In this document: positions 1 to 14,939 of the stretch, in pieces | Layout of the letters: each line of letters begins with the position of its first letter | Numbering within the stretch: position 1 is the first letter of the stretch | Sequence record: PX306536.1 | Length of the DNA: 14,939 bases | Direction: 5' to 3' (one strand) | Source: a phage | The notes under the pieces: generated by a model | What the model saw: only the letters and a program-made list of their open reading frames with translations | Told to the model about the DNA's origin: nothing | Databases searched by the model: none | Position numbers and translations under genes: made by a program

Positions 1-110
1 GGGGATACGTGCCCCTCCCCACCTACCCGCGCCCCTAACATTTTTATTTCCGTCTGTCAATACCCCCTGCATCCGATAGGCCCGAACTATCACAAACGGA
101 AAAGCGATAG
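1..110. repeat. Left inverted terminal repeat (110 bp), genome terminus starting GGGG
   Basis: Positions 1-110 are the exact reverse complement of 14830-14939; the match breaks at position 111 versus 14829. C-rich tracts and repeated GATAG/CTATC motifs lie inside. Confidence 0.95.
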
Positions 111-143
111 CCCAAAACACTAAGCCCCTTTTCATCATTTCAT

Positions 144-173
144 TTGTAAGCGCGTTTAAAATCATGGTAAAAT
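144..173 (+). promoter_or_regulatory. Candidate sigma70-like early promoter for the left early operon (VIII-I)
   Basis: TTGTAA (144-149), 18-nt spacer, TAAAAT (168-173), about 60 nt upstream of the gene VIII ATG at 233. Sequence inspection only. Confidence 0.35.
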
Positions 174-232
174 AACCACTACCCCAAATTGCGCCCCTGC
201 AATTTGCTGACGGTTTAACGGAAGGCGGAAAC

Positions 233-1012
233 ATGGCGAAGAAAAAACCAGTAGAAAAAAATGGGCTTGTTTATAAAGAGTTTCAAAAGCAAGTTTCAAA
301 TTTGAAGAAAGCCGGACTAATCCCTAAAACCCTTGACGTGCGAAAAGTCAAGCCAACAAAACACTATAAAGGATTGGTAAGCAAATATAAAGACGTTGCA
401 ACAGGGGGCGCTAAACTTGCAGCAATTCCTAACCCCGCCGTTATTGAAACGCTTGAAGCGCGGGGCGAATCCATCATTAAGAAAGGCGGCAAGGCATATC
501 TGAAAGCCCGCCAGCAAATAAACCAGCGCGGACAAATTGTAAACCCCTTTACGGTTCGCGTAACCAAACGCGGCGAAGTGGTGCGCCGCTACCGTAAGAC
601 TACCCCGGAAGGCAAGCCCGTTTATATCACGCAACGGGAATTGCCTATTAAGTTTGAGAATATGGAACAGTGGCTTACTGAATTAAAGGCCGCTGGTTTT
701 CAATTGCAACCGGGCGAACAAATCTATTTCACTTTTAACGGTAACTATTCCCGCCGTACCTATACGTCATTTGATGAAGCGTTCAATAAATTCATGACGT
801 ATGACATTATTATTGATGCGGTGGCCGGAAAATTAAAAGTAGAAGATGAAGCCGATTTAGTTAAGTCGGTAGGCTTTCAGCGTATCAGCGGCCCCGAAGC
901 CAAGGCGTATAACCGTAACCGTATTGTATTGCCTGAAATGCAATTTAGCCAAGCGGCTAAAAAGAAATACAAGCGCCGTCAAAAACGCGGCTATGGCAGC
1001 AAGGGGGTTTAA
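233..1012 (+). CDS. VIII: Genome terminal protein P8 (protein primer for DNA replication), 259 aa
   Basis: First ORF inside the left ITR, 259 aa, basic and Lys-rich; Tyr at residue 190 (codon 800-802, context FMTYD) matches the priming tyrosine recalled for PRD1 P8. RBS AAGG upstream. Confidence 0.9.
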   Translation: MAKKKPVEKNGLVYKEFQKQVSNLKKAGLIPKTLDVRKVKPTKHYKGLVSKYKDVATGGAKLAAIPNPAVIETLEARGESIIKKGGKAYLKARQQINQRGQIVNPFTVRVTKRGEVVRRYRKTTPEGKPVYITQRELPIKFENMEQWLTELKAAGFQLQPGEQIYFTFNGNYSRRTYTSFDEAFNKFMTYDIIIDAVAGKLKVEDEADLVKSVGFQRISGPEAKAYNRNRIVLPEMQFSQAAKKKYKRRQKRGYGSKGV

Positions 1013-1015
1013 TAT

Positions 1016-2677
1016 ATGCCGCGCCGTTCCCGTAAAAAGGTTGAATATAAAATTGCAGCCTTTGACTTTGAAACTGACCCTTTCAAGCATGACCGTATCC
1101 CTAAACCGTTTTCATGGGGTTTTTATAATGGTGAAATTTATAAAGACTATTGGGGCGATGATTGCATAGAACAGTTTATTTACTGGCTGGATACCATAGA
1201 AGAACCCCACGTCATATACGCGCATAACGGCGGCAAGTTTGATTTTCTTTTTCTCATGAAATACTTTCGCGGGAAATTGAAAATAGTTAATGGGCGTATT
1301 TTGGAAGTCGAACACGGTATCCATAAATTCCGCGATAGTTATGCAATCCTACCGGTGCCACTTGCTGCCAGCGATGAAAAGATAGAAATTGATTATGGCA
1401 AGATGGAAAGGGAAACCCGCGAACAGCACAAGGCGGAAATTTTAGAATACCTTAAAGGCGATTGTGTCACCTTGCATAAAATGGTTAGTTTGTTTATTGC
1501 TGAATTTGGAATGCGCCTAACCATAGGCGGTACGGCAATGAATGAATTAAAACAGTTCCACCCTTATGACCCGGTGCGCAAAGGCTTTGATGAAGCTATG
1601 CGCCCCTTTTATTTTGGTGGAAGGTGCCAAGCATTCGAGAAAGGAATAATAGAAGATGATATTAAAGTTTATGACGTTAATAGCATGTACCCCCATGCTA
1701 TGCGAAATTTCCGCCACCCTTTCAGCGATGAATTTTATGAAGCCGATGAAGTAACGGAAGAAACTTATTTTATTGAATGGGAAGGCGAGAATAACGGCGC
1801 GGTGCCAGTAAGGACTAAAACAGGATTAGACTTTAATCAGCGTAGCGGCATTTTCCATACGTCAATCCATGAATGGCAGGCGGGCATTGATACCGGCACG
1901 ATTAAACCTAATCGGATTATAAGGACAATCAATTTTACTGAAACAACCACTTTCGGCGCATTCATTGACCATTTCTTTAGCAAGCGTGACGCGGCCAAAA
2001 AGGCGGGCGATTTATTCCACAATATTTTTTACAAACTTATTTTAAATAGCAGTTATGGGAAGTTTGCGCAAAACCCCGAAAATTATAAAGAGTGGTGCAT
2101 AACGGAAGGCGGCATTTATTTAGAAGGCTATGACGGCGAAGGGTGCGAAGTACAGGAACATTTAGATTATATTTTATGGGGTAGGCCCGCTGAAATGTTT
2201 AATTATTTTAACGTGGCAGTGGCGGCAAGTATTACAGGCGCGGCCCGTTCCGTTTTATTGCGGGCATTGGCGCAAGCGGAAAGGCCGCTTTATTGTGACA
2301 CTGATTCTATTATTTGCCGTGATTTAAAAAATGTCCCGCTTGACGCATACCAGCTAGGCGCGTGGGATTTGGAAGCAACCGGCGATAAAATAGCGATTGC
2401 CGGTAAAAAATTATATGCGCTTTACGCTGGTGATAATTGCGTTAAAATTGCAAGTAAGGGGGCTAGTCTGGTTCCGCGTGATATTGGGTTTTTAATGCCC
2501 CCGGATATGGAACCGAAAGCCGCCAAAAAGGTAGCGCAACAAAAGGCTAAAAATATTGGTGGCGAGAAAATTTTAAAGGTGGCTAATGGCGGCGTGTATG
2601 ATTTTGTAAATGATGCCCCGTCATTTAAGCTAAATGGCAACGTGCAATTTATCAAGCGCACAATCAAAGGAACATAA
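1016..2677 (+). CDS. I: Protein-primed family B DNA polymerase P1, 553 aa
   Basis: Exo I FDFETD, Exo II YAHNGGKFDFLF, Exo III YLKGDCV; polymerase motif A DVNSMYPHAM, motif B KLILNSSYGKFAQ, motif C YCDTDS (2291-2308). RBS AAGGGGG at 1001-1007. Confidence 0.95.
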   Translation: MPRRSRKKVEYKIAAFDFETDPFKHDRIPKPFSWGFYNGEIYKDYWGDDCIEQFIYWLDTIEEPHVIYAHNGGKFDFLFLMKYFRGKLKIVNGRILEVEHGIHKFRDSYAILPVPLAASDEKIEIDYGKMERETREQHKAEILEYLKGDCVTLHKMVSLFIAEFGMRLTIGGTAMNELKQFHPYDPVRKGFDEAMRPFYFGGRCQAFEKGIIEDDIKVYDVNSMYPHAMRNFRHPFSDEFYEADEVTEETYFIEWEGENNGAVPVRTKTGLDFNQRSGIFHTSIHEWQAGIDTGTIKPNRIIRTINFTETTTFGAFIDHFFSKRDAAKKAGDLFHNIFYKLILNSSYGKFAQNPENYKEWCITEGGIYLEGYDGEGCEVQEHLDYILWGRPAEMFNYFNVAVAASITGAARSVLLRALAQAERPLYCDTDSIICRDLKNVPLDAYQLGAWDLEATGDKIAIAGKKLYALYAGDNCVKIASKGASLVPRDIGFLMPPDMEPKAAKKVAQQKAKNIGGEKILKVANGGVYDFVNDAPSFKLNGNVQFIKRTIKGT

Positions 2678-2678
2678 A

Positions 2679-3128
2679 ATGCAATATACACTTTGGGATA
2701 TTATCAGCCGCGTGGAAAGCAACGGGAATTTAAAAGCGTTGCGGTTTGAACCGGAATACTATCAGCGGCGCATGGCGCGGGGCGATTGGAATAATTCGAT
2801 TATTCAAAATATCCGCGCCGCCAATAAATGCAGCTTAGGCACTGCCCGCATGATTTATTGCAGTTCATGGGGCGCGGTTCAAATCATGGGATTTAATCTT
2901 TATTTGGACGGCGCATTTAATTTGAGCGTTGCGCATTTCATGGAAAATGAAGCGTATCAAGTAAATGAATTTCGGCGCTTCCTTTTGAAAAATGGATTAA
3001 CTGAATATACGCCTGAAAGGCTGGCGAGTGATAAAGCGGCCCGCGTTAAATTCGCCAAGGTTTATAACGGCGCTGAAAGTTACGCGGATTTAATTTTGCA
3101 AGCCTGCCAATTTTACGGGGTGAAATAA
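2679..3128 (+). CDS. XV: Soluble lytic enzyme P15 (muramidase-type endolysin), 149 aa
   Basis: ATG at 2679 preceded by RBS AAAGGA (2666-2671), immediately after the polymerase stop. The ORF track's upstream extension to 2634 overlaps the polymerase and lacks an RBS. Size matches PRD1 P15. Confidence 0.8.
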
Positions 3129-4903
3129 TGGCTAATTTCAACGTGCCTAAATTGGGCGTTTTTCCGGTTGCTGCCGTTTTCGATATTGACAACGTGCCGG
3201 AAGATTCCAGCGCAACGGGTAGCCGCTGGCTACCTTCAATTTATCAGGGCGGTAATTATTGGGGCGGTGGCCCGCAAGCGTTGCGCGTTCAGGTAAGCAA
3301 TTTTGATGCTACTAACCGCCTGCCCTATAACCCGCGCACTGAAAATAACCCGGCTGGAAATTGCGCTTTTGCGTTTAATCCTTTCGGTCAATATATTTCT
3401 AATATCAGTAGTGCGCAAAGTGTGCATAGGCGCATTTACGGAATCGACCTAAATGATGAACCGCTTTTCACGCCTAACGCTGCAAGCATTACAAACGGCG
3501 GCAATCCTACAATGTCGCAAGATTATGCTTATCACAATATCGGCCCGATTAATTCCGCGTATAAGGCCGAAATTTTCCGGCCTGTAAATCCGTTGCCAAT
3601 GAGTGATACAGCGCCTGACCCTGAAACATTGGAACCGGGGCAAACGGAACCGCTTATTAAATCCGATGGTATTTATTCAAATAGCGGTATTGCGTCATTT
3701 ATTTTTGATAGGCCCGTAACGGAACCTAACCCAAATTGGCCCCCGCTGCCCCCGCCTGTAATTCCAATTATTTACCCTACCCCCGCGCTAGGCATTGGCG
3801 CGGCGGCGGCGTATGGCTTTGGCTATCAAGTGACGGTTTATAGATGGGAAGAAATACCCGTTGAATTTATCGCTGACCCTGAAACCTGCCCCGCGCAACC
3901 GACAACGGATAAGGTAATAATCAGGACAACCGATTTAAACCCGGAAGGTTCGCCGTGCGCTTATGAAGCCGGAATTATTTTAGTTCGCCAAACGTCTAAC
4001 CCAATGAATGCGGTAGCGGGGCGGCTGGTTCCTTATGTTGAAGATATAGCGGTTGATATTTTCCTGACAGGGAAATTTTTCACGCTTAACCCGCCTTTGC
4101 GAATTACCAATAATTATTTTGCGGATGATGAAGTAAAAGAAAACACTGTCACCATAGGCAATTACACTACCACGCTTTCAAGCGCCTATTATGCAATGTT
4201 TAAAACTGACGGCTACGGCGGGGCCACTTGCTTTATAGCGTCTGGTGGTGCTGGTATTTCCGCGCTTGTTCAATTGCAAGATAATAGCGTTTTGGACGTG
4301 CTTTATTATTCGCTGCCGCTTTCATTGGGTGGAAGCAAAGCGGCAATTGATGAATGGGTGGCGAATAATTGCGGGCTTTTTCCTATGTCCGGTGGGCTGG
4401 ATAAAACCACGCTGCTAGAAATTCCGCGCCGTCAATTGGAAGCTATAACCCCGCAAGATGGGCCGGGGCAGGATGATTTATTTATTCTGGATGATTCCGG
4501 CGCGTATGCTAGTTTTTCATCCTTTATCGGTTTTCCTGAATCCGCCTATTATGTTGCAGGCGCTGCCACTTTTATGGACGTTGAAAACCCGGATGAAATT
4601 ATTTTTATCTTGCGAAATGGCGCGGGCTGGTATGCTTGCGAAATTGGCGATGCGTTAAAAATTGCGGATGATGAATTTGATTCCGTGGATTATTTCGCGT
4701 ATCGCGGGGGCGTTATGTTTATTGGTTCGGCGCGTTATACCGAAGGGGGCGACCCGCTACCCATTAAATATAGGGCGATTATTCCAGCGTTGCCGCGTGG
4801 GCGTTTGCCGCGTGTAGTGTTAGAATATCAAGCGGTGGGAATGTCGTTTATTCCTTGTCAAACGCATTGCCTTGGCAAAGGCGGAATTATTTCAAAGGTG
4901 TAA
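3128..4903 (+). CDS. II: Receptor-binding (adsorption) protein P2, 591 aa
   Basis: 591-aa ORF, start overlaps the XV stop (TAATG); position and size match PRD1 P2. Confidence 0.85.
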
Positions 4904-4906
4904 ATT

Positions 4907-5287
4907 ATGAATGTGAATAATCCCAATCAAATGACGGTAACGCCTGTTTATAACGGTTGCGATTCCGGCGAAGGCCCGCAAAGTGTGCGCGGTTACTTTG
5001 ACGCGGTAGCGGGCGAGAATATCAAGTTTGATATGACTTATCTTGCCGATACGCAAGGCTTTACCGGCGTTCAATGTATCTATATTGATAACGCGGAAAA
5101 TGACGGCGCGTTTGAAATTGACGTTGAAGAAACGGGCCAGCGGATTAAATGCCCTGCCGGTAAGCAAGGCTATTTTCCTTTGCTGGTTCCGGGCCGTGCT
5201 AAATTTGTGGCGCGTCATTTGGGCAGCGGCAAAAAATCGGTGCCTTTGTTTTTCCTTAACTTCACTATTGCGCAAGGGGTTTGGTAA
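4907..5287 (+). CDS. XXXI: Penton (vertex base) protein P31, 126 aa
   Basis: 126 aa, RBS AAAGGTG upstream; paralogous to the N-terminal domain of the next ORF (TGQRIxxxAGxQGYxP...F[LI]NFxIAxGVW). Confidence 0.85.
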   Translation: MNVNNPNQMTVTPVYNGCDSGEGPQSVRGYFDAVAGENIKFDMTYLADTQGFTGVQCIYIDNAENDGAFEIDVEETGQRIKCPAGKQGYFPLLVPGRAKFVARHLGSGKKSVPLFFLNFTIAQGVW

Positions 5288-6309
5288 TGGCTAATCAACA
5301 AATTGGCGGTAGCACGGTAACTTATAACGGCGCTATCCCTATGGGTGGCCCGGTGGCAATTAATACCGTTATTGAAATTGCAGGCACGGAAGTTTTAGTT
5401 GATTTAAAACTTGACTATGCAACCGGCAAAATTTCGGGCGTTCAAACTCTTTATATCGACTTGCGCGATTTTTTGGGTGACGTAACCGTGACCATGCCGG
5501 ACACCGGGCAGCGCATTACGGCGCGGGCAGGTACGCAAGGTTATTACCCGGTGCTATCCACTAACCTTATGAAATTCATTGTATCCGCCACTATTGACGG
5601 AAAATTCCCAATGAATTTTATTAACTTCCCTATTGCGCTTGGCGTATGGCCTAGCGGAATTAAAGGCGATAAAGGCGACCCCGGCGCACCCGGCCCCGCT
5701 GGTGGTACGGTTGTTGTTGAAGATTCCGGCGCGTCATCTGGTGAAAGCCTGCTAGACACTACCAGCGAACCGGGCAAAATTCTGGTTAAACGAATTTCGG
5801 CGGGCAGCGGAATTACCGTTACTGATTATGGCGATGAAGTGGAAATTGAAGCCAGCGGCGGCGGTGGTGGCGGTGGCGGTGTAACTGATGCGCTTTCATT
5901 AATGTATTCGACCAGTACGGGCGGGCCTGCAAGTATTGCGGCCAATGCGCTTACTGATTTTGATTTGTCCGGGGCGCTGACTGTAAATAGCGTGGGAACT
6001 GGTTTGACAAAATCAGCCGCTGGCATTCAATTAGCGGCGGGTAAATCCGGGCTTTATCAAATTACCATGACGGTAAAAAATAATACCGTGACAGCGGGAA
6101 ATTATTTATTGCGCGTTAAATACGGTAGTAGTGAATTTGTAGCGGCCTGCCCCGCCAGTAGCCTGACCGCTGGCGGTACAATTTCACTACTGATTTATTG
6201 CAACGTGTTAGGCGTTCCAAGCCTTGACGTGCTAAAATTCAGTTTGTGTAATAGCGGGGCGGCGCTTAGTAATTACATTATTAATATCACTGCCGCGAAA
6301 ATTAATTAA
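5287..6309 (+). CDS. V: Vertex spike protein P5, 340 aa, with P31-like N-domain, collagen-like Gly-X-Y stretch and Gly8 hinge
   Basis: ATG at 5287 overlaps the XXXI stop (TAATG); the track's 5281 start is a TTG. N-domain similar to P31; GIKGDKGDPGAPGPAGG at 5656-5706; Gly8 at 5857-5880. Confidence 0.88.
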   Translation: MANQQIGGSTVTYNGAIPMGGPVAINTVIEIAGTEVLVDLKLDYATGKISGVQTLYIDLRDFLGDVTVTMPDTGQRITARAGTQGYYPVLSTNLMKFIVSATIDGKFPMNFINFPIALGVWPSGIKGDKGDPGAPGPAGGTVVVEDSGASSGESLLDTTSEPGKILVKRISAGSGITVTDYGDEVEIEASGGGGGGGGVTDALSLMYSTSTGGPASIAANALTDFDLSGALTVNSVGTGLTKSAAGIQLAAGKSGLYQITMTVKNNTVTAGNYLLRVKYGSSEFVAACPASSLTAGGTISLLIYCNVLGVPSLDVLKFSLCNSGAALSNYIINITAAKIN

Positions 6310-6327
6310 CCTGAAAGGTGACTGAAA

Positions 6328-6588
6328 ATGATGGGAAAAGGTTTTGAAATGATGGTTGCCAGCGCAATCCGTGCCGCTGGTATTAATCCTGATGAATTGA
6401 TGGAAAAGGCTAATACCCTTGTCCATAATTTGAATTACCAGCTTGACCGATTCGGCCAGCGGCTGGATTCCATTGATTCGCGCCTTTCGGTAATTGAAAA
6501 GGCGCTTGATATTTCCCCGGCAGAAAAGCCGGACAATCAGCCCGAATTAACGGGTATTACTTTTGAAGGTGACGCCAATGACCAATGA
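6328..6588 (+). CDS. XVII: Assembly protein P17, 86 aa
   Basis: 86-aa ORF with RBS GAAAGGTGA upstream; size and position match PRD1 P17. Confidence 0.75.
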   Translation: MMGKGFEMMVASAIRAAGINPDELMEKANTLVHNLNYQLDRFGQRLDSIDSRLSVIEKALDISPAEKPDNQPELTGITFEGDANDQ

Positions 6589-6784
6589 AGAAAAATTGAT
6601 TGCTGAAATTGATAGCGCGGGCCTTTCGGCTGAAATGCTGGAATCCATGCCAAGCCCTGAAATGTTCCCGCTTATTATTGTCAATCTGCAAGGGCGTATT
6701 GCCGAACTGGAAGCGCGGGAAACTGAAATGCTGGCCCGCGTTGATACGCTGATTGCCCGCCTTGCGCATTTGGGGGTAGCCTAA
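6578..6784 (+). CDS. XXXIII: Assembly protein P33, 68 aa
   Basis: ATG at 6578 preceded by GAAGGTGA; the track's 6563 start is a TTG. Overlaps the XVII 3' end by 11 nt; coiled-coil-like sequence. Confidence 0.7.
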   Translation: MTNEEKLIAEIDSAGLSAEMLESMPSPEMFPLIIVNLQGRIAELEARETEMLARVDTLIARLAHLGVA

Positions 6785-7284
6785 TGGATACCGAAGAAAT
6801 TAAAGAGGAAATGCAGGAAGCCGCCGAAGCCGCCATAGAAAACGCGGTTGAAACTGCCGAACTGGAAACAGCCGCTATTAAAGCGGAAGGGGCGGCGGCA
6901 GCGGCGGAACAATCGGCAGAACAAGCGGCGGTAATGGCCGCGACCCTTGCCGCAAGTGTTGAAGCAAACGCCGCGCAACAAATCGCGGAACATTCGGAAC
7001 AGGTACAAACACAAGAGGAAAAAATATCATGGCTGGAAAATCAAGTAATGGCGATGGCGTCAAATTTGCAGATGATGCAGGAAGCGGTAACAGCATTGAC
7101 GGTATCGCAATCATTGACCCCGGAACCGTCACCAGCGCCAGCGGTGGAAGTGGAAGCGATGCCGGAAGCGGTGACAGTGGAAATACTCCCCGAAAGCGCG
7201 GGCGACCAGCCGGAAGCGGAACCGGCGCAAAGCGTGGGCGACCAGCCGGAAACAGCGCCGCGAAAAAGGTTCCGGGCAATCTAG
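6784..7284 (+). CDS. VI: Minor capsid / DNA packaging protein P6, 166 aa, acidic and Ala/Glu-rich
   Basis: 166-aa ORF, start overlaps the XXXIII stop (TAATG); strongly acidic low-complexity N-terminal half. Confidence 0.8.
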   Translation: MDTEEIKEEMQEAAEAAIENAVETAELETAAIKAEGAAAAAEQSAEQAAVMAATLAASVEANAAQQIAEHSEQVQTQEEKISWLENQVMAMASNLQMMQEAVTALTVSQSLTPEPSPAPAVEVEAMPEAVTVEILPESAGDQPEAEPAQSVGDQPETAPRKRFRAI

Positions 7285-7640
7285 GCGTTGAAAAAATCCT
7301 TTTCAGTTTGCACTTGATGGCGTCAAGCGCGTTGAAGGTTGAAGAACTGGCGCTTGATGAAAAGGAAGCCGAAGCCCTTGCCGGGGCAGTGCAGGAAGTG
7401 GCGAGCCATTACGATATTACCCCTGACCCTAAAATCATGGCATGGGCGGGATTGTTTGGCGTTTGCGCTTCTATTTATGGCCCCCGCGTTGCAGCTTATA
7501 AAATGCGGGCGGCGGCTGAAAAGCGCGATAAAAAGGAAGCGGCTAAACCGATGGCCCAAAAGGTACAGGAAGCCAAGCCAACGGAACATGACCCGGCAGC
7601 GCCTTACATTGAACAATTGCCAGTAAGTAACCTGCTATGA
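7029..7640 (+). CDS. X: Assembly (scaffolding-like) protein P10, 203 aa, overprinted on the 3' third of gene VI
   Basis: 203-aa ORF in a different frame from VI, overlapping it by 256 nt; contains two KRGRPAG AT-hook-like motifs. Confidence 0.8.
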   Translation: MAGKSSNGDGVKFADDAGSGNSIDGIAIIDPGTVTSASGGSGSDAGSGDSGNTPRKRGRPAGSGTGAKRGRPAGNSAAKKVPGNLGVEKILFSLHLMASSALKVEELALDEKEAEALAGAVQEVASHYDITPDPKIMAWAGLFGVCASIYGPRVAAYKMRAAAEKRDKKEAAKPMAQKVQEAKPTEHDPAAPYIEQLPVSNLL

Positions 7641-8320
7641 CAATACGAATGCCAAACGATAGACAACGTATTCTAGTGCTAGGCAAAACCGGCACCGGGA
7701 AAACTTGCGCCGCCGTTTGGCATTTATCCCAAAAGGATTTTAAGCGCAAGGCGTGGATTGTCCTAAACCATAAGGGCGATGATTTAATTGATTCCATTGA
7801 AGGGGCTAACCATGTAGATTTAAATTTTCGACCTAAAAAACCGGGGCTTTATATTTACCATCCTATCCCTGATGTTGATGATGCGGAAGTAACGCAATTG
7901 CTTTGGGATATTCACGCGATGGGCGATATTGGCGTTTATGTTGATGAAGGGTACATGATTCCAAACCGTGACCCGGCATTTCAGGCGCTACTTACTCAAG
8001 GCCGGAGTAAGAAAATCCCGATGATTATTTTAAGCCAGCGGCCCGTATGGCTTACCCGCTTTGCCATTTCGGAATCGGATTTTTTCCAGATATTCCAATT
8101 AGGCGACCAGCGCGATAGGCAAACCGTGCAAGGTTTTGTTCCGGTGGATTTGGAAAAATTAATGCAAGCGCCTGTAAATACAGTGCCAGCATTAAAAAAA
8201 TTCCATTCAATTTATTATGACGTGGGCGCTAATAATTGCGTTATAATGACACCGGTTCCTACCGCTGACGCCGTTTTGGCCCGGTTCGACCTTGGCAAGA
8301 AAAGAAAGCAAACCCTGTAA
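7637..8320 (+). CDS. IX: DNA packaging ATPase P9, 227 aa
   Basis: Walker A GKTGTGKT (7682-7705) and Walker B-like IGVYVDEG; ATGA overlap with the gene X stop. Confidence 0.92.
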   Translation: MTIRMPNDRQRILVLGKTGTGKTCAAVWHLSQKDFKRKAWIVLNHKGDDLIDSIEGANHVDLNFRPKKPGLYIYHPIPDVDDAEVTQLLWDIHAMGDIGVYVDEGYMIPNRDPAFQALLTQGRSKKIPMIILSQRPVWLTRFAISESDFFQIFQLGDQRDRQTVQGFVPVDLEKLMQAPVNTVPALKKFHSIYYDVGANNCVIMTPVPTADAVLARFDLGKKRKQTL

Positions 8321-8331
8321 AGGAAAACGCT

Positions 8332-8460
8332 ATGACTGAAAATATCATTAGTTGGAATGTCGCCAATTGGGTGACAGTAATTTTAATGGCGCTTGCCGGT
8401 TATGCGGTGCTGGCTTTAGCTGCCAAGGTAATTAACAACCGCGCACAGGAACCGGCATAA
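8332..8460 (+). CDS. XX: Small single-pass membrane protein, 42 aa, P20-like (packaging vertex)
   Basis: ATG at 8332 with RBS AAGGA; one hydrophobic helix (NWVTVILMALAGYAVLALAA); size matches PRD1 P20. Confidence 0.65.
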   Translation: MTENIISWNVANWVTVILMALAGYAVLALAAKVINNRAQEPA

Positions 8461-8588
8461 TGGTTAATTGGGAATTGTTGAAAAACCCCATTAATTGGCT
8501 TATCGTCATTCTCATGCTGACCATTGCAGGAATGGCGGCTACCCTTGTTTGTAACCACTTCGGCAAAAATGCCGTCACTTCGGAGTAA
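8460..8588 (+). CDS. Small single-pass membrane protein, 42 aa, tandem paralog of the preceding ORF (could correspond to P22 or an unnamed ORF)
   Basis: TAATG overlap with the preceding ORF; shares the NW-x-x-VILM transmembrane pattern with it. Confidence 0.55.
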   Translation: MVNWELLKNPINWLIVILMLTIAGMAATLVCNHFGKNAVTSE

Positions 8589-8594
8589 TTAAAT

Positions 8595-9782
8595 ATGGCA
8601 CAGGTTCAACAACTGACCCCCGCTCAACAGGCGGCATTGCGCAATCAGCAGGCTATGGCGGCAAACTTGCAGGCCCGTCAAATTGTCCTGCAACAGTCTT
8701 ACCCTGTTATCCAGCAGGTTGAAACGCAAACTTTCGACCCGGCTAACCGTTCCGTGTTTGACGTGACCCCGGCGAACGTGGGCATTGTCAAAGGCTTTTT
8801 GGTGAAGGTAACGGCGGCTATCAAAAATAACCACGCTACCGAAGCGGTGGCCCTTACTGACTTCGGCCCGGCTAACCTTGTTCAACGTGTCATTTATTAT
8901 GACCCGGACAACCAGCGCCACACTGAAACCAGCGGCTGGCATTTGCATTTTGTGAATACCGCCAAACAAGGTGCGCCGTTCCTTTCCAGCATGGTAACGG
9001 ATTCGCCCATTAAGTACGGCGATGTTATGAACGTCATTGATGCCCCGGCAACTATTGCGGCGGGCGCTACTGGCGAACTGACCATGTACTATTGGGTTCC
9101 GCTTGCCTATTCCGAAACCGATTTGACCGGGGCGGTTTTGGCGAACGTGCCGCAAAGTAAGCAGCGCCTGAAACTGGAATTTGCGAACAACAATACCGCC
9201 TTTGCGGCGGTGGGCGCTAATCCGCTGGAAGCGATTTATCAGGGCGCGGGCGCGGCTGATTGCGAGTTTGAAGAAATTTCTTACACCGTTTATCAGTCTT
9301 ACCTTGACCAACTGCCGGTAGGCCAGAACGGTTATATCCTGCCGCTGATTGACCTTTCCACTTTGTACAATCTGGAAAACAGCGCACAGGCAGGGCTTAC
9401 CCCTAACGTGGATTTTGTGGTGCAGTATGCAAACCTGTATCGCTACCTTTCCACAATCGCGGTATTCGATAACGGCGGCAGCTTCAATGCTGGCACCGAT
9501 ATTAACTACCTTAGCCAGCGCACGGCTAACTTTTCGGATACCCGGAAACTTGACCCGAAAACGTGGGCCGCGCAAACTCGCCGCCGTATCGCTACCGATT
9601 TTCCGAAGGGCGTTTATTATTGCGACAACCGCGATAAGCCGATTTACACCCTTCAATATGGTAACGTGGGCTTTGTCGTGAATCCTAAAACGGTCAATCA
9701 AAATGCCCGTTTGCTGATGGGTTACGAATACTTCACCAGCCGCACCGAACTGGTGAATGCTGGCACCATTTCCACCACTTAA
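8595..9782 (+). CDS. III: Major capsid protein P3 (double jelly-roll), 395 aa
   Basis: 395-aa ORF beginning MAQVQQLTPAQQAAL, which matches my recollection of the PRD1 P3 N-terminus; correct size and position. Confidence 0.95.
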   Translation: MAQVQQLTPAQQAALRNQQAMAANLQARQIVLQQSYPVIQQVETQTFDPANRSVFDVTPANVGIVKGFLVKVTAAIKNNHATEAVALTDFGPANLVQRVIYYDPDNQRHTETSGWHLHFVNTAKQGAPFLSSMVTDSPIKYGDVMNVIDAPATIAAGATGELTMYYWVPLAYSETDLTGAVLANVPQSKQRLKLEFANNNTAFAAVGANPLEAIYQGAGAADCEFEEISYTVYQSYLDQLPVGQNGYILPLIDLSTLYNLENSAQAGLTPNVDFVVQYANLYRYLSTIAVFDNGGSFNAGTDINYLSQRTANFSDTRKLDPKTWAAQTRRRIATDFPKGVYYCDNRDKPIYTLQYGNVGFVVNPKTVNQNARLLMGYEYFTSRTELVNAGTISTT

Positions 9783-9800
9783 TAAAGGGGGCATTCCGCC

Positions 9801-9944
9801 ATGCAGCTAATCACTGATATGGCGGAATGGTCTAAAAAGCCATTCCGCCCTGATATGTCGCTAACCGGCTGGCTTGCGTTTGTGGGCCTAATCATTGTTG
9901 CCATTATCCTTTGGCAGCAAATTATCCGTTTCATTATCGAATAA
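9801..9944 (+). CDS. Small membrane protein, 47 aa (size matches PRD1 P22; assignment uncertain)
   Basis: ATG at 9801 after GGGGG; one transmembrane helix; start codon sits in the left arm of an 11-bp inverted repeat, with an in-frame Met7 at 9819. Confidence 0.5.
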   Translation: MQLITDMAEWSKKPFRPDMSLTGWLAFVGLIIVAIILWQQIIRFIIE

Positions 9945-9954
9945 GGAAACTACC

Positions 9955-10038
9955 ATGAAAATTTTCGGCATTTCTGTTTTCACAATCGCCCTTATTGCCT
10001 TGGCTTACTACCTTGGCACTAAGCGCATTATCGGGTAA
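9955..10038 (+). CDS. Small hydrophobic protein, 27 aa (unnamed ORF)
   Basis: ATG at 9955 with RBS AAGGA (9943-9947); the translation is essentially one transmembrane helix. Confidence 0.4.
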   Translation: MKIFGISVFTIALIALAYYLGTKRIIG

Positions 10039-10043
10039 CGATT

Positions 10044-10166
10044 ATGCGCGGCAATTTGGCGCTTGCCATGATTCTATTTGGCTTTGTCGTGTATGCCGCA
10101 AATAGCGGCGCTTTCGGGCGCTTGCTTTATGTAATCGGGTTCCGCGATAAACCGGAGGGATATTAA
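10044..10166 (+). CDS. Small membrane protein, 40 aa (unnamed ORF)
   Basis: ATG at 10044 with a weak RBS; hydrophobic core ILFGFVVYAA; fills the gap before XVIII exactly. Confidence 0.35.
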   Translation: MRGNLALAMILFGFVVYAANSGAFGRLLYVIGFRDKPEGY

Positions 10167-10167
10167 T

Positions 10168-10440
10168 ATGCCCTTCGGTTTAATCGTTATTGGAATCATC
10201 CTTGCAATAGCCGCTTACCGCGATACGCTTGGCGAATTGTTTAGCATCATTAAGGACGTTTCAAAAGATGCTAAGGGGTTTGGCTATTGGGTATTGGCGG
10301 CGGTTATTTTGGGATTCGCGGCAAGTATCAAGCCAATAAAAGAGCCGGTTAATGCGTTTATGATTTTGCTGATGATTGTTCTACTAATCCGCAAGCGTGG
10401 CGCTATTGACCAAATTTCTAACCAACTAAGGGGCAGCTAA
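10168..10440 (+). CDS. XVIII: Membrane DNA-delivery protein P18, 90 aa
   Basis: Strong RBS GGAGGGA (10153-10159); two hydrophobic segments; size matches PRD1 P18. Confidence 0.75.
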   Translation: MPFGLIVIGIILAIAAYRDTLGELFSIIKDVSKDAKGFGYWVLAAVILGFAASIKPIKEPVNAFMILLMIVLLIRKRGAIDQISNQLRGS

Positions 10441-10604
10441 TGGGCGAGTTTGGCAAAACCCTAATAACGATTGTGACGGCTATTATTGGCGTTGCAATTA
10501 TTGCCGTTATCGTGTCACAGCGAAGTAATACGGCTGGCGTGATTCAATCCGCCACAAGCGGATTTTCCAATATCCTTAAATCGGCGCTTGCGCCTATCAT
10601 TTAA
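10440..10604 (+). CDS. XXXII: Membrane DNA-delivery protein P32, 54 aa
   Basis: TAATG overlap with XVIII, RBS AAGGGG; transmembrane helix followed by NTAGVI motif; paralog of the next ORF. Confidence 0.7.
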   Translation: MGEFGKTLITIVTAIIGVAIIAVIVSQRSNTAGVIQSATSGFSNILKSALAPII

Positions 10605-10616
10605 AAGGTGAATGAC

Positions 10617-10823
10617 ATGAATGATTTTGTTGGCCCTATCGTTACCGTTTTGACCGCTATTATCGGCGTGGCAATTCTTGCCGTGCTGGTTAGCCGCAAC
10701 AGTAATACCGCTGGCGTTATCAAGGCCGGTTCCGGTGGCTTTTCCAGTATGCTAGGCACGGCGCTTTCGCCTGTTACTGGTGGCACTGGTTTTGCCATGA
10801 CCAATAATTACAGCGGTTTTTAA
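10617..10823 (+). CDS. XXXIV: Membrane protein P34, 68 aa, paralog of P32
   Basis: ATG at 10617 with RBS AAAGGTGA; the track's 10608 start is a GTG. Shares TAIIGVAI-x-AV-x-VS-x-SNTAGVI with P32. Confidence 0.7.
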   Translation: MNDFVGPIVTVLTAIIGVAILAVLVSRNSNTAGVIKAGSGGFSSMLGTALSPVTGGTGFAMTNNYSGF

Positions 10824-10832
10824 GGGGGTAAC

Positions 10833-11087
10833 ATGGCACTGATTAATCCGCAATTTCCATACGCGGGGCCGGTGCCGATTCCCGGCCCTGCCCCTACCGA
10901 AACCATGCCGCTTTTGAATTACCGGGTAGAAGGCCGCATTGCTGGTATTCAGCAGGCGCGGCAGTTTATGCCGTTCCTGCAAGGGCCGCACCGGGCGGTA
11001 GCCGAACAAACCTATCACGCGATTGGTACAGGTATTCAAATGGGGCAAACATTCAATCAGCCCTTGATTAACACTCAAGAGGGCTAA
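10833..11087 (+). CDS. XXX: Minor capsid protein P30 (capsid-stabilising / tape-measure-like), 84 aa
   Basis: 84-aa Pro-rich extended protein with RBS AAGGGGG upstream; size matches PRD1 P30. Confidence 0.75.
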   Translation: MALINPQFPYAGPVPIPGPAPTETMPLLNYRVEGRIAGIQQARQFMPFLQGPHRAVAEQTYHAIGTGIQMGQTFNQPLINTQEG

Positions 11088-11089
11088 GG

Positions 11090-11200
11090 ATGAAAACCGC
11101 CATTTTTATATTGGCTGTAATGTTTGCGGCTTTGCTTTGGCTAGGCCGCGAGCATTGCATTTTGTGCCAATGGTTCAAACGCATTTCAAACGGGGCTTAA
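11090..11200 (+). CDS. Small membrane protein, 36 aa (unnamed ORF)
   Basis: ATG at 11090 following GAGGG; transmembrane helix FILAVMFAALLWL; exactly fills the XXX-XI gap. Confidence 0.4.
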   Translation: MKTAIFILAVMFAALLWLGREHCILCQWFKRISNGA

Positions 11201-11201
11201 T

Positions 11202-11825
11202 ATGGAAAAGGTAAAAGCATGGCTCATTAAATATAAGTGGTGGATTGTGGCGGCTATTGGTGGCCTTGCCGCATTTCTGCTACTTAAAAACCGTGGCGGT
11301 GGTGGCGGCGGCGGCGGTGAATATATGGTAGGAAGCGGGCCGGTTTATCAGCAGGCCGGAAGCGGCGCGGTGGATAACACTATGGCGCTTGCTGCCCTGC
11401 AAGCCAATACGCAACTATCCGCACAGAATGCACAATTGCAGGCGCAAATGGACGCCAGCCGTTTGCAGCTTGAAACCCAATTGAACATTGAAACGCTTGC
11501 CGCTGATAACGCGCATTACAGCACGCAAAGCCAATTGCAGCTTGGCATGGCGCAAGTGGATTTGTCTAAATACCTTGGCGACCTGCAAAGCACCACTAGC
11601 ACGGCGCTTGCTGGTATGCAATCCGATACCGCCAAGTATCAAAGCAATATCCAATTGCAGGCCGAAAATATCCGCGCTAATACTTCACTTGCTGAAATTG
11701 ACGCGCAAAAATACATTGTCGGCAAACAAGCCGATATTGCCAAGTATCAAGCGAAAACAGAACGGCGCGGGCAGGACTACGGTTTTGCTTTGGGCTTGCT
11801 GAATTTCGGCGGCAAATTCTTTTAA
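11202..11825 (+). CDS. XI: DNA-delivery protein P11, 207 aa, with N-terminal membrane anchor, Gly8 linker and Gln-rich domain
   Basis: 207-aa ORF; Gly8 at 11295-11318; Q/A-rich repetitive body; size matches PRD1 P11. Confidence 0.85.
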   Translation: MEKVKAWLIKYKWWIVAAIGGLAAFLLLKNRGGGGGGGGEYMVGSGPVYQQAGSGAVDNTMALAALQANTQLSAQNAQLQAQMDASRLQLETQLNIETLAADNAHYSTQSQLQLGMAQVDLSKYLGDLQSTTSTALAGMQSDTAKYQSNIQLQAENIRANTSLAEIDAQKYIVGKQADIAKYQAKTERRGQDYGFALGLLNFGGKFF

Positions 11826-11835
11826 GGGGTAAATC

Positions 11836-12189
11836 ATGGACAAAAAGAAATTGCTTTATTGGGTGGGCGGCGGGCTGGTGCTGATTCTTATCTGGCTTTG
11901 GTTCCGCAATCGACCAGCCGCGCAAGTGGCAAGCAATTGGGAAGGCCCGCCGTATATGACGTATAACCAGCCGCAAGCCGGTAGCGTCACCCTGCCGGTG
12001 GCTGGCTATACTTCGCCTTCCCTGACACTGCCGAACCGCAACCGTTCATGCGGTTGTAACCCGGCAGTATCGGCAGCAATGGCACAGGGCGCGGATTTGG
12101 CAAGTAAATTGACTGAAAGCATTTCCAGCCAGCTTAATAACTATGCCGAAAGTCTTAATGATTATTTGGCTTCACAAGCGGGGGTTTAA
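11836..12189 (+). CDS. XVI: Vertex-membrane linker / infectivity protein P16, 117 aa
   Basis: RBS AAGGGG; N-terminal transmembrane helix; size matches PRD1 P16. Confidence 0.75.
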   Translation: MDKKKLLYWVGGGLVLILIWLWFRNRPAAQVASNWEGPPYMTYNQPQAGSVTLPVAGYTSPSLTLPNRNRSCGCNPAVSAAMAQGADLASKLTESISSQLNNYAESLNDYLASQAGV

Positions 12190-12999
12190 ATGGCTGGTGC
12201 GCTGCAATGGTGGGAAACTATCGGCGCGGCTTCGGCGCAATATAACCTTGACCCGCGCCTAGTGGCCGGGGTTGTCCAAACGGAATCATCCGGCAACCCC
12301 CGCGCCATTTCAGGCGCGGGCGCTATGGGTTTAATGCAGCTTATGCCAGCGACCGCCAAAAGTTTAGGCGTAACAAACGCCTATGACCCTACACAAAACA
12401 TTTATGGTGGCGCGGCCCTTTTGCGTGAAAACCTTGATAGATACGGCGATGTTAATACGGCGTTGCTTGCTTATCACGGCGGAACTAATCAAGCAAATTG
12501 GGGCGCTAAAACAAAATCTTATCCGGGTAAGGTTATGGAAAATATCAATTTGCTTTTCGGTAATAGCGGCCCGGTAGTAACGCCAGCGGCAGGAATTGCG
12601 CCAGTATCCGGGGCGCAAGAAATGACCGCCGTTAATATCAGCGACTATACCGCGCCTGATTTAACGGGGCTTACTATGGGGGCGGGTAGTCCTGAATTTA
12701 CAGGCGGGGCTAGTGGTTCATGGGGCGAAGAAACGCCAGAAGAAAACGTGCCGTGGTATCGCGTAGATAAGCACGTTGCGAACGCGGCGGGTTCCGCTTA
12801 TGACGCGGTGGCAGGGGCAGTAAGCGCACCAGTGGAAGCGGCAGGAAACTACGCCTTGCGGGGCGTGGTAATTATTGCGGCGGTGGCAATTGTTGTTGTT
12901 GGTTTGTACTTCCTTTTTCAAGATGAAATTAACAGCGCCGCCATGAAGATGATTCCAGCCGGTAAGGCGGCAGGGGCAGCGGCTAAGGCAATGTCATGA
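12190..12999 (+). CDS. VII: Virion lytic transglycosylase P7 (SLT domain) with C-terminal membrane anchor, 269 aa; C-terminal portion may also be made as P14
   Basis: SLT catalytic signature VVQTESSGNPRAISGAGAMGLMQLMPATA; C-terminal transmembrane helix VVIIAAVAIVVVGLYFLF. Confidence 0.9.
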   Translation: MAGALQWWETIGAASAQYNLDPRLVAGVVQTESSGNPRAISGAGAMGLMQLMPATAKSLGVTNAYDPTQNIYGGAALLRENLDRYGDVNTALLAYHGGTNQANWGAKTKSYPGKVMENINLLFGNSGPVVTPAAGIAPVSGAQEMTAVNISDYTAPDLTGLTMGAGSPEFTGGASGSWGEETPEENVPWYRVDKHVANAAGSAYDAVAGAVSAPVEAAGNYALRGVVIIAAVAIVVVGLYFLFQDEINSAAMKMIPAGKAAGAAAKAMS

Positions 13000-13349
13000 T
13001 GGGAAATGATGAATGGTGGAAGTATCTAATTTTTCCGCTAGTGGCTACGCTTGGCGGAATTGTCAATTACTCAAAAAGGGCGCTTGCCATGAAACGCTTT
13101 TCTAAACTTGAATTTGCGGTTGAAGCGGTAAGCGCCGCGTTTGTGGGCTTGATGGTAACGCTAGGCGGGGCGGCTATGGATTTATCGCCGCACTGGCTAG
13201 GCATGGCGGCGGGAATGTCTGGATGGATGGGCGCGGATTTTGTCAAGGCGGTTTTCTCGCAATTTGTGCAAAGCAAGATTGGCCCTATCAATCAGCCGGG
13301 GCCGATAGATTCCGACAATGACAAGCCGGGGCGAACCTTCAATGATTAA
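12996..13349 (+). CDS. XXXV: Holin P35, 117 aa
   Basis: Multiple hydrophobic helices with a charged C-terminus, located directly upstream of a spanin pair; ATGTCATGATG overlap with the VII stop. Confidence 0.8.
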   Translation: MMGNDEWWKYLIFPLVATLGGIVNYSKRALAMKRFSKLEFAVEAVSAAFVGLMVTLGGAAMDLSPHWLGMAAGMSGWMGADFVKAVFSQFVQSKIGPINQPGPIDSDNDKPGRTFND

Positions 13350-13704
13350 ATGGGTTTTGTCTAACCTGAAAAGCGTGGCCGCTATTGCGGTTGCGCTTTT
13401 AATGCTTGCTAACTTTGGTTATTCAATTTTAGCGGCTAAAAAAATAACGGGGCTTCAAAATGAAATTAAAGCCATTGAAGAAAAGGCGACCGCAAACGCC
13501 AAAGCGGTGGAAGCCCTTCAATCAGTACGCGCAAGCGATGCGAAAGCAATCGCGGCAATTCAGGAAGGCCAGACAATTATCAGCGGCAAACTTAGCCGAA
13601 CAATTAGCGGATTGGGAAGGGTAAGCGATGAAACTAAACAAATTCTTGATAGTCCTATGCCTGCCGATGTTCGCGGCTTGTTCAACAACAGCCCCGAAAA
13701 TTGA
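13318..13704 (+). CDS. XXXVI: Rz-like inner-membrane spanin P36 (alternative start ATG 13342)
   Basis: N-terminal transmembrane helix followed by a coiled-coil-like periplasmic domain; overlaps the holin 3' end. Confidence 0.7.
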
Positions 13705-13900
13705 AACCGTTTATCTGGTTCCGCCGCCAAGCCTGCTAACTGAATGCGCCGCGCCTGTTTATCCGTTTATAACGTGGCGGGATTTGGTGGAAGCATACGC
13801 AAAAGAAAAGGCCGCAAGGGAATCATGCGGCCTTCAAATTCAAGAAATAAAAAACTGGTTTAAAGAAACAGTTCCAAGCGAAAGCCGAAAGTTTCAGTAA
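13628..13900 (+). CDS. XXXVII: Rz1-like outer-membrane lipoprotein spanin P37, 90 aa, overlapping the XXXVI 3' end in another frame
   Basis: Signal peptide with lipobox-like FAAC then Pro-rich VPPPS; own RBS GGGAAGGG (13612-13619). Confidence 0.7.
13801..13834 (-). terminator. Intrinsic terminator for the leftward early transcript, embedded in the XXXVII coding sequence
   Basis: 9-bp GC-rich stem AAGGCCGCA/TGCGGCCTT (13808-13816 and 13826-13834) with a 9-nt loop, followed on the minus strand by UUCUUUUG; lies 26 nt beyond the gene XIX stop. Confidence 0.55.
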
Positions 13901-14144
13901 TCAGCTTGCCAAGCCATTCAGCTTGCGTAACGCCAGCGGGCGTAAAACCGTTATCGGCAAACCGCAAATCAAAATGTTCGCTTACCACGCGGATAGCGCC
14001 CTTGACTTGATAAACAGCGGCAAGCGCGGTGCTGCCATACATAAGCGATGAAGCAAAAGGCGTTTGTCCAAAGTCGCCGGGAATGGACACAAAATAAAAT
14101 GCCTTCGGGCATTCAGGGCGGTTATTTTCGGTTTGCTTTTCCAT
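13860..14144 (-). CDS. XIX: ssDNA-binding protein P19, 94 aa
   Basis: Minus-strand ORF with RBS AAAGGTAAC upstream; second gene of the right early operon; 3' end overlaps XXXVII convergently. Confidence 0.75.
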
Positions 14145-14177
14145 GTTTGTTACCTTTGAATTTGAAGGGTAAAGAAT

Positions 14178-14204
14178 GGCCCCGCGCTGGTATCAGCCGG
14201 GGCC
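14178..14204 (-). other. GC-rich stem-loop in the XII-XIX intergenic region (possible attenuator or RNA stability element)
   Basis: GGCCCCG...CGGGGCC with extra inner pairing, roughly 11 bp with one bulge and a 4-nt loop; followed on the minus strand by AUUCUUUA. Confidence 0.4.
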
Positions 14205-14216
14205 GTGGCGCGTTGA

Positions 14217-14699
14217 TTAGGCTTCGGCCTTGGCCTTGGCCTTGGCGGCGGGCTTGGCTTCGCCAGCGGCTTCACCGGCAGCGGCAGGGGCAGGCAGCGC
14301 GGCCTTAACCTGATTGCGAAGCGCGGCCAGTTCATCCGATGCGGCGGGTTCAATCAGCGGCTTGACACCGTATTCATAACCAGTGTTGCCCTTTTCGGAA
14401 GGCTTGGCCCAAATTTCAACCGCAAAATCAACCGTGTTTTCACCATCCACGGCACCGGCAAGCAGGCTTTCCAGTACCTTCGGCAGAATCAGCGCACCGG
14501 AACGGAACACTTCACCAGTGGCGATATTCACGCCTTCAAATTCACCTTCAAACTTGATGAAGTCGCCAAAGGTGGATTGACCAACTTTCTTACCGCGAAC
14601 GCGGCCATAGATGGAAGCCAGCGCGGTATTTTCCTTGATGCTGTGCGGCTTCGGTTGTGCGCCAATGGTTTTCAGAGTCAGCTTGCTTACGATTTCCAT
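14217..14699 (-). CDS. XII: ssDNA-binding protein P12, 160 aa, with Ala/Lys-rich C-terminal tail
   Basis: 160-aa minus-strand ORF, first gene inside the right ITR; RBS AAAGGTAAC; tail AAKAKAKAEA encoded by a GGCCTT x3 repeat. Confidence 0.88.
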   Translation of the reverse strand: MEIVSKLTLKTIGAQPKPHSIKENTALASIYGRVRGKKVGQSTFGDFIKFEGEFEGVNIATGEVFRSGALILPKVLESLLAGAVDGENTVDFAVEIWAKPSEKGNTGYEYGVKPLIEPAASDELAALRNQVKAALPAPAAAGEAAGEAKPAAKAKAKAEA

Positions 14700-14768
14700 G
14701 ATAGTTACCTTTAAAGTTAAGTGGAAGTTATCGGCGGGGGTTTTGTGTTTGCCCTTTCGATGATTGAA

Positions 14769-14796
14769 ATTATACGCGCATTTTTAGGACGTGCAA
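14769..14796 (-). promoter_or_regulatory. Sigma70-like early promoter for the right early operon (XII-XIX)
   Basis: On the minus strand: TTGCAC (14791-14796), 16-nt spacer, consensus TATAAT (14769-14774), AT-rich upstream; about 70 nt upstream of the XII ATG. Confidence 0.6.
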
Positions 14797-14829
14797 TAGT
14801 TATGACGAAAATAAATCAAAATTTTATTC

Positions 14830-14939
14830 CTATCGCTTTTCCGTTTGTGATAGTTCGGGCCTATCGGATGCAGGGGGTATTGACAGACGGAAATAAAAAT
14901 GTTAGGGGCGCGGGTAGGTGGGGAGGGGCACGTATCCCC
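14830..14939. repeat. Right inverted terminal repeat (110 bp), genome terminus ending CCCC
   Basis: Exact reverse complement of positions 1-110. Confidence 0.95.

Follow-up and report, generated by a model that had tools for sequence, protein, structure and literature searches.

The stretch of DNA analysed here (the window, 14,939 nt) is bounded at both edges by a perfect inverted terminal repeat (ITR) of 110 nt, in keeping with the ITR-bounded genomes of ∼15 kb that characterize Tectiviridae. Positions 1–110 are the exact reverse complement of positions 14830–14939 (100% complementary), and the repeat breaks sharply, base 111 being C and the complement of base 14829 being G. The initial annotation had described perfect 110-bp ITRs with an abrupt stop at 111/14829, and we found both arms to be exact, with a mismatch directly beyond them. 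Chance alone would practically never yield a perfect repeat of 110 nt (expected number of the order of 1e-58), and the second-longest inverted repeat in the window was 33 nt at 76%. No residual similarity was detected past the ITR by local alignment of 111–232 with the reverse complement of 14700–14829 (score 18; shuffles 15.3 ± 2.3). The left ITR (1–110, + strand) is identical to that of PRD1 over 110 nt and is annotated in the PRD1 record M22161, at 1–110, as the 5' ITR; together with the right ITR (14830–14939, − strand) it corresponds to the replication origins. The window opens with 5'-GGGG and closes with CCCC-3', and the template strands end with 3'-CCCC at both ends, a terminal reiteration of the sliding-back type. 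ITR positions 1–18 were invariant across all strains with complete ends.

The early genes lie at both ends and face inwards, as had been noted initially, with P8 and P1 on the + strand and P12 and P19 on the − strand. The left early promoter region (111–232, + strand), annotated as 'promoter region' in M22161, contains a sigma-70-like site at 144–173 (TTGTAA-18-TAAAAT, TG-extended); it lies within the first 288 nt, over which the window and PRD1 do not differ. It is followed by gene VIII (233–1012, +) for the terminal protein P8, the replication primer (259 aa, no aa differences from PRD1, Y at residue 190), and by gene I (1016–2677, +) for the protein-primed family-B DNA polymerase P1 (553 aa; Pfam DNA_pol_B_2, PF03175, E = 2e-80). 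P1 differed from PRD1 P1 at 3 aa and contained motifs A, B and C (DVNSMYP, KLILNSSYG and YCDTDS). A protein-primed replication module, with a terminal protein gene adjoining a DNA_pol_B_2 polymerase gene, is present in the window. The right early operon (− strand) encodes the ssDNA-binding proteins P12 (14217–14699; 160 aa, 2 aa differences from PRD1) and P19 (13860–14144; 94 aa, 1 aa difference), which are the early proteins XII and XIX of M30146. The right early promoter (14769–14796, −; TTGCAC-16-TATAAT) corresponds to the 'right early promoter' placed in M30146 at 145–172 nt from the right end, and departs from PRD1 in a single base of the spacer only, at about 14778.

The interior had been described as a compact, one-directional late block, and it consists of 27 CDS from 2679 to 13900, all on the + strand and with a largest intergenic gap of ≤18 nt. 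It begins with gene XV (2679–3128), encoding the P15 muramidase (Pfam Muramidase), and gene II (3128–4903), encoding the receptor-binding protein P2 (Pfam Prd1-P2, 1298.7 bits, full length), and continues with gene XXXI for the penton P31 (4907–5287) and gene V for the spike P5 (5287–6309; Pfam PRD1_P5_spike_N and PRD1_P5_C); these four genes are intact, and their products have PRD1 length. The assembly and packaging genes for P17, P33, P6, P10, P9, gpi and P20, named after the PRD1 annotation, are intact at 6328–8588, the P10 gene overlapping the P6 gene out of frame. The packaging ATPase P9 (7637–8320; 227 aa) has no aa differences from PRD1 P9 and carries a Walker A motif (GKTGTGKT) at residue 16; it did not match any Pfam model or PDB chain. 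Gene III (8595–9782) encodes the major capsid protein P3, a double jelly-roll trimer (Pfam Phage_Capsid_P3_N and P3_C), which matched the solved PRD1/PR772 P3 structures 6q5u, 1w8x and 1cjd over its full length (E about 1e-264). A 401-aa antisense ORF over P3 was rejected as a real overlapping gene, being contradicted by the substitution pattern. Synonymous-codon shuffling says nothing about this ORF, since its antisense frame is codon-aligned and has no stop as long as TTA, CTA and TCA do not occur.

The membrane, DNA-delivery and minor-capsid genes for P22, gpx, gpl, P18, P32, P34, P30, gpq, P11, P16 and P7 follow intact at 9801–12999 (+), and the PRD1_DD, Tecti-min-caps and DUF1970 domains were found on orthologues of these genes in relatives. 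P7 (12190–12999) is a transglycosylase with an SLT domain (Pfam), and P14 (12535–12999), also intact, is its in-frame internal product. The PRD1 membrane-protein genes for P7, P11, P14, P16, P18, P20, P22, P32 and P34 are present and intact, and the phage is predicted to have an internal lipid membrane beneath its capsid. The block ends with intact genes for the holin P35 (12996–13349), the Rz-like spanin P36 (13342–13704) and the Rz1-like lipoprotein spanin P37 (13628–13900), the last of which overlaps that for P36; the orthologues of all three are annotated in PRDemerald. The N-terminal 18 residues of P37 (letters not shown) form a signal peptide with a Cys at its end. The late block encodes a vertex complex (P2 for receptor binding, the spike P5 and the penton P31), the double jelly-roll capsid built from P3, the packaging ATPase P9, the internal-membrane and DNA-delivery proteins, and a lysis cassette made up of P15, P35, P36 and P37.

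Each of the 31 CDS of PRD1 is present in intact form, starts with ATG and keeps its PRD1 order and strand. The match in protein length to PRD1, initially claimed for 17 loci, was exceeded and holds for 29/31 loci. The exceptions are P7 (269 aa, 265 aa in PRD1) and P14 (154 aa, 150 aa in PRD1), which are longer in the window because PRD1 itself has lost 12 nt at the site of window position 12727. Among the codon changes relative to PRD1 only 57/302 alter the amino acid, and this 81% of synonymous changes indicates purifying selection on functional genes. Coding sequence makes up 95.6% of the whole window (4.4% non-coding), leaving no room for extra genes, and no accessory, regulator or lysogeny gene beyond the 31 of PRD1 was found in it. 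Alphatectiviruses all retain the 31 genes of PRD1, with their synteny perfectly kept (PMC11015023). A generic sigma-70 promoter scan of the window gave 25 sites (21.8 ± 4.6 in shuffles), retrieving the left early promoter site only, and a terminator scan gave 33 (24.7 ± 4.8 in shuffles). Since neither was judged to be enriched, the late operons (PRD1 operons are named OE1/OE2 and OL1-3) were not defined from these scans. Scans of the window for tRNAs and Rfam families found none, as expected for the alphatectivirus group.

DNA searches returned full-length collinear matches to 75 alphatectivirus records and to no others, and 78/78 matches were alphatectiviruses of Gram-negative hosts. The window was collinear end to end with PRD1, PR3, PR4, PR5, L17 and PR772 (≤27 gap columns), the alignment check that the initial annotation had proposed, at full-length nt identities of 97.6% to PRD1, 97.2% to PR772, 97.1% to PR5, 96.2% to L17/PR3 and 92.8% to PR4. 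Collinear tectiviruses of high identity therefore exist, and the proposed assignment to a known type, a PRD1-like tectivirus rather than a new system, was borne out by the synteny of 31/31 PRD1 genes. The species cutoff for Alphatectivirus is 95% genome-wide nt identity (ICTV, as cited in PMC11015023), and 97.6% identity to PRD1 over 100% of the length places the window in the species Alphatectivirus PRD1. An identical genome record was absent from the phage collection (best match ∼98%), the exact P2, P5 and P7 proteins were found in no protein record searched, and the terminal 40-mer was absent from IMG/VR. The exact P1 protein was common to several other strains, none of which is the window. 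The window is a separate strain that is none of the six classic isolates and is at most ∼98% identical to any record searched.

The closest relatives differed from the window in distinct ways. PRD1 (AY848689/NC_001421), the type member of Alphatectivirus PRD1, is identical to it in P8, P9, P33, P20, P32, P34, P30, P18 and several small ORF products, and differs by 356 substitutions and one indel (the 12 nt missing in PRD1), with aa differences in P2 (16 of 591 residues), the spike P5 (8), P6 (5) and P16 (5). The best full-length match was Burkholderia phage vB_Bco-CSP1 (OQ674210), at 97.9% over 1–14939 and 99.6% over 7501–11000, which holds the packaging, capsid and membrane genes. CSP1 also has a 110-nt ITR, differing at 8 positions within 25–44, and is separated from the window by 311 substitutions and by 3 additional nt in the Gly-rich linker of P5 (window position 5854). 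Salmonella phage PKJ.Vi.20.1 (PP495480; 98.2% over 76–14885) was 99.7% identical over P15 and the greater part of P2, with 7 differences in 2 kb, and showed 1 difference in 6001–6500; divergence rose to 2–3% in the polymerase, in the spike-to-assembly genes and at the right end; the ends of its record are incomplete or aberrant, with no ITR. PKJ.Vi.20.1 is a Swedish wastewater isolate and CSP1 an Australian Burkholderia isolate. PR5 (AY848687) equals the window in length (14,939 nt), aligns to it without indels and has all its genes at the same coordinates, but its 428 substitutions show that the window is not PR5; its ITR differs at 3 positions, and there are aa differences in P36 (10) and P37 (9). 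PR4 (AY848686), of Alphatectivirus PR4, shares the 31-gene architecture and has an ITR of 111 nt, and its P2 region is strongly divergent (81–183 differences per 500 nt) with a 15-nt insertion. PRDpistachio and PRDwine were 85% and 92% identical to the window.

The edges of the window had been taken to be physical termini. They coincide to the nucleotide with the termini deposited for PRD1, PR5 and CSP1, and that part of the claim stood; physical ends as such are unprovable by sequence alone. A continuation of the sequence beyond the ITRs was looked for and did not appear: the ITR was not found inside a longer molecule in any public contig or genome searched, an ITR 24-mer had no match in GTDB (185,579 species-representative genomes of bacteria and archaea) and occurred in one metagenome contig, which itself ends within the ITR, and all contigs encoding the identical DNA polymerase were ≤14,946 nt. 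ITRs ending at the window edges, together with contigs that are nowhere longer, point to a linear topology.

The nearest relative of the window changes from segment to segment. Positions 2501–4500 were 99.7% identical to PKJ.Vi.20.1, 7501–11000 to CSP1 at the level given above and 13501–14829 to PRDmustard at 99.0%, and the remaining segments reached at most 98.1% to any record. Informative sites were strongly clustered, with 34–38 consecutive sites at 2335–3823 (permutation p < 2e-4), and just 43 positions were private to the window relative to 10 references. All this would also fit a composite, a co-assembly or consensus of co-occurring alphatectiviruses with ITR ends pasted from the PRD1 reference. 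The window differs from PRD1 by 2.4% in its interior but nowhere in its first 288 or last 133 nt, so that the ends could have been completed from that reference. Most short-read assemblies in the phage collection run from 111 to 14829, with the ITR missing; the ITR is usually lost in short-read assemblies of these phages (PMC11211187). However, the same clustered mosaic signal was found among the plaque-purified isolates deposited in 2005 (PRD1, PR5, PR772 and L17) and in CSP1 and RH-42-1. Since the classic isolates are mosaic likewise, the signal is a population property arising from homologous recombination, and mosaicism was rejected as a sign of chimeric assembly. Moreover, none of the 31 ORFs is broken or frameshifted, and CSP1, PR5 and PR4 have full, mutually different ITRs, showing that complete ends are obtainable. 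We regard a composite origin as very improbable. The chances are about even that the window represents a natural recombinant lineage of Alphatectivirus PRD1 that had not been sequenced before, combining PRD1-type termini, a P15–P2 region shared with PKJ.Vi.20.1 and a capsid/packaging segment shared with CSP1.

Linear, ITR-bounded, protein-primed replicons of ∼15 kb are known as Bacillus linear plasmid prophages (PMC8234876), and the window could be read as a tectivirus-like linear plasmid or prophage-type element of this kind, like the temperate betatectiviruses Bam35 and GIL01. The Gram-negative hosts of all the matched phages, a gene set that is exactly that of PRD1, lacking any added gene for regulation or lysogeny and leaving little non-coding DNA, and the absence of the ITR 24-mer from the representative genomes effectively refute this reading, to which we give practically no weight. 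Just as far-fetched is membership in the sister species Alphatectivirus PR4 or in a newly proposed species. Up to 12 species have been proposed in the genus (PMC11015023), and the long form of P7/P14 is common to the window, PR4 and other non-PRD1 strains, but the identity to PRD1 exceeds the cutoff over the full length, whereas PR4 falls below it, with its divergent P2 region, as do PRDpistachio and PRDwine. We are highly confident that the window is the complete linear dsDNA genome of a lytic, conjugative-plasmid-dependent tectivirus of the species Alphatectivirus PRD1 and a strain distinct from every searched record. Its architecture, gene content and identity to PRD1 are observed directly; the plasmid dependence and lytic lifestyle are presumably shared with PRD1, and the window P2 putatively targets the conjugation apparatus of IncP/N/W plasmids, an Alphatectivirus trait.

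In its replication proteins and origins the window matches PRD1 exactly or almost exactly, and its replication mechanism can be modelled on that of PRD1. The 5' ends of the genome probably carry covalently joined terminal protein, given a P8 identical to that of PRD1 and 3'-CCCC template ends. The left early promoter would drive P8 and P1, and the right early promoter P12 and P19. Replication would initiate at either ITR, P1 linking dGMP to Tyr190 of free P8 with the fourth C of the 3'-CCCC end as template; three slide-backs would restore the terminal bases before P1 elongates by strand displacement. In PRD1, initiation occurs at the 4th nucleotide of 3'-CCCC and is followed by sliding back (PMC5175343). 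Because the two ITRs are identical, the displaced strand could pair its own ends in a panhandle, and both ends would stay the same; the roles of P12 and P19 and the ITR panhandle model have been described (PMC11886824).

PRD1-type phages are a textbook model of membrane-containing viruses, of the double jelly-roll capsid lineage and of protein-primed replication. Their practical interest is that they kill bacteria carrying IncP/N/W resistance plasmids and offer a source of orthogonal replication systems (PMC6356626, PMC11015023, bioRxiv 10.64898/2026.09.28.754915). The virus type found here is already known and ordinary, with nothing unusual in its architecture, and importance beyond correct labelling is small, with no new mechanism, gene or architecture. 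The window adds one complete ITR-to-ITR genome of the species Alphatectivirus PRD1, and having complete ends gives it some use, as these are missing from most recent assemblies. Its mosaic relatedness is consistent with ongoing recombination in the PRD1 group. If the recombinant lineage is real, it would add a single data point to the case that homologous recombination carries genes around the world, in phages whose group has long been portrayed as unusually uniform.

A megablast search with the full window against 50,697 phage records returned 78 matching records, PRD1-group alphatectiviruses without exception, and 75 of these covered at least 80% of the query. A MAFFT alignment of the window with ten complete genomes, from which identities were computed without gap columns, gave 97.9% for both Salmonella phage PKJ.Vi.20.1 (PP495480) and Burkholderia phage vB_Bco-CSP1 (OQ674210; hereafter CSP1), 97.6% for PRD1 and for PRDemerald (PP412831), 97.4% for RH-42-1, 97.2% for PR772, 97.1% for PR5 (AY848687), 96.2% for L17 and for PR3, and 92.8% for PR4. 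The comparison with PRD1, PR3, PR4, PR5, L17 and PR772 proposed in the initial annotation therefore gave identities of 92.8–97.6%, and its reading of the window as a PRD1-like tectivirus of known type was borne out by the 92.8–97.9% identity to the ten genomes and the presence of all 31 PRD1 coding sequences (CDS). The ICTV species cutoff is 95% (quoted in PMC11015023), and by this cutoff sequence identity assigns the window to the species Alphatectivirus PRD1, outside Alphatectivirus PR4. PR5 has the same length as the window (14,939 nt) and no indels relative to it, but the 428 substitutions between them ruled out that the two are the same phage. No record identical to the window was present in the phage collection, where the best match was about 98%, and its exact P2, P5 and P7 proteins were absent from a collection of 15 billion proteins. 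The genome in the window is complete and canonical in its architecture; it belongs to a known virus species and is new at the strain level only, relative to the collections searched.

In all alphatectiviruses the PRD1 set of 31 genes is perfectly syntenic, and there is no accessory genome (PMC11015023); the window matched this rule, with 31 syntenic genes and no accessory genes. Genes at both ends face inward, as had been read from the sequence, with 233–1012 and 1016–2677 on the plus strand at the left and 14217–14699 and 13860–14144 on the minus strand at the right. The interior block (2679–13900), described earlier as compact and one-directional, lies entirely on the plus strand with no intergenic gap above 18 nt, and 95.6% of the whole window is coding. 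The sole sizeable internal non-coding stretch was the 72-nt gap between the P12 and P19 genes (14145–14216), and a terminator-like hairpin was observed on the minus strand at 14114–14097, just within the start of P19. The left early promoter region (111–232, plus strand), annotated in PRD1 record M22161, is identical in the window and contains a TG-extended TTGTAA-18-TAAAAT site at 144–173 (plus strand). The right early promoter, TTGCAC-16-TATAAT at 14796–14769 on the minus strand (PRD1 record M30146, 145–172 nt from the right end), differed from that of PRD1 by a single spacer substitution. Generic promoter and terminator scans elsewhere in the window showed no enrichment over shuffled sequences.

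Each of the 31 CDS annotated in PRD1 was found, starting with ATG and free of internal stop codons. The agreement with PRD1 protein lengths, claimed at 17 loci in the initial annotation, extended to 29 of the 31 products; P7 and P14, the in-frame internal product of P7, are 4 aa longer than in PRD1. The sole indel between PRD1 and the window is a 12-nt PRD1 deletion at window position 12727. These nucleotides (12727–12738) are missing from PRD1 alone among the compared genomes, so that PRD1 P7 and P14 are the shortened products and the window shares the longer form with the other genomes. Only 57 of the 302 codons differing from PRD1 change the amino acid, which indicates purifying selection on the genes. 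Pfam models matched the P1 polymerase (protein-primed, family B), the adsorption protein P2, the vertex proteins P31 and P5, the capsid protein P3 in both its halves, the transglycosylase P7 and the muramidase P15. P3 also gave a full-length match to the solved structures of the PRD1/PR772 capsid protein (E ~1e-264). P8 and P9 are identical to their PRD1 counterparts, keeping the Walker A motif of P9 and Tyr190, the priming residue of P8. The Pfam family PRD1_P5_spike_N matched both P31 (4907–5287; E = 6.5e-73) and the N-terminal domain of P5 (5287–5650; 1.7e-64); the two are adjacent paralogous domains, a known trait of PRD1 vertices. GGC/GGT-rich direct repeats encode poly-Gly linkers in P5 (5851–5879) and P11 (11295–11317), the latter including GGGGGGGG. 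A 3-nt length polymorphism was seen at 5854 in P5 in CSP1 and PR4, and P11 contains additional short internal Q/A-rich repeats (..D[TI]AKYQ..) at 11603–11757.

We also noted a 401-aa ATG-started ORF at 8589–9794 on the minus strand, which lies opposite the P3 capsid gene in an exactly antisense, codon-aligned arrangement. Of 13 alphatectivirus genomes examined, 12 keep this ORF open, one of them at only 90% identity, and in PR5 it is broken. The frame stays open because TTA, CTA and TCA codons are absent from P3 (0 observed; about 11 would be expected from codon usage elsewhere in the genome; P ~5e-6), and P3 generally avoids rare codons and those ending in A, with AGA, AGG, CGA, ATA, GGA and CCA all at zero. 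When the P3 gene was compared with that of PRDpistachio, 89 of 117 substitutions hit third positions of the sense codons; amino acid conservation was 78% for the antisense translation versus 95.7% for P3. This substitution pattern and the codon avoidance of P3 led us to reject a real gene; the ORF is a codon-bias by-product in the most highly expressed gene.

The perfect terminal repeats of the initial annotation were recovered exactly: 14830–14939 is the reverse complement of 1–110 (110 nt, 100%), with an abrupt stop at 111/14829, where a C stands on one side and the complement of the base on the other is a G. Beyond this boundary no leftover similarity of the two ends was detected (local alignment score 18 versus 15.3 ± 2.3 in shuffles). 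Since the second-best inverted repeat within the window reached only 33 nt at 76%, the inverted terminal repeat (ITR) is not a chance match. Among the window and the ten reference genomes, the complete-ended strains share an invariant segment at 1–18, a most variable one at 19–47 and a conserved one at 76–110, and a 1-nt indel at position 31, within the hypervariable segment, produces ITRs of 110 or 111 nt. This pattern is reportedly consistent with what Savilahti and Bamford saw in their classic comparison. The termini of the window read 5'-GGGG...CCCC-3', giving a 3'-CCCC template reiteration, at whose fourth base PRD1 starts replication before sliding back three times (PMC5175343). Perfect terminal complementarity extended over merely 90 nt in the L17 record and 91 nt in the PR3 record. 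The ends of the PRDemerald record are unlike each other, the left being PRD1-type and the right PR772-type and truncated; such mismatched ends, unexpected for homogenised ITRs, are possibly an assembly artefact.

The window begins and finishes at the same nucleotides as the PRD1, PR5 and CSP1 records. No longer source molecule continuing past the ITRs was found: the terminal 40-mer did not occur in IMG/VR, an inner ITR 24-mer was absent from all 185,579 species-representative genomes and occurred in a single metagenome contig (14,388 nt) that ends within the ITR, and contigs with an identical DNA polymerase were all at most 14,946 nt. Only two metagenome-derived alphatectivirus contigs were identified, IMGVR_UViG_3300020613_000018 (93.9% to the window, under the 95% species line) and Ga0172382_10008414 (96.1%), both truncated within the ITR. 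The ITRs of PRD1 and the window match base for base, and identity to PRD1 is unbroken over 1–288 and 14807–14939 (the first 288 and last 133 nt), while the interior differs by 2.4%. Common ancestry of the ends, or their recombination, may account for this identity. Completion from the PRD1 reference may equally do so, given that protein-capped repeats are usually lost in short-read assemblies (PMC11211187) and that many alphatectivirus records begin at 111 and finish at 14829. The sequence alone cannot choose between shared or recombined ends and reference completion.

By analogy with PRD1, the left early operon would supply the terminal protein and polymerase, and the right early operon two ssDNA-binding proteins. 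Protein-primed replication with sliding-back would start at either ITR; P12 would coat the displaced strands, whose complementary ends could pair and so keep the ITRs identical (PMC11886824). Products of the late block would form the vertex/receptor complex and a P3 shell enclosing the internal membrane, package DNA at the unique vertex (P6, P9, P20 and P22) and, as membrane proteins, build the DNA-delivery tube (PMC6356626). The late block also encodes a lysis cassette, which comprises a muramidase, a holin and a pair of Rz/Rz1-like spanins.

The nearest relative changed along the window: PRDcochinilla and CSP1 over 111–2500 (98.0%), PKJ.Vi.20.1 over 2501–4500 (99.7%), PRDaubergine over 4501–7500 (97.7%), CSP1 over 7501–11000 (99.6%), PRDchartreuse over 11001–13500 (98.1%) and PRDmustard over 13501–14829 (99.0%). 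In triplet comparisons informative sites fell in long runs, with 34–38 consecutive sites matching PKJ.Vi.20.1 across 2335–3823; 94 runs were observed versus about 166 expected, a value reached in none of 5000 permutations. Long runs matching PKJ.Vi.20.1 (Sweden) or CSP1 (Australia) were located at 2335–3823, 5976–7115, 7501–11000 and 11898–12124, and only 43 sites were private to the window relative to the ten references. Clustering of this kind was also obtained with PRD1, PR5, PR772, L17, CSP1 or RH-42-1 as the query. A chimeric assembly was rejected as the source of the mosaic, since the classic isolates, CSP1 and RH-42-1 cluster alike. The clustering common to these phages is instead a population-wide signature of homologous recombination, which appears to be general in the PRD1 group, classic isolates included.

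Follow-up and report, generated by a model that had tools for sequence, protein, structure and literature searches.

GATAG/CTATC pentamers in the inner terminal repeats of PRD1-like phages as a candidate protein-binding element

Three copies of one five-letter word, GATAG, CTATC (its reverse complement) and GATAG, lie in the innermost part of the inverted terminal repeats (ITRs) of PRD1-like phages, where the words and the distances between them are conserved and the bases between them change freely. The pentamers most likely form a protein-binding element on duplex DNA rather than a hairpin. An earlier sequence-only reading of this DNA had reported the three words as such; however, it missed that the first two of them make up ATAG-N7-CTAT, a dyad of OxyR/LysR-type regulators. 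The OxyR-type dyad, a 31-bp spacing and a further copy of the module in the holin gene make a host LysR-type tetramer, OxyR, the most specific candidate for the protein that would bind there. We put forward a duplex binding site for a host LysR-type, OxyR-like protein as a tentative but serious proposal: from the presence of the motif, its geometry, its conservation and its match to known sites we infer a candidate binder, that it binds and the consequences that its binding would have.

The pentamers at the inner boundary of the ITRs

The window, which is the whole stretch of 14,939 bp that was analyzed, is the complete genome of a PRD1-like alphatectivirus. Aligned over its full length, it shares 97.9% identity with Burkholderia phage vB_Bco-CSP1 and 97.5% with PRD1, and its bases 1-230 are those of PRD1, with no difference. 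The features that are discussed below are listed in Table 1.

Table 1. Features of the window, with positions in the 14,939-bp genome
Feature	Position	Strand	Remarks
Left ITR	1-110	+	100% complementary to 14830-14939; same as the PRD1 ITR; annotated as ITR in M22161
Minimal replication origin	1-20	+	From the literature; positions 1-18 invariant in 8 full-length ITRs
Longer inverted repeat	47-102		TTTCCGTCTGT (47-57) / ACAAACGGAAA (92-102); encloses sites 1 and 2
Site 1, GATAG	75-79	+	Conserved core ATAG at 76-79; first base G, A or C among relatives
Dyad ATAG-N7-CTAT	76-90		15 bp, T-N11-A type; reads ATAGGCCCGAACTAT; OxyR/LysR-type recognition dyad
Site 2, CTATC (inverted copy)	87-91	+	Sole variant CTAAC
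GGAAAAG	98-104	+	Invariant block within the 14-nt spacer, separate from the pentamer motif
Site 3, GATAG	106-110	+	Final 5 bp of the ITR; invariant in all ends judged reliable
Left early promoter	144-173	+	TTGTAA, 18 nt, TAAAAT; 33 nt inside site 3
Internal module	13274-13319		3' end of the holin gene; CTATC 13285-13289, N14, GATAG 13304-13308; partial outer half-sites cAAG ... CaAT
Right early promoter	14769-14796	-	TTGCAC, 16 nt, TATAAT; read from the sequence; register from its own end is that of the left promoter
Mirrored set of three pentamers, right ITR	14830-14865	-	From the sequence
Right ITR	14830-14939	-	Perfect match to the left ITR; annotated as ITR in M30146

The sequence-only reading had described the three words as separated by spacers of 7 and 14 nt, as ending exactly at the ITR boundary and as mirrored at the genome's right end. 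The positions and both spacers are exact, and the mirrored copies are located at 14861-14865, 14849-14853 and 14830-14834. The coincidence with the ITR boundary holds in this genome, where site 3 ends at position 110, but it is not a general rule. For example, in PRDobsidian and PRDsepia the identity of the two ends continues for 6 nt past site 3 (GATAGgaataa).

The pentamers sit outside the minimal replication origin, which in PRD1 consists of the terminal 20 bp according to the passage of PMC4150772 that cites Yoo and Ito 1991. Toward the interior of the genome are the early promoters. The -35 hexamers of both of them occupy positions 144-149 from their own genome end; the annotation of M22161 gives a promoter region at 111-232, and that of M30146 places the right early promoter at 145-172 counted from the right end. 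Counted from either end, positions 131-150 share 65% identity between the two ends in the same register, and so the ITR repeat seems to run on in a degenerate form. The longer inverted repeat in Table 1 was considered as the feature that really matters and was rejected; it is absent from the whole 'tagccgcg' group of ITR variants.

Chance alone produces such patterns at an appreciable rate. At least three occurrences of some 5-mer, counted together with its reverse complement, fall inside a 36-nt span of a 110-nt sequence in 8.3% of dinucleotide shuffles and in 21% of genome windows, and the alternating order of word, reverse complement and word is found in 1.3% of the shuffles and 4% of the genome windows. 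As evidence from a single sequence, a pattern that is seen in 1-4% of controls when any 5-mer is allowed is weak to moderate. In the genome as a whole GATAG and CTATC occur 29 times, as compared to 13.2 expected from dinucleotide shuffles; by hand arithmetic, 29 copies are about what a uniform base composition would give, and the excess exists only relative to the dinucleotide content. GATAG can be dismissed as a genome-wide signal, because its isolated copies are invariant in 7 of 22 cases against a background of 32% and are thus no better conserved.

Conservation among alphatectiviruses

The conservation of the element was examined in both ends of 20 complete relatives (classical isolates, the newer PRD and PKJ isolates, CSP1 and RH-42-1), in single ends of PRDcerulean, PRDmagenta and BCE1, and in the ends of three IMG/VR contigs. 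Searches of IMG/VR with the terminal protein and P12 yielded three contigs in all, and a metagenome scan yielded one. Deviating pentamers (GATCG and CCATC) in two PKJ assemblies were set aside because the PKJ ends contain adapter sequence, a poly-G stretch and errors at scattered positions; this was a matter of judgment and not of proof.

The sequence-only reading had named the comparison with related ITRs as the check on its motifs, and within the genus Alphatectivirus the pentamers and their spacing are indeed kept. Beyond the genus, no comparable motif is present in Gluconobacter phage GC1, whose 326-bp ITR contains only a 17-nt direct repeat of its own. Eight haplotypes of positions 75-110 were found, all with spacers of 7 and 14 nt and with zero indels. 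Two of the 15 pentamer columns vary as compared to 10 of the 21 spacer columns (Fisher p=0.04, from only eight related haplotypes), and the minimum number of substitutions is 3 in the pentamers and 14 in the spacers. The two variable pentamer positions are 75, which is G, A or C, and 90, which is T and rarely A. The latter change produces CTAAC at site 2, in each case at one end only (the right end of L17 and of PR3, and the left end of PKJ.Vi.20.1). Among the haplotypes, the 7-nt spacer occurs as gcccgaa, gcgggaa, gcggtaa or acaattc, and the 14-nt spacer has the variants acaaacggaaaagc, aaaagaggaaaagg, acaaagggaaaagc and acaacgggaaaagg. The divergent haplotypes have up to 6 of the 7 and 4 of the 14 spacer bases changed and still keep the pentamers and the spacing; at the left end of IMGVR_UViG_3300020613_000018, for example, 6 of the 7 bases of the first spacer are altered and both flanking pentamers are intact.

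This conservation is not explained by homogenization of the two ends, because genomes with non-identical ends keep the pentamers. The inner ITRs are unequal, with pentamers at both ends, in PRDaquamarine, PRDwine and IMGVR_UViG_3300020613_000018 (loci L020 and L028). The inner ITRs of PRDpeacock also differ between the ends, and the pentamers are kept there except for a CATAG at site 1 of the right end.

Savilahti and Bamford are said to have reported, in Gene in 1986, that the first 18 and the last 35 bp of the ITRs of the PRD1 family are conserved. The inner block of that classical comparison (76-110) contains the pentamers. In the eight full-length left ends that we aligned (the window, PR5, CSP1, PR772, PR4, RH-42-1, L17 and PR3, of which PR3, PR4, PR5, PR772 and L17 are classical isolates), positions 1-18 and 76-110 are invariant and positions 19-75 are variable; the first G of site 1, at position 75, falls just outside the invariant block. 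The classical comparison cannot tell the pentamers from the spacers because the whole block is invariant there, whereas the newer, divergent ITR variants do separate them. Since the element lies inside an already known conserved block, it is not a new kind of thing. What seems to be new here is that the pentamers and their spacing can be singled out as the main targets of the constraint. In the literature that was searched, we found no published function for the inner ITR block and no mention of the pentamers.

One alternative is that the pentamers have no motif-specific function, i.e., that the inner 35 bp are conserved for some other reason and that the pentamers are a chance pattern inside them. 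Possible other reasons are that the block is upstream promoter DNA, that the two ends pair with each other or that the isolates share a recent ancestry. The frequency of the pattern in the controls, the lack of conservation of isolated GATAG sites and the contrast between motif and spacer columns (p=0.04, from eight related haplotypes) would all fit this explanation, as would the invariance of the spacers along with the pentamers in the eight full-length left ends and the degenerate continuation of the repeat at 131-150. GGAAAAG and other spacer bases are invariant too, and so the constrained bases are not limited to the pentamers. However, the divergent haplotypes, in which the spacers are heavily altered around unchanged pentamers, and the genomes with non-identical ends argue against it. 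Two observations that are described below, the conserved recurrence of CTATC-N14-GATAG inside the genome and the enrichment of matches to an OxyR matrix, also argue against it. On balance, we regard the absence of a motif-specific function as somewhat improbable.

A small hairpin had also been suggested in the sequence-only reading. GATAG is complementary to CTATC, and either sites 1 and 2 or sites 2 and 3 (the two are mutually exclusive) could pair within one strand, in a displaced strand or in a cruciform. Displaced single strands do occur in protein-primed replication, and the loop between sites 1 and 2 can be fully replaced with the stem kept, as at the left end of the IMG/VR contig mentioned above. 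However, the two stems are worth only -0.9 and -0.1 kcal/mol (DNA), and neither strand of positions 70-115 or 1-125 folds more stably than shuffled sequences do (z-scores of -0.9 to 0.0, not significant). No compensating change accompanies any of the stem substitutions observed (G75 to A or C, and T90 to A). P12 coats the displaced strand, and the internal copy would have to form a 14-nt loop on a 5-bp stem, which is unstable. Pairing within a strand is thus very unlikely to be what the pentamers are for.

Likeness to OxyR operators and the copy in the holin gene

The reading that we prefer, a protein-binding element on duplex DNA, becomes more specific when the pattern is compared with known operators. 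GATAG-N7-CTATC is a 17-bp dyad with the core ATAG-N7-CTAT and fits the T-N11-A box of LysR-type regulators. OxyR recognizes 5'-ATAG-n7-CTAT-3', and in the oxyR-oxyS region dyads are located at -66, -44 and -35, of which uninduced OxyR uses IR1 and IR3 (-66/-35), 31 bp apart (PMC5002191). The sites bound by Pseudomonas aeruginosa OxyR in ChIP experiments have the form ATAGATTNAATCTAT, and the motif is extremely A+T-rich; the specificity of OxyR is alike in Escherichia coli and P. aeruginosa (PMC3378865), both of which are hosts of PRD1-like phages.

The dyads of OxyR operators are 22 bp apart for the oxidized form of the protein and 31 bp apart for the uninduced form. The ITR element resembles them in that its core at 76-90 is perfect and that a further ATAG begins exactly 31 bp (three helical turns) downstream; at +22 bp there is no second dyad. 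The site in the holin gene also carries two dyads 31 bp apart.

In other respects the ITR element is unlike an OxyR operator. The center of its dyad, GCCCGAA, is G+C-rich and contributes 0.12 bits to the score with an OxyR matrix (see below), as compared to 1.6-1.8 bits for the internal dyads; it is the ATAG/CTAT core that accounts for the whole score of the ITR dyad. Only one half of the second dyad exists, an invariant ATAG at 107-110; its right half matches at 2 of 4 positions at both ends. Furthermore, the ITR dyad is about 60 bp upstream of the -35 hexamers, which is about 30 bp beyond the canonical place. Its center at position 83 corresponds to roughly -97 and the half-dyad to roughly -66, and so the canonical arrangement of -66 and -35/-44 is not found. 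The dyad is kept in haplotypes H1, H2, H4 and H7 and is weakened to CTAA in L17, PR3 and PKJ.Vi.20.1 (at one end).

The distances to the two neighboring landmarks display different patterns. In the full-length ITRs, which measure 110 or 111 bp, the distance from the element to the terminus varies by no more than 1 nt, whereas in PRDpeacock-type left ends the interval from site 3 to the -35 hexamer is shorter by 16-18 nt. This shortening argues against a strictly phased activator and indicates that the place of the element is fixed better relative to the genome end than to the left promoter.

A third, internal copy of the module escaped the sequence-only reading and is new here. When the genome was scanned for the four-element pattern ATAG-N7-CTAT-N16-ATAG-N7-CTAT, the top three positions were 76, 14819 and 13274, with 14, 14 and 13 matches of 16, and the next-best match, also internal, had 11. 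Shuffled genomes gave a mean of 0.055 matches of at least 13. For the internal CTATC-N14-GATAG pair, a hand estimate from motif counts gives an expectation of about 0.01-0.02. All 21 genomes compared and the three IMG/VR contigs retain the two internal pentamers, even though the spacer between them differs at about 11 of its 14 positions, with changes in the encoded residues as well. The module is coding (Pro-Ile ... Ile-Asp/Glu), and constraint on the protein may therefore explain part of this conservation. Four synonymous third-codon positions within the internal pentamers are invariant, including that of a rare ATA codon, against a background of about 52-57% invariant third positions overall. 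In PRDobsidian and PRDaquamarine the holin site reads AAAG-N7-CTAT and ATAG-N7-CAAT, 31 bp apart.

As an independent measure of likeness, a matrix was built from 19 OxyR ChIP sites of P. aeruginosa. Among the approximately 15,000 positions of the genome, the best four were 13305, 13278, 76 and 14850, all of which score above the median of the training sites. The ITR dyad, third-best in the genome, has a score of 11.98 as compared to a training median of 11.3. At least three independent matches at that score were obtained in 12 of 2000 block shuffles and in 6 of 1000 dinucleotide shuffles, and a pair of matches within 35 nt in 0 of 2000 and 2 of 1000, respectively; because OxyR was picked after an informal look at about ten regulators, these p-values need a correction of that order. 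One such match by itself lacks significance in 15 kb, as 89 of 300 shuffles reach that score. The consensus sequences of IHF, Fis, CRP, DnaA, Fur and LexA were also compared by eye, informally, and none of them fitted. A further aspect that we consider new is a layout that matches LysR-type, specifically OxyR-type, operators in their extended form.

The mom promoter of phage Mu is a phage regulatory region that is bound by host OxyR whatever its oxidation state, and this binding is governed by Dam methylation at GATC sites. It is a precedent in that a phage uses host OxyR. However, the PRD1 element contains no GATC, and OxyR is there no more than a candidate binder.

An exact scan of IMG/VR for the three pentamers gave 120 matches, mostly at the level of chance. 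Three unrelated contigs have two perfect dyads 31 bp apart (0.12 expected among 120), and three more families have tandem 38-bp arrays of a unit of one and a half dyads. No common neighbor gene was found beside these arrays and double dyads; the neighbors are heterogeneous and include terminase, primase-polymerase and RusA genes. This observation would suggest that the geometry of the dyads is a recurring protein-binding layout, and the IMG/VR matches do not indicate to whom it belongs. Many of the phages compared here were isolated on the plasmid pKJK5. Mimicry of an operator carried by the conjugative plasmid that the phage needs was considered and rejected, as the first 50 kb of pKJK5 (IncP-1) contain no match to GATAG-N7-CTATC, CTATC-N14-GATAG, ATAG-N7-CTAT or CTAT-N16-ATAG.

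Candidate binders and what the element may mean

The suggestion in the sequence-only reading that the pentamers could be protein-binding sites is supported indirectly, by words and a spacing that are conserved while the spacers change freely. The phage proteins that it named, P12 and P19, are unlikely to be the binders. P12 binds single-stranded DNA without sequence preference and double-stranded DNA weakly (PMC11886824). Moreover, the linear replicons of EcORep and PRIME, which have 110-bp ITRs, require only the polymerase and the terminal protein for their maintenance in E. coli, P. putida and V. natriegens; P12 and P19 are dispensable for them. It follows that any role of the element in replication is either accessory or exerted via a ubiquitous host factor. 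The literature that was searched contained no dissection of the 110-bp ITR; both EcORep and PRIME use the whole of it.

The element might nevertheless bind some phage protein, either as an auxiliary origin for the terminal protein-polymerase complex or P19, or as a signal for P9/P6 at the packaging vertex; if it is a packaging signal, the internal copy would be an extra site. The conservation of the pentamers and their geometry apply equally to this possibility, and the better preserved distance to the genome terminus would favor it. There is also a precedent, because in adenovirus (NFI and Oct-1/NFIII) and phi29 (p6) double-stranded DNA-binding proteins that act inward of a short core origin stimulate initiation (PMC4150772). 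These genomes, like that of PRD1, are linear and replicate by protein priming. The ITRs of PRD1 and adenovirus are similar in length, and in both of them the terminus and the inner part are conserved and the middle varies. The layout of an auxiliary origin is thus found in PRD1, with the variable positions 19-75 between the minimal origin and the conserved inner block. However, no such factor is known for PRD1, and there is no sequence similarity to the adenovirus and phi29 elements. In regard to packaging, PRD1 has no known DNA packaging signal, and its packaging needs the terminal protein (PMC4267777). In the Pfam search, the terminal protein gave a weak, sub-threshold match to a winged helix (E=0.0066).

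Several facts weigh against a phage protein. A Pfam search with seven small PRD1 proteins (P8, P12, P19, P6, P10, P17 and P33) found no sequence-specific double-stranded DNA-binding domain above the threshold. As noted above, P12 lacks sequence preference, ITR replicons can dispense with both P12 and P19, and the minimal origin is limited to the terminal 20 bp. A packaging signal that is present at both ends cannot set the polarity of packaging. We therefore consider a phage protein to be an unlikely owner of the element. Since the layout matches OxyR-type operators in the extended form, the binder is likely to be a host factor rather than P12 or P19, which is a further new point.

If the element is bound by such a host factor, its half-sites on double-stranded DNA would bind a sequence-specific, oligomeric protein, and at each end of the genome this protein would occupy the inner ITR, with the 20-bp origin on one side and the early promoters on the other. 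A tetramer of host OxyR would contact a strong dyad together with a weaker half-dyad and would bend the DNA. The effect could be an accessory one, on early transcription and/or on protein-primed initiation, comparable to that of the NFI and Oct-1 sites of adenovirus. A more detailed version, which we consider speculative and unlikely, is that reduced, extended OxyR docks at three sites, one in each ITR and one in the lysis cassette, and that the redox state of the host is read at the genome ends. If this is true, early transcription, protein-primed initiation and perhaps also lysis timing could be adjusted according to the redox state, and OxyR would be the first host factor to be linked to the ITR of a tectivirus.

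PRD1 is the model tectivirus, and its ITRs serve as the origins of EcORep and PRIME, two orthogonal replication systems for continuous evolution. These systems carry the full 110-bp ITR, bases 21-110 included. If the pentamers are not a docking site, the inner ITR can probably be shortened. If they are a docking site, they would offer a handle for tuning the copy number or the host dependence of ITR replicons, and they would explain why the inner block is invariant in isolates from several continents. The protein that docks there would possibly be the first host factor known to act at the end of a tectivirus genome.

Unlike inner ITRs at the two genome ends

The inner ITRs differ between the two ends in many natural alphatectivirus genomes (both ends of compared genomes L002, L007, L016 and L018, as well as L020 and L028, two loci of the metagenomic contig IMGVR_UViG_3300020613_000018). 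For example, the left end is PRD1-type and the right end divergent in PRDaquamarine and PRDwine, and the opposite is true of PRDpeacock, which has a divergent left end and a PRD1-type right end. The ends are also unlike in PRDemerald and in the above contig, and those of the classical isolates L17 and PR3 (L012, L013) differ by a single base, CTATC versus CTAAC (position 91 of L012 and L013). Phages with unlike ends are viable according to an older report, and the presence of unlike inner ITRs in natural genomes is consistent with this. The unlike-ended genomes suggest that recombination between ITR types is frequent.

Some of the end sequences are flawed or incomplete. The PKJ genome records (L023-L026) have artefacts in the first and last ~100 nt: the right end of PKJ.Vi.20.1 contains a Nextera-like adapter and that of PKJ.Vi.20.4 a poly-G run, and in PKJ.Sj.20.1 and PKJ.Vi.20.3 substitutions are scattered near the ends. 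The ITR is entirely missing from about half of the PRD* records, whose first base is window position 111.

Early promoters and the terminal protein

Counted from the respective genome end, the -35 regions of both early promoters (window 131-150 and 14790-14809) share one register, with the hexamers at 144-149, and are identical at 13 of 20 positions, even though they lie beyond the perfect ITR. Thus judged by sequence, the repeat seems to extend, in degenerate form, through both early promoters. The left non-coding region of PRDpeacock, PRDchartreuse, PRDobsidian and PRDsepia (left ends of L002, L005, L006 and L015) is unlike window 111-143, and by BLAST PRDcanary and PRDpistachio have this same different region. 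In the left ends of the PRDpeacock group the distance from the ITR to the -35 hexamer is 16-18 nt shorter and the promoter is better (TTTACA ... TATAAT).

Residues 135-165 of the terminal protein P8 (window 233-1009) have a weak, below-threshold Pfam match to the winged-helix domain WHD_MCM8 (E=0.0066; 16.9 bits versus a cut-off of 26).

Repeats inside and outside the alphatectivirus ITR

Repeats and pentamer arrays (site 1, GATAG 75-79; site 2, CTATC 87-91)
Feature	Sequence	Location	Remark
11-nt inverted repeat	TTTCCGTCTGT / ACAAACGGAAA	window 47-57 and 92-102	91% complementary; sites 1 and 2 inside
14-nt direct repeat	CGATAGGCCCGAAC / CGATAGCCCAAAAC	window 74-87 and 105-118	79%; 31 nt apart
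GC1 ITR direct repeat	GTAATTCGTGTCACACT / GTATCTAGCGTCACACT	L150 121-158	21 nt apart
38-bp array		L062 6313-6424	adjoins terminase gene
38-bp array		L101 14356-14429	adjoins primase-polymerase gene
38-bp array		L057 2407-2480	genes beside array without family match
38-bp array		L106 177-250	
38-bp array		L071 5897-5970	

The inverted repeat is found in PRD1-, L17- and PRDpeacock-type ITRs and is missing in the variants with 'tagccgcg' there. Only at the left end does the 14-nt direct repeat extend 8 nt beyond the boundary of the ITR. All ITR variants seen share GTCAATA(C/G)CCCC (window 57-67), with AATAG in most relatives versus AATAC in the window; this AATAG, 16 nt upstream of site 1, could be a fourth and weaker copy of the pentamer word.

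Unrelated IMG/VR contigs contain tandem arrays of a 38-bp unit, GATAG-N7-CTATC-N14-GATAG-N2, and three others (L036, L042 and L094) each have a pair of perfect GATAG-N7-CTATC dyads at a distance of 31 bp. The arrays and double dyads are possibly operators or iterons of some widespread candidate binder.

The ITR of Gluconobacter phage GC1, which is outside the genus, has an internal direct repeat of its own. Short repeats within ITRs may be a general tectivirus feature, the sequences of which would be genus-specific.

Follow-up and report, generated by a model that had tools for sequence, protein, structure and literature searches.

[quoted passage not shown] Tyr190 was mapped experimentally as the residue linked to DNA (Shiue 1991, as quoted in later papers), and passages in two articles that cite Caldentey 1993 (PMC5175343, PMC4974454) describe initiation in vitro at the fourth nucleotide of the 3'-CCCC end, followed by three stepwise sliding-backs. 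The initiating nucleotide of PRD1 terminal protein-DNA is dGMP. The PRD1 polymerase carries out strand displacement and full-length DNA has been made with purified proteins.

Here we analysed a phage sequence of 14,939 bp (the window), in which positions 233-2677 had been singled out from the letters alone as a protein-primed replication module. We consider this segment to be the left early operon, encoding the terminal protein P8 and the protein-primed family B DNA polymerase P1 for replication of the PRD1 type, with a probability of about 0.96. The mechanism may be carried over from the PRD1 experiments by the near-identity of the two systems, and no sequence feature was found that argues against a reading of the PRD1 type. 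The protein priming, internal initiation and sliding-back proposed in the sequence-only reading agree with what experiments have established for PRD1, whose P8 is identical and whose P1 is nearly so. That reading recognises a system already known and infers nothing new. The value of the present analysis is confirmatory, in that it allows the window to be annotated with confidence as an alphatectivirus genome that is complete and has its true ends.

Genome identity and termini

The window aligned to PRD1 (AY848689, NC_001421) as a single piece over 100% of its length at 97.5% identity, with 368 nucleotide differences genome-wide (about 2.5%). The features flagged in the window are not a matter of chance, because the whole of it is collinear with PRD1 at this identity. 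The coordinates of its ORFs were the same as those in the PRD1 annotation. Similar values were obtained for Burkholderia phage vB_Bco-CSP1 (97.9% identity, full length) and Salmonella phage PKJ.Vi.20.1 (98.2% identity, 99% coverage). None of the 78 alphatectivirus matches in the phage collection (release August 2025) was identical to the window, the best reaching 97.9-98.2%. The window is an alphatectivirus variant with no representative in that collection; the genome is an isolate-level variant of a known species and that variant itself is new.

A perfect inverted terminal repeat of 110 bp was formed by positions 1-110 with 14830-14939, the left copy holding the replication origin and the right copy the second origin; the CSP1 annotation has a repeat_region at the same positions, 1-110. 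The window starts with GGGGATACG and ends in ...CGTATCCCC, both within the repeat, and both of its strands begin 5'-GGGGATACGTGCCCC. As 5'-GGGG stands at the start of both strands (positions 1-4 on the left, and read as CCCC-3' at the end of the plus strand on the right), each template strand ends in 3'-CCCC, which is what had been claimed for this DNA. Nucleotides 1-232 were identical to PRD1. Taken together, the terminal repeat, the shared coordinates and the identity of nucleotides 1-232 mean that the window is the complete linear genome, true ends included, of an alphatectivirus belonging to the PRD1 species group. Both the linear double-stranded DNA of ~14.9 kb with repeats of ~110 bp and the PRD1-collinear gene order at high nucleotide identity, which characterise Alphatectivirus, were found here.

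The reiterated nucleotides at the template 3' end that go with sliding-back were found at both ends of the window and also in a PR4-like record (L003) and in L008, a Logan contig (SRR13292359) whose polymerase is 73% identical. L008 starts with the same GGGGATACG (longer stretch 5'-GGGGATACGG), so that conservation of the G4 end reaches further than the PRD1 species. A homopolymer of four nucleotides per end is compatible with templating from any of its positions, and initiation could in principle take place opposite the first template base with no sliding-back, the GGGG run being merely an origin recognition sequence. We regard this as very unlikely, since PRD1, the ends of which are identical, starts in vitro at the fourth nucleotide and makes three sliding-back steps according to the passages cited above, and since the homopolymeric end needed for sliding-back has been retained in the divergent L008. 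Internal initiation followed by sliding-back is the reading that we prefer for the window.

The first 19 nucleotides of L008 (GGGGATACGGTGTATCCCC) form a near-palindrome (GGGGATAC / GTATCCCC), and the first 9 nt are common to L008 and PRD1. The genome of a divergent alphatectivirus-like phage probably has its true end here.

The differences from PRD1 were concentrated at 4501-6000 and 12001-13000, and the capsid and packaging region at 8001-9000 was almost invariant. The variable parts included the C-terminal part of the receptor-binding protein P2, the penton P31, the spike P5 and the transglycosylase P7/P14, with 16 amino acid changes in P2 and 8 in P5. Relative to PRD1, an insertion of 12 nt (GAAGAAACGCCA) was present at 12727-12738 in gene VII/XIV (P7/P14), as it was in CSP1; it adds four amino acids, so that P7 has 269 residues as compared with 265 in PRD1.

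Apart from these, an ORF of 401 aa on the minus strand (8589-9794) was found to run antisense and codon-aligned to the whole of the P3 major capsid gene (8595-9782, plus strand). The codons TTA, CTA and TCA account for 0 of the 395 codons of P3 and for 3.0% in the other genes (11.7 expected, P ~7e-6). PRD1 and CSP1 have the antisense frame open as well. In the contigs L006 and L008 it is broken, 20 such codons being present and the longest antisense runs covering 54-87 aa. Since relatives with a 73-80% identical polymerase have not conserved the frame, it is probably a consequence of codon usage and was rejected as a gene.

Terminal protein P8 and its priming tyrosine

Gene VIII, which encodes the terminal protein P8 in PRD1, corresponds to 233-1012 on the plus strand. 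Its product of 259 aa has 100% amino acid identity to PRD1 P8, all 9 nucleotide differences from the PRD1 gene being synonymous. The gene at these positions is annotated as terminal protein in the PRD1 and CSP1 records. In GenBank AY848689 it is labelled 'XIII' with the product note P8, the literature having VIII, and the label looks like an annotation slip. As is characteristic of a PRD1-type terminal protein, the P8 homologue is encoded just upstream of the protein-primed polymerase gene and has a tyrosine at the position of the linking residue. This is Tyr190, with the codon TAT at 800-802 (plus strand), where the sequence-only reading had placed it; its alignment with the PRD1 priming residue is trivial, P8 being identical. 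By analogy with PRD1, Tyr190 would carry the covalent phosphodiester bond to the 5' dGMP. In an AlphaFold2 model of P8 (pLDDT 88.7) it lies at the break between the helices 180-187 and 191-197.

No Pfam family matched the terminal protein above threshold; a hit to an MCM8 winged-helix domain, which at 16.9 bits stayed below the cut-off of 26, was discarded as noise. Comparison with the p3 protein of the phi29 type revealed no similarity in sequence or fold.

Close relatives of P8 were uninformative on the conservation of Tyr190, because a tblastn search of the phage collection and a scan of IMG/VR retrieved only relatives that are at least 93% identical. Distant homologues were obtained by searching 1.84 billion cluster representatives exhaustively with phmmer, which yielded 85 relatives with 24-57% identity. 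Within an alignment of 59 sequences (20-56% identity), comprising the query and the 58 hits matching into the C-terminal half, Tyr190 was the sole invariant column (59/59). When every hit was aligned along with the query, 82 of the 86 sequences had Tyr in this column. Of the four that do not, two carry a Tyr only 1-4 residues away and seem to be shifted in the alignment, and the other two (P0135 and P0166) have no Tyr near the aligned position. Besides, in five divergent tectivirus contigs from metagenomes (polymerases 52-80% identical) a terminal protein homologue that has kept the Tyr is encoded immediately ahead of the polymerase gene.

As the window P8 contains 13 tyrosines and a covalent bond cannot be read from a sequence, the module might be protein-primed through another of these tyrosines, or through a Ser or Thr. 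This is even less probable than initiation at the first template base, as P8 is identical to the PRD1 protein in which Tyr190 was mapped by experiment and as no other tyrosine is conserved: at the next best position, Y177, 19 of the 59 sequences have Tyr and 39 have Phe, which cannot form the link. The comparative data that favour Tyr190 constitute independent corroboration, drawn from sequences only, of a priming residue that had been mapped biochemically. Apart from an idea on substitutions in the polymerase that is discussed below, the finding that Tyr190 alone is invariant in a large family of PRD1-type terminal proteins from metagenomes is the only addition to the literature made here.

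The position of the gene pair varies among distant contigs. In L010 and L011 (contigs of 15-17 kb, polymerase ~52-56% identical) the terminal protein and polymerase genes lie mid-genome, at 9085-11557 and 9081-11623 respectively, and are transcribed divergently from the structural genes, whereas the PRD1 pair is situated at the left end.

DNA polymerase P1 and the proposed replication mechanism

Gene I of PRD1, for the protein-primed family B DNA polymerase P1, has its counterpart at 1016-2677 on the plus strand. Its product of 553 aa is 99.5% identical to PRD1 P1, with three substitutions (N244D, I246V and R288Q, from PRD1 to the window), and it matched the Pfam family DNA_pol_B_2 with E=2e-80. 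Deoxynucleotidylation of the terminal protein is a published activity of PRD1 P1, and on the strength of the 99.5% identity the window protein is predicted to catalyse it as well. A search with the polymerase returned 4,215 proteins at E 1e-10 or better, and there is therefore a large uncharacterised PRD1-like diversity in metagenomes.

The sequence-only reading had assigned all three exonuclease motifs and the polymerase motifs A, B and C to these 553 residues, and every one of them was located by pattern mapping alongside the phi29 polymerase. The 3'-5' exonuclease block (1064-1462, plus strand) consists of Exo I (D17-x-E19, nt 1064-1072), Exo II (N71..D76, nt 1226-1243) and Exo III (Y145..D149, nt 1448-1462). 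Motif A (D220VNSMYP, 1673-1693), motif B (K340LILNSSYG, 2033-2059) and motif C (Y426CDTDS, 2291-2308), all on the plus strand, were also recovered by homologue alignment and hhalign, and pattern mapping further placed the YxGG, Tx2AR and KxY motifs at Y199, T407 and K465, respectively. The catalytic residues, including D17, E19, N71, D76, Y145 and D149, were invariant among 121 homologues with 46-95% identity.

An AlphaFold2 model of the polymerase built with 121 sequences reached a pLDDT of 95.1. Its best PDB matches in Foldseek were phi29 DNA polymerase structures (2pzs, 1xhx and 2ex3), with E ~1e-24 and TM 0.69-0.71 over the full length, as against TM ~0.40 for RNA/DNA-primed family B polymerases, which are devoid of the TPR insertions. 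The alignment to phi29 polymerase by hhalign (probability 99.4%) spanned both TPR1 and TPR2. The two insertions expected by the sequence-only reading were recovered in this way as segments with approximate boundaries. The TPR1-equivalent segment (residues ~232-315, nt 1709-1960, plus strand) lies between motifs A and B, corresponds to phi29 residues 261-358 and is beta-rich in the model, with one helix at H284-293. The TPR2-equivalent segment (residues ~355-395, nt 2078-2200, plus strand) lies between motif B and Tx2AR, corresponds to phi29 residues 398-420 and is made of beta-hairpins with strands at 358-364, 378-381 and 385-391. The phi29 TPR coordinates used for this assignment are those of the phi29 structure papers. 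The window P1 hence combines the three exonuclease motifs and motifs A, B and C with both TPR insertions, as is characteristic of protein-primed family B polymerases.

All three substitutions relative to PRD1 (D244, V246 and Q288, within 1745-1879 of the window) fall inside the TPR1-equivalent segment, the counterpart of a subdomain that in phi29 is in contact with the terminal protein. A slight effect on the interaction between polymerase and terminal protein or on the efficiency of initiation, with P8 staying invariant, is conceivable; we consider it unlikely.

At the downstream border of the polymerase gene, the frame of the muramidase P15 (2634-3128) has an ATG start at 2634 in the list of ORFs, which overlaps the end of the polymerase gene. 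The PRD1 and CSP1 annotations place the start at 2679, and the gene call of L007 uses the longer form of 164 aa.

Upstream of the terminal protein and polymerase genes, a consensus scan revealed a sigma-70-like sequence (TTGTAA-18-TAAAAT with an extended -10 TG) at 144-173 on the plus strand. Its position ahead of the early operon suggests a candidate promoter; promoter and terminator sites in the scan of positions 1-2800 were no commoner than in shuffled sequence. Accessory components of the replication module are encoded outside 233-2677, in the right early operon on the minus strand. These are the ssDNA-binding proteins P19 (gene XIX, 13860-14144) and P12 (gene XII, 14217-14699), which differ from their PRD1 counterparts by one and two amino acids, respectively.

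In the mechanism that we envisage from the PRD1 literature, a free P8-P1 heterodimer would bind the origin within the 110-bp repeat, and P1, copying the fourth C of the 3'-CCCC end, would attach dGMP to the Tyr190 hydroxyl of P8. The P8-dGMP product would then slide back three times by one nucleotide each, by which the terminal bases would be recovered. Processive elongation with strand displacement by P1 would follow, presumably with the aid of P12 and P19, whose genes lie at the right end, and P8 would be kept covalently on each 5' end. The covalent linkage, the initiation at position 4 and the sliding-back are thereby all transferred from PRD1 by analogy.

The least probable of the alternatives, close to negligible, is that the window falls short of the full genome and that its ends arose as artefacts of assembly or trimming, which would make the GGGG untrustworthy, as would be conceivable from the many related records that do not have true ends (the PRD-colour and PKJ alignments start ~10 to 110 nt inside the window), for both ends match the experimentally determined ends of PRD1 base for base, the same ends occur in CSP1 and PR4-like records, and the repeat is perfect at 110 bp as in the annotation of the relatives. 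Each of the three alternatives is contradicted by the identity to the PRD1 system, characterised by experiment, and by the conservation data, and even jointly they leave only a small share of doubt about PRD1-type, protein-primed replication of the window.

Comparison with known protein-primed systems

The window resembles PRD1 in the class of genome length, the gene order, the length and sequence of the inverted terminal repeat, Tyr190 and the GGGG ends. It differs by the three substitutions in P1, the 12-nt insertion in gene VII/XIV and about 2.5% of its nucleotides.

With phi29 (p2 polymerase, p3 terminal protein), the window shares a polymerase organised into exonuclease domain, palm, fingers and thumb with TPR1 and TPR2, and the internal initiation followed by sliding-back expected for the window likewise has its counterpart in phi29. 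The residue used by the phi29 terminal protein p3 is Ser232.

Bam35 (Betatectivirus) is likewise a tectivirus in which the terminal protein gene adjoins the polymerase gene, and its terminal protein is of similar size with a priming Tyr (Y194) at a similar position. However, Bam35 initiates at the third template base with dTMP as first nucleotide and restores the end by jumping back one nucleotide, and the terminal protein sequences of PRD1 and Bam35 are reported to be poorly conserved.

In structural modelling described in passages of PMC11161782, the PRD1 terminal protein is homologous to the adenovirid terminal protein, with Tyr190 and Ser580 at equivalent loop positions. Adenovirus also initiates at position 4, the position predicted for the window. 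In contrast to the PRD1 type, adenovirus links through a Ser and recovers the end by a trinucleotide jump-back, its pTP is processed by a protease, and its strand displacement needs a DNA-binding protein.

Follow-up and report, generated by a model that had tools for sequence, protein, structure and literature searches.

The window analysed here, 14,939 bp in length (sequence record PX306536.1), comprises the whole genome of a membrane-containing phage of the PRD1 group. It almost certainly carries the lysis and entry system of PRD1 in a new isolate, with P15 as endolysin, P35 as holin, P36 and P37 as spanin, and P7 and P14 as entry proteins. The split layout of the genes for cell-wall enzyme, holin and spanin, to which an earlier note on this DNA had drawn attention, is real and already known: it is the well-studied arrangement of PRD1.

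The phage is assigned to the same species as PRD1 (Alphatectivirus PRD1), as a new isolate, on the evidence of its nucleotide sequence, which is collinear with that of PRD1 (AY848689) and 97.5% identical to it across 100% of its length (an overall divergence of 2.5%), above the 95% identity taken as the bound for membership. The gene annotation of PRD1 transfers one to one onto the new, linear genome, and the inverted terminal repeats of 110 nt (arms at 1-110 and 14830-14939, 100% complementary) are identical to those of PRD1. In a nucleotide search, 75 records each covered at least 80% of the query; the closest record in the searched phage collection is at most 98.2% identical. Genes XV, VII/XIV, XXXV, XXXVI and XXXVII, associated with lysis and entry, show the same order and overlaps as in PRD1, at coordinates within 12 nt of those of PRD1. 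Because their products are 94-99% identical to named PRD1 counterparts and match Pfam and PHROG families with E-values of 1e-9 to 1e-156, these are regarded as homology-backed genes, not chance ORFs. An ORF of 401 aa on the strand complementary to the coat protein gene (8589-9794) was considered as a gene but rejected, as it has no support and is unannotated in every relative. The genes at issue and their predicted products are as follows.

Terminal protein gene, 233-1012: first gene from the left
DNA polymerase gene (gene I), 1016-2677: second gene from the left
Gene XV, 2679..3128, + strand: P15 (149 aa), soluble single-domain N-acetylmuramidase of the PF11860/DUF3380 type
Gene VII, 12190..12999, + strand: P7 (269 aa), SLT lytic transglycosylase domain and C-terminal membrane anchor
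Gene XIV, 12535..12999, + strand: P14 (154 aa), from an in-frame internal start inside gene VII
Gene XXXV, 12996..13349, + strand: P35 (117 aa), holin
Gene XXXVI, 13342..13704, + strand: P36 (120 aa), Rz-like inner-membrane spanin
Gene XXXVII, 13628..13900, + strand: P37 (90 aa), Rz1-like outer-membrane lipoprotein spanin

The earlier note had described the P15 gene as third from the left and about 10 kb away from the holin gene. It is indeed preceded by the terminal protein and DNA polymerase genes, and 9,868 bp lie between the end of gene XV and the start of gene XXXV. A mechanical ORF call places the start of gene XV at 2634, but PRD1 annotation agrees with a start at 2679; the resulting protein differs from PRD1 P15 by three substitutions. 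The muramidase fold proposed for P15 was borne out. The protein scores 38.5 bits against the curated PF11860/DUF3380 cut-off of 22.3 in Pfam (E 1.9e-9), the P15-family profile matches 7q4s, 5nm7 and 7rum among PDB sequences at 1e-7 to 2e-6, and hhalign of P15 to AP3gp15 gives 96% probability. The fold is lysozyme-like and nearest to solved members of PF11860/DUF3380, with AP3gp15 (5nm7) as the best structural match. These profile and hhalign alignments are local and end short of the catalytic helix of P15, and a search of PDB sequences with the first 40 residues of P15 gave no match. In a pairwise global alignment, Glu13, which is invariant among 17 homologues and positioned at the end of a helix at residues 5-14, aligns with E101 of AP3gp15 in a common V-E-S-x-G motif. 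On the strength of this alignment, the shared motif and the invariance, Glu13 is predicted to be the single catalytic glutamate of P15 and the counterpart of Glu101 in AP3gp15.

No transmembrane or signal segment was detected in P15 (maximum 19-residue Kyte-Doolittle value 0.99, no hydrophobic N-terminus), which in this respect matches a canonical holin-dependent endolysin, devoid of a signal peptide or signal-anchor-release segment. As to the bond cleaved, Caldentey et al. 1994 claim muramidase activity for PRD1 P15 in their title (via PMC6356626); a review table (PMC5380687) instead enters P15 as a lytic transglycosylase. Hydrolytic (lysozyme) cleavage has been demonstrated for AP3gp15. Given the 1994 title and the analogy with AP3gp15, cleavage by P15 is predicted to be hydrolytic rather than anhydro-forming. 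A scan bearing on the timing of gene XV returned 25 promoter-like consensus sites for 21.8 expected, not above chance, and 33 terminator-like sites for 24.7 expected, uninformative on the early or late status of the gene. A candidate site at 2421-2448 within gene I came from the same scan, with its overall chance-level yield.

Directly upstream of the holin gene, as previously noted, lies a gene for an SLT transglycosylase with a transmembrane anchor. The SLT domain of P7 (PF01464) extends over aa 10-112 (Pfam, E 4.4e-30), and one hydrophobic segment is found at about aa 224-244, with a hydropathy peak of 2.91. The protein, approximately 94% identical to PRD1 P7, also matches a PHROG transglycosylase (E 8.5e-156) and, at 5e-29, the lytic domain 9b45, which comes from a phage tape-measure protein. 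Its catalytic motif “TES” with Glu32 (QTE32SSGNP) aligns with YTESRFNA of 9b45 and with MltE and MltF. P7 is accordingly classified, by its sequence, as a family 1 (SLT) lytic transglycosylase with a catalytic Glu-Ser motif, and a 1,6-anhydromuramyl product is predicted only. P14, described in PMC6750898 and present in the PRD1 annotation, corresponds to the membrane-anchor part of P7 devoid of the SLT domain. Its ATG is kept at the same position as in PRD1, and aa 116-268 of P7, the part shared with P14, match PHROG 15454. Both proteins feature four extra residues (ETPE) that are absent from PRD1 and present in most other relatives. The corresponding 12-nt difference in gene VII was rejected as an isolate-specific feature, since nearly all relatives share it and PRD1 represents the deletion form.

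The claim that a holin gene and overlapping Rz/Rz1-like spanin genes occupy 12996-13900 is supported by family matches and by gene overlaps. P35, identical to PRD1 P35 at 115/117 positions (two substitutions), matches Phage_holin_3_3 in Pfam (E 4.8e-21, 75.1 bits for a cut-off of 28.4) and a PHROG holin (7e-28). The start codon of its gene and the stop codon of gene VII overlap in the ATGA at 12996-12999. A crude hydropathy scan detected one strong hydrophobic segment at aa 38-63 (three TMDs were predicted in the PRDcerulean P35 orthologue, PMC11015023), and the last 25 residues are polar and acidic. P36 (118/120 identical to PRD1 ORFu, two substitutions) has an N-terminal transmembrane segment at about aa 11-33 and matches the Rz-like spanin PHROG 89 (1.2e-13), with no Pfam match above cut-off. 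An in-frame ATG upstream, at 13318, would yield 128 aa instead. P37 (89/90 identical to PRD1 ORFv, one substitution) matches LysC (Rz1-like) in Pfam (4.9e-19) and a PHROG Rz-like spanin (3.8e-23). Its signal ends LCLPMFAA-C18 with Cys18 as lipobox cysteine; it fails the strict lipobox pattern [LVI][ASTVI][GAS]C through Phe at position -3, a tolerated variant. The two genes overlap by 77 nt (13628-13704) in different frames, and P37 continues 196 nt beyond the P36 stop, an “overlapped” spanin architecture. P36 and P37 are thus assigned as i-spanin and o-spanin of a two-component spanin; P37 is named as the outer-membrane spanin unit in PMC11015023.

The PRD1 holin-endolysin system comprises the virion-associated muramidase P15, the holin P35, and P36/P37 as accessory proteins (PMC6356626). 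In the model derived from it, soluble P15 without export signal would build up in the cytoplasm late in infection until P35, at a set time, opens the inner membrane and P15 gains and hydrolyses peptidoglycan. P36 in the inner membrane and P37 as outer-membrane lipoprotein would then form the spanin that breaks the outer membrane, proteins needed by PRD1 only under less favourable conditions. The anchored lytic transglycosylase P7, together with its truncated form P14, would sit in the virion internal membrane and, at entry, digest peptidoglycan locally as the membrane tube crosses the envelope. P15 would additionally be packaged into virions. Functional roles in this model come from the PRD1 literature, mostly via reviews, and not from the PX306536.1 isolate, for which the basis is identity to PRD1, domain families, the fold and catalytic glutamate of P15, membrane and lipoprotein features, and gene overlaps; its sequence holds nothing against a PRD1-type model. 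We infer that gene XV lies at a distance from the holin cassette as a member of the block of virion genes rather than of a swappable lysis cassette. In favour of the model, the muramidase gene has a conserved position in two relatives, L002 and L003, described below.

The proposal of two peptidoglycan hydrolases with different roles agrees with published work, in which lysis is assigned to P15 and P35 (PMC6356626), and P7 and P14 act in DNA delivery beneath the vertices (PMC3782422, PMC6750898). P7 is an entry enzyme of the virion, as had been thought more likely, in view of its virion-lytic-domain matches and its anchor, with the DNA-delivery role taken from that literature. That the roles are swapped, with P7 acting as the actual endolysin after release or activation at the membrane and P15 serving only in entry, is highly improbable. 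Gene VII does occupy the classical position of an endolysin gene, directly upstream of and overlapping the holin gene, and some phages use SLT-type enzymes as endolysins (PHROG 669), but its product carries a C-terminal anchor and a nested P14, its surroundings are membrane and DNA-delivery genes, and the sequences that P7 matches best are lytic domains of virion proteins, namely a tape-measure protein, lytic tail proteins and internal virion proteins. P15-type muramidases, moreover, serve as endolysins in the cassettes of phage AP3 and of a tailed temperate phage (L004), and the PRD1 genetics summarised in PMC6356626 contradict such a swap.

An overlap of roles, in which packaged P15 also aids entry in some of the numerous hosts that this broad-host-range phage infects, P7 and P15 being partly redundant there and P15 acting alone at lysis, is less remote, though still rather unlikely. 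In the host used by Rydman and Bamford in 2002, DNA replication reportedly began without delay when P15 was lost, which argues against an entry role, and the virion location of P15 is described as controversial. In favour of such overlap, P7 and P15 are both given as virion-associated lysins (PMC5380687) on the viral membrane (PMC5380687, PMC6356626). In addition, the muramidase gene still heads the structural block of virion and vertex genes in a relative at 39% identity with an inverted replication module (L003), and in GC1 a different virion-associated depolymerase occupies its position.

Distinct roles for P15 in lysis and P7 in entry remain the preferred reading, and the layout in relatives bears on how the split arose. 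In another relative, at 47% identity (L002), the muramidase gene follows the DNA polymerase gene and so keeps its place, as it does in L003, and a holin of an unrelated family is encoded mid-genome. In the tailed temperate phage L004, a P15-type muramidase, a P35-type holin and a spanin-like gene form one cassette, which suggests that the tectivirus system was put together from tailed-phage parts and later split into two modules. Tentatively, then, the split may be a lineage-wide design of possible tailed-phage origin, with the muramidase gene fixed at the head of the virion/vertex block because the enzyme is packaged, and the holin/spanin cassette freely exchanged.

PRD1-group phages kill bacteria bearing broad-host-range conjugative resistance plasmids. 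The holin of this group was recently shown to limit host range, which is altered by swapping it (PMC11015023), so that natural variants are useful comparative material. The PX306536.1 genome provides one further natural variant of PRD1-group lysis genes, and raises no new question.

The S-R-Rz/Rz1 system of phage lambda follows the same three-step logic of holin, cytoplasmic endolysin and two-component spanin, and P36 and P37 match Rz-like and Rz1-like families as in its cassette. In lambda, the lysis genes are contiguous, with a lytic transglycosylase (R) as endolysin and Rz1 nested inside Rz; here, by contrast, the endolysin gene lies 9.9 kb off and encodes a DUF3380 muramidase, and the o-spanin gene overlaps the i-spanin gene and extends beyond it. 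AP3gp15 of Burkholderia phage AP3 shares with P15 the PF11860/DUF3380 family and the single glutamate in V-E-S-x-G. However, this 266-aa protein starts with a peptidoglycan-binding domain, and its catalytic domain carries two insertions, whereas P15 represents a minimal 149-aa domain, and the AP3 cassette (antiholin, holin, endolysin, spanins) is contiguous, unlike the split layout seen here. Among other tectiviruses, no holin has been identified in the betatectivirus Bam35, and the gammatectivirus GC1 features a tail-spike-like depolymerase, not a muramidase, after the polymerase gene. Both also have two muralytic enzymes each (P26 and P30 in Bam35), one of them a membrane-associated transglycosylase at an equivalent late-genome position, which in GC1 is a non-orthologous replacement.

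When the complete window was compared by megablast with 50,697 phage records, PRD1-group phages aligned with it collinearly over its full length; the identities were 97.9% for Burkholderia phage vB_Bco-CSP1, 97.5% for PRD1 (AY848689), 97.2% for PR772 and 97.1% for PR5, and 75 records covered at least 80% of the query. Together with perfect inverted terminal repeats of 110 nt (1-110 and 14830-14939), this shows the window to be the full linear genome of a phage in the species Alphatectivirus PRD1. The repeats are without any difference from those of PRD1, the remaining genome being 2.5% divergent. Curated PRD1 annotation transfers to the window one gene to one gene, and whole-genome alignment gave 356 substitutions and one 12-nt indel. 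This sole indel (window 12727-12738, ETPE) lies in the P7/P14 linker; since the 12 nt are present in nearly all other relatives, PRD1 itself is the deletion variant. Divergence from PRD1 is patchy along the genome (window 11836-12999 and 3128-6309), being highest in genes XVI (6.2%) and VII (5.3%), followed by the vertex genes V, II and XXXI (approx. 4%), and smallest in XVIII (0%) and in XXX, IX and the coat protein gene III (each below 1%). Residues identical to the PRD1 counterparts number 146/149 in P15, approximately 254/269 in P7, 115/117 in P35, 118/120 in P36 and 89/90 in P37.

The earlier note had proposed a split lysis system, with the P15 muramidase encoded far from the holin-spanin cassette and P7 as a separate entry enzyme. 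All coordinates of this layout proved correct:

2679-3128: gene XV (P15), third gene, beginning 1 nt past the stop of the DNA polymerase gene
12190-12999: gene VII (P7), directly upstream of the holin gene XXXV
in-frame start at 12535: gene XIV (P14), the anchor part of P7 alone
12996-13349: gene XXXV (P35, holin), overlapping gene VII in ATGA
13342-13704: gene XXXVI (P36), overlapping gene XXXVII
13628-13900: gene XXXVII (P37), overlapping gene XXXVI

The end of gene XV and the start of gene XXXV are 9,868 bp apart, and genes XXXVI and XXXVII share 77 nt in different frames. Gene XV, which presumably heads the late operon OL1, has no intergenic space upstream, and a promoter scan for its transcription unit gave matches at chance level. 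Two consecutive Met codons open the holin gene (window 12996-13001), and an in-frame ATG at 13318, upstream of gene XXXVI, would add 8 residues to P36 if used as the start (window 13318-13344). The convergent genes XXXVII and XIX (ssDNA-binding protein), which a published survey describes as polymorphism hot spots of the PRD1-type phage group, share 41 nt at their 3' ends (window 13860-13900). Elsewhere, an overlap of 256 nt between genes VI and X, which lie in different frames (window 7029-7284), agrees with the PRD1 annotation and is long for such a small genome. A 401-aa ORF on the minus strand (window 8589-9794), antisense to the entire major capsid protein gene, is unannotated in every relative and without supporting evidence, and probably arose as a side effect of codon composition.

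The muramidase fold of P15, whose absence would have refuted the earlier proposal, was borne out. P15 matches PF11860 (N-acetylmuramidase) with 38.5 bits, against a curated Pfam threshold of 22.3, and PHROG 2860 "endolysin" (6e-38). When 16 homologues were gathered and aligned with it, Glu13 and an Arg22-Phe23-Glu24 motif were invariant. The predicted structure (mean pLDDT 96.1) retrieved solved DUF3380-family endolysins at the top of the Foldseek ranking, with modest E-values. Among these proteins, AP3gp15 of Burkholderia phage AP3 (PDB 5nm7) has been proven biochemically to be a lysozyme; its one catalytic residue is Glu101, whose replacement by Ala abolishes 99.4% of activity (PMC5674055). 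Global alignment places "V-E13-S-N-G ... R-F-E24-P" of P15 opposite "V-E101-S-K-G ... L-Y-E118-R" of AP3gp15. P15 is thus a minimal, 149-aa form of the AP3gp15-type catalytic domain, from which a peptidoglycan-binding domain is absent. A search of P15 for a hydrophobic or signal segment found none, so it depends on a holin for access to the wall.

P7 combines an SLT domain (4e-30; Glu-Ser motif at Glu32) with a single, C-terminal membrane segment. Its nearest relatives are virion lytic domains, namely those of a tape-measure protein (9b45, 5e-29), lytic tail proteins and internal virion proteins. P35 belongs to Pfam Phage_holin_3_3 (5e-21), P36 is Rz-like with an N-terminal transmembrane segment, and P37 (Pfam LysC, 5e-19) is a lipoprotein of the Rz1 type, with Cys18 as the lipidation site.

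The holin-endolysin system of PRD1 has been reviewed (PMC6356626, citing Caldentey 1994, Rydman and Bamford 2003, Ziedaite 2005 and Krupovic 2008). P7 and P15 are both listed as lysins of the virion, located on the viral membrane, and only one phage other than PRD1 is known to have two such lysins (PMC5380687). P7/P14 are among the membrane proteins that take part in the DNA-delivery tube, beneath the vertices (PMC3782422, PMC6750898), replacement or mutation of P35 alters host range, and P37 is the outer-membrane spanin unit (PMC11015023). These published roles agree with the earlier interpretation of two hydrolases with different functions; however, since P15 is packaged too, a contrast between virion enzyme and lysis enzyme is not clean. 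The split layout is confirmed and its interpretation supported, for a lysis and entry system already known from PRD1.

Clues on why the system is split came from three contigs with P15-like muramidases. The first, a divergent 14.7-kb tectivirus contig (L002; P15 47% identical), keeps the order terminal protein, polymerase, muramidase. Its holin (6561-6989) lies mid-genome and is of a different family (phrog_3427, PHROG 3427; Pfam GTA_holin_3TM), and no P35-type holin or SLT match was detectable at its right end. In the second, a 16-kb tectivirus-like contig (L003; 39%; region 2664-5677), the polymerase and a neighbour at the terminal-protein position are inverted relative to the structural genes; the muramidase opens the structural block and precedes a P5-spike-like gene, and close to the right end there is an SLT gene. 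The third, from a tailed temperate phage (L004; 42 kb, with tail genes, integrase and ERF), carries its muramidase (43%) downstream of the tail genes in one 2.1-kb cassette (10001-12128), which also encodes a small transmembrane protein, a holin assigned to the same Pfam/PHROG family as P35 and a spanin-like protein (221 aa) whose N-terminus bears a transmembrane segment. In phage AP3, antiholin, holin, DUF3380 endolysin and spanins are likewise all contiguous. Judged by these arrangements, the muramidase gene of tectiviruses appears to travel with the virion genes, and their holin and spanin genes seem to be exchangeable; this extends known ideas modestly, on the basis of three contigs.

Follow-up and report, generated by a model that had tools for sequence, protein, structure and literature searches.

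Tandem genes of a PRD1-like phage encode paralogous penton (P31) and spike (P5) proteins

In phage PR772, the penton base has been visualized by localized asymmetric cryo-EM reconstruction (PDB 6Q5U) and is an asymmetric heteropentamer made up of three N-terminal domains of the spike protein P5 and two copies of the penton protein P31 (PMC6750898). In sequence, the N-terminal domain of P5 is highly similar to P31, and the two models superpose (PMC6750898). P31 ends near the five-fold axis and residues 121-124 of P5 carry on upward, from where residues 124-140 of three P5 chains make up a predicted collagen-like triple helix, followed by a trimeric knob (PMC6750898). P5 is in turn bound by P2, and the arrangement as a whole was described as a 'domain swapping' that solves the mismatch between three-fold and five-fold symmetry (PMC6750898). 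As cited in that article, the similarity between P31 and P5 and the collagen-like motif are credited to Bamford & Bamford 2000, Caldentey et al. 2000 and Huiskonen et al. 2007, so that the similarity has been referred to since 2000-2007. Earlier work on PRD1, as summarised in PMC6750898, had modelled P31 as a homopentamer.

The same article provides a structural comparison with adenovirus, which also carries a trimeric receptor-binding fibre on the five-fold vertex of a double-jelly-roll capsid. In adenovirus, however, the penton base is a homopentamer with five grooves, three of which bind the fibre tails, whereas in the PRD1 group three of the penton positions belong to the spike polypeptide itself and a paralog fills the remaining two (PMC6750898).

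The relationship between P31 and P5 is already known, down to atomic models, and a prediction made from the letters of the present DNA, that the two genes encode back-to-back paralogs, has turned out to be essentially right in its interpretation. What our analysis adds is only mildly new and concerns the breadth and the architectural variability of the family PF08948 in metagenomic tectivirus-like genomes, which we regard as a lead and not as a result.

The P31-P5 locus in an alphatectivirus genome

The stretch of DNA analysed here, referred to as the window (14,939 bp), is the complete linear genome of a PRD1-like phage of the genus Alphatectivirus. We found the properties expected of this genus, namely a linear genome of ~15 kb, terminal inverted repeats, the gene order of PRD1 and nucleotide identity of at least 95%. 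When whole genomes were aligned end to end, identity was 97.9% to Burkholderia phage CSP1, 97.5% to PRD1 (across 100% of the PRD1 length) and 97.2% to PR772, with dozens of further relatives. The window differs from every record in the phage collection, 97.9% being the highest whole-genome identity. The region encoding P31 and P5 found matches in 75 phage records of this collection, tectiviruses without exception, and the features underlying these matches, where named, were receptor-binding protein, penton, spike and assembly protein.

In the PRD1 record AY848689, gene II (P2) is located at 3128-4903, XXXI (P31, penton) at 4907-5287, V (P5, spike) at 5287-6309 and XVII at 6328-6588. The open reading frames (ORFs) of the window are situated at these same coordinates, and the order II-XXXI-V-XVII is that of PRD1. 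The features of the locus are collected in Table 1. For P5, a mechanical list of ORFs gives a TTG start at 5281; we have used the ATG annotated in AY848689. Genes XXXI and V are arranged head to tail on the same strand, and the description of the two as back to back is literally true because the stop codon of the former and the start codon of the latter overlap in the sequence TAATG. This overlap may help to couple the translation, and thereby the expression, of P31 and P5.

Table 1. Features of the P31-P5 locus and the termini of the window.
Feature	Coordinates	Strand	Evidence
Gene XXXI, penton protein P31, 126 aa	4907..5287	+	ORF; AY848689 'XXXI penton P31' at same coordinates
Gene V, spike protein P5, 340 aa	5287..6309	+	ORF; AY848689 annotation; PF08948 and PF08949
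TAATG junction, P31 stop TAA (5285-5287) and P5 start ATG (5287-5289), 1-nt overlap	5285..5289	+	Sequence; same overlap in AY848689
P5 N-terminal penton-base domain, residues 1-121, P31 paralog	5287..5649	+	BLASTP; PF08948; AlphaFold model
Collagen-like linker, six Gly-X-Y triplets (GIKGDKGDPGAPGPAGGT), P5 residues 124-141	5656..5709	+	Regular expression on translation
Run of 8 Gly (poly-glycine), P5 residues 191-198, separating shaft from distal knob	5857..5880	+	Sequence; translation
P5 C-terminal knob, residues 197-340, crystallised part, inside PF08949 match	5875..6306	+	phmmer to 1yq5_A, E = 1.7e-80
Inverted terminal repeats, 110 nt, perfect	1-110 and 14830-14939		

P31 consists of a single PF08948 jelly-roll domain throughout, ending in IAQGVW. 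P5 comprises, in this order, a PF08948 domain, a Gly-X-Y linker, a shaft, a poly-Gly run and a C-terminal knob (PF08949). As had been predicted, P5 runs on from its N-terminal domain into a collagen-like stretch, with Pro-Ser preceding the six triplets, although the run extends to position 5709, 9 nt past the end coordinate (5700) given in the original prediction. The poly-Gly run is missing from the crystallised construct 1yq8 when the latter is aligned to P5 with phmmer. It appears as a length-variable hinge, with 8 Gly in the window and 9 both in a PR4-like contig (L004) and in the protein representative P0002.

The locus resembles those of PRD1 and PR772 in its genes, its domain order, its collagen-like motif and its poly-Gly hinge, with the coordinates of PRD1, and differs from them in only a few substitutions; as far as can be judged from the sequence, function would be the same.

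An antisense ORF of 127 aa with a TTG start (4892-5275, minus strand) spans nearly all of the P31 gene and is probably a mechanical ORF. In the PR772 record AY441783, a feature named 'ORFd' is listed under the P31 match. GenBank records disagree on the name of gene XXXI, which encodes the penton protein: the Salmonella PKJ phages have it as 'tailspike protein', NC_001421.2 as 'major spike protein' and BCE1 as 'hypothetical protein'.

P31 is homologous to the N-terminal domain of P5

The original prediction was based on two short motifs, and we located both of them in both proteins and in the same order. TGQRI-x3-AG-xQGY-xP is present as TGQRIKCPAGKQGYFP at residues 76-91 of P31 and as TGQRITARAGTQGYYP at residues 73-88 of P5. 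F-[LI]-NF-x-IA-xGVW corresponds to FLNFTIAQGVW at residues 116-126 of P31, its C-terminus, and to FINFPIALGVW at residues 111-121 of P5. As nothing beyond these two motifs had been cited, a resemblance brought about by chance or convergence in two unrelated small beta-rich proteins had to be considered. Pairwise alignment of P31 with P5, which had been proposed as a check for P5 residues 1-120, revealed a similarity spanning 115 residues and thus reaching beyond the motifs. In BLASTP, residues 12-126 of P31 aligned with residues 10-121 of P5 with 42 identities in 115 positions (37%) and 3 gap positions (E = 4e-20). The Smith-Waterman score of the two proteins was 172, against 27.2±4.7 (maximum 50) for 2000 shuffles (z = 31). 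Along with the match of both proteins to one Pfam model from end to end and a structural similarity corresponding to a TM score of 0.80, both described below, these values leave chance or convergence with a practically negligible probability.

With respect to domain families, PF08948 (PRD1_P5_spike_N, cut-off 25 bits) recognized P31 with 243.1 bits over model positions 1-126, and also recognized residues 1-121 of P5 with 215.9 bits over the same model positions. Residues 122-340 of P5 matched PF08949 with 464 bits. In PHROGs, P31 and P5 fall into two families, with cross-matches of about 1e-15 to 1e-17. Weak Pfam matches to Chitin_bind_4 and DUF5606 (E about 0.1-0.3) were far under the cut-offs and were dismissed as noise.

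We then compared the proteins with those of known structure. At 3 of its 126 residues, P31 departs from the solved sequences of the PRD1 virion crystal structure (1W8X, chain N) and of P31 in 6Q5U (E = 3.5e-85). P5 is nearly identical to 6q5u_O, the full-length P5 of PR772 (E = 9.5e-211), and its distal part matches 1YQ5, 1YQ6 and 1YQ8. In phmmer searches against PDB sequences, P31 and P5 each matched their own solved paralog with E about 1e-14. An AlphaFold model of residues 1-125 of P5 from the window (pLDDT 86.8) displayed an all-beta sandwich with nine strands, and this model was compared to the PDB with Foldseek. The significant matches were two chains of 6Q5U, P5 and P31. Superposition on the solved P31 chain (6q5u_R) gave a TM score of 0.80 and an rmsd of 1.8 Å over 112 columns with 38% identity, and the TM score towards the solved P5 chain of PR772 (6q5u_O) was 0.84. 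AraC, ToxT and cupins were also returned at TM scores of about 0.4 or lower, and were set aside as a generic beta-sandwich resemblance. The claim that the spike base kept the penton fold is thus borne out by the superposition; moreover, the N-terminal domain of PR772 P5 itself fills penton positions (PMC6750898).

These results clearly indicate that one single-jelly-roll penton domain is present in two homologous copies, as P31 and as the first ~121 residues of P5. Each defining feature that we tested at the level of sequence or fold was found, and the two proteins are true members of the P31/P5 family rather than look-alikes.

Both proteins are nearly identical to their counterparts in PR772, the genome of which is 97% identical, and by this analogy the heteropentamer and the trimerisation of P5 would be expected to apply to the phage of the window. 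The vertex pentamer would receive the N-terminal domains of three P5 chains at three of its five positions and two P31 chains at the others, so that the trimeric spike would be anchored as part of the five-fold vertex. The paralogy of P31 and P5 would in this way resolve the mismatch between three-fold and five-fold symmetry. Past its N-terminal domain, P5 would continue through a short (Gly-X-Y)6 triple-helix linker, a shaft and a poly-Gly hinge to a trimeric knob, and would hold the receptor-binding protein P2. We consider it very probable that the following explanation holds jointly, namely tandem genes for homologous penton domains, a vertex with three P5 and two P31 as in PR772, and an old tandem duplication. 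For the window itself the finding matters little because a published and structurally solved relationship has been re-identified. The general principle it represents is that, by means of a pair of paralogs, a spike that is a trimer can be built into a vertex that is a pentamer.

History of the probable duplication

Over the aligned codons, the nucleotide sequences of P31 and P5 are 48.5% identical, third positions are 37% identical, which is near random, and the longest exact run shared by the two is 9 nt. The event is therefore ancient, and on account of the short run and the third positions we rejected the idea that one copy had recently been converted by the other. Exactly two tblastn matches to P31 were found in each of the 75 alphatectivirus records of the phage collection. 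Beyond these, the metagenomic Logan contigs L015 and L016 retain the order P2-P31-P5, and comparison with the window gave identities of 46% between short proteins, 67% between long proteins and 29-35% across the two types. As identity within each type is higher than that across types, the duplication predates the split from the lineage of L015 and L016.

An intragenomic duplication, as suggested in the original prediction, is favoured by the tandem position of the genes and by their distribution in relatives. The genes are adjacent and on the same strand, homology covers the whole unit, and relatives harbour two orthologous lineages; the event itself we infer. The PRD1 lineage would thus owe the pair to an old tandem duplication, and the two copies have since diverged to ~37% (34-38%) identity.

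The P31 copy has changed much faster than the N-terminal domain of P5, which evolves more slowly in the comparisons with the PR4-like contig (L004/L007) and L015. Identity of the PR4-like contig to the window is 85% for P31 and 98% for the adjacent P5 N-terminal domain. The fast divergence of P31 could reflect a different constraint on a 'filler' subunit, or a mosaic recombination in the P2-P31 region.

Recombination might also account for the pair itself, if a diverged tectivirus had been the source of one copy, which was then placed beside its homolog. The structural-gene region of tectiviruses does appear mosaic, as seen in the unequal identities of the PR4-like contig, and the distance between P31 and P5 of the window (34-38% identity) is matched by the distance of either one to many metagenomic homologs. 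On the other hand, the head-to-tail order with overlapping stop and start codons is kept in all genomes of the PRD1-like clade that we examined (the 75 records, L015/L016 and L026), and among the relatives sampled, no foreign single-copy lineage was found in which the P31 or the P5 type is nested. We therefore regard acquisition by recombination as improbable and proceed with a tandem duplication.

PF08948 proteins in uncultured tectivirus-like viruses

A profile constructed from P31 and the P5 N-terminal domain was searched against 1.84 billion cluster representatives (clusters at 50% identity). As a result, 1,354 clusters of the PF08948 type were obtained at E <= 1e-3, 311 of them at E <= 1e-10. 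PF08948 is thus far bigger than cultured phages suggest, and many of its members are found on contigs of 13-19 kb (Logan, JGI, ENA). The best 150 of the 1,354 representatives were classified into 61 short and 89 long forms. The domain ends 0-6 residues from the C-terminus in 59 of these 61 short forms, and the long forms are proteins of 151-554 aa in which the domain begins no more than about 30 residues from the N-terminus. When the 150 representatives were arranged in a neighbour-joining tree, a block of 14 short proteins including P31 adjoined a block of 19 long proteins including a P5-like representative, and short and long forms interleaved further out.

The genetic contexts of these proteins were seen from the short-protein side, since a search for homologous proteins with an alignment of 35 sequences returned short forms only. 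A locus search with an alignment of the P5 clade returned only 4 distant viral contigs, and one metagenome scan gave only 3 loci, of which two were fragments. Lists of Pfam families among neighbouring genes cover L015-L017 and L019-L026; L018 is a fragment sharing the genes of L017, and L008-L011 are IMG/VR viral contigs of 7.9-15.9 kb. Almost all of the contigs L015-L017 and L019-L026 encode a PRD1-type capsid protein (PF09018), a family B DNA polymerase of the protein-primed type (PF03175), or both. The tectivirus-like contigs (about 13-19 kb) resemble PRD1 in that the PF08948 gene is located upstream of the capsid gene, but differ from it in the copy number and architecture of PF08948, which include single short, single long, short-short and long-short arrangements.

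A short gene followed by a long gene in tandem was found in L015/L016, L019, L020 and L026. Only a single short copy was present in the stretch examined of six contigs (L008, L021, L022, L023, L024 and L025) and in L009, whose copy is close to the end of the retrieved sequence, so that another one upstream could have been missed. The count of genomes with a single copy is biased because context look-ups began from short proteins, and the sample is small. L010 harbours a single long copy.

Two short PF08948 genes in tandem were observed in L017 (4813-5567; also in L018, 1289-2043), encoding proteins of 127 and 124 aa that are 48% identical, with no fused spike. This pair may represent a mixed penton to which no fibre is covalently joined. 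The order is reversed with respect to PRD1 in L011 (3537-6033), where a long ORF of 657 aa precedes a short ORF of 157 aa. Between them, the PF08948 domains of these two L011 ORFs share 52% identity, compared to no more than 36% with any other domain sampled, which appears to point to a separate duplication or conversion.

The long forms raised the possibility that the duplication proceeded in the opposite direction, with a fused, P5-like protein as the ancestor and P31 arising from a duplication of its 5' part, or from duplication and truncation, as a 'filler' that lets a trimer sit in a pentamer. Most of the best 150 representatives are long forms that carry the domain at their extreme N-terminus, and one tectivirus-like contig, L010, has the long form only. 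In addition, a short copy can arise beside a long one, as the two copies in L011 are closest to each other. By contrast, a single short copy beside unrelated downstream genes was the commonest state among the distant contigs in our short-biased sample, and this is consistent with descent from a stand-alone penton protein. Weighing these observations, we consider a P5-like ancestor less likely than not.

A tandem duplication of the penton domain may have occurred more than once. The 1,354 clusters, the short-long pairs of differing depth, the short-short pair of L017/L018 and the long-short pair of L011 lead us to propose, tentatively and at somewhat less than an even chance, that duplication of the penton jelly roll has been recurrent and partly independent across uncultured tectivirus-like viruses, and that heteromeric pentons are a general and repeatedly evolved solution rather than a peculiarity of PRD1 and PR772. 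If so, mixed pentons would be a general way to mount spikes without five-fold symmetry on five-fold vertices. Many uncultured phages that contain a membrane may make use of the principle and have perhaps arrived at it anew, which, if true, would bear on the evolution of double-jelly-roll capsids.

Finally, we examined how the collagen-like linker is distributed. Of the 18 proteins in the long clade near PRD1, 15 have three or more consecutive Gly-X-Y triplets immediately after GVW, whereas at least four triplets were found in only 13 of the 89 long forms among the best 150 of 1,354. Among PF08948 relatives, the linker is thus mostly confined to the clade near PRD1, and distant long forms fuse other modules directly to the penton domain. 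The scarcity of triplets among the long forms and the other modules fused in distant ones indicate that the penton domain behaves as an N-terminal anchor that is itself conserved while the distal modules are exchangeable. Very long runs of Gly-X-Y after GVW were also observed in P5-like proteins, namely those of L026 (3376-3993), P0019 (at least 20 triplets) and P0075, compared to six triplets in the window.

Follow-up and report, generated by a model that had tools for sequence, protein, structure and literature searches.

A conserved AT-hook-like motif in the tectivirus assembly protein P10, tandemly duplicated in PRD1-type phages within the overlap of genes VI and X

When one stretch of DNA is read in two frames and a short element within it is repeated in tandem, which of the two proteins does the element serve, and what might it do there? 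This question is raised by the end of gene VI and the start of gene X in the window analyzed here, i.e., the whole stretch of 14,939 nt, which constitutes the entire genome of a PRD1-type alphatectivirus. The internal-membrane viruses of the PRD1-adenovirus lineage have PRD1 as their reference model, and across positions 6700-7700 the window shares 96-98% identity with PRD1 and with dozens of plasmid-dependent tectiviruses of recent isolation, with no record being identical to it. The coordinates of the open reading frames of P6 and P10 are those of genes VI and X in the PRD1 record AY848689 (Table 1). P10 is 99.5% identical to PRD1 P10 over 203 aa and matches PHROG 14814 (E 2e-137), where its function is listed as unknown, with neither Pfam nor PHROGs supplying a functional name; P6 matches PHROG 15059, a minor head protein (E 8e-102). 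In the literature, P6 is treated as a protein of the unique vertex, and P10 as a non-structural scaffold that associates with the membrane and to which no DNA role is assigned; it is enriched in the patch pinching off the cytoplasmic membrane and is displaced by capsid proteins. Gene X overlaps the downstream packaging ATPase gene by 4 nt; the order of gene X and then ATPase is also found in Gluconobacter phage GC1 (Gammatectivirus) and in those relatives whose downstream ATPase gene was read, and the P10/Gp-h gene precedes the packaging ATPase across Tectiliviricetes (PMC9502842).

Table 1. Features of genes VI, X and IX and of the overlap, with positions in the window
Feature	Position	Strand	Details
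Gene VI, P6, minor capsid / packaging efficiency factor	6784..7284	+	ORF of 166 aa
Gene X, P10, non-structural assembly/scaffolding protein	7029..7640	+	ORF of 203 aa
Dual-coding overlap: last 85 P6 codons and N-terminal disordered P10 arm	7029..7284	+	256 nt
Repeat unit 1, holding hook 1	7193..7228	+	P10 residues 54-63, PRKRGRPAGS (nt 7188-7217)
Repeat unit 2, holding hook 2	7229..7264	+	P10 residues 66-75, GAKRGRPAGN (nt 7224-7253)
P6 C-terminal basic tail PRKRFRAI and stop codon	7258..7284	+	P6 frame better conserved here
P10 folded C-terminal domain, starting where P6 stops	7278..7544	+	AlphaFold2 pLDDT 79-95
Gene IX, packaging ATPase P9	7637..8320	+	ORF; PRD1 annotation; directly downstream of gene X

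An earlier note on this DNA had claimed that P6 and P10 share 256 nt in different frames, and that a near-perfect direct repeat within this overlap (7195-7215 and 7231-7251) reflects a 36-nt duplication giving two AT-hook-like R-G-R-P motifs in P10. Both reading frames and the overlap are borne out, with the P10 frame lying two bases ahead of the P6 phase. The direct repeat matches at 20 of 21 bases, the translations given earlier were right (..TPRKRGRPAGSGTGAKRGRPAGNSAAKK.. in P10 and ..SAGDQPEAEPAQSVGDQPETAPRKRFRAI in P6), and the R-G-R-P core is indeed present twice in P10, at residues 57-60 and 69-72. Over the full 36-nt units 27 of 36 bases match, and repeat-finding returned a pair of 32 nt at 84% with a spacing of 36; the repeat is absent from the list of Tandem Repeats Finder because there are only two copies. 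In 300 first-order Markov simulations of the genome, not one contained a 21-mer repeated within 100 nt with at most one mismatch. A 36-nt duplication as the source of the two motifs is supported as it had been proposed.

Copy number was examined with a 91-nt query spanning both units, aligned to 75 alphatectivirus records. This query gave a single-piece match of 88-91 nt in all 75, so that the copy number is fixed at two in the genus, and both K-R-G-R-P-A-G copies are present in every record. It is hook 1 that lines up with the one hook present in distant relatives. The second unit of several sister phages is nearer to unit 1 than is that of the window (..GGAAGCGGGGCCG.. vs ..GGAAGCGGAACCG..), so that a whole 36-nt unit was duplicated and later diverged at its 3′ end. 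The duplication took place in the common ancestor of the PRD1-type alphatectiviruses, and gave the disordered N-terminal arm of P10 a second copy of a 12-residue unit, K-R-G-R-P-A-G-S-G-x-x-x. Two other direct repeats lie in the overlap: one of 20 nt (7074-7093 and 7158-7177, 90%, spacing 84), reading DAGSGNS and DAGSGDS in P10, and one of 16 nt (7139-7155 and 7166-7182, 88%, spacing 27), reading SGGSGS and SGDSGN. The disordered arm of P10 seems to have grown through repeated small duplications.

Homologues of P10 were sought well outside the genus. With full-length P10 as the query, a word-indexed search returned nine metagenomic homologues of 35-55% identity, all of them with R-x-R-G-R in an otherwise unalignable, Gly/Ser/Asp-rich N-terminus, and among 11 homologues of 31-89% identity R-x-R-G-R was present in 11, with R55, R57, G58 and R59 invariant. 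Since a full-length search is open to bias by the motif, we used the C-terminal domain alone (window 7284-7637) as a motif-blind query against 1.84 billion representative proteins, and the motif frequencies given below rest on this search. It returned 2164 protein clusters at E <= 1e-3, and the 114 sequences analyzed come from the top 150 of these clusters and are long enough to include the arm. In the arms of these 114 full-length top matches RG[RK] occurs in 97, with 14.5 expected from shuffled arms, and [KR][KRS]RG[RK][PK] occurs in 64, with 0.04 expected. Residues R57, G58, R59 and G62 are at least 90% conserved in the 114-sequence alignment, a level like that of H95 and Y150 in the folded domain. 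The hook takes two chief forms among the homologues, KRGRPAGS and (K/R)RGRKPGS, and lies about 20-28 residues upstream of the three-helix C-terminal domain; a generic basic cluster stands in place of RGR in 17 of 115 homologues (about 15%). Two GRP cores are found in 6 of 115, hook 2 being absent as such from most distant homologues. The earlier note's proposal to compare repeat copy number across tectivirus genomes hence gave a divided answer, in that two copies are constant in the 75 alphatectivirus records and distant relatives mostly have one. As most distant relatives have a single hook, the sequence comparison indicates that the duplication is specific to the PRD1 lineage and that the motif, which is of AT-hook type and reads [K/R][K/R]-R-G-R-[P/K]-[A/P]-G-S, is ancestral.

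The reach of the motif is shown by phage GC1, where the P10 homologue (171 aa, 40% identity, E 6e-20) has one hook, GGRKRGRPAGGG. Unlike P10, the reported P10 homologue of PM2, Gp-h, has an acidic N-terminus without a hook; it carries FAPR, which may be compared with YGPR in P10. Gp11 of Rhodococcus phage Toil contains only a KKRR cluster and has no detectable similarity to P10, to which it is not linked as a homologue (hhalign probability 0.4%). With no hook in PM2 or Toil, the hook belongs to a PRD1/GC1-like branch and not to the whole family. Within the very large family of P10 homologues, most members keep the hook peptide with free choice of codons, and a motif kept so far beyond PRD1 therefore matters for P10. 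In Thermus phage phiKo (MH673671.2), positions 650-1495 hold an unannotated ORF of 281 aa upstream of the packaging ATPase and overlapping phiKo_16 and phiKo_15, which reads ..ARRGRGGSGSG.. and ..LIVAPRVQATLQMRAAKKE.., resembling the P10 hook and the YGPR helix. The link to P10 is weak (hhalign probability 53%), and this ORF could either be homologous to P10 or be a spurious reading frame in a GC-rich genome. Our scan of genome contigs yielded one alphatectivirus fragment, inside a MAG, as its sole find: a 3.2-kb contig (JBFXIU010000387.1) of a Porticoccaceae MAG, with a P10 95% identical to that of the window, which is probably a binning artefact.

An AlphaFold2 model of P10, built from the 114-sequence alignment, places both hooks in a flexible arm. 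Except for a short hairpin, residues 1-83 are predicted to be disordered (pLDDT 47-71, with 56-59 at the hooks), and are followed by helices at 84-102, 111-128 and 134-172. The folded domain contains the hydrophobic stretch W139-Y150 and the YGPR motif, with H95 and Y150 invariant and Y150, G151, P152 and R153 conserved, i.e., the (Y/F)(G/A)PR motif and hydrophobic helix of the PRD1 P10/Gp-h family are present. Foldseek with the P10 model found no match in the PDB below E = 2.7, and phmmer with the 40-residue hook region found none among PDB sequences. The hairpin corresponds to a second conserved element of the arm, G-I-x-I-I-D-P (7092-7121, P10 residues 22-31), modelled as a small beta hairpin, of which P31 is at least 90% conserved in the 114 homologues.

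The overlap itself was followed through divergent loci found with a 6-sequence alignment. One of the search patterns was the hook itself, so that these loci are biased for the motif, and we used them only for the analyses of overlap and codons. In all 17 distinct divergent loci a P6-like frame, unchanged in its relative phase, stays open for 190-304 nt beyond the P10 start, and the third frame is shut within 8-92 nt; the overlap is 244 nt in GC1. In the 15 loci that keep the invariant His (the equivalent of H95), P6 stops 10-14 codons ahead of this His, where helix 1 begins, and the hook lies 20-28 codons before the P6 stop. Because it is shared by relatives at about 30% P10 identity, the overlap is old, and since the arm is disordered up to helix 1 it is confined to the disordered arm of P10. 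All P6 homologues have a basic tail whose final residue is hydrophobic (PRKRFRAI, KKKQHRFL, AKKRLRRL, QKRRRLI and RQRRARFL, among others). Nothing else in the overlapped part of P6 is clearly conserved, and through this tail the packaging factor may contact DNA or the portal. Judging by the PRD1 annotation and the literature, both P6 and P10 are probably made, and the presence in each frame of a conserved segment of its own gives this indirect support. At 7027-7032 the P10 start lies on a P6 Trp codon (TCA|TGG, read as A-T-G-G), and x-W stands in P6 at the P10 start in most relatives, including GC1 with its GTG start; as the bases are shared, the P6 Trp and the Met-Ala or Met-Asp start of P10 constrain each other.

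The earlier note had also asked which frame is under purifying selection. We aligned 15 alphatectivirus genomes over the available diversity (80-100% P10 identity) and scored each variable site of the overlap in both frames. Upstream of the hooks (7029-7185), 8 sites are silent in P10 and change P6, 7 are silent in P6 and change P10, and 8 change both. Across the hook segment (7186-7251) the corresponding counts are 10, 0 and 1, and in the tail segment (7252-7284) they are 1, 6 and 6, with the hook and tail segments differing significantly (Fisher test, p = 5.7e-4). Variant density in the overlap upstream of the tail is 0.15-0.17 per nt vs 0.28-0.32 in the single-coding flanks, i.e., about half, as is expected because of dual coding. 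This analysis demonstrated that P6 is a passenger over the hook segment, its sequence changing freely, and that the roles swap a few codons downstream, where the basic tail of P6 is the constrained reading; constraint thus alternates along the overlap, with the hook conserved in P10 and the tail in P6. The P10 frame is under purifying selection over the hooks both in the alphatectiviruses and in very distant P10 homologues, and such selection on the motif strongly argues, from sequence comparison, that it is functional in P10. Like overprinted same-strand gene pairs of small phages and viruses, one stretch of DNA here gives two proteins in two frames, and the overlapped parts of P6 and P10 are disordered, of low complexity and slower to accumulate substitutions. 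Unlike simple overprinting, the overlap of P6 and P10 is old, its constraint alternates, and neither reading is merely novel and unconstrained.

What kind of motif, then, is kept in P10? An AT-hook comprises 10-15 residues around a GRP core, usually RGRP, flanked by basic residues and prolines, with the RGR entering the minor groove of AT-rich DNA, and isolated AT-hooks bind weakly (PMC11354804, PMC5028900). The N-terminal flanks in P10 fit this description, with T-P-R-K before hook 1 and A-K before hook 2, and the arm is predicted by AlphaFold2 to be a disordered segment, as AT-hooks are. Many relatives have an RGRKP variant in place of RGRP. C-terminal to the core the flanks are A-G-S-G and A-G-N-S, the next K or R being 7-8 residues on, whereas strong hooks are typically basic there; the C-terminal flank of some relatives reads RGRPRK, RGRPKGS or RGRKPGS. 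Against the Pfam AT_hook model (PF02178) P10 scores 12.5 bits (E 0.15), which is below the curated cutoff of 17.4, and at E <= 1 the model matches 14 of 114 homologues, the best E being 0.025. No other Pfam family is matched by as many members of the alignment as AT_hook, although its matches are weak. Because of the score below the cutoff and the non-basic C-terminal flank, we class the motif as AT-hook-like and not as a proven member of the family.

Individual sequences bring out the resemblance. The P10 sequence TPRKRGRPAGSG resembles the HMG-I consensus TPKRPRGRPKK and hook 1 of MeCP2, GRGRGRPKGSG, and the KRRGRKPGS of relatives resembles hook 2 of MeCP2, KKRGRKP, which is a weaker hook. 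As in HMGA and MeCP2, P10 has an R-G-R-P core preceded by P, K or R in a disordered segment, with G-S after the core in P10; there is more than one copy of the hook in the PRD1-type phages; and an acidic, Gly/Ser/Asp-rich region near the hooks may be compared with the acidic tail of HMGA. Unlike HMGA and MeCP2, P10 is a non-structural assembly protein of a bacteriophage and not a chromatin protein. Prokaryotic readers of the minor groove of the RGR type include the bacterial nucleoid proteins H-NS and Lsr2 and the HMGA-like domain of Myxococcus CarD, with the RGR motif of H-NS and Lsr2 located in a loop of a folded DNA-binding domain. The P10 motif differs from these in that it lies in a free, disordered arm joined to a putative membrane- or scaffold-binding helical domain. 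Our search of the literature identified no report of DNA binding by P10, and a full-text search for PRD1, P10 or tectivirus together with AT-hook gave no paper linking an AT-hook to tectivirus P10, the AT-hook/tectivirus matches concerning other proteins. The VI/X overlap is already part of the standard PRD1 annotation, and we consider the AT-hook-like motif in tectivirus P10, as recognized from its sequence, to be new.

The reading that we favor, to which we give about an even chance, is that the hook of P10 binds nucleic acid in the minor groove and links the membrane-associated scaffold to DNA, with the second hook adding avidity. The hook would be a nucleic-acid-binding element of the AT-hook kind, its RGR core lying in the minor groove, and through it P10 would contact DNA at the assembly site, whether phage DNA or the nucleoid. 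The second copy would raise avidity as multiple hooks do in HMGA proteins. In the adjacent frame, the same DNA encodes the flexible C-terminal linker of P6. The phenotype reported for P10 mutants speaks against a DNA hook, since it is a failure of particle assembly and not a DNA defect. If P10 does bind AT-rich DNA, candidate sites would be the 10-bp pure A/T tracts in the inverted terminal repeats (40-49 and 14891-14900), about 40 bp from each end; as there are 178 A/T runs of at least 7 bases in the genome, mostly in its left third, no specificity can be claimed for these tracts.

As the main alternative, we considered that the basic motif might bind acidic phospholipids in the membrane patch specific to the phage, or else an acidic surface on a partner, such as capsid protein, packaging ATPase or chaperonin, with the likeness to AT-hooks being convergent. 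This is a real possibility, which we nevertheless judge unlikely. It fits the published account of P10, which associates with the membrane, is concentrated in the patch and gives way to capsid proteins, and it also fits the generic K/R cluster in place of RGR in 15% of homologues, the Pfam AT_hook score under the cutoff and the non-basic C-terminal flank. The AT-hook regions of HMGA proteins are, moreover, also sites of protein interaction. Simple binding to lipid through charge would leave the non-basic residues free to vary, but conservation reaches at least 90% at G58 and G62, P or K nearly always occupies position 60, S63 is frequent, and the pattern as a whole fits the AT-hook consensus and not an amphipathic or polybasic lipid-binding stretch.

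A narrower doubt concerns the second hook, which could be a redundant product of slippage in a low-complexity, repeat-prone region, one hook being enough and the copy having survived only through the slow change that dual coding imposes and the youth of the alphatectiviruses. The single hook of most distant homologues, including GC1, the other short repeats in the overlap described above and the fact that the alphatectiviruses sampled are at least 80% identical here are all consistent with such an origin, which we regard as doubtful. The substitutions in copy 2, at 7232, 7235 and 7247, are all silent in P10, and the residues after its core vary (GNS, GSG, GS and GSR) whereas K-R-G-R-P-A-G does not; the copy number is, in addition, invariant in 75 isolates from different continents and hosts.

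That the conserved element acts at the level of nucleotide or RNA, or through the P6 frame, with RGRP in P10 as a by-product, we regard as extremely improbable, for although the nucleotides of the hooks are nearly invariant within the alphatectiviruses, over 16 loci the codons vary (CGC/CGT/CGA/AGA/AGG, GGN, CCN, GCN and AGY/TCN) under a constant peptide, and the P6 reading drifts from locus to locus (SAGDQPEA, SVVVQPVV, SAAAPPVP, NVEERPEA and NEGGQQDQ). A role as RNA was rejected, as 7170-7290 folds no more stably than shuffled sequence (z = +1.33), and the RNA of the hook region matches no family in Rfam.

Returning to the DNA-binding reading, a more specific version of it makes P10 a two-handed adaptor, whose helical domain would hold the membrane patch or procapsid and whose AT-hook arm would hold the phage genome. 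We think this version improbable, and mention it because the P10/Gp-h gene always accompanies the packaging ATPase, so that P10 might recruit the genome to the assembling particle. Why the gene of a membrane assembly factor travels with the packaging ATPase in Tectiliviricetes is a question that has been raised (PMC10589892), and the adaptor, if true, would explain it, in that membrane and capsid assembly would be coupled to the recruitment of DNA for the ATPase of the neighboring gene; the role would then be comparable to that of the DNA-recognition subunit of tailed-phage terminases.

These findings place a known type of motif in an unexpected protein, and provide a well-resolved case of alternating constraint in an old pair of overlapping genes. 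A short motif that is conserved like the core of a folded domain is a precise target for mutation, and amber mutants of gene X can be complemented from plasmids, which leaves the overlapping P6 frame undisturbed. Should the hook bind DNA, particle assembly and recruitment of the genome would be physically linked in these viruses; should it bind lipid or a partner protein, it would define the scaffold contact of P10.

Other readings of the region were also considered. With the P10 frame open from 6963, the A-run at 7019-7025 might allow a programmed -1 frameshift out of P6 into P10. This seems unlikely: read in the P6 frame, the run does not form a canonical X-XXY-YYZ heptamer, and it resembles the spacer of the P10 ribosome-binding site. 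On the minus strand, an ORF of 133 aa (6878..7279) reads PAGRPRF twice as a mirror of the hooks, and is almost certainly no gene but a by-product of base composition; one of the metagenomic contigs (L003) has a similar antisense reading, PAGRPRLRG.

Because the overlap is long, gene callers and GenBank annotation miss, in relatives, either the homologue of P6 or the first half of P10, a blind spot of annotation that GC1 exemplifies. In the GenBank record of GC1 (MG159787.1, 714-1504), the P10 homologue is given as a 75-aa stub, GC1_00008, which covers the last 75 codons, the real ORF being 989..1504 and 171 aa long. In three metagenomic contigs, L002 (3277-3747), L003 (4612-5061) and L004 (5815-6189), the P6 homologue is omitted by the JGI and Logan gene calls, leaving a seeming gap of 200 nt.

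Follow-up and report, generated by a model that had tools for sequence, protein, structure and literature searches.

Gene layout between the packaging ATPase and the major capsid protein

The window, by which we mean the whole stretch of 14,939 bases that was analysed (PX306536.1), represents a complete PRD1-like alphatectivirus genome with an overall identity to PRD1 of 97.5%. Across the whole window, the closest record in the collection searched is at most approximately 98% identical, while the region from 7600 to 9900 displays 90–100% identity to 75 phage records. In this part of the genome, the coordinates of the GenBank record of PRD1 (AY848689) coincide with those of the window, and IX, ORFi, XX, III and XXII are all annotated in that record. 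All features described below are located on the plus strand unless stated otherwise. Gene IX (7637–8320, coordinates as in AY848689) encodes the packaging ATPase P9, which in the window shares 100% protein identity with many alphatectiviruses, and is the upstream neighbour of two small open reading frames, namely ORF i, also termed gpi (8332–8460; 'ORFi hypothetical protein' in AY848689), and gene XX (8460–8588, coordinates as in AY848689). Downstream of this pair lies gene III (8595–9782), annotated in AY848689 as encoding the major capsid protein P3, which in relatives matches PF09018 and PF25514. Gene XXII (9801–9944, coordinates as in AY848689), encoding the 47-aa protein P22, is located 3' of the capsid gene. 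AY848689 labels both XX (P20) and XXII (P22) as DNA packaging genes.

The first-pass annotation of this DNA had described two tandem membrane ORFs of equal length (42 aa) behind the packaging ATPase, coupled by a TAATG overlap and sharing an N-W-x-x-VILM core, and each of these features is borne out. ORF i (translation MTENIISWNVANWVTVILMALAGYAVLALAAKVINNRAQEPA) and gene XX (translation MVNWELLKNPINWLIVILMLTIAGMAATLVCNHFGKNAVTSE) encode 42 aa each, with calculated masses of 4541 and 4671 Da and GRAVY values of 0.73 and 0.79, respectively. The TAATG motif is located at 8458–8462, where the TAA stop codon of ORF i (8458–8460) and the ATG start codon of gene XX (8460–8462) have one A in common. 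An AGGA motif resembling a Shine-Dalgarno sequence, as read from the sequence, is located 7 nt 5' of the ORF i start codon (8321–8324), and a second AGGA motif of this kind is found 9 nt 5' of the gene XX start codon (8447–8450), inside the 3' end of ORF i. The pair thus displays the sequence arrangement of a translationally coupled gene pair, with both a stop/start overlap and a downstream Shine-Dalgarno-like motif inside the upstream gene. A scan of the sequence for promoters and terminators yielded nothing decisive.

The two ORFs carry their conserved cores, as defined by the column frequencies of their respective families (see below), at residues 9–19, these being NVANWVTVILM in ORF i (8356–8388) and NPINWLIVILM in P20 (8484–8516). 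The shared NWVTVILM and NWLIVILM segments are in register, and the residues N9, N12, W13, V16, I17, L18 and M19 are identical at equal residue numbers in both ORFs. Direct comparison of the two proteins by BLASTP returned 10 identities over 18 positions (E=0.002 as a single comparison), a match that is weak on its own. AlphaFold2, run on 16 family members, predicts one unbroken helix that spans residues 2–39 (mean pLDDT 87), and ORF i is thus predicted to be a membrane protein with a single helix.

Assignment of P20 and P22

The first-pass annotation had left open which of the two 42-aa ORFs corresponds to P22, and had pointed to a separate 47-aa ORF behind the capsid gene. The latter ORF is indeed present at 9801–9944. 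The second 42-aa ORF is 100% identical over its 42 aa to a cluster of proteins named 'Packaging protein P20' or 'vertex membrane protein', and agrees with P20 of PRD1 in sequence, position and mass. The published masses are 4.7 kDa for P20 and 5.5 kDa for P22 (PMC4267777), while the calculated mass of the 47-aa product is 5534 Da. It is therefore near certain that 8460–8588 encodes P20, the product of gene XX. The 47-aa ORF is P22 and neither 42-aa ORF is, as gene XXII is located at 9801–9944 and the mass of 5.5 kDa fits the 47-aa ORF only. P22 was also considered as the identity of ORF i or P20 and rejected, as mass, position and sequence are all wrong: in profile comparisons (hhalign) against the real P22 family, the ORF i-like family scored 9.8 (probability 0.7%) and the P20-like family 18.4 (19%).

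The existence of the two ORFs, the identity of P20 and the location of P22 are thus largely known from public annotation. Later alphatectivirus records follow the same naming, listing a 'hypothetical protein' and then the 'vertex membrane protein P20', and each of the 75 annotated alphatectivirus records labels ORF i a 'hypothetical protein'. In PHROGs, ORF i matches phrog_15703 (function 'unknown') and P20 corresponds to phrog_16195, with function labels being absent for these families. No Pfam family was found for ORF i, P20 or P22, and a sequence search of the PDB did not return an entry matching any of the three. The paralogous relationship between ORF i and P20, the universal presence of the pair in this large tectivirus clade, and the co-variation between the two proteins, each of which is presented below, appear not to have been described previously.

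Conservation and linkage of the pair in related tectiviruses

In order to assemble relatives of the locus, an alignment of P9 was employed to gather loci from IMG/VR, JGI metagenomes and GTDB genomes, to which contigs encoding relatives of ORF i were added, resulting in a total of 188 loci with a P9 homologue (39–100% identity). Families A (ORF i-like) and B (P20-like) were called by HMMs. As a word-indexed protein search with P20 yielded only two clusters, homologues of P20 were gathered by synteny. Among the 174 loci with sufficient downstream DNA, 171 carry a family A gene followed by a family B gene between the ATPase and capsid genes. The exceptions are two loci (L062 and L093) that encode a divergent family A ORF ('ISVENFITIGLML') and one locus (L096) that ends at a contig edge. 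The first-pass annotation had asked whether the second ORF persists in related genomes, and it was found that both ORFs are conserved.

The non-redundant set consists of 128 pairs, in which family A proteins are 37–55 aa and family B proteins 36–82 aa in length. A close arrangement is kept in 116 of these pairs, the family B start codon being located between -14 and +13 nt from the family A stop codon, while an exact 1-nt overlap is found in just 15 of the 128; the stop/start overlap as such is therefore not conserved. Shine-Dalgarno-like motifs precede most family A start codons in the rows sampled. Additionally, 134 of 142 loci carry a P22 homologue 3' of the capsid gene, indicating that the three small membrane genes travel together.

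ORF i as a constrained coding gene

The selective pressure on the ORF i frame was assessed by pairwise Nei-Gojobori comparisons among alphatectivirus-like genomes, where dS was estimable. The resulting dN/dS values were 0.11–0.28 for ORF i as compared to 0.05–0.17 for P20 and 0.05–0.11 for P9 and P3, the ORF i frame thus being under purifying selection while synonymous sites are near saturation. Two minus-strand ORFs (8400–8558 and 8432–8578) overlap the pair; the selection signal is located in the plus-strand frames.

Searching 5.8 billion clustered proteins with ORF i identified 15 clusters of 42–46 aa with 60–98% identity over the aligned proteins, across which the motif IISWNVANW is invariant. 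When a profile of these clusters was searched against 1.84 billion representative proteins, 330 clusters matched with E<=1e-3. Almost all of them are 38–70 aa in length, and the best 150 of these 330 clusters all score as family A and none as family B. The ORF is kept in all 128 non-redundant pairs despite the length range of 37–55 aa. Furthermore, in the group of phages comprising PRDaquamarine, canary and pistachio, a 1-bp deletion just 5' of the ORF i stop codon has been absorbed such that the ORF is retained as a protein of 44 aa, with a tail that is longer by 2 aa and an 8-nt overlap with gene XX.

The mean pairwise identity is 0.41 for ORF i, 0.36 for P20 and 0.38 for P22, ORF i being slightly better conserved than these two essential membrane proteins. 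In 81 distant loci, identity to the window over residues 5–19 is 67% for ORF i as compared to 56% for P20, while over residues 20–42 it is 23% and 22%, respectively. ORF i is thus a coding gene that is conserved throughout these relatives, and it is highly probable, given these patterns together with the profile comparisons presented below, that it represents a translated and strongly constrained paralog of P20.

Homology of the ORF i and P20 families

The family A consensus, derived from 124 distinct sequences, is E-[TN]-I-[IL]-[ST]-W-N-x-A-N-W-[IV]-T-V-x-L-M-...-G-F, in which N12 and M19 are invariant and W8 and T15 are present in 98% and 96% of sequences, respectively. The corresponding family B consensus (123 distinct sequences) is [ILV]-N-x-x-L-L-K-[HN]-P-x-N-W-x-x-V-x-L-M-...-A-G, with N3 and N12 being invariant, P10 present in 94%, W13 in 95% and M19 in 98% of sequences. 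In both families, the conserved part comprises the N-terminal juxtamembrane segment and the first turns of the helix. ORF i resembles P20 of PRD1 in its architecture, i.e. 42 aa (where P20-like proteins are of approximately 40 aa), one long predicted helix and an N-x-x-N-W-x-x-V-x-L-M core in register at residues 9–19, as well as in its homology at the family level. It differs from P20 in that it constitutes a family of its own, with a W8-N9/T15 signature as opposed to K8-[HN]9-P10 in P20.

Comparison of the two family profiles by hhalign returned a probability of 97.5% (E=8e-12) and a score of 55.8 over 39 columns. As transmembrane segments may give rise to false profile matches, a number of controls were run. 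Reversed alignments scored 16, 100 column shuffles of family B reached a mean of 9.3 and a maximum of 16.4, while 100 shuffles restricted to the hydrophobic core reached a mean of 13.6 and a maximum of 27.1. The score of the true comparison is far above all of these controls; the similarity is therefore specific, and the reading of the ORFs as a duplicated pair, as proposed in the first-pass annotation, holds. This result supports homology of the ORF i and P20 families beyond a shared hydrophobic composition and strengthens that reading, in which two distinct homologous families occur always together and in the same order. At the DNA level, 71% identity is limited to one in-register stretch of 24 nt at a spacing of 128, indicating that any duplication is old. 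A recent DNA duplication is ruled out, the remaining 24-nt stretch being accounted for by the protein motif.

Small membrane genes at the equivalent position in other tectiviruses

Among more distant phages, Rhodococcus phage Toil lacks a family A/B pair and has a single, unrelated ORF of 44 aa in the interval from the ATPase gene to the coat gene, and Thermus phage phiKo possesses no small ORF at that position. Bam35 (Betatectivirus) encodes two 46-aa single-pass membrane ORFs, ORF15 and ORF16, in tandem directly after the ATPase gene (ORF14), and another small membrane ORF (ORF19) follows its capsid gene. It differs in that an additional gene, ORF17, is located between ORF15/ORF16 and the capsid gene. 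ORF15 and ORF16 have been labelled as candidates for a role in the special vertex or in DNA packaging (PMC8539640). Comparison of these two proteins with families A and B yielded at best 5.8 bits, and the comparison of ORF15 with ORF16 was likewise not significant; the likeness to Bam35 is a positional analogy only. In the gammatectivirus GC1, homologues of both ORF i and P20 were identified, namely GC1_00010 (E 1.6e-17) and GC1_00011 (E 5.8e-16), which lie between the ATPase and capsid genes in an unchanged order but are separated by a 1-nt gap rather than overlapping, and both of which are annotated only as hypothetical. The family assignments allow annotators to name these two genes, as well as their counterparts on hundreds of metagenomic tectivirus contigs.

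Predicted membrane topology

The flanks of the predicted helix differ between the two proteins: ORF i has an acidic N-terminal flank and a strongly basic C-terminal flank, whereas P20 is without such a bias. In family A, the N-terminal flank contains on average 0.08 K+R and 1.38 D+E residues while the C-terminal flank contains 1.94 K+R residues, and K+R residues are more frequent on the C-terminal side in 119 of the 124 sequences. In family B, 57 sequences display more K+R residues on the N-terminal side, 53 are tied and 13 have more on the C-terminal side, which represents a slight lean opposite to that of family A. According to the positive-inside rule, the basic flank of a membrane protein is cytoplasmic, and the C-terminus of ORF i is thus predicted to face the cytoplasm. 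Since PRD1 obtains its membrane from the cytoplasmic membrane of the host, this terminus would be directed towards the capsid in the virion. For P20, the rule gives an ambiguous prediction. The differing charge bias suggests that the helices of ORF i and P20 may differ in topology, which would complicate an in-register parallel dimer.

Co-variation between ORF i and P20

When column pairs between the two proteins were ranked by mutual information (MI-APC) across the 128 paired sequences, the highest-ranking pair consisted of residue 20 of ORF i (Ala in the window; codon at 8389–8391) and residue 20 of P20 (Leu in the window; codon at 8517–8519), i.e. in both proteins the position directly after the conserved M19. 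The combinations observed (ORF i+P20) are V+V in 51 pairs, A+L in 46, A+V in 10, V+A in six and G+L in four, and these look size-compensating. The pair of columns was additionally assessed for changes on the same branches of a neighbour-joining tree of P9 by Fitch parsimony, which identified 12 co-changes on the same branch as compared to 2.3 expected (hypergeometric p=3e-8), placing it at rank 1 among 1260 A-B column pairs. The general inflation caused by branch-length heterogeneity is approximately 1.4-fold, and the best of 12,212 control pairs, in which columns of A or B were combined with columns of P9, reached p=3e-6. Residue 20 of ORF i thus co-varies with residue 20 of P20, and this signal is suggestive of a helix-helix contact between the two proteins, without counting against a contact between P20 and P22.

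In the subset of 94 loci that also contain P22, the best A-B pairs reached p values of approximately 6e-6 and 2e-5, which is no better than those of the best A-P22 or B-P22 pairs. The three pairings are thus similar in their best p value in this subset, and the co-variation does not single out ORF i over P22 as the partner of P20.

ORF i and the published model of the packaging vertex

PRD1 is the reference for DNA packaging through a lipid bilayer in membrane-containing icosahedral viruses (the PRD1-adenovirus lineage), yet to our knowledge no structure to date shows individual residues in the membrane part of its portal. Over decades of PRD1 genetics, packaging mutants have been obtained in XX and XXII, and we know of none that was assigned to ORF i. 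In the published model, P20 and P22 are small integral membrane proteins that make up the DNA conduit across the membrane at the unique packaging vertex, and the same two proteins nucleate the binding of P6 and the ATPase P9 (PMC4267777). The vertex location of P20, and the need for this protein in packaging and in P6/P9 binding, derive from the PRD1 mutant Sus526 (PMC4267777); this role is assumed to hold for P20 of the window since the protein is identical to that of PRD1. Hong et al. (2014), who employed maps at 14–22 Å together with XX and XXII amber mutants, interpreted the transmembrane density at the unique vertex as a hexamer of P20/P22 heterodimers, and estimated from its volume a mass of approximately 69 kDa for the conduit as compared to 60.6 kDa for six copies each of P20 and P22 (PMC4267777). 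The authors were unsure whether each mutant misses both proteins, and ORF i goes unmentioned in their study (PMC4267777). Between them, the low resolution of the maps and the ambiguity of the mutants mean that the published assignment of the conduit leaves room for ORF i.

All 31 of the 31 PRD1 genes were reported to be conserved in 51 new alphatectiviruses, while for uncultured tectiviruses the same study reported homologues of P1, P9, P18, P32 and P3 only (Quinones-Olvera et al. 2024; PMC11015023). No mention of 'ORF i' or 'gpi' of PRD1 was found in the open-access literature searched, and the cryo-EM paper on PR772 is without proteomics on ORF i, P20 and P22.

A proposed role for ORF i as a membrane partner of P20

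The first-pass annotation regarded both ORFs as membrane proteins of the packaging vertex. For the second ORF this stands, as it is P20 of PRD1 (PMC4267777). For ORF i, such a role can be inferred from its paralogy with P20, its linkage to gene XX and the co-variation at residue 20, and it remains conditional, as do its physical contact with P20 and its presence in the virion. We consider the chances to be about even that ORF i partners with P20 in the membrane of the packaging vertex, the two proteins forming a heterodimer whose interface lies in the conserved core and includes residue 20. In such a scheme, a single late mRNA would give rise to both ORF i and P20, whose amounts would probably be matched by means of the TAATG overlap. 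Both proteins would insert into the host membrane, where their helices may pack against each other as a heterodimer, residue 20 of either protein being located where the helices meet. The resulting pair, together with P22, would then form or stabilise the membrane part of the packaging vertex. P22 is itself similar to the pair in that it belongs to the same module, is small, spans the membrane once and is present in the same genomes, and it has been proposed as the heterodimer partner of P20 (PMC4267777). It differs from the pair in its gene position behind the capsid gene, its size (47 aa, 5.5 kDa) and the absence of any detectable relation to either ORF. The stricter version of the proposal, whereby the vertex contains ORF i in stoichiometric amounts as a third membrane subunit, and ORF i is the direct helix partner of P20 instead of or beside P22, is put forward tentatively and is judged possible rather than probable. 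Against a partner role, six copies of ORF i (27 kDa) in addition to the 60.6 kDa of P20 and P22 exceed the conduit estimate of approximately 69 kDa, and the mass of the conduit is roughly met without ORF i. Moreover, the co-variation signal comes from a single strong column pair, evaluated by parsimony on a neighbour-joining tree of P9.

As a third protein, equally conserved, P20-like and encoded beside P20, ORF i constitutes an obvious candidate subunit or assembly partner that is absent from current models. If ORF i were such a third subunit, the model of the conduit as a 'hexamer of P20/P22 heterodimers' would be incomplete, and the conduit would instead be organised around two single-pass proteins related by duplication, which are conserved in hundreds of uncultured tectiviruses as well as in alphatectiviruses and gammatectiviruses. 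The co-variation at residue 20 offers a concrete handle for mutational analysis of this proposal.

Alternative roles for ORF i

ORF i may alternatively be a paralog of P20 that does not enter the virion, serving transiently in the host membrane as a helper for the insertion of P20 or for assembly of the vertex nucleus. Conservation, paralogy, linkage and co-variation are accommodated equally well by a helper, which, better than a partner, explains the absence of ORF i from virion protein lists, and which also explains why the mass of the conduit is roughly satisfied by P20 and P22 (PMC4267777). Assembly proteins are in addition annotated in PRD1, namely the non-structural proteins P10, P17 and P33, which act at other steps. 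A chaperone, however, has no obvious need to carry the conserved juxtamembrane motif of its client across a whole clade, nor would it obviously be expected to be more conserved than P20 itself, and we regard a helper role as rather unlikely, if a serious contender.

A role unrelated to packaging, with ORF i being a small membrane protein that is located beside gene XX as a result of duplication and that functions in membrane remodelling, lysis timing, DNA delivery or superinfection exclusion, appears improbable. PRD1 does possess other small hydrophobic ORFs without an assigned role (ORFx, ORFl and ORFq), many of its small membrane proteins serve DNA delivery (P18, P32 and P34), and PHROGs lists the ORF i family under unknown function. 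However, the adjacency, order and tight spacing of the two genes within the ATPase-capsid block have been maintained in 171 of 174 loci over a very long divergence, the co-variation at residue 20 points to a common complex with P20, and the lysis genes and most delivery genes are located further downstream.

Finally, the notion that the first ORF is untranslated, having been annotated in error or acting merely as a leader for the expression of gene XX, is essentially excluded despite its hypothetical label in every record, as the frame is under purifying selection with synonymous sites near saturation and is kept in 128 of 128 pairs of varying length, N12 and M19 are invariant across the 124 family A sequences, 330 clusters match the profile, and the 1-bp deletion in the PRDaquamarine group has led to a tail that is longer by 2 aa rather than to loss of the ORF.

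Variation at the junction of the tandem ORFs and charge asymmetry of their products

The window sequence from position 8300 to 8620, which carries both 42-aa ORFs, is 100% identical to that of PRD1, PR4, PR5 and many other phages. In the window, ORF i (8332-8460, + strand) and gene XX, which encodes the packaging-vertex membrane protein P20 (8460-8588, + strand), overlap by 1 nt. In the phages PRDaquamarine, PRDcanary and PRDpistachio (ORF i at L005 8290-8424, L006 8199-8333 and L007 8218-8352, respectively), a single base pair directly ahead of the ORF i stop codon (window 8458) is deleted, which shifts the gene end, yielding a 44-aa product with the tail ...EPANG and an overlap with XX of 8 nt rather than 1 nt. 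The retention of the ORF despite this 1-bp deletion shows that the extreme C terminus of ORF i and its exact overlap with XX are free of constraint. A sigma-70-like match (TTAACA-18-CATAAT, 10/12) is located in the 3'-terminal part of ORF i, extending up to the XX start codon (window 8432-8461); this may be a chance occurrence, since nine such matches were observed over the whole region against 4.3 expected.

Charge asymmetry was scored across each of the two paralog families, the scored segments corresponding in the window to residues 1-12 and 32-42 of both ORF i and P20. Family A, to which ORF i belongs, displays a strong C-terminal positive bias (119 of 124 sequences), while family B (P20) is neutral in charge or slightly positive at the N-terminus. 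Because the asymmetry differs between the paralogs, it is possible that ORF i and P20 insert in opposite orientations.

Divergent loci and the tandem ORFs of Bam35

Tryptophan occupies residue 17 of both paralogs in three of the 128 non-redundant pairs, all from distant loci (L016/L154 3710-4027 and L116 3221-3485; TIWLM and IVWLM / TVWTL), which hints at a second sign of parallel change at this homologous position, three cases being too few for testing. At two divergent loci (L062 2203-2990 and L093 829-1555), an additional ORF of approximately 75-90 aa separates the ATPase gene from the small-gene pair, the ORF i-like protein is strongly diverged (ISVENFITIGLML...) and the P20-like protein is lengthened to a frame of >100 aa.

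The betatectivirus Bam35 resembles PRD1 in that tandem membrane ORFs of equal length (46 aa) directly follow the packaging ATPase gene. The Bam35c products ORF15 and ORF16 (L191 1647-1787 and 1804-1944), both single-pass membrane proteins, share a terminal '...AV'; homology was undetectable either to the PRD1 pair or between the two. The N...M spacing of KNIIVLWLM in ORF15 recalls the N-W-x-x-V-x-L-M core, at a score of only 5.8 bits.

Relationship to known records and other genes

Whole-length comparison with the phage collection identified no record identical to the window (1-14939). The highest whole-length identities were to PKJ.Vi.20.1 (98.2%, at 99% coverage) and vB_Bco-CSP1 (97.9%); that to PRD1 is 97.5%. 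The small hydrophobic ORFs ORFx, ORFl and ORFq of PRD1 (window 9955-10038, 10044-10166 and 11090-11200, respectively) are labelled hypothetical in every record.

Whereas an accessory genome has been reported to be absent from the PRD1-like phage group (PMC11015023), a 15.4-kb PRD1-like contig, whose P9 packaging ATPase is 74% identical to that of the window, carries an accessory DNA methylase gene (PF00145; L019 14457-15224) close to its right end. An alphatectivirus-like contig of 14.9 kb was binned in an 'Erysipelothrix' MAG, an assignment that is probably an artefact; its homologue of the spike protein P5 (L017 5280-6944) contains collagen repeats and comprises 554 aa, compared to 340 aa in PRD1.

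Follow-up and report, generated by a model that had tools for sequence, protein, structure and literature searches.

The junction between the major capsid protein gene III and the vertex protein gene XXII of a PRD1-like phage was found to carry a three-arm element, in which a central arm (B) is complementary both to an upstream arm (A) that runs into the start codon of XXII and to a downstream arm (A') inside the coding region of the same gene. A selected plus-strand RNA structure at this junction is supported by covariation of the arms, by low third-codon variation within them, and by a family-wide post-capsid structure with strand asymmetry. That the element serves as a reversible translational mask on XXII was judged to have about an even chance of being correct; we infer its action at the RNA level, the reduction of P22 synthesis and the trigger that would flip it.

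The window, i.e. the whole stretch of 14,939 bp that was analysed, is a complete PRD1-like alphatectivirus genome, which is 99.7–99.8% identical to PR4 and vB_Bco-CSP1 across positions 8500–10500 (99.8% to PR4/CSP1-type phages in the gene III region) and collinear with PRD1, with gene coordinates matching the PRD1 record. The stop codon of gene III (TAA, 9780–9782) is directly adjoined by a second TAA (9783–9785), and the ATG of XXII at 9801 is located 19 nt 3' of the gene III stop. XX, III and XXII are adjacent genes, the low-copy vertex genes XX and XXII flanking III, whose product P3 is present at about 720 copies per virion; we know of no regulator of the differences in level between these three genes. 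The 47-aa product of the ORF at 9801–9944 is already known as P22, a packaging-vertex membrane protein with the amber mutant sus42, and for pairs of P20 and P22 a hexamer has been proposed (PMC4267777). Matches to sigma-70-like promoters were seen at 8432–8461 (10/12) and 8478–8506 (9/12), inside ORFi/XX and just upstream of III; a promoter at 8432–8506 would allow transcription of III without the low-copy gene XX. The features of the junction are compiled in Table 1.

Table 1. Coordinates of the three-arm element and of the genes on either side of the junction.
Feature	Position	Strand	Content	Basis
Gene III	8595–9782	+	Major capsid protein P3 (395 aa)	ORF list; same coordinates in PRD1 annotation
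SD-like GGGGG of XXII	9787–9791	+	9 nt 5' of ATG	Sequence
Arm A	9792–9802	+	CATTCCGCCAT; non-coding spacer and AT of the XXII start codon	Repeat search; covaries with arm B
Gene XXII	9801–9944	+	P22 (47 aa), integral membrane protein of the unique packaging vertex	PRD1 annotation; PMC4267777
Loop 1	9803–9818	+	Codons 1–6 of XXII	Folds
Arm B (shared arm)	9819–9830	+	ATGGCGGAATGG; codons M7 A8 E9 W10	Repeat search; covariation
Loop 2	9831–9839	+	TCTAAAAAG; codons S11 K12 K13, A-rich, single-stranded	Alignment of relatives, folds
Arm A'	9840–9849	+	CCATTCCGCC; codons P14 F15 R16 and first base of P17	Repeat search; in-silico opening cost

The initial annotation had described a perfect 11-bp inverted repeat around a 16-nt loop, starting 10 nt after the capsid stop codon, with the start codon of the next gene in the left arm and an in-frame ATG in the right arm. 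This was borne out in all parts by the sequence and a repeat search: CATTCCGCCAT (9792–9802) and ATGGCGGAATG (9819–9829) are complementary at 11/11 positions with 16 nt between the arms, the stem begins at 9792 behind the TAA at 9780–9782, A9801 and T9802 of the start codon lie within arm A, and the ATG at 9819 is in frame at +18 from 9801. A second repeat joins 9821–9830 (GGCGGAATGG) to 9840–9849 (CCATTCCGCC) by 10/10 bp around a 9-nt loop. G-C pairs account for 6 of the 11 bp of A:B and for 7 of the 10 bp of B:A', and the two helices are mutually exclusive, since arm B is common to both. Within A:B, the start codon is engaged by the pairs A9801–U9820 and U9802–A9819, with G9803 as the first loop base, able to pair with U9818; four extra inner pairs are possible in loop 1 (9803–9806 with 9814–9818, A9817 bulged). 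Loop 2 is variable among relatives and has an unpaired probability of ~1.0 at 9834–9837.

At the codon level, GCG GAA TGG (A-E-W) in arm B is the exact reverse complement of CCA TTC CGC (P-F-R) in arm A'. The sequence CTGATATG was observed as a direct repeat before arm B (9814–9821) and after arm A' (9850–9857), and therefore the in-frame ATGs at 9801, 9819 and 9855 are all situated at arm boundaries. The ATGs at 9819 and 9855 were considered as alternative starts of XXII and rejected, as no SD-like sequence is found 5' of either; codons 2–6 of XXII are kept at the protein level in relatives that start with ATG, GTG or TTG, with the SD, at the first position.

The 11-bp repeat carries no significance by itself, because a perfect 11-bp inverted repeat with a loop of 3–60 nt was contained in 85/300 dinucleotide shuffles of the window (28%). 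Two repeats of at least 10 bp with a common arm were obtained in 0/300 shuffles. The only other perfect 11-bp inverted repeat of the genome was located at 7648–7658/7714–7724 (55-nt loop), within gene IX (packaging ATPase) and close to its start at 7637. Folding of the 101-nt element region gave a z-score of −2.7, and the region ranks in the top 0.5% of the genome's 45-nt windows. The strongest 45-nt folds of the genome, which exceed that of the element (−22.5 kcal/mol), were seen at 11116–11160 (ORFq, before gene XI; −29.3 kcal/mol) and at ~14167–14211 and ~14611–14655 (−25.4 and −25.2 kcal/mol). Using ViennaRNA, A:B with its inner extension was calculated at −22.5 kcal/mol and B:A' at −17.7 kcal/mol. 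The minimum-energy fold is a hybrid of −31.6 kcal/mol, in which 9788–9792 (SD-like GGGGC) pairs with 9847–9851 (GCCCU), and structures forced into A:B or B:A' came within 1 kcal/mol of this minimum. Unpaired probabilities were 0.04–0.11 for the SD and ~0.2 for the AUG.

As a proxy for ribosome access, the cost of opening positions −15 to +12 around the start was calculated and 25 plus-strand genes were ranked by it; all energies are model predictions with errors of 1–2 kcal/mol. When the RNA stopped short of A' (3' end no later than 9839), opening the XXII site was predicted to cost 23–24 kcal/mol (rank 1/25). With A' included, it was 8.3 kcal/mol (rank 13/25), which corresponds to ordinary occlusion at equilibrium, and with A' recoded synonymously in silico it was 19.3 kcal/mol, the occlusion being extreme only with A' absent or covered. 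Within the folding model, A:B is thereby a strong mask and A' an anti-sequestor, and the predicted mask is reversible because A' competes with A for B. Fractions of 0.44–0.76 and 0.24–0.51 were predicted for the two states in the eight window and isolate sequences, i.e. near 50:50, and the balance drifts widely in more distant relatives. A' lowered the predicted opening cost by 7.5–16 kcal/mol in 13/13 aligned relatives. At equilibrium, the most occluded of the 25 plus-strand genes was XVIII (start 10168; 22.7 kcal/mol); a palindrome, GGGATATTAATATGCC, spans the ORFl stop and the XVIII start (within 10107–10172), and a terminator-like hairpin, GGCGCTTTCGGGCGCT, followed by a T-rich tail, was noticed at 10107–10122.

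Among cultured isolates, which are at most 10% divergent, the three arms are invariant, and the loops and downstream codons vary. Rarer relatives were retrieved from public assemblies by P3 and P22 protein searches, by which five lineages with 70–95% capsid-protein identity were found, and a gap-free alignment of 13 distinct sequences was built, eight of them being the window and isolates; in one relative with 90% capsid-protein identity (P0002), the contig ends inside arm A and only this arm is readable. In the alignment, 93% of the A:B cells are paired, with double-sided changes at two pairs, namely U-A to A-U (L017) or G-U (L148) and C-G to A-U (L147). For B:A', 96% of the cells are paired and one pair has changed on both sides. 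Independent events behind these scores are few (three for A:B, one for B:A'); the covariation score of A:B was reached by 0/500 shuffles, and 37/500 shuffles were as good as B:A'. The C-G to A-U exchange in L147 is part of a coordinated change of all three arms (C9797A, G9824T, C9846A), which is non-coding in A, synonymous in B and Arg-to-Ser in A'. L017 and L148 keep A:B and have B:A' weakened by a U-U mismatch, and L153 carries a mismatch in both helices. The sequence of loop 1 differs in L146, L147, L148 and L017 with the stem kept, and is invariant only among near-identical isolates.

Third-codon positions were found to vary at 2/5 sites in the arms versus 32/36 in the rest of XXII (Fisher p = 0.028), and both varying arm sites are matched by changes in arm A that keep A:B paired; for the cultured isolates alone, the test was not significant (0/5 vs 15/36, p = 0.14). 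Selection of both conformations is suggested by the three-arm change of L147 together with the conserved drop in opening cost that A' brings about.

For a wider comparison, ~150 loci with P3 homologues of 31–100% identity were assembled, the P22 homologue was located in each by the motif W..K/H-P-F..DM, and the loci were reduced to 76 lineages with <80% nucleotide identity to each other at the site. The 80-nt window after the capsid gene was among the lowest 10% of the locus in folding energy in 46% of the 76 lineages and among the lowest 25% in 72% (KS p = 3e-17), and this enrichment holds for short and long spacers alike. The proposal that starts of P22 homologues are generally more occluded than other starts was rejected (p = 0.21 over 76 lineages). 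With spacers of ≤25 nt (36 lineages), the structure overlaps the P22 start, whose occlusion exceeds that of the remaining gene starts in the locus (percentile 0.66, p = 0.008); equivalent stems enclosing the start or SD occur in unrelated sequences (13 bp in L100 and L031, 9 bp in L123, 10 bp in L112). In the 40 lineages with longer spacers, the hairpin is free-standing within the spacer and the P22 start is less occluded than average (percentile 0.37, p = 0.02), so that the post-capsid hairpin, and not masking of P22, is what is constant throughout the family. Of these 40 lineages, 25 have a GC-rich spacer stem of 7 bp or more without interruption, and in 8 of them the stem (≥7 bp) is followed by ≥4 T within 8 nt, at ~7x background density.

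At the post-capsid site, folding of the plus strand is favoured over that of the minus strand by 4.6 kcal/mol, compared to 0.5 kcal/mol in control windows (p = 8e-7), and this asymmetry points to coding-sense RNA and not to DNA. Across the family, the structure is conserved and the sequence is not; the motif W..K-P-F is conserved at the protein level. Several lineages showed individual features at this place. L019 (2697–2722), L020, L021, L023, L024 and L088 carry GGGGC-loop-GCCCC hairpins with T-runs between the capsid gene and the P22 homologue, with compensatory stem differences within the group (GGGGC/GCCCC, GGGGG/CCCCC, GGGGA/TCCCC); the P22 homologue starts with GTG or TTG in this group, and was missed by the gene caller in L019, L020 and L024. 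In L019–L024 and L088, which are the nearest of the long-spacer relatives (58–68% P3 identity), the hairpins resemble intrinsic terminators. L116 and L128 share a 15-bp spacer hairpin with a compensatory G-C to C-G exchange (GGGTGGGTG..CACCCACCC vs GGGTGCGTG..CACGCACCC). In L048 and L050, the capsid gene is succeeded by a hairpin of canonical terminator-like form and then, at the usual position of the P22-like gene, by a small protein with a hydrophobic, signal-peptide-like N-terminus.

In the mechanism proposed for masking, pairing of A with B would close the ribosome-binding site of XXII and pairing of B with A' would free it. A:B would form first, once B is transcribed, directly behind the P3 stop, so that ribosomes could neither initiate nor re-initiate at XXII. 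Judging by ribosome footprints, ribosomes that terminate at the P3 stop would extend no further than the stem base (~9792–9797), and therefore the stem core with the AUG would stay closed and re-initiation would be limited. A' would then compete for B, and the site would be open in a fraction of molecules only; as soon as a ribosome covered A', B would snap back onto A and the mask would close behind the ribosome. The expected outcome is a low output of P22, uncoupled from the very heavy P3 translation that ends 19 nt upstream. As the local form of the family-wide post-capsid stem-loop, the element may at the same time be a 3' barrier that favours the capsid mRNA. A broader model was put forward tentatively and is thought to be rather doubtful as a whole: a post-capsid plus-strand RNA structure would be common to the family and, in the PRD1 clade, would have become a bistable three-arm switch (P22 codons 1–17), flipped by ribosome traffic and metering P22 to P3 at ~1:100 without a protein regulator. 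According to this model, P3 termination would open the switch and a ribosome on A' would close it.

The initial annotation had offered two roles, stabilization of the 3' end of the capsid mRNA or gating of translation; both fit a selected plus-strand structure, the third arm A' having been overlooked. The gate had been thought to act on the downstream block of small membrane proteins, which is retained for XXII and dropped for the small genes 3' of it, as these have their own ribosome sites and the element would mask XXII only. The first of these roles constitutes the main rival to masking, namely that the element is only a barrier to 3'-end decay or a processing element and that masking of the XXII start is incidental. 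After a downstream endonucleolytic cut, e.g. in the A-rich loop 9831–9839, A:B would block 3'-to-5' exonucleases and the capsid mRNA would outlive the distal message. Such a barrier would account for the enrichment of post-capsid structure in the 76 lineages whatever the spacer length, for long-spacer hairpins that are free of a P22 ribosome site more open than average, for the GC-rich spacer stems in 25/40 of these lineages, and for a stem that begins in the window 10 nt 3' of the P3 stop. One hairpin would be enough for this purpose, however, whereas the L147 change and the conserved effect of A' suggest selection of both conformations, and ribosomes would melt the stem, which is part of a translated ribosome site and coding region. 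As the sole function, a decay barrier is considered rather improbable, and it is compatible with the mask and does not exclude it. That transcription terminates leakily or pauses behind the capsid gene is suggested by the GGGGC..GCCCC-type hairpins with T-runs at the same place in L019–L024 and L088 and by the stem-plus-T-run excess in 8/40 long-spacer lineages. Both window hairpins are GC-rich stem-loops, as in intrinsic terminators, but a U-run immediately 3' of the stems is absent (tail of A:B, GTCTAAAAAG; tail of B:A', CTGATATG/CTGATATGTC), both are located within translated sequence, and a promoter and terminator scan returned no promoter at the site and no terminator-like site at 9780–9860. 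The missing U-run excludes the element from the intrinsic terminators, and a leaky or pausing variant is regarded as quite unlikely. The label 'putative alc transcription terminator' in PKJ phage records was also considered and discarded, as it refers to a gene XXXII homologue and not to the III/XXII site.

The element could furthermore be devoid of function, arising as a by-product of A-E-W codons that are antisense to P-F-R codons, plus chance complementarity of the spacer. The exact reverse complementarity of the two codon triplets, the family-wide retention of W..K-P-F at the protein level and the frequency of lone 11-bp repeats in shuffles are in line with this. Arm A, however, is non-coding and yet complementary to B and covarying with it, third-codon variation is suppressed in the arms, the triple change of L147 includes a synonymous change in B, two repeats with a common arm were absent from all 300 shuffles, and relatives that have the same peptide motif in other codons lose the pairing and carry a separate hairpin. 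The compensatory changes and the fact that arm A is non-coding make this explanation unlikely. A role at the DNA level, in which a protein would bind the inverted repeat, or a hairpin or cruciform would form while replication intermediates are single-stranded, would agree with the protein-primed strand displacement of PRD1 replication, which exposes single strands, and with the observation that the repeat folds equally well as minus-strand DNA (−16.4 kcal/mol, z = −3.3). Against it, the G-U wobble pairs of relatives become A-C mismatches on the other strand, and the family-wide advantage of the plus strand in stability is seen here but not in control windows; on account of these two findings, a DNA-level role is held to be highly improbable, and a sequence-specific binding site in particular is argued against because the structure and not the sequence is conserved across the family.

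Masking of ribosome-binding sites and intercistronic hairpins are textbook principles, and what is newly seen is the instance at the III/XXII junction. A literature search, with the older PRD1 transcription papers outside its reach, retrieved no description of the hairpin and no PRD1 transcript map. A scan of 9600–10000 against Rfam 15 at permissive E-values gave best scores of 11–17 bits compared to gathering thresholds of 60–93, i.e. chance-level matches only. Ribosome-site-sequestering hairpins with a competing helix are known from ermC/cat leaders, from fold-back masking of starts and from the rules of de Smit and van Duin. As expected of a sequestor with its anti-sequestor, the start codon and SD are predicted to be paired in a stable helix, and an exclusive alternative helix to free the ribosome-binding site. 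Like the ermC/cat-type switches, the element holds the start codon and spacer in a stable stem, from which an exclusive downstream helix would release both, and its opening energy is likewise predicted to shift by ~15 kcal/mol between states. In contrast to them, it has no leader peptide or known stalling signal, its three arms do not extend beyond the spacer and codons 1–17 of the regulated gene, and its states are predicted to be nearly isoenergetic and not default-off.

Hairpins or terminators directly after major capsid genes are known from T7 (T-phi after gene 10), f1 (after gene VIII) and phiX174. The PRD1-like site corresponds to these in its location directly after the most highly expressed structural gene and ahead of low-copy structural genes, and relatives of the window phage have terminator-like hairpins at this spot; the hairpins of the window differ in lacking a U-run and in overlapping the start of the next gene, and no termination is predicted for them. 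With the intercistronic mRNA-stabilising stem-loops of the malE-malF REP and the Rhodobacter puf operon, the element has in common a stable stem-loop at the 3' side of the most needed polycistronic segment, here 10 nt behind the stop codon of the abundant P3 cistron. Those stem-loops are situated in untranslated spacers, whereas the element overlaps a ribosome site and coding sequence and has a competitor arm. In the replicase operator of MS2 and Q-beta, coat protein binds a hairpin that includes the start codon of the gene downstream, and a hairpin containing the start codon of the gene after the coat gene is also what is found here. Conserved loop or bulge nucleotides that a protein would read, as in MS2-type operators, were not found in the alignment of relatives; the window phage is moreover a DNA phage with a different capsid protein.

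PRD1 is the model of membrane-containing phages, and it requires the products of XX, III and XXII in widely differing amounts. P22 is predicted to be shut down when A' is recoded synonymously, and the proposed III/XXII switch would thereby offer a simple, testable handle. For PRD1-like metagenome contigs, the post-capsid hairpin is a landmark for annotation, as the small P22 homologue is often missed by gene callers. If the proposed masking is true, the stoichiometry between capsid and vertex proteins would be accounted for in part by a self-contained RNA switch between III and XXII.

Follow-up and report, generated by a model that had tools for sequence, protein, structure and literature searches.

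P32 and P34 of a PRD1-like phage: an old tandem pair of PRD1_DD paralogues, probably retained as distinct subunits for DNA delivery

PRD1_DD proteins in tectiviruses and the genome examined

A published list of DNA-delivery proteins comprises P7, P14, P11, P18, P32 and P34 (PMC6750898). Both P32 and P34 are members of the family PF11087 (PRD1_DD) and of phrog_8052, such that their paralogy is already contained in public family databases, and neither of these two models separates a first, short paralogue class from a second, long class with a tail. Beyond PRD1 itself, Caruso et al. 2019 (PMC6950372) reported two PF11087 homologues in the deltatectiviruses WheeHeim and Forthebois, where the gene was called ‘duplicated’, and also placed gp17 and gp18 of phage GC1 under PF11087, while PRD1_DD genes have been drawn on the maps of PRD1-like metagenomic genomes (Yutin et al. 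2018). Unlike P32 and P34, the copies in these two Streptomyces phages (gp22 and gp28) are not adjacent, and Toil, a related phage, has just one (PMC6950372). The WheeHeim and Forthebois copies were not recovered by tblastn with P34 and are therefore more distant. In GC1 (Gammatectivirus), a 55-aa gp17 and a 71-aa gp18 form a PRD1_DD tandem which lies right after a P18-like gene of 87 aa, with the major capsid protein encoded upstream; gp17, like P32, is short and has no tail, and gp18 carries a tail as does P34, although GC1 belongs to another genus, has another host and its two proteins are only ca 42–58% identical to P32 and P34. The GC1 paper does not discuss gp17 and gp18, and no published statement of the similarity of P32 and P34 in PRD1 was found in the literature searched. 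With regard to function, the involvement of P32 in DNA entry is the subject of Grahn et al. (2002, J Virol 76:4866), as indicated by the title of that paper in the reference list of PMC3782422.

The window analysed here is the whole of PX306536.1, a stretch of 14,939 nt that, because it is bounded by a perfect 110-nt inverted terminal repeat (at 1–110 and 14830–14939), is a complete linear genome. It is that of an alphatectivirus (PRD1-like) which aligns over its entire length with PRD1 (97.5%), PR772, PR5 and others; its top full-length match is Burkholderia phage vB_Bco-CSP1 at 97.9%, and no whole-genome match of at least 99% was found among the phage collection records. The genome is thus that of a slightly different isolate from PRD1, and its P32 and P34 proteins are without differences, being 100% identical by tblastn to those of PRD1 (NC_001421) and encoded at the same positions. 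In NC_001421 the gene order is P3-P22-ORFx-ORFl-P18-P32-P34-P30-ORFq-P11, and the coordinates of genes XXXII and XXXIV are identical in PX306536.1. The near-identical sequence, the synteny and the setting, a linear genome of 14.9 kb bounded by inverted terminal repeats, identify the two genes as orthologues of alphatectivirus XXXII and XXXIV. They lie, moreover, where PRD1_DD genes are expected to lie, within the structural operon, adjoining P18 and following P3, the gene of the double-jelly-roll capsid protein. An Rfam scan of the whole 14,939-nt genome found no RNA families. The features of the locus are as follows.

10168–10440, plus strand: gene XVIII, protein P18, 90 aa, a multi-pass membrane protein (annotation)
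10440–10604, plus strand: gene XXXII, protein P32, 54 aa (open reading frame; ‘membrane DNA delivery’ in the NC_001421 annotation)
10605–10616, plus strand: spacer of 12 nt between P32 and P34, with the P34 ribosome-binding site AAGGTG (sequence read directly)
10617–10823, plus strand: gene XXXIV, protein P34, 68 aa (NC_001421 annotation)

The original prediction of adjacent reading frames of 54 and 68 aa at 10440–10823 is therefore borne out, the two being PRD1 genes XXXII and XXXIV. The ATG of P32 overlaps the stop codon of P18 (TAATG). P34 appears in a mechanical list of open reading frames with a GTG start at 10608 (71 aa), but its annotated start is the ATG at 10617 (68 aa), 6 nt past the ribosome-binding site, and this start agrees with the MND... 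N-termini of homologues. Two reading frames on the opposite strand (10601–10804 and 10752–11078) were set aside as non-coding shadows, since substitutions follow the pattern expected of the plus-strand frames and they are annotated in no record.

Similarity, predicted fold and age of the pair

P32 and P34 align by BLASTP over 53 residues without gaps, 29 being identical (55%) and 45 positive (85%), with an E value of 5e-20. An earlier description of their transmembrane (TM) and post-TM segment as nearly identical suits the core at residues 13–35, where 19 of 23 residues are the same, and is too strong for the pair overall, given the 55% identity; the wording of the proposed motif also needs amendment, as the common motif is GFS and not SGFS and the gap between VS and SNTAGVI is of two residues, not one. 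Residues 1–54 of each protein cover positions 1–54 of the PF11087 model, with E values of 4.1e-34 (116.5 bits) for P32 and 7.6e-34 (115.6 bits) for P34, against a gathering score of 46. Both have the features of the family, in which one N-terminal TM helix is followed by a G-V-A...V-S-x-x-x-x-T-x-x-V...A-x-x-P core and in which columns G17, V18, A19, V25, S26, T31, V34, A49 and P52 are invariant in 52 sequences. A match of P32 to SecG (PF03840) was discarded as compositional; at 16.4 bits it falls below the gathering score of 29.2 (E 0.0097) and covers the TM region only. At the level of the DNA, a repeat search finds a direct repeat of two blocks, 37 and 72 nt long, both of which keep the same register.

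10471–10507, paired with 10648–10684, plus strand: duplication remnant, TM-coding block, 86% identical in a 177-nt register
10524–10595, paired with 10701–10772, plus strand: duplication remnant, post-TM block, 71% identical in a 177-nt register

AlphaFold2 models built from family alignments predict much the same fold for the two proteins. In P32 (pLDDT 79) a helix at residues 3–28 is followed by a second at 31–49 with no tail; in P34 (pLDDT 73) helices at 5–28 and 31–49 are separated by a two-residue break, and from about residue 50 there is a tail, rich in Gly, Thr and Asn, which is modelled with low confidence. The first helix has a maximum 19-residue hydropathy of 2.8–2.9 at residues 7–26, as befits a classic TM segment, and the second has a hydrophobic moment that is moderate in P32 (up to 0.52) and lower in P34. 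A profile search of the PDB found no relative of P32 or P34 among solved structures.

The codons give an indication of the age of the pair. P32 and P34 are 64% identical in nucleotide sequence, with dS 1.01, dN 0.36 and omega 0.36, the last falling to 0.21 in the TM-hinge core, and of their 29 identical residues 17 use the same codon. In the alphatectiviruses PRDsepia and PRDwine the dS between the paralogues is 1.4–1.5. When each protein is compared with its counterpart in these two phages, P32 shows one amino-acid change at dS 0.7–1.0 (omega ~ 0.01), and P34 is 84–85% identical (omega ~ 0.16), the neighbouring genes having omega values of 0–0.11. Across all 75 alphatectivirus records P32 is at least 95% identical by tblastn, and a tblastn search with P34 has, among the matches listed, two places in each such record, which are P34 itself and a cross-match to P32. 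The duplication is thus old and has been preserved by selection on the protein, with both copies under purifying selection. A more general statement, that P32 is always the more constrained of the two, was considered and dropped; it is true of the PRD1 cluster, with omega at 0.01 for P32 and 0.16 for P34, but is reversed in the contig L089 (CANRNG010000038.1, 14,932 bp), where the P32 orthologue is 70% and the P34 orthologue 85% identical. This contig is a more divergent alphatectivirus-like genome that is absent from the phage collection.

Two other accounts of the likeness of P32 and P34 need to be set against an old duplication. Both proteins are short and are dominated by an Ile/Val/Ala-rich TM segment, such that two unrelated hydrophobic peptides might come to resemble one another through their composition. 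The Smith–Waterman score of P32 against P34 is, however, 153, a value never reached in 20,000 shuffles of full P34 (mean 28.2, SD 5.3, maximum 67), nor in shuffles with the hydrophobic block held fixed (mean 38.5, SD 6.6, maximum 74; z 17.5), and the post-TM part by itself scores 81 against 21.4 ± 4.2 in its shuffles (z 14). With scores 14–24 SD over composition- and segment-preserving shuffles, with no other pair among the nine module proteins (P22 to P11) scoring above 38, and with a profile family that spans both proteins over their full length, a compositional artefact can be given practically no credence. The original prediction was to fall if the similarity proved non-significant against a shuffled control, and by this test it clearly stands. 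The second account takes the homology as given and makes it young, either as a recent tandem duplication specific to alphatectiviruses or by way of recent gene conversion through which the copies have stayed similar. The adjacency and common orientation of the copies would agree with this, as would the 86% DNA identity over the 37 nt of the TM-coding block and the observation that in a few metagenomic genomes (L055/L057 and L059) the paralogues are mutually closest in their N-terminal half. It is nevertheless very improbable, since dS is ~ 1.0 here and higher in other alphatectiviruses, the short and long layout recurs in GC1 and in several metagenomic genomes, the closest non-alphatectivirus relative of P32 is the first, short copy of another genome (L072_1, 64%), and the closest relative of GC1 gp17 is P32. 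In other words, the tandem duplication that had been proposed from the sequence is upheld, and only its description as local is not, if by this is meant recent or confined to one lineage. Likewise, the reading of P32 and P34 as tandem paralogues, each a single-pass membrane protein in a membrane/DNA-delivery block, is supported by BLASTP, the shuffles, PF11087 and the annotation, and their paralogy is a correct observation that was already known.

Copy number and paralogue classes across tectivirus-like genomes

To place the pair among its relatives, 80 IMG/VR loci, other loci and PX306536.1 were scanned with the family HMM and near-duplicates were removed, which left 73 non-redundant tectivirus-like genomes. 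One PRD1_DD copy is present in 28 of these, two in 37 and three in 8, and the copies are nearly always in tandem and co-oriented. In 83 of 86 loci a P18-like reading frame ends no more than 60 nt before the first copy, and P3 capsid domains are found upstream in L003 and L005 also. No evidence of PRD1_DD outside tectivirus-like elements came from scanning 185,579 species genomes, the only 10 loci found all being on MAG contigs of 1.3–17 kb, none of them longer than a tectivirus genome. Several of these contigs (L089–L093 and L095, 11–17 kb) sit in MAGs labelled Erysipelothrix, Saccharibacteria, Nitrosopumilaceae archaeon, Bryobacteraceae and Dehalococcoidia; they are probably mis-binned genomes of free viruses, and not evidence of the host.

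Searches with the two proteins differ greatly in their yield, P34 finding 587 homologues, many of them on contigs of 13–19 kb, and P32 only 8, from which it follows that P34 is near the family consensus and that P32 is derived. When copies are compared across genomes, the nearest neighbour of a copy is the paralogue in its own genome in only 6 of 98 cases and lies in another genome in the remaining 92. In the 37 two-copy genomes the columns that discriminate first from second copies are 45 (Ile against Ala/Ser) and 47 (Lys against Gly), together with the C-terminus at columns 54–56, where the first copy often stops after 53 and the second has Thr-Gly-Gly and a tail. None of 2000 swaps of the copy labels within genomes exceeded the summed mutual information of the copy classes, and leave-one-genome-out profiles oriented 33 of the 37 pairs correctly, that of PX306536.1 included (P32 falling on the first-copy side by +7.3 bits and P34 on the second-copy side, at −4.4 bits), although these permutation and binomial figures, coming from some 54 aligned columns in genomes that are mutually related, overstate the certainty and give the direction only. 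It is the second, or P34, class that single-copy genomes resemble. L055/L057 and L059 hinted that the TM segments of one genome might evolve in concert or co-vary, an idea that was rejected as a general rule; mean identity is 0.56 within and 0.53 between genomes, and the own paralogue is nearest in just 6–8 of 98 copies.

A third PRD1_DD class is apparent in uncultured tectivirus-like genomes, marked by a pair of Cys residues usually some 10–12 residues apart around ‘ALSPVTG’ and by a C-terminal S-[ST]-[IV]-[TS]-F. Cys occurs in 21 of 140 PRD1_DD copies, most of which fit this class, and P32 and P34 have none. A disulfide, if formed by the pair, could be informative about topology. Members of the class are found at the following places.

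L003, 3479–3700: third (Cys-pair) class
L042, 4214–4414: third (Cys-pair) class
L045, 4343–4540: third (Cys-pair) class
L053, 4215–4415: third (Cys-pair) class
L039, 4233–4445: third (Cys-pair) class
L075, 4220–4456: third (Cys-pair) class
L032, L054 and L084: third (Cys-pair) class, at the first-copy position

The duplication might also be thought to have happened independently and repeatedly across tectivirus lineages, with the short ‘ILK’-type first copy arising by convergence. Copy number does range from 1 to 3, arrangements such as DD-gene-DD-DD in L003 and DD-P18-DD in L082 are varied, some pairs are most alike within their own genome, and a resolved tree cannot be had from sequences as short as these; yet the nearest neighbours of nearly all copies lie in other genomes, profiles drawn from other genomes tell first from second in most pairs, and shared ancestry of the classes is the simpler explanation, such that repeated duplication appears quite unlikely as a general account, and it is possible that recurrent independent duplication accounts for part of the variation in copy number. 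A separate matter is whether two classes of common descent also differ in what they do, or whether P34 is a spare or dosage copy of a tube subunit, functionally redundant with P32 and with no distinct role of its own. The predicted folds are alike, a single copy suffices in 28 of the 73 related genomes, and neither experiments on P34 nor a P34 phenotype were found in the searchable literature. In spite of this, redundancy is unlikely, since the class-specific residues and the C-terminus are consistent across distant genomes, purifying selection acts on both copies, and P32 was singled out by experiment for DNA entry although P34 was present, to judge from the title of Grahn et al. (2002) as cited in PMC3782422.

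Predicted topology and role in DNA delivery

The reading preferred here is, therefore, that P32 and P34 are ancient tandem duplicates of the PRD1_DD family, both under selection, which probably serve together with P18 as non-redundant subunits of DNA delivery. On this reading, a tandem duplication older than the split between alphatectiviruses and gammatectiviruses would have given rise to P32 and P34, each of which would consist of an N-terminal TM helix, a conserved polar hinge of the form S-x-x-S/A-N-T-x-x-V and a second helix. P34 would have kept the ancestral Gly-rich C-terminal tail, and P32 would be the derived, tail-less form encoded directly after P18. The two would then act as non-redundant, subfunctionalised subunits with the multi-pass P18, and the three proteins together would turn the internal membrane of the virus into the proteo-lipid tube that delivers the genome. 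Nonsense mutants of P32 are reportedly non-infectious. As for P34, its homology to P32 and its annotation suggest that it belongs to the same delivery assembly, and the two proteins may form a hetero-oligomer; the PRD1_DD family can do without such a heteromer, as is evident from the single-copy genomes.

The likely orientation of the two proteins can be deduced from the charges flanking the first helix, the family mean net charge being −0.5 in the N-terminal flank and +1.0 in the flank after the TM segment. By the positive-inside rule, this distribution suggests that the C-terminal part would be cytoplasmic during assembly, and it would therefore come to lie at that leaflet of the virion membrane which faces the capsid.

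A broader proposal, which is put forward tentatively and is less likely than not, is that a P18-like protein with one to three PRD1_DD paralogues is the conserved core of the tube machine. The P32 class (short, with Lys-47 and tail-less) and the P34 class (with the Gly-rich tail) would here make up a defined hetero-oligomer, P34 would be ancestral and indispensable, and the Cys-pair class would be a further specialised subunit. What the analysis adds to the family databases is modest, namely that the duplication is ancient and conserved in position, that it is P34, and not the better-studied P32, which resembles the ancestral single-copy form, and that the paralogues nearly always have P18 as a physically linked neighbour. 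With regard to the composition of the PRD1 membrane nanotube, P18, P32 and P34 offer a testable list of subunits.

Further downstream, two small features may be recorded. ORF q (11090–11200) is 36 aa long as against 37 aa in PRDsepia and PRDwine and differs from theirs at many positions, whereas the genes flanking it hold 84–98% amino-acid identity, such that ORF q looks like a fast-evolving small membrane reading frame. P11 (11202–11825) has eight consecutive glycines right after its N-terminal hydrophobic segment.

Follow-up and report, generated by a model that had tools for sequence, protein, structure and literature searches.

Gene organization at the right end of the genome

The 14,939-nt stretch of DNA analyzed here (hereafter the window) is the complete genome of a PRD1-like alphatectivirus, bounded by perfect inverted terminal repeats of 110 bp. 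Over the full length it shares 97.9% identity with Burkholderia phage vB_Bco-CSP1 and 97.5% with PRD1, and no identical deposited record was found for it in the phage collection. PR5 (AY848687) equals the window in length and in the coordinates of the right-end genes, with an identity there of only ~94–96%; overall, the window is nearer to PRD1 and CSP1 than to PR5.

At the right end, the late lysis cassette on the plus strand converges with the right early operon on the minus strand (Table 1). The last gene of the cassette, XXXVII, encodes a protein (P37) that matches the Pfam family of Rz1-like LysC proteins (PF23793) with 68.5 bits (cut-off 27, E=4.9e-19). Its N-terminus reads as a signal peptide ending in a Cys, the lipobox being judged by eye and unscored, and the start of the gene is nested in XXXVI in another reading frame, an organization that corresponds to the overlapped spanin architecture. 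In relatives, XXXVII is annotated either as ORFv or as an Rz1-like spanin, and the same right-end gene annotation is found in PRD1, PR3, PR4, PR5, PR772, L17 and the newer PRD-colour isolates. The promoter that we located upstream of XII coincides with the feature annotated as "right early promoter" at positions 1530–1557 of GenBank M30146, which correspond to about 14768–14795 of the window.

XXXVII and XIX meet tail to tail. Their ends at 13900 and 13860, and the resulting overlap of 41 nt, had been read correctly in the first-pass annotation, as the ORF list confirms, and the overlap is already evident in the GenBank annotation of PRD1 (ORFv/XXXVII and XIX). Its length is constant across the 24 genomes compared, and 41 nt are annotated in each of the 23 relatives retrieved, 16 newer isolates among them and including a divergent clade (PRDamber, rose, sepia, canary, aquamarine and wine) in which P19 is only ~57% identical. 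The sequence of the overlap is not unusually conserved: about 11 of its 41 nt are changed in the divergent clade, as are the C-termini of both proteins.

Table 1. Coordinates of the genes and sequence features at the right end of the window
Feature	Position	Strand	Description
Holin gene XXXV	12996–13349	+	Pfam PF16083
i-spanin gene XXXVI	ends 13704	+	From the ORF list
XXXVII (P37), Rz1-like outer-membrane spanin	13628–13900	+	90 aa; final gene of the late lysis cassette
Conserved island	13781–13842	both	62 nt; holds the longest strictly invariant run (13781–13815) of the 2.5-kb right-end alignment
U-tract UUCUUUUG	13800–13807	-	Adjoins the stem on its 3' side; together with the two final bases of the stem it reads UUUUCUUUU; RNA release is predicted here
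Putative terminator hairpin	13808–13834	-	9-bp stem and 9-nt loop in PRD1-type genomes; first in the genome-wide terminator scan
Spacer from the XIX stop codon (13862–13860) to the hairpin	13835–13859	-	25 nt; stop-side half variable, hairpin-side 13835–13842 invariant
XXXVII/XIX tail-to-tail overlap	13860–13900	both	41 nt, from the ORF coordinates
XIX (P19), ssDNA-binding protein	13860–14144	-	94-aa ORF, named after the annotation of relatives; closes the right early operon
XII–XIX intergenic GC-rich hairpin	14178–14205	-	GGCCCCGGCUGAUACCAGCGCGGGGCC then AUUCUUUACCC; weak U-rich tail
XII (P12), ssDNA-binding protein	14217–14699	-	From the ORF and annotations; opens the right early operon
Right early promoter	14769–14796	-	-35 TTGCAC (14796–14791), 16-nt spacer, -10 TATAAT (14774–14769)

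A hairpin and a U-tract inside XXXVII

Within the reading frame of XXXVII, the first-pass annotation had placed a 9-bp hairpin followed, on the minus strand, by a U-tract, and the coordinates it gave (13808–13834) proved exact. The arms, AAGGCCGCA (13808–13816) and TGCGGCCTT (13826–13834), enclose the 9-nt loop and form nine perfect pairs, six of which are G-C. Folding of the minus-strand RNA, suggested in the same annotation, yielded a stable hairpin, with −15.4 kcal/mol for the hairpin alone and −18 kcal/mol (z=−2.3) for a 91-nt context. The U-tract reads UUCUUUU and is present in the minus-strand RNA only; on the plus strand the stem is followed by CAAAUUCAAG (continuing CAAAUUCAAGAAAUAAAAAAC), which is not a U-tract. 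The 9-nt loop found in PRD1-type genomes is above the typical size, and the U-tract is broken by one C.

Hairpin and U-tract together occupy codons 58–69 of XXXVII. The stem is encoded in the codons for K-A-A and C-G-L, whereas the U-tract is the complement of GCA-AAA-GAA (A-K-E), that is, of A-rich Lys/Glu codons, and it is unchanged in 27 aligned sequences. Six positions of the stem are third-codon positions, and all of them are Watson–Crick complementary to a first-codon position of the opposite arm. The region had been described as under constraint from two reading frames together with a folded RNA. For the hairpin and the U-tract, one frame plus a structure is what we find: the hairpin lies outside the overlap, in XXXVII only, so that the phrase is inaccurate for it, and the stretch in which two frames do overlap is separate and begins 26 nt away. 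By eye, and in the window only, the XIX frame on the minus strand remains open for 30 codons beyond its UAA stop (13770–13859) and crosses the hairpin, which is probably a coincidence of antisense coding.

Terminator scoring and chance expectation

Both strands of the whole genome were scanned for terminators with a score of the d'Aubenton-Carafa type, which combines hairpin energy with a T-tail score; the classical discriminant formula is reportedly due to d'Aubenton-Carafa and colleagues in 1990. The hairpin at 13808–13834 ranked first among all candidates on both strands (d=17.0) and was the sole positive on the minus strand, and the T-tail score of its U-tract (4.39) is among the highest of the genome. 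A simpler terminator scan did not list it, because its loop of 9 nt exceeds the limit of 8 nt used there. Three features usual for an intrinsic terminator are present, namely a GC-rich stem-loop, a U-tract directly 3' of it and a site past the last gene on the same strand. As an independent line, the minus strand of 13795–13873 gave only sub-threshold Rfam matches to small RNAs that end in a terminator, the best being suhB/mmgR (26 bits for a threshold of 41, E=0.009) and ctRNA (20 bits for a threshold of 50); no family reached its gathering threshold, and both of these best matches are terminator-like only.

How often would such a site arise by chance? A hairpin and U-tract of equal or better score occurred somewhere in 52 of 100 dinucleotide-shuffled genomes, and perfect inverted repeats of at least 9 bp with a loop of 3–12 nt are found at two loci in the genome for 1.1 expected. 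The bare pattern of hairpin plus U-tract, taken genome-wide, is not beyond chance. Its position is a different matter: about 0.7 such candidates are expected per genome (both strands), which amounts to about 0.002 for the correct strand over the first 100 nt past XIX. The choice of codons was assessed by synonymous recoding of the XXXVII codons at 13781–13858, drawn with the codon usage of the phage itself. The observed score was reached by 11 of 1000 recodings, and 113 of 1000 scored positive, so that the K/E/A-rich peptide itself predisposes to a terminator. It is position, codon choice and conservation, and these only, that set the site apart from a random one.

These numbers bear on an alternative in which the palindrome and the A-rich run are by-products of coding that follow from a conserved P37, and early transcripts end elsewhere, by Rho or by run-on. 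The positive recodings speak for it, as does the fact that hairpins this good are not rare genome-wide by chance; residues 50–72 of P37, moreover, are invariant in amino acid except at one codon, so that part of the conservation described below is due to protein constraint. Coding as such leaves three observations unexplained: the invariance of third-codon positions (1/19 varying, against a background of 46%), the complementarity of the six wobble positions of the stem together with a codon tuning within the top 1%, and two natural stem substitutions that alter the protein yet retain pairing in the minus-strand RNA. We regard this alternative as quite unlikely.

An invariant island in a polymorphic region

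The right 2.5 kb were aligned for 24 genomes. The XXXVII/XIX region is the most polymorphic of the right end, with a pairwise diversity of 0.15–0.4, and the same hot spot of polymorphism was noted by Quinones-Olvera et al. in their own collection (PMC11015023). The hairpin and the U-tract lie in a sharply bounded island of 62 nt in the midst of it. A BLAST search of the phage collection with the island found it at 95.2% identity or more in 76 of 76 alphatectivirus records, 46 of them being identical; it is 100% identical in PRD1. When codons with an invariant, degenerate amino acid are considered, synonymous variation is seen at 1 of 19 in the island and at 197 of 426 elsewhere (Fisher P=1.8e-4). 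The comparison of synonymous variation across PRD1-like genomes, which the first-pass annotation had named as a check, thus turned out in its favor, such variation being suppressed at the site. The XIX stop, the spacer of 25 nt and the hairpin keep their places even in the clade whose P19 is only ~57% identical.

What variation there is falls mainly in the loop. The codon at 13823–25 has four alleles (TCA, ACT, ATT and AAT, encoding Ser, Thr, Ile and Asn) that differ at up to three of three nucleotides, which indicates that the island is old and constrained and argues against a recent sweep. The alleles ACT, ATT and AAT lengthen the stem to 10–11 bp and leave a loop of 5–7 nt. Outside this codon, the variation in the island amounts to three stem substitutions, each in a single genome. 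The first, 13816 A>T in PR5, opens only the pair that closes the loop. The other two, 13830 G>A in PRDaubergine (Gly to Asp) and 13829 G>A in PRDmahogany (Gly to Ser), alter the P37 protein.

None of 11 stem pairs shows a compensatory double change; two have one-sided changes to G·U and six never vary. Support for the structure comes, as a consequence, from conservation and from the two wobble changes. More distant relatives were sought in three ways. A search with the P37 protein returned alphatectiviruses only, a scan of IMG/VR with a P12 profile gave only three near-identical loci, and a degenerate DNA pattern preserving the amino acids, run against metagenomes, gave one hit, which was identical. 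Since these searches yielded no distant relatives, there were no compensatory changes to be found.

Conservation extends beyond the hairpin and the U-tract, to 20 nt past the latter (13781–13800, with seven synonymous sites, all invariant) and to 8 nt upstream of the stem. A terminator leaves these flanks unexplained. Two other conserved stretches were observed in the alignment. The second-longest strictly invariant run (28 nt, 13598–13625) lies inside XXXVI, just upstream of the start of XXXVII, and presumably reflects the ribosome-binding region of XXXVII together with the coding constraint of XXXVI. About 180 nt in the 5' half of XXXVI (13335–13514) have a pairwise diversity of 0.014–0.03, even toward the divergent clade, which may be due to recent exchange or to strong constraint; low-diversity stretches are thus not unique to the island.

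The island is also a recombination junction. Haplotype classes of the left flank (13705–13780, N-terminal part of P37) and of the right flank (13843–13905, C-terminal part of P37 with P19) occur in eight combinations in 24 genomes, crossovers are inferred on either side of the loop codon, and with the divergent clade blastn similarity is lost near 13922. One could argue from this that the island has been kept, or recently homogenized, as a homologous-recombination linker joining the right early module to the late/lysis one, and not on account of an RNA signal. Recombination, though, exploits conserved stretches and does not create them, a codon with four alleles in the middle of the island is hard to square with a recent sweep, and neither the palindrome nor a U-tract confined to one strand would be accounted for. 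We find such an origin very improbable; it is more likely that recombination at the island is a consequence of its conservation rather than its cause.

Constraint on the synonymous sites of XXXVII could come, in addition, from a hidden overlapping gene. The ORF list contains a 39-codon plus-strand ORF (13744–13863) that spans the island. The ATG of this ORF is confined to PRD1-type genomes. A stop at 13816–13818 interrupts the frame in PR5, and in L17, PR3 and the divergent clade the frame does not open before 13783. In most genomes, the remaining plus-strand frame is interrupted at 13773 and 13850. Given the unconserved start, the stop in PR5 and the frame closed upstream of 13783 in the genomes just named, we rejected this ORF, and the chance that a hidden gene shaped the island appears negligible.

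Strand assignment of the structure

The two substitutions that change Gly of P37 differ in their effect on the two RNA strands. In the minus-strand RNA they produce G·U pairs, and the hairpin retains −12.7 kcal/mol (PRDaubergine) and −13.2 kcal/mol (PRDmahogany). In the plus-strand RNA they produce C·A mismatches, and the corresponding values are −7.8 and −8.8 kcal/mol. These stem variants, which are the one strand-diagnostic line of evidence, point to the minus strand (n=2; 25% by chance).

They also weigh on the proposal that the structure acts in the plus-strand late mRNA, in the stability or processing of the spanin message or in ribosome pausing on it. The plus-strand RNA folds equally well (−22.7 kcal/mol, z=−2.7), its fold includes a possible outer helix (13781–13786/13835–13840), and this helix matches the edges of an island that is wider than the terminator. 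Against this, the outer helix has no variation by which it could be tested and its outermost partner, 13780, varies freely (G/T/C), the natural stem variants cost the plus-strand hairpin 6–7 kcal/mol and the minus-strand hairpin only 2–3, and the U-tract exists on the minus strand only. Furthermore, the two natural isolates already suggest that pairing can be lost on the plus strand only, without an effect on P37 level or lysis timing. A plus-strand role in place of a minus-strand one seems to us distinctly improbable.

Proposed termination of the right early operon

We consider it likely that the hairpin and U-tract of the minus strand (13834–13800) terminate the right early operon (promoter–XII–XIX) in a Rho-independent manner. 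The first-pass annotation had proposed that the early operon terminates on the minus strand within XXXVII, and the U-tract on one strand, the position past XIX, the top score, the suppressed synonymous variation, the near-invariance in 76 genomes and the G·U stem variants all agree with it. From these sequence features, and from the position, strand asymmetry, codon tuning and conservation of the site, we infer transcripts that end near 13800. No terminator feature is annotated in the PRD1 records (AY848689/NC_001421 and M30146), and in the accessible full-text literature we found no description of a right-early terminator or of transcript 3' ends for PRD1. Promoters of PRD1, and possibly its transcripts, are said to have been mapped by Gerendasy and Ito in 1990, by Pakula in 1990 and by Grahn and colleagues in 1994.

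According to this proposal, early transcription would proceed from the right early promoter (14796–14769) through XII, the intergenic GC-rich hairpin and XIX. Host RNA polymerase, once past the XIX stop at 13860, would add 25 nt before reaching the hairpin, and this spacer should leave a ribosome halted at the end of XIX too distant on the upstream side to cover it. Formation of the hairpin and of UUCUUUU would then release the mRNA near 13800, and the positions of promoter and terminator predict an early transcript of ~960 nt. Antisense transcription of the lysis cassette and of the late genes from the early promoter would thereby be prevented. The signal would be placed in the coding sequence of the convergent XXXVII because the genome is tightly packed. 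Late transcription may pass the site and finish XXXVII, 66 nt further on, since no U-tract follows the hairpin on that strand.

If the early operon does end here, the site defines where the right early transcription unit of PRD1-type phages stops, and it accounts for an invariant island with sharp limits amid the highest polymorphism of the right end, because one stretch would serve both a protein and an RNA signal of the other strand. The terminator, unmarked in the public records compared, could then be added to their annotation. It would also matter to anyone engineering PRD1-type phages or the protein-primed replication system of PRD1, since early termination would be lost if XXXVII were recoded at the island. 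In the mosaic of alphatectivirus genomes, the island marks the place of exchange between lysis and early modules. That a compact genome nests intrinsic terminators in convergent genes is to be expected; this element, though unusually well conserved, is ordinary for such a genome and leaves general concepts unchanged.

Late read-through and antisense RNA

On the plus strand, no intrinsic terminator was found from 13900 to the right end, the best candidate having d=−8.4. Late transcripts may, as a result, run antisense over XIX and XII, or be stopped by Rho. Antisense RNA to XIX and XII made by late read-through, which the first-pass annotation had predicted for the early genes, is plausible from the sequence. 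The C/G ratio of the plus-strand RNA reveals C-rich stretches at 13901–13978 and 14369–14602, which are suggestive of sites that could serve Rho. Conversely, an early mRNA ending near 13800 would be complementary to the final 100 nt (13801–13900) of the XXXVII message.

A more elaborate role can be imagined, in which the island is a regulatory node for both strands: the tail of the early mRNA, antisense to the o-spanin message, and late RNA, antisense over XIX and XII, would help to time the early-to-late switch and lysis, and the flanks at 13781–13800 and 13835–13842 would serve an RNA–RNA contact or a plus-strand function. Were this so, the flanks that are conserved beyond the terminator would gain such a role. 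We think it unlikely, and advance it as speculation.

Comparison with known terminators

Like canonical Rho-independent terminators of the E. coli type, the element consists of a GC-rich stem-loop and a U-tract some tens of nt past the last stop of the operon. It differs from them in lying inside the coding sequence of a convergent gene and not in an intergenic region, in its loop of 9 nt in PRD1-type genomes (5–7 nt in other lineages) and in the one C of its U-tract.

In bidirectional terminators, which are active on both strands, the hairpin is preceded by an A-tract and followed by a U-tract. Here, the hairpin is followed by a U-tract on one strand only, and no plus-strand candidate was found at the site; it is therefore not a bidirectional terminator. 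As in bacterial convergent gene pairs with overlapping 3' UTRs, which form cis-antisense RNA, the transcripts would overlap at their 3' ends.

The nearest analogue at the level of the whole system is phage phi29, in which Rho-independent terminators mark the zone where late transcription meets right early transcription (PMC11476376). Its genome resembles that of PRD1-type phages in being linear and protein-primed and in carrying early operons at its ends. The elements are unrelated in sequence, only an early-strand terminator is recognizable here, with no late terminator found on the plus strand, and the convergent genes overlap by 41 nt, which is why the terminator would lie inside a gene.

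Other hairpins in the genome

The GC-rich hairpin between XII and XIX lies just past the XII stop in 24 of 24 genomes, within an otherwise very variable spacer. In the divergent clade it is shortened, and a second hairpin of 10 bp is inserted in the spacer. It could be an internal attenuator or a processing site that sets the P12:P19 ratio.

Terminator-like hairpins were also seen on the plus strand in coding regions, at 13373–13396 in XXXVI (d=12.7) and at 1572–1606 (d=4.9). The former, which lies in the stretch of XXXVI encoding its hydrophobic N-terminus, may be a by-product of coding. The only other perfect inverted repeat of at least 9 bp with a short loop is at 9821–9849 (GGCGGAATGG ... 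CCATTCCGCC, 10 bp with a 9-nt loop). Finally, the strongest structure in the terminator scan, a 44-nt plus-strand hairpin at 11116–11159 (−28.7 kcal/mol) with TTTTGTGCC directly after it, is a candidate for either a terminator or a processing site in the late region.

Follow-up and report, generated by a model that had tools for sequence, protein, structure and literature searches.

Genes XII and XIX of the phage studied here encode two ssDNA-binding proteins, P12 and P19, and a GC-rich hairpin lies in the spacer between them. P12 is essential, coats ssDNA as stoichiometric filaments and is toxic when overexpressed (PMC11886824; bioRxiv 10.64898/2026.09.28.754915), and P19 is dispensable (PMC11886824). 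The locus raises the question of whether the hairpin sets the output of the first gene relative to the second, and by which route. The window analyzed here is the complete genome of a PRD1-like alphatectivirus with a length of 14,939 bp; its right end, which carries both genes, shares ~98% identity with PRD1 and as much as 99% with recent isolates.

Organization of the right early operon

The ‘right early promoter’ annotated in M30146 (positions 145-172 of that record) was transferred to the window by means of the XII coordinates and corresponds to 14796..14769. This annotation places XII and XIX on one leftward early transcript, the start site of which would be near 14762 as judged from the promoter sequence. 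In the PRD1 annotation, the 72 nt between XII and XIX form the largest internal intergenic gap, the runner-up measuring 18 nt. A sequence scan revealed no promoter-like site between XII and XIX, so that XIX can be reached only by reading through the hairpin. The coordinates of all elements are compiled in Table 1.

The canonical intrinsic terminator of the operon is situated behind XIX, within the coding region of the Rz1-like spanin P37 on the opposite strand. It stands out as a peak of 95% identity in a polymorphic island, the most polymorphic part of the genome, and is found also in the asparagus clade, in the metagenomic contig L019 and in the more distant locus L020. Over 41 nt (13860-13900), XIX on the minus strand and the P37 gene on the plus strand run convergently into each other, which puts the end of each operon inside the coding sequence of the other. 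At the other side of the spacer, the C-terminal tail of P12 (14217-14290, minus strand) is a low-complexity stretch of Ala, Lys, Glu and Pro with GGCC-rich repeats, in which indels occur between phages.

Table 1. Positions of the elements of the right early operon in the window
Element	Position	Strand	Remarks
Right early promoter	14769..14796	-	TTGCAC-16 nt-TATAAT; hexamers read from the window sequence
Gene XII	14217..14699	-	P12, ssDNA-binding protein, 160 aa; from the ORF list; XII/P12 in PRD1 records, ~98% DNA identity
XII-XIX spacer	14145..14216	-	72 nt
Linker between XII stop and hairpin	14205..14216	-	12 nt; sole fast-evolving part of the spacer
Hairpin	14178..14204	-	outer stem 14198-14204/14178-14184, bulged G 14185, inner stem 14194-14197/14186-14189, loop 14190-14193
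Interrupted U-rich tail AUUCUUUA	14170..14177	-	5 U in 8 nt, first base A
XIX leader, G-poor	14145..14169	-	Shine-Dalgarno AAGGU 14152-14156, 7 nt to AUG
Gene XIX	13860..14144	-	P19, ssDNA-binding protein, 94 aa; from the ORF list and GenBank records
Canonical intrinsic terminator of the right early operon	13798..13834	-	perfect 9-bp stem AAGGCCGCA/UGCGGCCUU (13826-13834/13808-13816), then UUCUUUUGCG

A highly stable hairpin downstream of the XII stop codon

A preliminary description of this DNA had placed a GC-rich stem-loop in the XII-XIX spacer, and both the gene layout and RNA folding bear this out. The minus-strand RNA from 14204 to 14178, GGCCCCGGCUGAUACCAGCGCGGGGCC, folds into 7 bp, a one-base bulge (G 14185) and 4 bp closed by an AUAC loop; 10 of the 11 base pairs are G-C. 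The structure begins 12 nt past the stop codon of XII and ends 33 nt ahead of the start codon of XIX. The folding check that had been proposed gave a free energy of -22.0 kcal/mol for the hairpin (z = -4.67), a value equaled by none of 200 shuffled sequences, and -25.6 kcal/mol for the entire 72-nt spacer (z = -3.81). Every pair of the hairpin was predicted with a probability of at least 0.99 in a context of 301 nt.

When all 29,812 segments of 34 nt from both strands were folded, the hairpin site surpassed every other local fold of the genome in stability, the plus strand ranking first (-25.4) and the minus strand third (-23.7), compared with a genome-wide mean of -5.0 (sd 3.4). The arm pattern occurs once in the window, against 0.01 occurrences expected by chance. 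The hairpin escaped a generic terminator scan, most likely because the scan appears to count gapless stems only and the bulge interrupts the stem.

The slightly more stable plus-strand fold (-25.4) would be compatible with a role of the other strand or at the DNA level: a block to late plus-strand transcripts antisense to XIX and XII, a hairpin in the ssDNA displaced during protein-primed replication, or the mark of a recombination boundary. Moreover, the late genes converge on XIX with no plus-strand terminator evident after P37, and the BLASTN match to the asparagus clade breaks off at ~14174. We nevertheless rate this as the least probable of the explanations considered here. The plus-strand tail, GUGGCGCGUUGAUUA, has no U-tract, and it is not conserved because it coincides with the hypervariable linker that separates the XII stop from the hairpin; of the two flanks, the one downstream on the minus strand is conserved. 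A plus-strand terminator was rejected for these reasons. A recombination boundary at the hairpin was likewise rejected, since the identity profile describes a broad divergent island without an edge at that place. In the comparison with the asparagus-clade genomes L003-L007, this island runs across ~13690-14300, from the C-terminal part of P37 over XIX and the spacer into the low-complexity tail at the C-terminus of XII; within it the DNA is 40-60% identical to that of the asparagus clade, compared with 90-100% in the flanks.

The hairpin combines a strong stem with a borderline U-tract

In its stem the hairpin corresponds to an intrinsic terminator, being GC-rich, within the range of ~5-14 bp, provided with a short loop and located on the transcribed strand. 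From 14177 downward it is followed by AUUCUUUACCCUU. The short U-rich stretch that had been reported after the hairpin on the minus strand is therefore accurately described, with U at five of eight positions, although interruptions and an A at its first position keep it from being a clean U-tract. The ribosome-binding site of XIX, which had also been claimed downstream of this stretch, is present as a Shine-Dalgarno motif AAGGU at 14156..14152.

Where intrinsic terminators carry a U-tract of ~7-9 nt directly past the stem, the window phage has this interrupted tail. Terminator quality was ranked with a discriminant of the d'Aubenton-Carafa type, which combines hairpin energy and U-weight. The scores serve for ranking only: five classic terminators reached +7.5 to +52 and the post-XIX terminator +17, the XII-XIX hairpin of the window came just below the threshold at -5.8, and values of -31, -34 and -41 were obtained for the hairpin of L019 and for the second and first hairpins of the asparagus clade, respectively. 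Thus, the window element joins a stem of unusual strength to a U-tract of borderline quality.

Distant P12 homologues usually carry terminators at the equivalent site

A profile search recovered P12 homologues down to ~35% identity, on contigs of 14-20 kb. The loci were scanned with a narrower P12 alignment, the 29-sequence alignment being too diverse, and 19 distant loci including L019 were read. In 11 of these 19 (L020, L021, L024, L028, L030, L031, L032, L033, L035, L037, L038) a hairpin with a clear U-tract lies just past the P12 stop codon, four (L019, L022, L026, L029) have a hairpin without a U-tract and the remaining four are ambiguous. The canonical terminators of the 11 loci, which lie on uncultivated tectivirus-like contigs, resemble the XII-XIX hairpin in position (8 to ~30 nt past the P12 stop), strand and GC-rich stem. 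They differ from it, as does the post-XIX terminator, in their clean U-tracts, the XII-XIX tail being degraded. In the readable contexts they also differ in having no same-strand gene behind them, with the exception of L020, whereas XIX follows in the window. In L020, GCCCGCC...GGCGGGU is succeeded by UCUUUUC, and an unrelated gene on the same strand lies 58 nt past the P12 stop.

P12 closes its unit in most distant loci. In L022, L032, L033, L034 and L036 the P12 homologue comes directly after the DNA polymerase gene and no further gene is called before the contig ends, and in L031, L035, L037 and L038 it converges on lysis genes. No P19-like gene was found behind the P12 homologue in either of these two arrangements. 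Taken at the sequence level, the distant relatives point to a terminator as the probable origin of the XII-XIX hairpin. If this reading is correct, the locus would be an evolutionary example of a terminator that closes the P12 unit in many relatives and is weakened where a second gene sits behind it.

Sister lineages retain a hairpin without a U-tract

The PRD1 clade and the asparagus clade, the latter of which comprises the nine phages PRDasparagus, amber, obsidian, wine, fuchsia, avocado, canary, sepia and rose, share P12 at 92-95% identity and P19 at only 54-56%. The divergence of P19 is in line with a published account in which XIX and XXXVII stand out as the genes with the highest polymorphism (PMC11015023). 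The contig L019 is further away, with P12 at ~83-86% identity and, as the next gene, a P19 homologue at 32-37%. Despite this divergence of P19, a GC hairpin is kept 9-10 nt past the P12 stop in both the asparagus clade and L019.

The asparagus-clade spacer measures 89-93 nt and contains two GC hairpins, GGCCCGGCCUGCUGCCACGGCGGGCC and GCCCCGGUCAUAUUGGCCGGGGC. The first is followed by AUUCACAA, with 2 U in 8 nt, and then by the second hairpin, behind which a U-tract is missing as well. In L019 the hairpin is GGACCCUGUACUUUACGGGGUCC, 10 nt past the P12 stop, with the tail AUUCAAAA. Its third stem pair is A-U where the window phage has C-G, both sides having changed; since MAFFT could not align the three hairpin versions in structural register, this compensatory change was read by eye and is not a formal covariation count. 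The sequence CC-AUUC directly 3' of the stem is common to all three lineages (PRD1, asparagus, L019). The second asparagus hairpin (L003-L007, L041-L044) is perfectly conserved, has a 10-bp stem including G-U pairs and ends 6-8 nt ahead of the XIX Shine-Dalgarno sequence; its arms resemble those of the PRD1-type hairpin, and it may have arisen by duplication.

Accordingly, the U-tract is kept within the PRD1 clade and absent after the hairpin in the asparagus clade and L019. A function common to all lineages, if there is one, cannot rest on canonical intrinsic termination. Since the sister lineages keep hairpins without a U-tract, the main rival explanation, which corresponds to the second option of the preliminary description, is an element acting purely on RNA stability or processing: without any termination, an endonuclease such as RNase E would cut the unstructured XIX leader, the hairpin would block 3'->5' exonucleases, and the XII segment would outlive XIX. 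Such an element would account for the conserved hairpins without U-tract in L019 and in the asparagus clade, where two stand in tandem and are invariant in nine phages. It would also suit the shared CC-AUUC and the 33 nt between hairpin and XIX AUG, which contain only two G and are predicted to be mostly unpaired. However, the equivalent hairpin of most distant relatives has a clear U-tract, and the five U in eight positions are retained without change in 14 PRD1-clade sequences. On balance, a role in stability or processing alone appears rather unlikely.

Hairpin and XIX leader are under purifying selection

Sequence variability in the PRD1 clade was determined from 14 sequences, which were partly picked for spacers unlike that of the window. 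Only one of the 27 hairpin columns was variable, in addition to a single 1-nt indel, and the stretch from the hairpin to the XIX ATG varied in 4 of 33 columns; the linker between XII stop and hairpin varied in 6 of 12. At third-codon positions, 39 of 95 columns were variable in XIX and 35 of 118 in XII. The 5/60 variable columns of hairpin plus leader differ from these with Fisher p = 7e-6 (XIX) and 1e-3 (XII), values that are indicative only because columns were treated as independent in genomes that appear mosaic. In the nine asparagus-clade phages, the spacer had 1/89 variable columns compared with 12/97 (XIX) and 40/130 (XII) third positions, and here, too, the linker was the only variable stretch. 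These comparisons argue that the hairpin and the XIX leader are under purifying selection.

This constraint also bears on whether the hairpin is a functionless relic, the persisting remains of an ancestral terminator after decay. The loss of a proper U-tract in three lineages speaks for a relic, as do the canonical terminators kept by relatives in which P12 comes last. Against it, variability is far below that of synonymous sites in two clades, a gap of 72-93 nt is kept in an otherwise gap-free genome, and the hairpin is extremely stable. We regard a mere relic as very improbable.

The XIX leader and control of translation

The translation initiation regions of XII and XIX are near-identical, with the common core AAAGGUAAC-N4-AUGGAAA. 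Each core is preceded by a G-free stretch of ~22 nt, in XII within 14700-14740 and in XIX within 14145-14177 (both minus strand). The similarity suggests a ribosome-binding module that was duplicated or arose by convergence. With initiation regions so much alike, any difference between P12 and P19 would most simply be set at the level of mRNA.

Alternatively, the element could control the translation of XIX, either with the hairpin and a weak pairing limiting ribosome access or as an operator in which P12 or P19 binds hairpin and leader and represses XIX translation. A stable structure is indeed followed by a conserved, G-poor and unstructured leader containing the ribosome-binding site. In the minimum free energy structure of the spacer, UUACC (14172-14168) forms 5 bp with GGUAA across the XIX Shine-Dalgarno sequence, and the second asparagus hairpin ends close to this motif. 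The pairing contributes only ~3.6 kcal/mol, though, and the asparagus clade has not kept it; with its end 21 nt upstream of the XIX Shine-Dalgarno sequence, the hairpin does not occlude this motif; and the XII leader has an equal ribosome-binding core without a comparable hairpin. Translational control of XIX is improbable in our view.

In the Salmonella phage PKJ.Ry.20.3 (L012), the sequence ahead of the XIX start, GGATACAATC, is closer to GGATACCATC of the asparagus clade than to GGTAACAAAC of the PRD1 clade, which hints at a recombination junction inside the XIX leader of this phage. A further terminator-like hairpin, GAAUGCCCGAAGGCAUUU followed by UAUUUUGUGU, was noticed within XIX at 14097-14114 (minus strand), ~30 nt past the start codon; on the plus strand its loop reads C(UUCG)G. 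It was rejected as a terminator, as it has no conserved counterpart in the asparagus clade and is probably a chance by-product of the FYFV codons.

A leaky terminator and/or 3' stabilizer as the favored reading

The preliminary description had proposed that the hairpin attenuates read-through or stabilizes the 3' end of a XII-only mRNA. In favor of this are its location on the sense strand of the early operon, the purifying selection, the terminators of relatives and the missing promoter between the genes; the termination part is weakened by a U-tract that is borderline in the window and missing from the asparagus clade and L019. We consider it somewhat better than even (probability roughly 0.55) that, owing to the hairpin, XII RNA exceeds XIX RNA through partial termination at AUUCUUUA, through 3'-end protection of XII-only RNA, or through both.

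In this scheme, the right early transcript would pass from the promoter (~14796-14769) through XII, the hairpin and XIX to the terminator at ~13800. The hairpin of the window phage would most likely be a weak, leaky intrinsic terminator composed of a strong GC stem and the imperfect U-tract AUUCUUUA. Some RNA polymerases would stop there and yield an RNA of about 0.6 kb that carries XII only; the others would continue past XIX as far as the efficient terminator at 13798-13834 and produce an RNA of ~0.96 kb. The stem would also shield the 3' end of the XII-only RNA from 3'->5' exonucleases, whether this RNA came from termination or from cleavage in the A/U/C-rich leader. We infer that termination or stabilization takes place and that P12 would hence outnumber P19. 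An excess of P12 over P19 fits the biology of the two proteins, one being essential, filament-forming and toxic in excess and the other dispensable.

If true, the element would set the output of the essential, dose-sensitive P12 relative to the dispensable P19 from one promoter. This could be useful for PRD1-based orthogonal replication systems, where the toxicity of P12 hampers cloning (bioRxiv 10.64898/2026.09.28.754915). The hairpin would be an ordinary kind of control element and leaves the understanding of phage gene regulation unchanged.

Relation to known regulatory elements

Partial intrinsic terminators inside operons include the internal terminator of rpsU-dnaG-rpoD, the rplL-rpoB attenuator and Te of phage T7. 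The XII-XIX element shares with them a GC-rich stem-loop just past a stop codon on the sense strand, a U-containing tail and a promoterless downstream gene reached by read-through, and graded expression, proximal above distal, would be expected. As a candidate terminator, it differs in that the PRD1-type tail AUUCUUUA is interrupted, starts with A and has no counterpart in the sister lineages, and in its lower score.

Intercistronic hairpins that stabilize mRNA are represented by the REP elements between malE and malF and by the hairpins of the Rhodobacter puf operon. The XII-XIX hairpin is likewise a stable stem-loop between the cistrons of one transcription unit; it would protect the upstream segment and leave the upstream product in excess, and such hairpins do not need a U-tract, which matches the situation in the asparagus clade and L019. 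Unlike REP elements, it is single-copy and not a dispersed repeat, and many relatives have a genuine terminator at this site. A REP element proper was rejected on account of the single occurrence in the window, and an RNase III processing site, which takes ~20 bp or more of dsRNA, because the stem has only 11 bp.

For an ssDNA-binding protein, a well-known precedent is the operator of T4 gene 32, where gp32 represses translation on its own mRNA at a pseudoknot in its own 5' leader. The PRD1-type arrangement is compatible with such an operator in that it involves an ssDNA-binding product and a structured element followed by an unstructured, G-poor leader including the ribosome-binding site. It is dissimilar in consisting of a simple hairpin and in standing ahead of a different gene. 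By analogy, the hairpin or hairpins together with the invariant G-poor leader might form an operator independent of any U-tract, to which excess P12 or P19 would bind cooperatively and shut off XIX translation; we judge such an operator to be highly doubtful. Were it true, feedback of the gene 32 kind would set the ratio of two ssDNA-binding proteins in protein-primed replication.

The hairpin is not annotated as a terminator or stem-loop in M30146, AY848689, NC_001421 or AY441783. Within the full texts searched, no description of it or of the 3' ends of PRD1 early transcripts came up; an earlier description is possible. Among the Rfam 15 covariance models none matched the hairpin at E <= 1. 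Sub-threshold matches fell only on the post-XIX terminator (suhB/mmgR with 26 bits, ctRNA_p42d with 20 bits), which explains these similarities to sRNA families.

Follow-up and report, generated by a model that had tools for sequence, protein, structure and literature searches.

The stretch of DNA analysed here (hereafter the window; 14,939 nt) aligns end to end with alphatectivirus genomes and is therefore taken to be a complete PRD1-like linear genome. None of the aligned genomes is identical to it: the window shares 97.9% identity with Burkholderia phage vB_Bco-CSP1 and 97.5% with PRD1, and is collinear with PRD1, PR5 and others at 97-98%. At the right end of the genome a leftward early operon carries gene XII followed by gene XIX, with coordinates as in PR5, where XII is annotated. 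The features of the locus are as follows.

13860-14144, minus strand: gene XIX, encoding the second ssDNA-binding protein P19; downstream of XII in the same operon and given for context only.
14180-14206, minus strand: G+C-rich hairpin in the XII-XIX spacer (7 bp, bulge, 4 bp, tetraloop), separate from the repeat.
14217-14699, minus strand: gene XII, encoding the ssDNA-binding protein P12 (160 aa); first gene of the right-end early operon.
14298-14333, minus strand: C-terminal alpha-helix of P12, residues 123-134 (from the translation and PMC11886824).
14220-14297, minus strand: C-terminal tail of P12 (residues 135-160), intrinsically disordered according to PMC11886824 and with a high content of Ala, Pro, Glu and Lys.
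14220-14255, minus strand: 'basic tip' of P12, K149-A160 (KPAAKAKAKAEA), exactly the segment absent from P12(1-148).
14226-14246, minus strand: perfect hexanucleotide tract encoding A152-K-A-K-A-K-A158 of P12; (GGCCTT)x3.5 on the plus strand.
14244-14246, 14241-14243, 14238-14240 and 14235-14237, minus strand: P12 codons A152, K153, A154 and K155.
14232-14234, 14229-14231 and 14226-14228, minus strand: P12 codons A156, K157 and A158.
14223-14225, 14220-14222 and 14217-14219, minus strand: P12 codons E159 and A160 and the stop codon.

The open reading frame had been named P12 in the initial annotation, and its 99% identity to PDB 9gfq/9i86 bears this out. A phmmer search against PDB chains matched the protein to 9gfq_A with residues 1-160 aligned to 1-160 (E = 7.9e-98), and the gene is annotated XII in more than 70 relatives. 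Clustering at 90% identity groups the protein with P12 of PRD1, PR772 and L17, and exactly the same protein is also encoded on a 14,794-nt Logan contig. The characterised P12 (PMC11886824) is likewise 160 aa long, occupies the same operon position and has an identical KPAAKAKAKAEA tip; the window protein differs from it at two positions, with I21 for V21 and G143 for A143. Residues K10 and F44, which contact ssDNA, and E123, R128 and Q130 of the cooperativity helix (roles as given in PMC11886824) are all present in the translation. As judged from its sequence, the window protein is a PRD1-type P12 on every feature tested, and from the 99% identity to the characterised protein we infer that it probably binds ssDNA cooperatively and independently of sequence.

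P12-ssDNA filaments have been studied by cryo-EM, and the core of the protein by crystallography (Trager et al., NAR 2025, PMC11886824). In these filaments helix 123-134 docks on the neighbouring protomer and mediates cooperativity, and the cryo-EM map does not resolve residues 135-160, which are disordered; the disorder that we assign to the tail of the window protein is taken from this published structure. The tail strengthens cooperative ssDNA binding, and its C-terminal end was named the 'basic tip' (PMC11886824). Binding of ssDNA by P12(1-140) is markedly weaker than by the full-length protein, and binding by P12(1-122) is undetectable. The toxicity of P12 to E. coli drops stepwise through the 1-148, 1-140 and 1-122 truncations; P12(1-148) was assayed for toxicity alone, and the mechanism of the tail was unclear to the authors. 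According to the same paper, every PRD1-related phage conserves the tip; it mentions neither variation in unit number nor the PRDsky allele that lacks the tip (PMC11886824). In the window the tail reads LPAPAAAGEAAGEAKPAAKAKAKAEA, and its last 12 residues have a net charge of +3.

Three GGCCTT units encoding KAKAKA at the C-terminus of P12 had been noted at 14226-14243, in the tail of an ssDNA-binding protein. Both the sequence at these positions (GGCCTTGGCCTTGGCCTT) and the minus-strand open reading frame 14217-14699 agree with this description, and the tract does lie within the disordered residues 135-160 (PMC11886824). The trinucleotide GGC extends the same register to 14246, so that the coding strand reads GCC-AAG three times followed by GCC, and the protein ends in ...GEAAGEAKPAAKAKAKAEA before the stop codon. 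Tandem Repeats Finder (TRF) reported the tract at 14226-14246 with period 6, 3.5 copies, 100% matches and a score of 42. No other perfect period-6 tandem in the window is as long; among 2000 dinucleotide-preserving shuffles of the window, none contained such a tandem of 21 nt and two contained one of 18 nt. The GGCC core is self-complementary, and the hairpins that the tract can form as DNA are weak (-4.1 kcal/mol). The tract is thus real and goes beyond a chance match, with the codon bias of P12 as the caveat. The window P12 uses GCC for 18 of its 28 alanines and AAG for 14 of its 16 lysines, compared with 25% and 38% genome-wide, and arithmetic on these codon counts gives a perfect DNA repeat a probability of ~7-11% by codon bias alone, once the KAKAKA peptide is given. 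Because of this, and because the peptide is found elsewhere in other codons, we rejected the perfect repeat as proof of a recent duplication. TRF also listed other short tandem repeats in the window, none of them perfect, at 6883-6931, 11293-11319, 12856-12895 and 5857-5881; their units are a 12-nt GCGGAAGCGGCG (x2-2.7), a 9-nt GTGGCGGTG (x3), an 18-nt unit (x2.2) and GGCGGT (x4.2).

The hairpin in the spacer starts 11 nt beyond the stop codon of XII, with AUUCUUU after it; the RNA fold of 14140-14225 has an energy of -25.8 kcal/mol (z = -2.2). It is kept in relatives, with a changed upper stem in forest and in the divergent clade and an extra G in PRDsage and PRDmint. A simple terminator scan left it unflagged, and within the early operon it may act as an attenuator or affect mRNA stability. 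At the tract itself, a terminator and promoter scan flagged nothing. Further along, the convergent 3' ends of ORFv/P37 (spanin; 13628-13900, plus strand) and XIX (P19; 13860-14144, minus strand) overlap by ~40 nt. Quinones-Olvera et al. described this overlap region as especially high in nucleotide diversity, and the highest nucleotide diversity in our alignment is that of the P19 part (0.071).

With a 301-nt query spanning the tract, 76 matching phage records were found in GenBank, 75 of which the analysis covered. The DNA was read for 27 GenBank records, three IMG/VR contigs, one JGI contig and one MAG contig, and most of these directly read sequences have three units. A further ~40 core records were classed by alignment span, and we infer three units for them since they align gaplessly over the full 301 nt with no net change in length. 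Scans with P12 found three loci in IMG/VR, one in JGI metagenomes and one in GTDB genomes, and so contributed hardly any new alleles; the JGI contig and one of the IMG/VR contigs (L001), both 14388 nt long with an identical tail, are probably one and the same.

The number of units differs in four of ~66 core records; the other ~62 (~94%) are without length change. PRDmahogany has exactly one extra GCCAAG (+6 nt; 4 units, AKAKAKAKA), PRDsage lacks exactly one (-6 nt; 2 units, AKAKA), and PRDnavy lacks one (-6 nt) and has a G>A change in addition (2 units, AKTKA). In PRDsky (L027, PP412861.1 13600-14649) 24 nt, corresponding to window 14235-14258, are deleted between GCCAAG direct repeats. Its P12 has 152 aa and ends in ...PAPAAAGEVDGEAEAEA (GEVDGEAEAEA); the deletion together with AAG>GAG leaves no lysine in the tail and makes the tip acidic. 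The initial annotation had suggested that the tract could expand or contract by slippage and that repeat number should be compared with related genomes. The comparison gave alleles of 0, 2, 3 and 4 units, so that the number is not invariant, and three of the variants differ by the exact 6-nt steps expected of slippage, a pattern which suggests that slippage does occur here. The four variants are known from assembled genomes, in which assembly errors are possible, and neither isolate paper (Nat Commun 2024, Microb Ecol 2024) mentions indels in P12. As assembled, PRDsky is a counter-example to the published universal conservation of the tip in PRD1-related phages. Since this phage forms plaques with no lysine in the tail, the tip would not be essential for propagation on the isolation host.

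Other relatives have substitutions that break the repeat and keep the K-x-K-x-K spacing. These are GGT (KGKAKA) in forest, peacock, cherry, indigo, amber and one IMG/VR contig, GTC (KVKAKA) in mint and a synonymous GCG in PR4; the divergent PRD clade has KGKGKATAE (AAG GGT) with the same spacing. In a neighbour-joining tree of the P12 body and downstream sequence, mahogany, sage, navy, sky and turquoise fall into one tight local clade that includes the window. Divergence from the window is at most 1.6% for the tract variants and turquoise in this clade, except for sky (2.4%). The P12 gene of Pseudomonas phage vB_PputP_LNA9 (L018, OM630588.1) has a 1-nt deletion in a CCC run of the tail, and the resulting frameshift gives a 170-aa product; the record carries an UNVERIFIED flag and is given as circular, for which reason we attribute the deletion to a probable error in sequencing or assembly and do not count it as an allele.

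Other length changes lie near the tract. Across 24 core sequences, aligned from the XII start codon to 355 nt beyond the stop, gene XII shows 11 indel events; they are confined to sense nt 380-465 (codons 127-155, window 14235-14320), with none at nt 1-379 (codons 1-126). The probability of such clustering under uniform placement is ~6e-9. This hotspot covers the end of the helix and the disordered tail, and its indels range from -33 to +21 nt, all of them multiples of 3 nt. Tail deletions are bounded by direct repeats of 4-15 nt: skutterchuck and hazel have a 15-nt deletion with GCCGCTG/GCCGCTG flanks, and turquoise has a 33-nt deletion adjacent to the tract with CCGC/CCGC flanks. Tandem duplications of 21 nt are found in carrot and navy. 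Nucleotide diversity is 0.048 in the P12 tail and 0.026 in the P12 body. The GC-rich, low-complexity tail has several sites prone to slippage, and the hexamer tract, whose own repeat number is evidently under purifying selection, is one of them.

To what extent it is the DNA or the peptide that is conserved can be judged from more distant proteins. A search with the P12 protein gave 39 homologue clusters with identities down to 37%. In 35 of these the net charge over the last 12 residues is positive, and the remaining 4/39 have no basic end. One homologue with 62% identity and an otherwise unrelated tail (P0013; L033 223-714, on a 14493-nt Logan SRR26937443 contig) ends in AKGKAKAKAEA, that is, with the KAKAKAEA end of the window and no DNA repeat, its codons being GCA AAA GGA AAA GCA AAA GCG AAA GCG GAA GCA. 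Another, with 51% identity (P0031), ends in SKAKAK and is encoded by AAG GCG AAG GCG AAG. A 14932-nt, alphatectivirus-sized contig (L032, CANRNG010000038.1) encodes a P12 with 86% identity, whose tail is a different one (...TKKVKATVDPVDETQSA) and ends in acidic residues; it belongs to a MAG labelled 'uncultured Erysipelothrix sp.', and the binning is probably wrong. The occurrence of the same KAKAKAEA in other codons at 62% identity, together with a positive C-terminus in 35/39 clusters, points to selection of the peptide. We conclude that selection probably acts on a (Lys-small residue)3 peptide, and that the perfect hexamer repeat would be largely a by-product of the GCC/AAG codon bias of P12, with slippage as a side effect. 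On these comparisons the tract appears to be a constrained functional motif that slips occasionally, and not a hypervariable locus.

We consider it highly probable that the tract encodes the (Lys-Ala)3 core of a selected basic tip, with the repeat arising from codon bias and its rare unit changes from slippage. Lysines at positions i, i+2 and i+4 of a flexible chain would make electrostatic contacts with the ssDNA backbone or, alternatively, with acidic residues of the neighbouring protomer or tail, and such contacts of the tip may raise local concentration and cooperativity. Selection would maintain the peptide, and the preference for GCC and AAG would write it as a perfect 21-nt hexamer repeat, in which slipped-strand mispairing during replication could occasionally add or remove one 6-nt unit. 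Each of these changes would be in frame, would add or remove one Lys-Ala and would be rare and tolerated in viable isolates. Because the unit is 6 nt long, there is no on/off switching by frameshift. Slippage between direct repeats may also be the source of the other in-frame indels in the low-complexity tail.

It is unlikely, in our judgement, that the tip, through natural variation in its charge and length, works as a rheostat that sets filament cooperativity and toxicity to the host, with the EAEAEA end of PRDsky as a functional alternative resembling the acidic tips of other SSBs. If it did, the variation would come from slippage, both at the GCCAAG tract and at direct repeats nearby, and the charge-reversed tip of PRDsky would be functional and not the mark of a crippled allele. 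We think it quite unlikely that the tract serves as an adaptive tuning knob, by which slippage varies tip length and charge and selection adjusts the cooperativity and toxicity of P12 for each host or condition. Such a role would fit the finding of mahogany (4 units), sage (2), navy (2), sky (0) and the turquoise deletion in one closely related local clade, the loss of toxicity and binding on progressive truncation of the tail (PMC11886824) and the in-frame nature of all indels. However, 3.5 units are far below known hypermutable tracts, three units are fixed in ~94% of core genomes, and the variants share their isolation host strain with their three-unit relatives; the clustering in one clade may reflect shared sampling only.

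Very unlikely, too, is the proposal that the Lys-Ala stretch is neutral low-complexity filler, a slippage product with no specific role in a dispensable and unconstrained tail. PRDsky is viable without the stretch, deletions of up to 33 nt and 21-nt duplications are tolerated in the tail, and the tail exceeds the P12 body in nucleotide diversity, all of which would be expected of filler. Yet an identical KAKAKAEA end is encoded by other codons at 62% identity, the divergent clade keeps K-x-K-x-K with Gly replacing Ala, and the C-terminus is net positive in nearly all clusters (35/39). In addition, no indel disturbs the reading frame, so that the tip is preserved, and the published truncation series ties the length of the tail to toxicity (PMC11886824). 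A signal at the nucleic-acid level (a terminator, an RNA structure or a protein-binding site) in place of a coding feature is extremely improbable, and we rejected a structural role of the tract in DNA or RNA: the self-complementary GGCC, the weak tract hairpins and the strong hairpin 11 nt beyond the XII stop codon and 20 nt from the tract would favour one, but this hairpin is a separate element outside the open reading frame, GCG, GGT, GTC and ACC substitutions in relatives disrupt the repeat and retain the lysine spacing, and the distant homologue has the same peptide from wholly different DNA.

The selected basic tip that we favour can be set beside several known systems. As in P12, the tails of E. 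coli SSB, T7 gp2.5 and T4 gp32 are flexible C-terminal extensions that modulate cooperativity, DNA affinity and partner binding (PMC11886824). The tips of these three proteins are acidic, whereas that of P12 is basic (+3 over the last 12 residues), a contrast also drawn in PMC11886824. The EAEAEA end of PRDsky is acidic like those tips, but came about by deletion plus AAG>GAG. The coding microsatellites and contingency loci of bacteria and phages share with the P12 tract an intragenic, perfect short tandem repeat with natural alleles that differ by whole units; the P12 tract differs from contingency loci in its 6-nt unit, its 3.5 units only and its variation in ~6% of core genomes. The tract is not a contingency locus, given its in-frame changes, its shortness and the rarity of its variants. 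Bacterial DNA-binding proteins such as AlgP, with its KPAA repeats, and mycobacterial HupB, at its C-terminus, have Lys/Ala/Pro-rich, histone H1-like tails of many tandem units that bind dsDNA. Their composition (KPAA, AKAKA) is similar to that of the P12 tip, and by analogy a disordered basic segment may make electrostatic contact with DNA in both cases. P12 differs from them in having a single tip of 12 residues on a protein that forms filaments by binding ssDNA.

P12, its tail and the basic tip are already known and structurally characterised, and what is added here is minor: the polymorphism in unit number, the indel hotspot in the tail and the counter-example of PRDsky. These points matter little for basic biology; they could be of use for work on the mechanism of P12 and on PRD1-based orthogonal replication systems. 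In such systems the toxicity of P12 is a practical obstacle and tail truncations are in use; the 1-140 truncation makes PRD1 replication plasmids clonable (PRIME preprint, 2026). The alleles with 0, 2, 3 and 4 units, the indel-prone tail, the recoded KAKAKAEA end and PRDsky amount to a ready-made allelic series for the function of the basic tip, and the PRDsky allele corrects the published claim of universal tip conservation among PRD1-related phages.

Follow-up and report, generated by a model that had tools for sequence, protein, structure and literature searches.

The unique non-coding stretch at the right end of this PRD1-like genome carries, on the minus strand, the element TTGCAC-16 nt-TATAAT, which is almost certainly the orthologue of the PRD1 right early promoter and would drive the operon of genes XII and XIX; from the sequence comparisons set out below we give this reading a probability of about 0.93. 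The right early promoter is already known, having been annotated in PRD1 since 1990, more than 30 years ago, and its presence in a close relative carries little weight as a discovery. Its practical interest is that it marks the early transcription start of the gene for the toxic P12 protein, which is relevant where orthogonal replication systems are built from cloned PRD1 replication genes.

The window, by which we mean the whole of sequence record PX306536.1 (14,939 bases), represents a PRD1-like alphatectivirus genome that is linear and complete. From end to end it aligns with PRD1, PR4, PR5, PR772 and L17, and with about 70 plasmid-dependent tectiviruses that were isolated recently, at 96–98% identity; it is approximately 97–98% identical to PRD1 and has the same sequence as none of the aligned relatives. 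The inverted terminal repeats (ITRs) at 1–110 and 14830–14939 are each 110 bp long and 100% complementary, and the right copy forms the replication-origin context outside the promoter. Linear replicons derived from PRD1 and flanked only by 110-bp ITRs replicate with PRD1 proteins, and because these ITRs alone suffice for replication the unique region is placed outside the origin. That region, 14700–14829, is exactly the unique non-coding stretch from the right ITR to the start codon of gene XII and is the only one at the right end.

Both genes of the right early operon lie on the minus strand. Gene XII (14217–14699) is a 160-amino-acid ORF with its ATG at 14699 and encodes the P12 ssDNA-binding protein; it comes first in the operon, is annotated as XII or ssDNA-binding protein in PRD1 and its relatives, and shares 98–100% amino-acid identity with most of these records. 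Gene XIX (P19; 13860–14144, 94 amino acids) follows as second gene, with the coordinates of gene XIX in PR5 and an equivalent in PRD1. We also noted a terminator-like hairpin, GAATGCCCGAAGGCATTT and then TATTTTGT, at 14114–14097 on the minus strand, within the first 50 nt of gene XIX and 3' of gene XII; this is a consensus match only and, if active, the hairpin could reduce expression of XIX relative to XII.

Architecture of the right early promoter

The core of the element consists of a -35 hexamer TTGCAC (14796–14791), a spacer of 16 nt (14790–14775) and a -10 hexamer TATAAT (14774–14769), all on the minus strand. The -10 hexamer matches the consensus at 6/6 positions, while the -35 hexamer keeps the TTG and matches TTGACA at 3/6. 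The -35 begins 34 nt inward of the right ITR boundary, and 69 nt separate the end of the -10 from the gene XII ATG. This arrangement could be compared directly with GenBank M30146.1 ('Bacteriophage PRD1 early protein genes XII and XIX'), in which a misc_feature named 'right early promoter' occupies record positions 145–172 and reads TTGCACGTCCTAAAAATGTGCGTATAAT (28 nt). The window element is identical to this feature at 27/28 nucleotides and has the same TTGCAC-16-TATAAT hexamers and spacing as the PRD1 right early promoter (Gerendasy and Ito 1990); the sole mismatch is in the spacer, where PRD1 has T and the window has C at 14778. The distance from the genome end is equal (145–172 and 144–171, respectively, the ITR of M30146.1 being written with one extra G), and the downstream ribosome-binding site (RBS) and genes XII and XIX are as in PRD1, although the two isolates differ, with about 97.5% identity overall. 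The location of the element between ITR and gene XII and its inward reading are thus a layout common to PRD1 and the window. Together with the conservation of the hexamers among relatives, the coordinates and the PRD1 annotation bear out the description in the earlier note of a minus-strand right early promoter in the unique region; its report of AT-rich sequence upstream also held, with 80% A+T in the 25 nt preceding the right -35.

This A+T-rich tract 5' of the -35 extends over 14797–14829 (minus strand) and may include a UP-like element at approximately 14819–14807. By eye, 8–9 of 11 positions match the UP consensus, and the T-run at about -57 to -45 is conserved; the tract may act as a UP element. 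UP-element promoters such as rrnB P1 are the textbook comparison. The Escherichia coli sigma-70 promoters of this type likewise have -35 and -10 hexamers separated by a spacer of 16–18 nt, and carry an A+T-rich tract from about -40 to -60; the T-run of the window resembles the distal UP subsite. In contrast to rrnB P1-type promoters, the -35 of the window is weak (3/6), and the sequence CATAACTA (14804–14797), which directly adjoins the -35, is unlike the proximal UP consensus.

PRD1 has early operons at either end of its genome and relies on the RNA polymerase of its host. In the window, after genome entry the host polymerase with its housekeeping sigma factor would bind TTGCAC and TATAAT, probably assisted by the A+T-rich upstream tract. 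From standard sigma-70 geometry the start is predicted 6–8 nt past the -10, at 14761–14763, and transcription would proceed leftward on the minus strand from near 14762. The M30146.1 record annotates no start site and its promoter feature is without an experimental qualifier; a full-text literature search, to which the original mapping papers were out of reach, returned no data on start site or promoter strength. The predicted transcript would begin with a leader of about 62 nt (14700–14760 on the minus strand) that includes the RBS AAGG at 14711–14708, corresponding in position to the RBS annotated in M30146.1 at 9–12 nt before the ATG, and would continue through gene XII (P12) to gene XIX (P19). 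A phage factor would be unnecessary for right early transcription. This layout recalls that of phi29-like protein-primed phages, which have linear genomes capped by terminal protein and promoters of the sigma-A/sigma-70 type near the ends that drive early replication genes; the sequences and proteins are unrelated to those of the window. In phi29 the early promoters are under the control of two proteins of the phage, p4 and p6; no such regulator is known for the system described here, nor was one found.

Statistical strength and conservation of the core element

A confounder in assigning promoters by sequence is the frequency with which hexamers of this quality arise by chance. Sites were scored by hexamers plus spacer with an approximate matrix, in which the consensus-base frequencies follow classical compilations and the remainder was split equally among the other bases. 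By this score the right site ranks 15th genome-wide on both strands, and about 10 sites scoring at least as high are expected per shuffled genome, which corresponds to approximately 0.04 per 130-nt stretch of one strand. The pattern TTG-N19-TATAAT occurs once in the window against an expectation of 0.28, and at least once in 51/200 shuffles. The position-weight score and the shuffles therefore rule out genome-wide significance of the core promoter, and by core sequence alone the right site exceeds chance only locally. A consensus promoter scan of the window did not list the site, because its -35 matches at only 3/6 positions and the threshold was 4/6.

These figures, and the weak -35, are what would be expected if the element were a chance consensus match without promoter function and transcription of gene XII began elsewhere, either in the unique region or in the ITR. 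The local context argues against this. The right site is the best sigma-70-like site in the right terminal 260 nt, where the runner-up scores 2.6 bits less, shares the -10 of the best site and is the only other one within 3.9 bits of it. The G+C-rich ITR yielded no promoter candidate above 6.3 bits. Given further that conserved hexamers enclose a variable spacer, and that the authors of the PRD1 record annotated exactly the same element, we regard a chance match as very improbable. Two other registers of the right -35 were rejected, ATTGCA (spacer of 17 nt) and TGCACG (spacer of 15 nt), with scores 2.6–4.6 bits lower.

Conservation was examined in an alignment of 18 right ends, comprising the window, PRD1, PR4, PR5, PR772, L17, nine recent isolates and three IMG/VR contigs; four of the 18 come from the divergent PRDobsidian/sepia/wine/aquamarine group, whose identity in the aligned stretch is about 77%. 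The -10 TATAAT is unchanged in 18/18 right ends, inside the invariant block GTATAATTT, and the -35 varies only at position 5 (A/G). Variable columns amount to 1/12 in the hexamers, 9/16 in the spacer, 14/33 in the upstream tract and 18/40 in the leader. The hexamers differ from the remaining unique non-coding region (49/118 variable columns) with a Fisher p of 0.029, a modest test since most relatives are 93–99% identical in this stretch and represent few independent lineages. With the exception of PRDhazel, each right end retrieved contains a single copy of the pattern TTGCRC-N16-TATAAT, and the 16-nt spacer length is kept in 17/18 relatives. In PRDhazel (L026) the A-run of the right promoter spacer is 1 nt shorter, giving 15 nt, and there is a C-to-T change immediately 5' of the -10; this spacer is either a real variant of suboptimal length or a homopolymer sequencing error.

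Conservation is not confined to the hexamers. The sequence CATAACTA and the T-run of the upstream tract are unchanged in the 18 right ends, the invariant block CATAACTATTGC continues past the -35 for 8 nt on its upstream side, and on the downstream side there are other invariant blocks (CATCGAAA, CGATA and ACTTAAC), a pattern that hexamer recognition alone does not explain. It could arise if these blocks owed their conservation chiefly to some other role of the DNA, for example as a packaging signal, a protein-binding site or part of an extended replication origin, with the likeness to a promoter being secondary. We consider this highly unlikely, as replicons flanked only by the 110-bp ITRs replicate, the left end is without these blocks, and a more distant relative keeps only the promoter-like arrangement at the aligned place.

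This relative was obtained from scans for distant homologues, of which the metagenome scan gave one contig, also present in IMG/VR, and the genome-collection scan gave one divergent contig (L032, CANRNG010000038.1; 14,932 bp), whose right end was compared. The P12 of L032 is 86% identical, and the DNA upstream of its gene is A+T-rich and mostly unalignable. At the place aligned with TTGCAC-16-TATAAT, after a shared AACTAT, the contig has TAGACA-16-TGtTAATAT, in which TAGACA matches the -35 consensus at 5/6 positions. Position and promoter-like character are therefore kept while the sequence turns over, as predicted for a functional promoter. The P12 homologue of L032 is located next to the contig end, the contig is as long as a tectivirus genome, and it has been binned in an 'uncultured Erysipelothrix sp.' MAG; it is probably a mis-binned divergent alphatectivirus-like phage, and would be the most distant relative available for comparison of the regulatory regions.

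The left early promoter candidate and the proposed asymmetry

At the left end of the window, too, a unique stretch separates the ITR from the first early gene. Here the candidate TTGTAA-18-TGgTAAAAT at 144–173 (plus strand) precedes the terminal-protein gene, whose ATG is at 233, and its -10 is extended by a TG one base upstream. It ranks first in the left terminal 260 nt, about 5 bits ahead of the next site, and it falls within the generic 'promoter region' (111–232) of the PRD1 record M22161.1. A promoter-like site is also present at the homologous place in the divergent obsidian clade. Thus, the left-hand analogue proposed in the earlier note does exist, and its assignment as a promoter is well supported by sequence. 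An alternative left -10, TAAAAT at 157–162, was discarded, having no usable -35 and a score of 6.2 bits. The left region of M22161.1 resembles the right end in having a sigma-70-like site with 9/12 hexamer matches at a similar distance from the ATG; it differs in sequence, in its 18-nt spacer, in its -10, which carries an extended TG but departs from the consensus, and in a less A+T-rich upstream tract, and the specific hexamers are unannotated in the record.

The left site had also been described as the weaker of the two, with the suggestion that the difference in promoter quality may set different expression levels for the two early operons. The scores do not agree with this. Left and right sites reach 10.9 and 10.7 bits, respectively, with 9/12 hexamer matches in each, and the left site has the better -35 as well as the extended -10 TG. 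The sole sequence feature favouring the right side is the A+T content of the upstream tract (80% versus 64% at the left), and in so far as relative strength can be predicted from sequence the core elements appear equal.

In PRDobsidian, sepia, canary and pistachio the proposed order is reversed. The left promoter of these phages is TTTACA-17-TATAAT, with 11/12 matches and 14.4 bits, and the right promoter is TTGCGC-16-TATAAT, such that the left looks better than the right. The near-consensus left site results from a 24-nt upstream deletion together with a 2-nt deletion in the spacer. The asymmetry as proposed thus finds no sequence support, and how the two early promoters compare in sequence quality varies across the alphatectiviruses.

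Invariant flanks, leader repeats and mosaic ends

The invariant sequence that flanks the -35 and occupies +1 to +8 raises a further question, namely whether the right early promoter is also regulated. In this case the sequence overlapping the -35, or an inverted repeat at the start of the leader, would serve as an operator or RNA element that shuts off or stabilizes early expression, with the two ends tuned differently. The invariant leader blocks CATCGAAA (14762–14755) and CGATA (14733–14729), both on the minus strand, could pair weakly through AUCG:CGAU at the 5' end of the predicted gene XII mRNA. This pairing is strong in the obsidian clade, where the counterpart hairpin of PRDobsidian combines AUCGAA:UUCGAU with CGGC:GCCG (-12.3 kcal/mol, z = -3.3), and the more A+T-rich right upstream tract would also fit ends that are tuned differently. 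In the window, however, the right-leader hairpin has -5.4 kcal/mol and is no better than shuffled sequence (z = 0.02), and we rejected it as a supported feature. RNAalifold gave no meaningful consensus structure for the gene XII leader (-0.7 kcal/mol), and an Rfam scan of the whole window matched no family.

The left leader adds a second candidate for such an element. At 185–206 (plus strand), about 5 nt past the predicted left start, there is a perfect 8-bp inverted repeat, CAAATTGC-gcccct-GCAATTTG, the stem of which is unchanged in all left ends examined; the whole left leader has a folding energy no better than shuffles (z = -0.35). The repeat could form a 5' stem-loop on the terminal-protein/polymerase mRNA or could be an operator. 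Set against regulation of this kind are the equal core scores of the two promoters, the reversal of the asymmetry in the obsidian clade, the fold of the window right leader and the fact that no regulator was identified. We therefore view added regulation as unlikely.

A broader version of this idea is that the blocks conserved beyond the hexamers (CATAACTA, +1 to +8, about +30 and the left 8-bp repeat) tune or time both early operons, as operators or mRNA-stabilizing 5' stem-loops, and that promoter modules are in addition exchanged between lineages by recombination, to which the mosaic ends of PRDwine and PRDaquamarine and the near-consensus left promoter of the obsidian clade would be traced. 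This is speculative and we would not expect it to hold; if true, the proportion of replication proteins to ssDNA-binding protein would be evolvable.

Two deposited genomes have ends of mixed character. PRDwine (L014) and PRDaquamarine (L015) combine a PRD1-like left unique region and promoter with an obsidian-like right unique region, and in their deposited records the inner approximately 45 nt of the two ITR copies differ from each other. This pattern points to recombination that broke within the ITR or beside it, or else to artefacts of assembly. The left unique region of the obsidian clade is without 24 nt that are found in the window (at about 124–147 in the alignment). Finally, GGAATAA occurs at both ends in the obsidian clade (PRDobsidian, L016, positions 1–45 and right end; L029), just past the ITR limit of the window; since this heptamer is common to both ends, the ITR of the obsidian clade is apparently about 7 nt longer.
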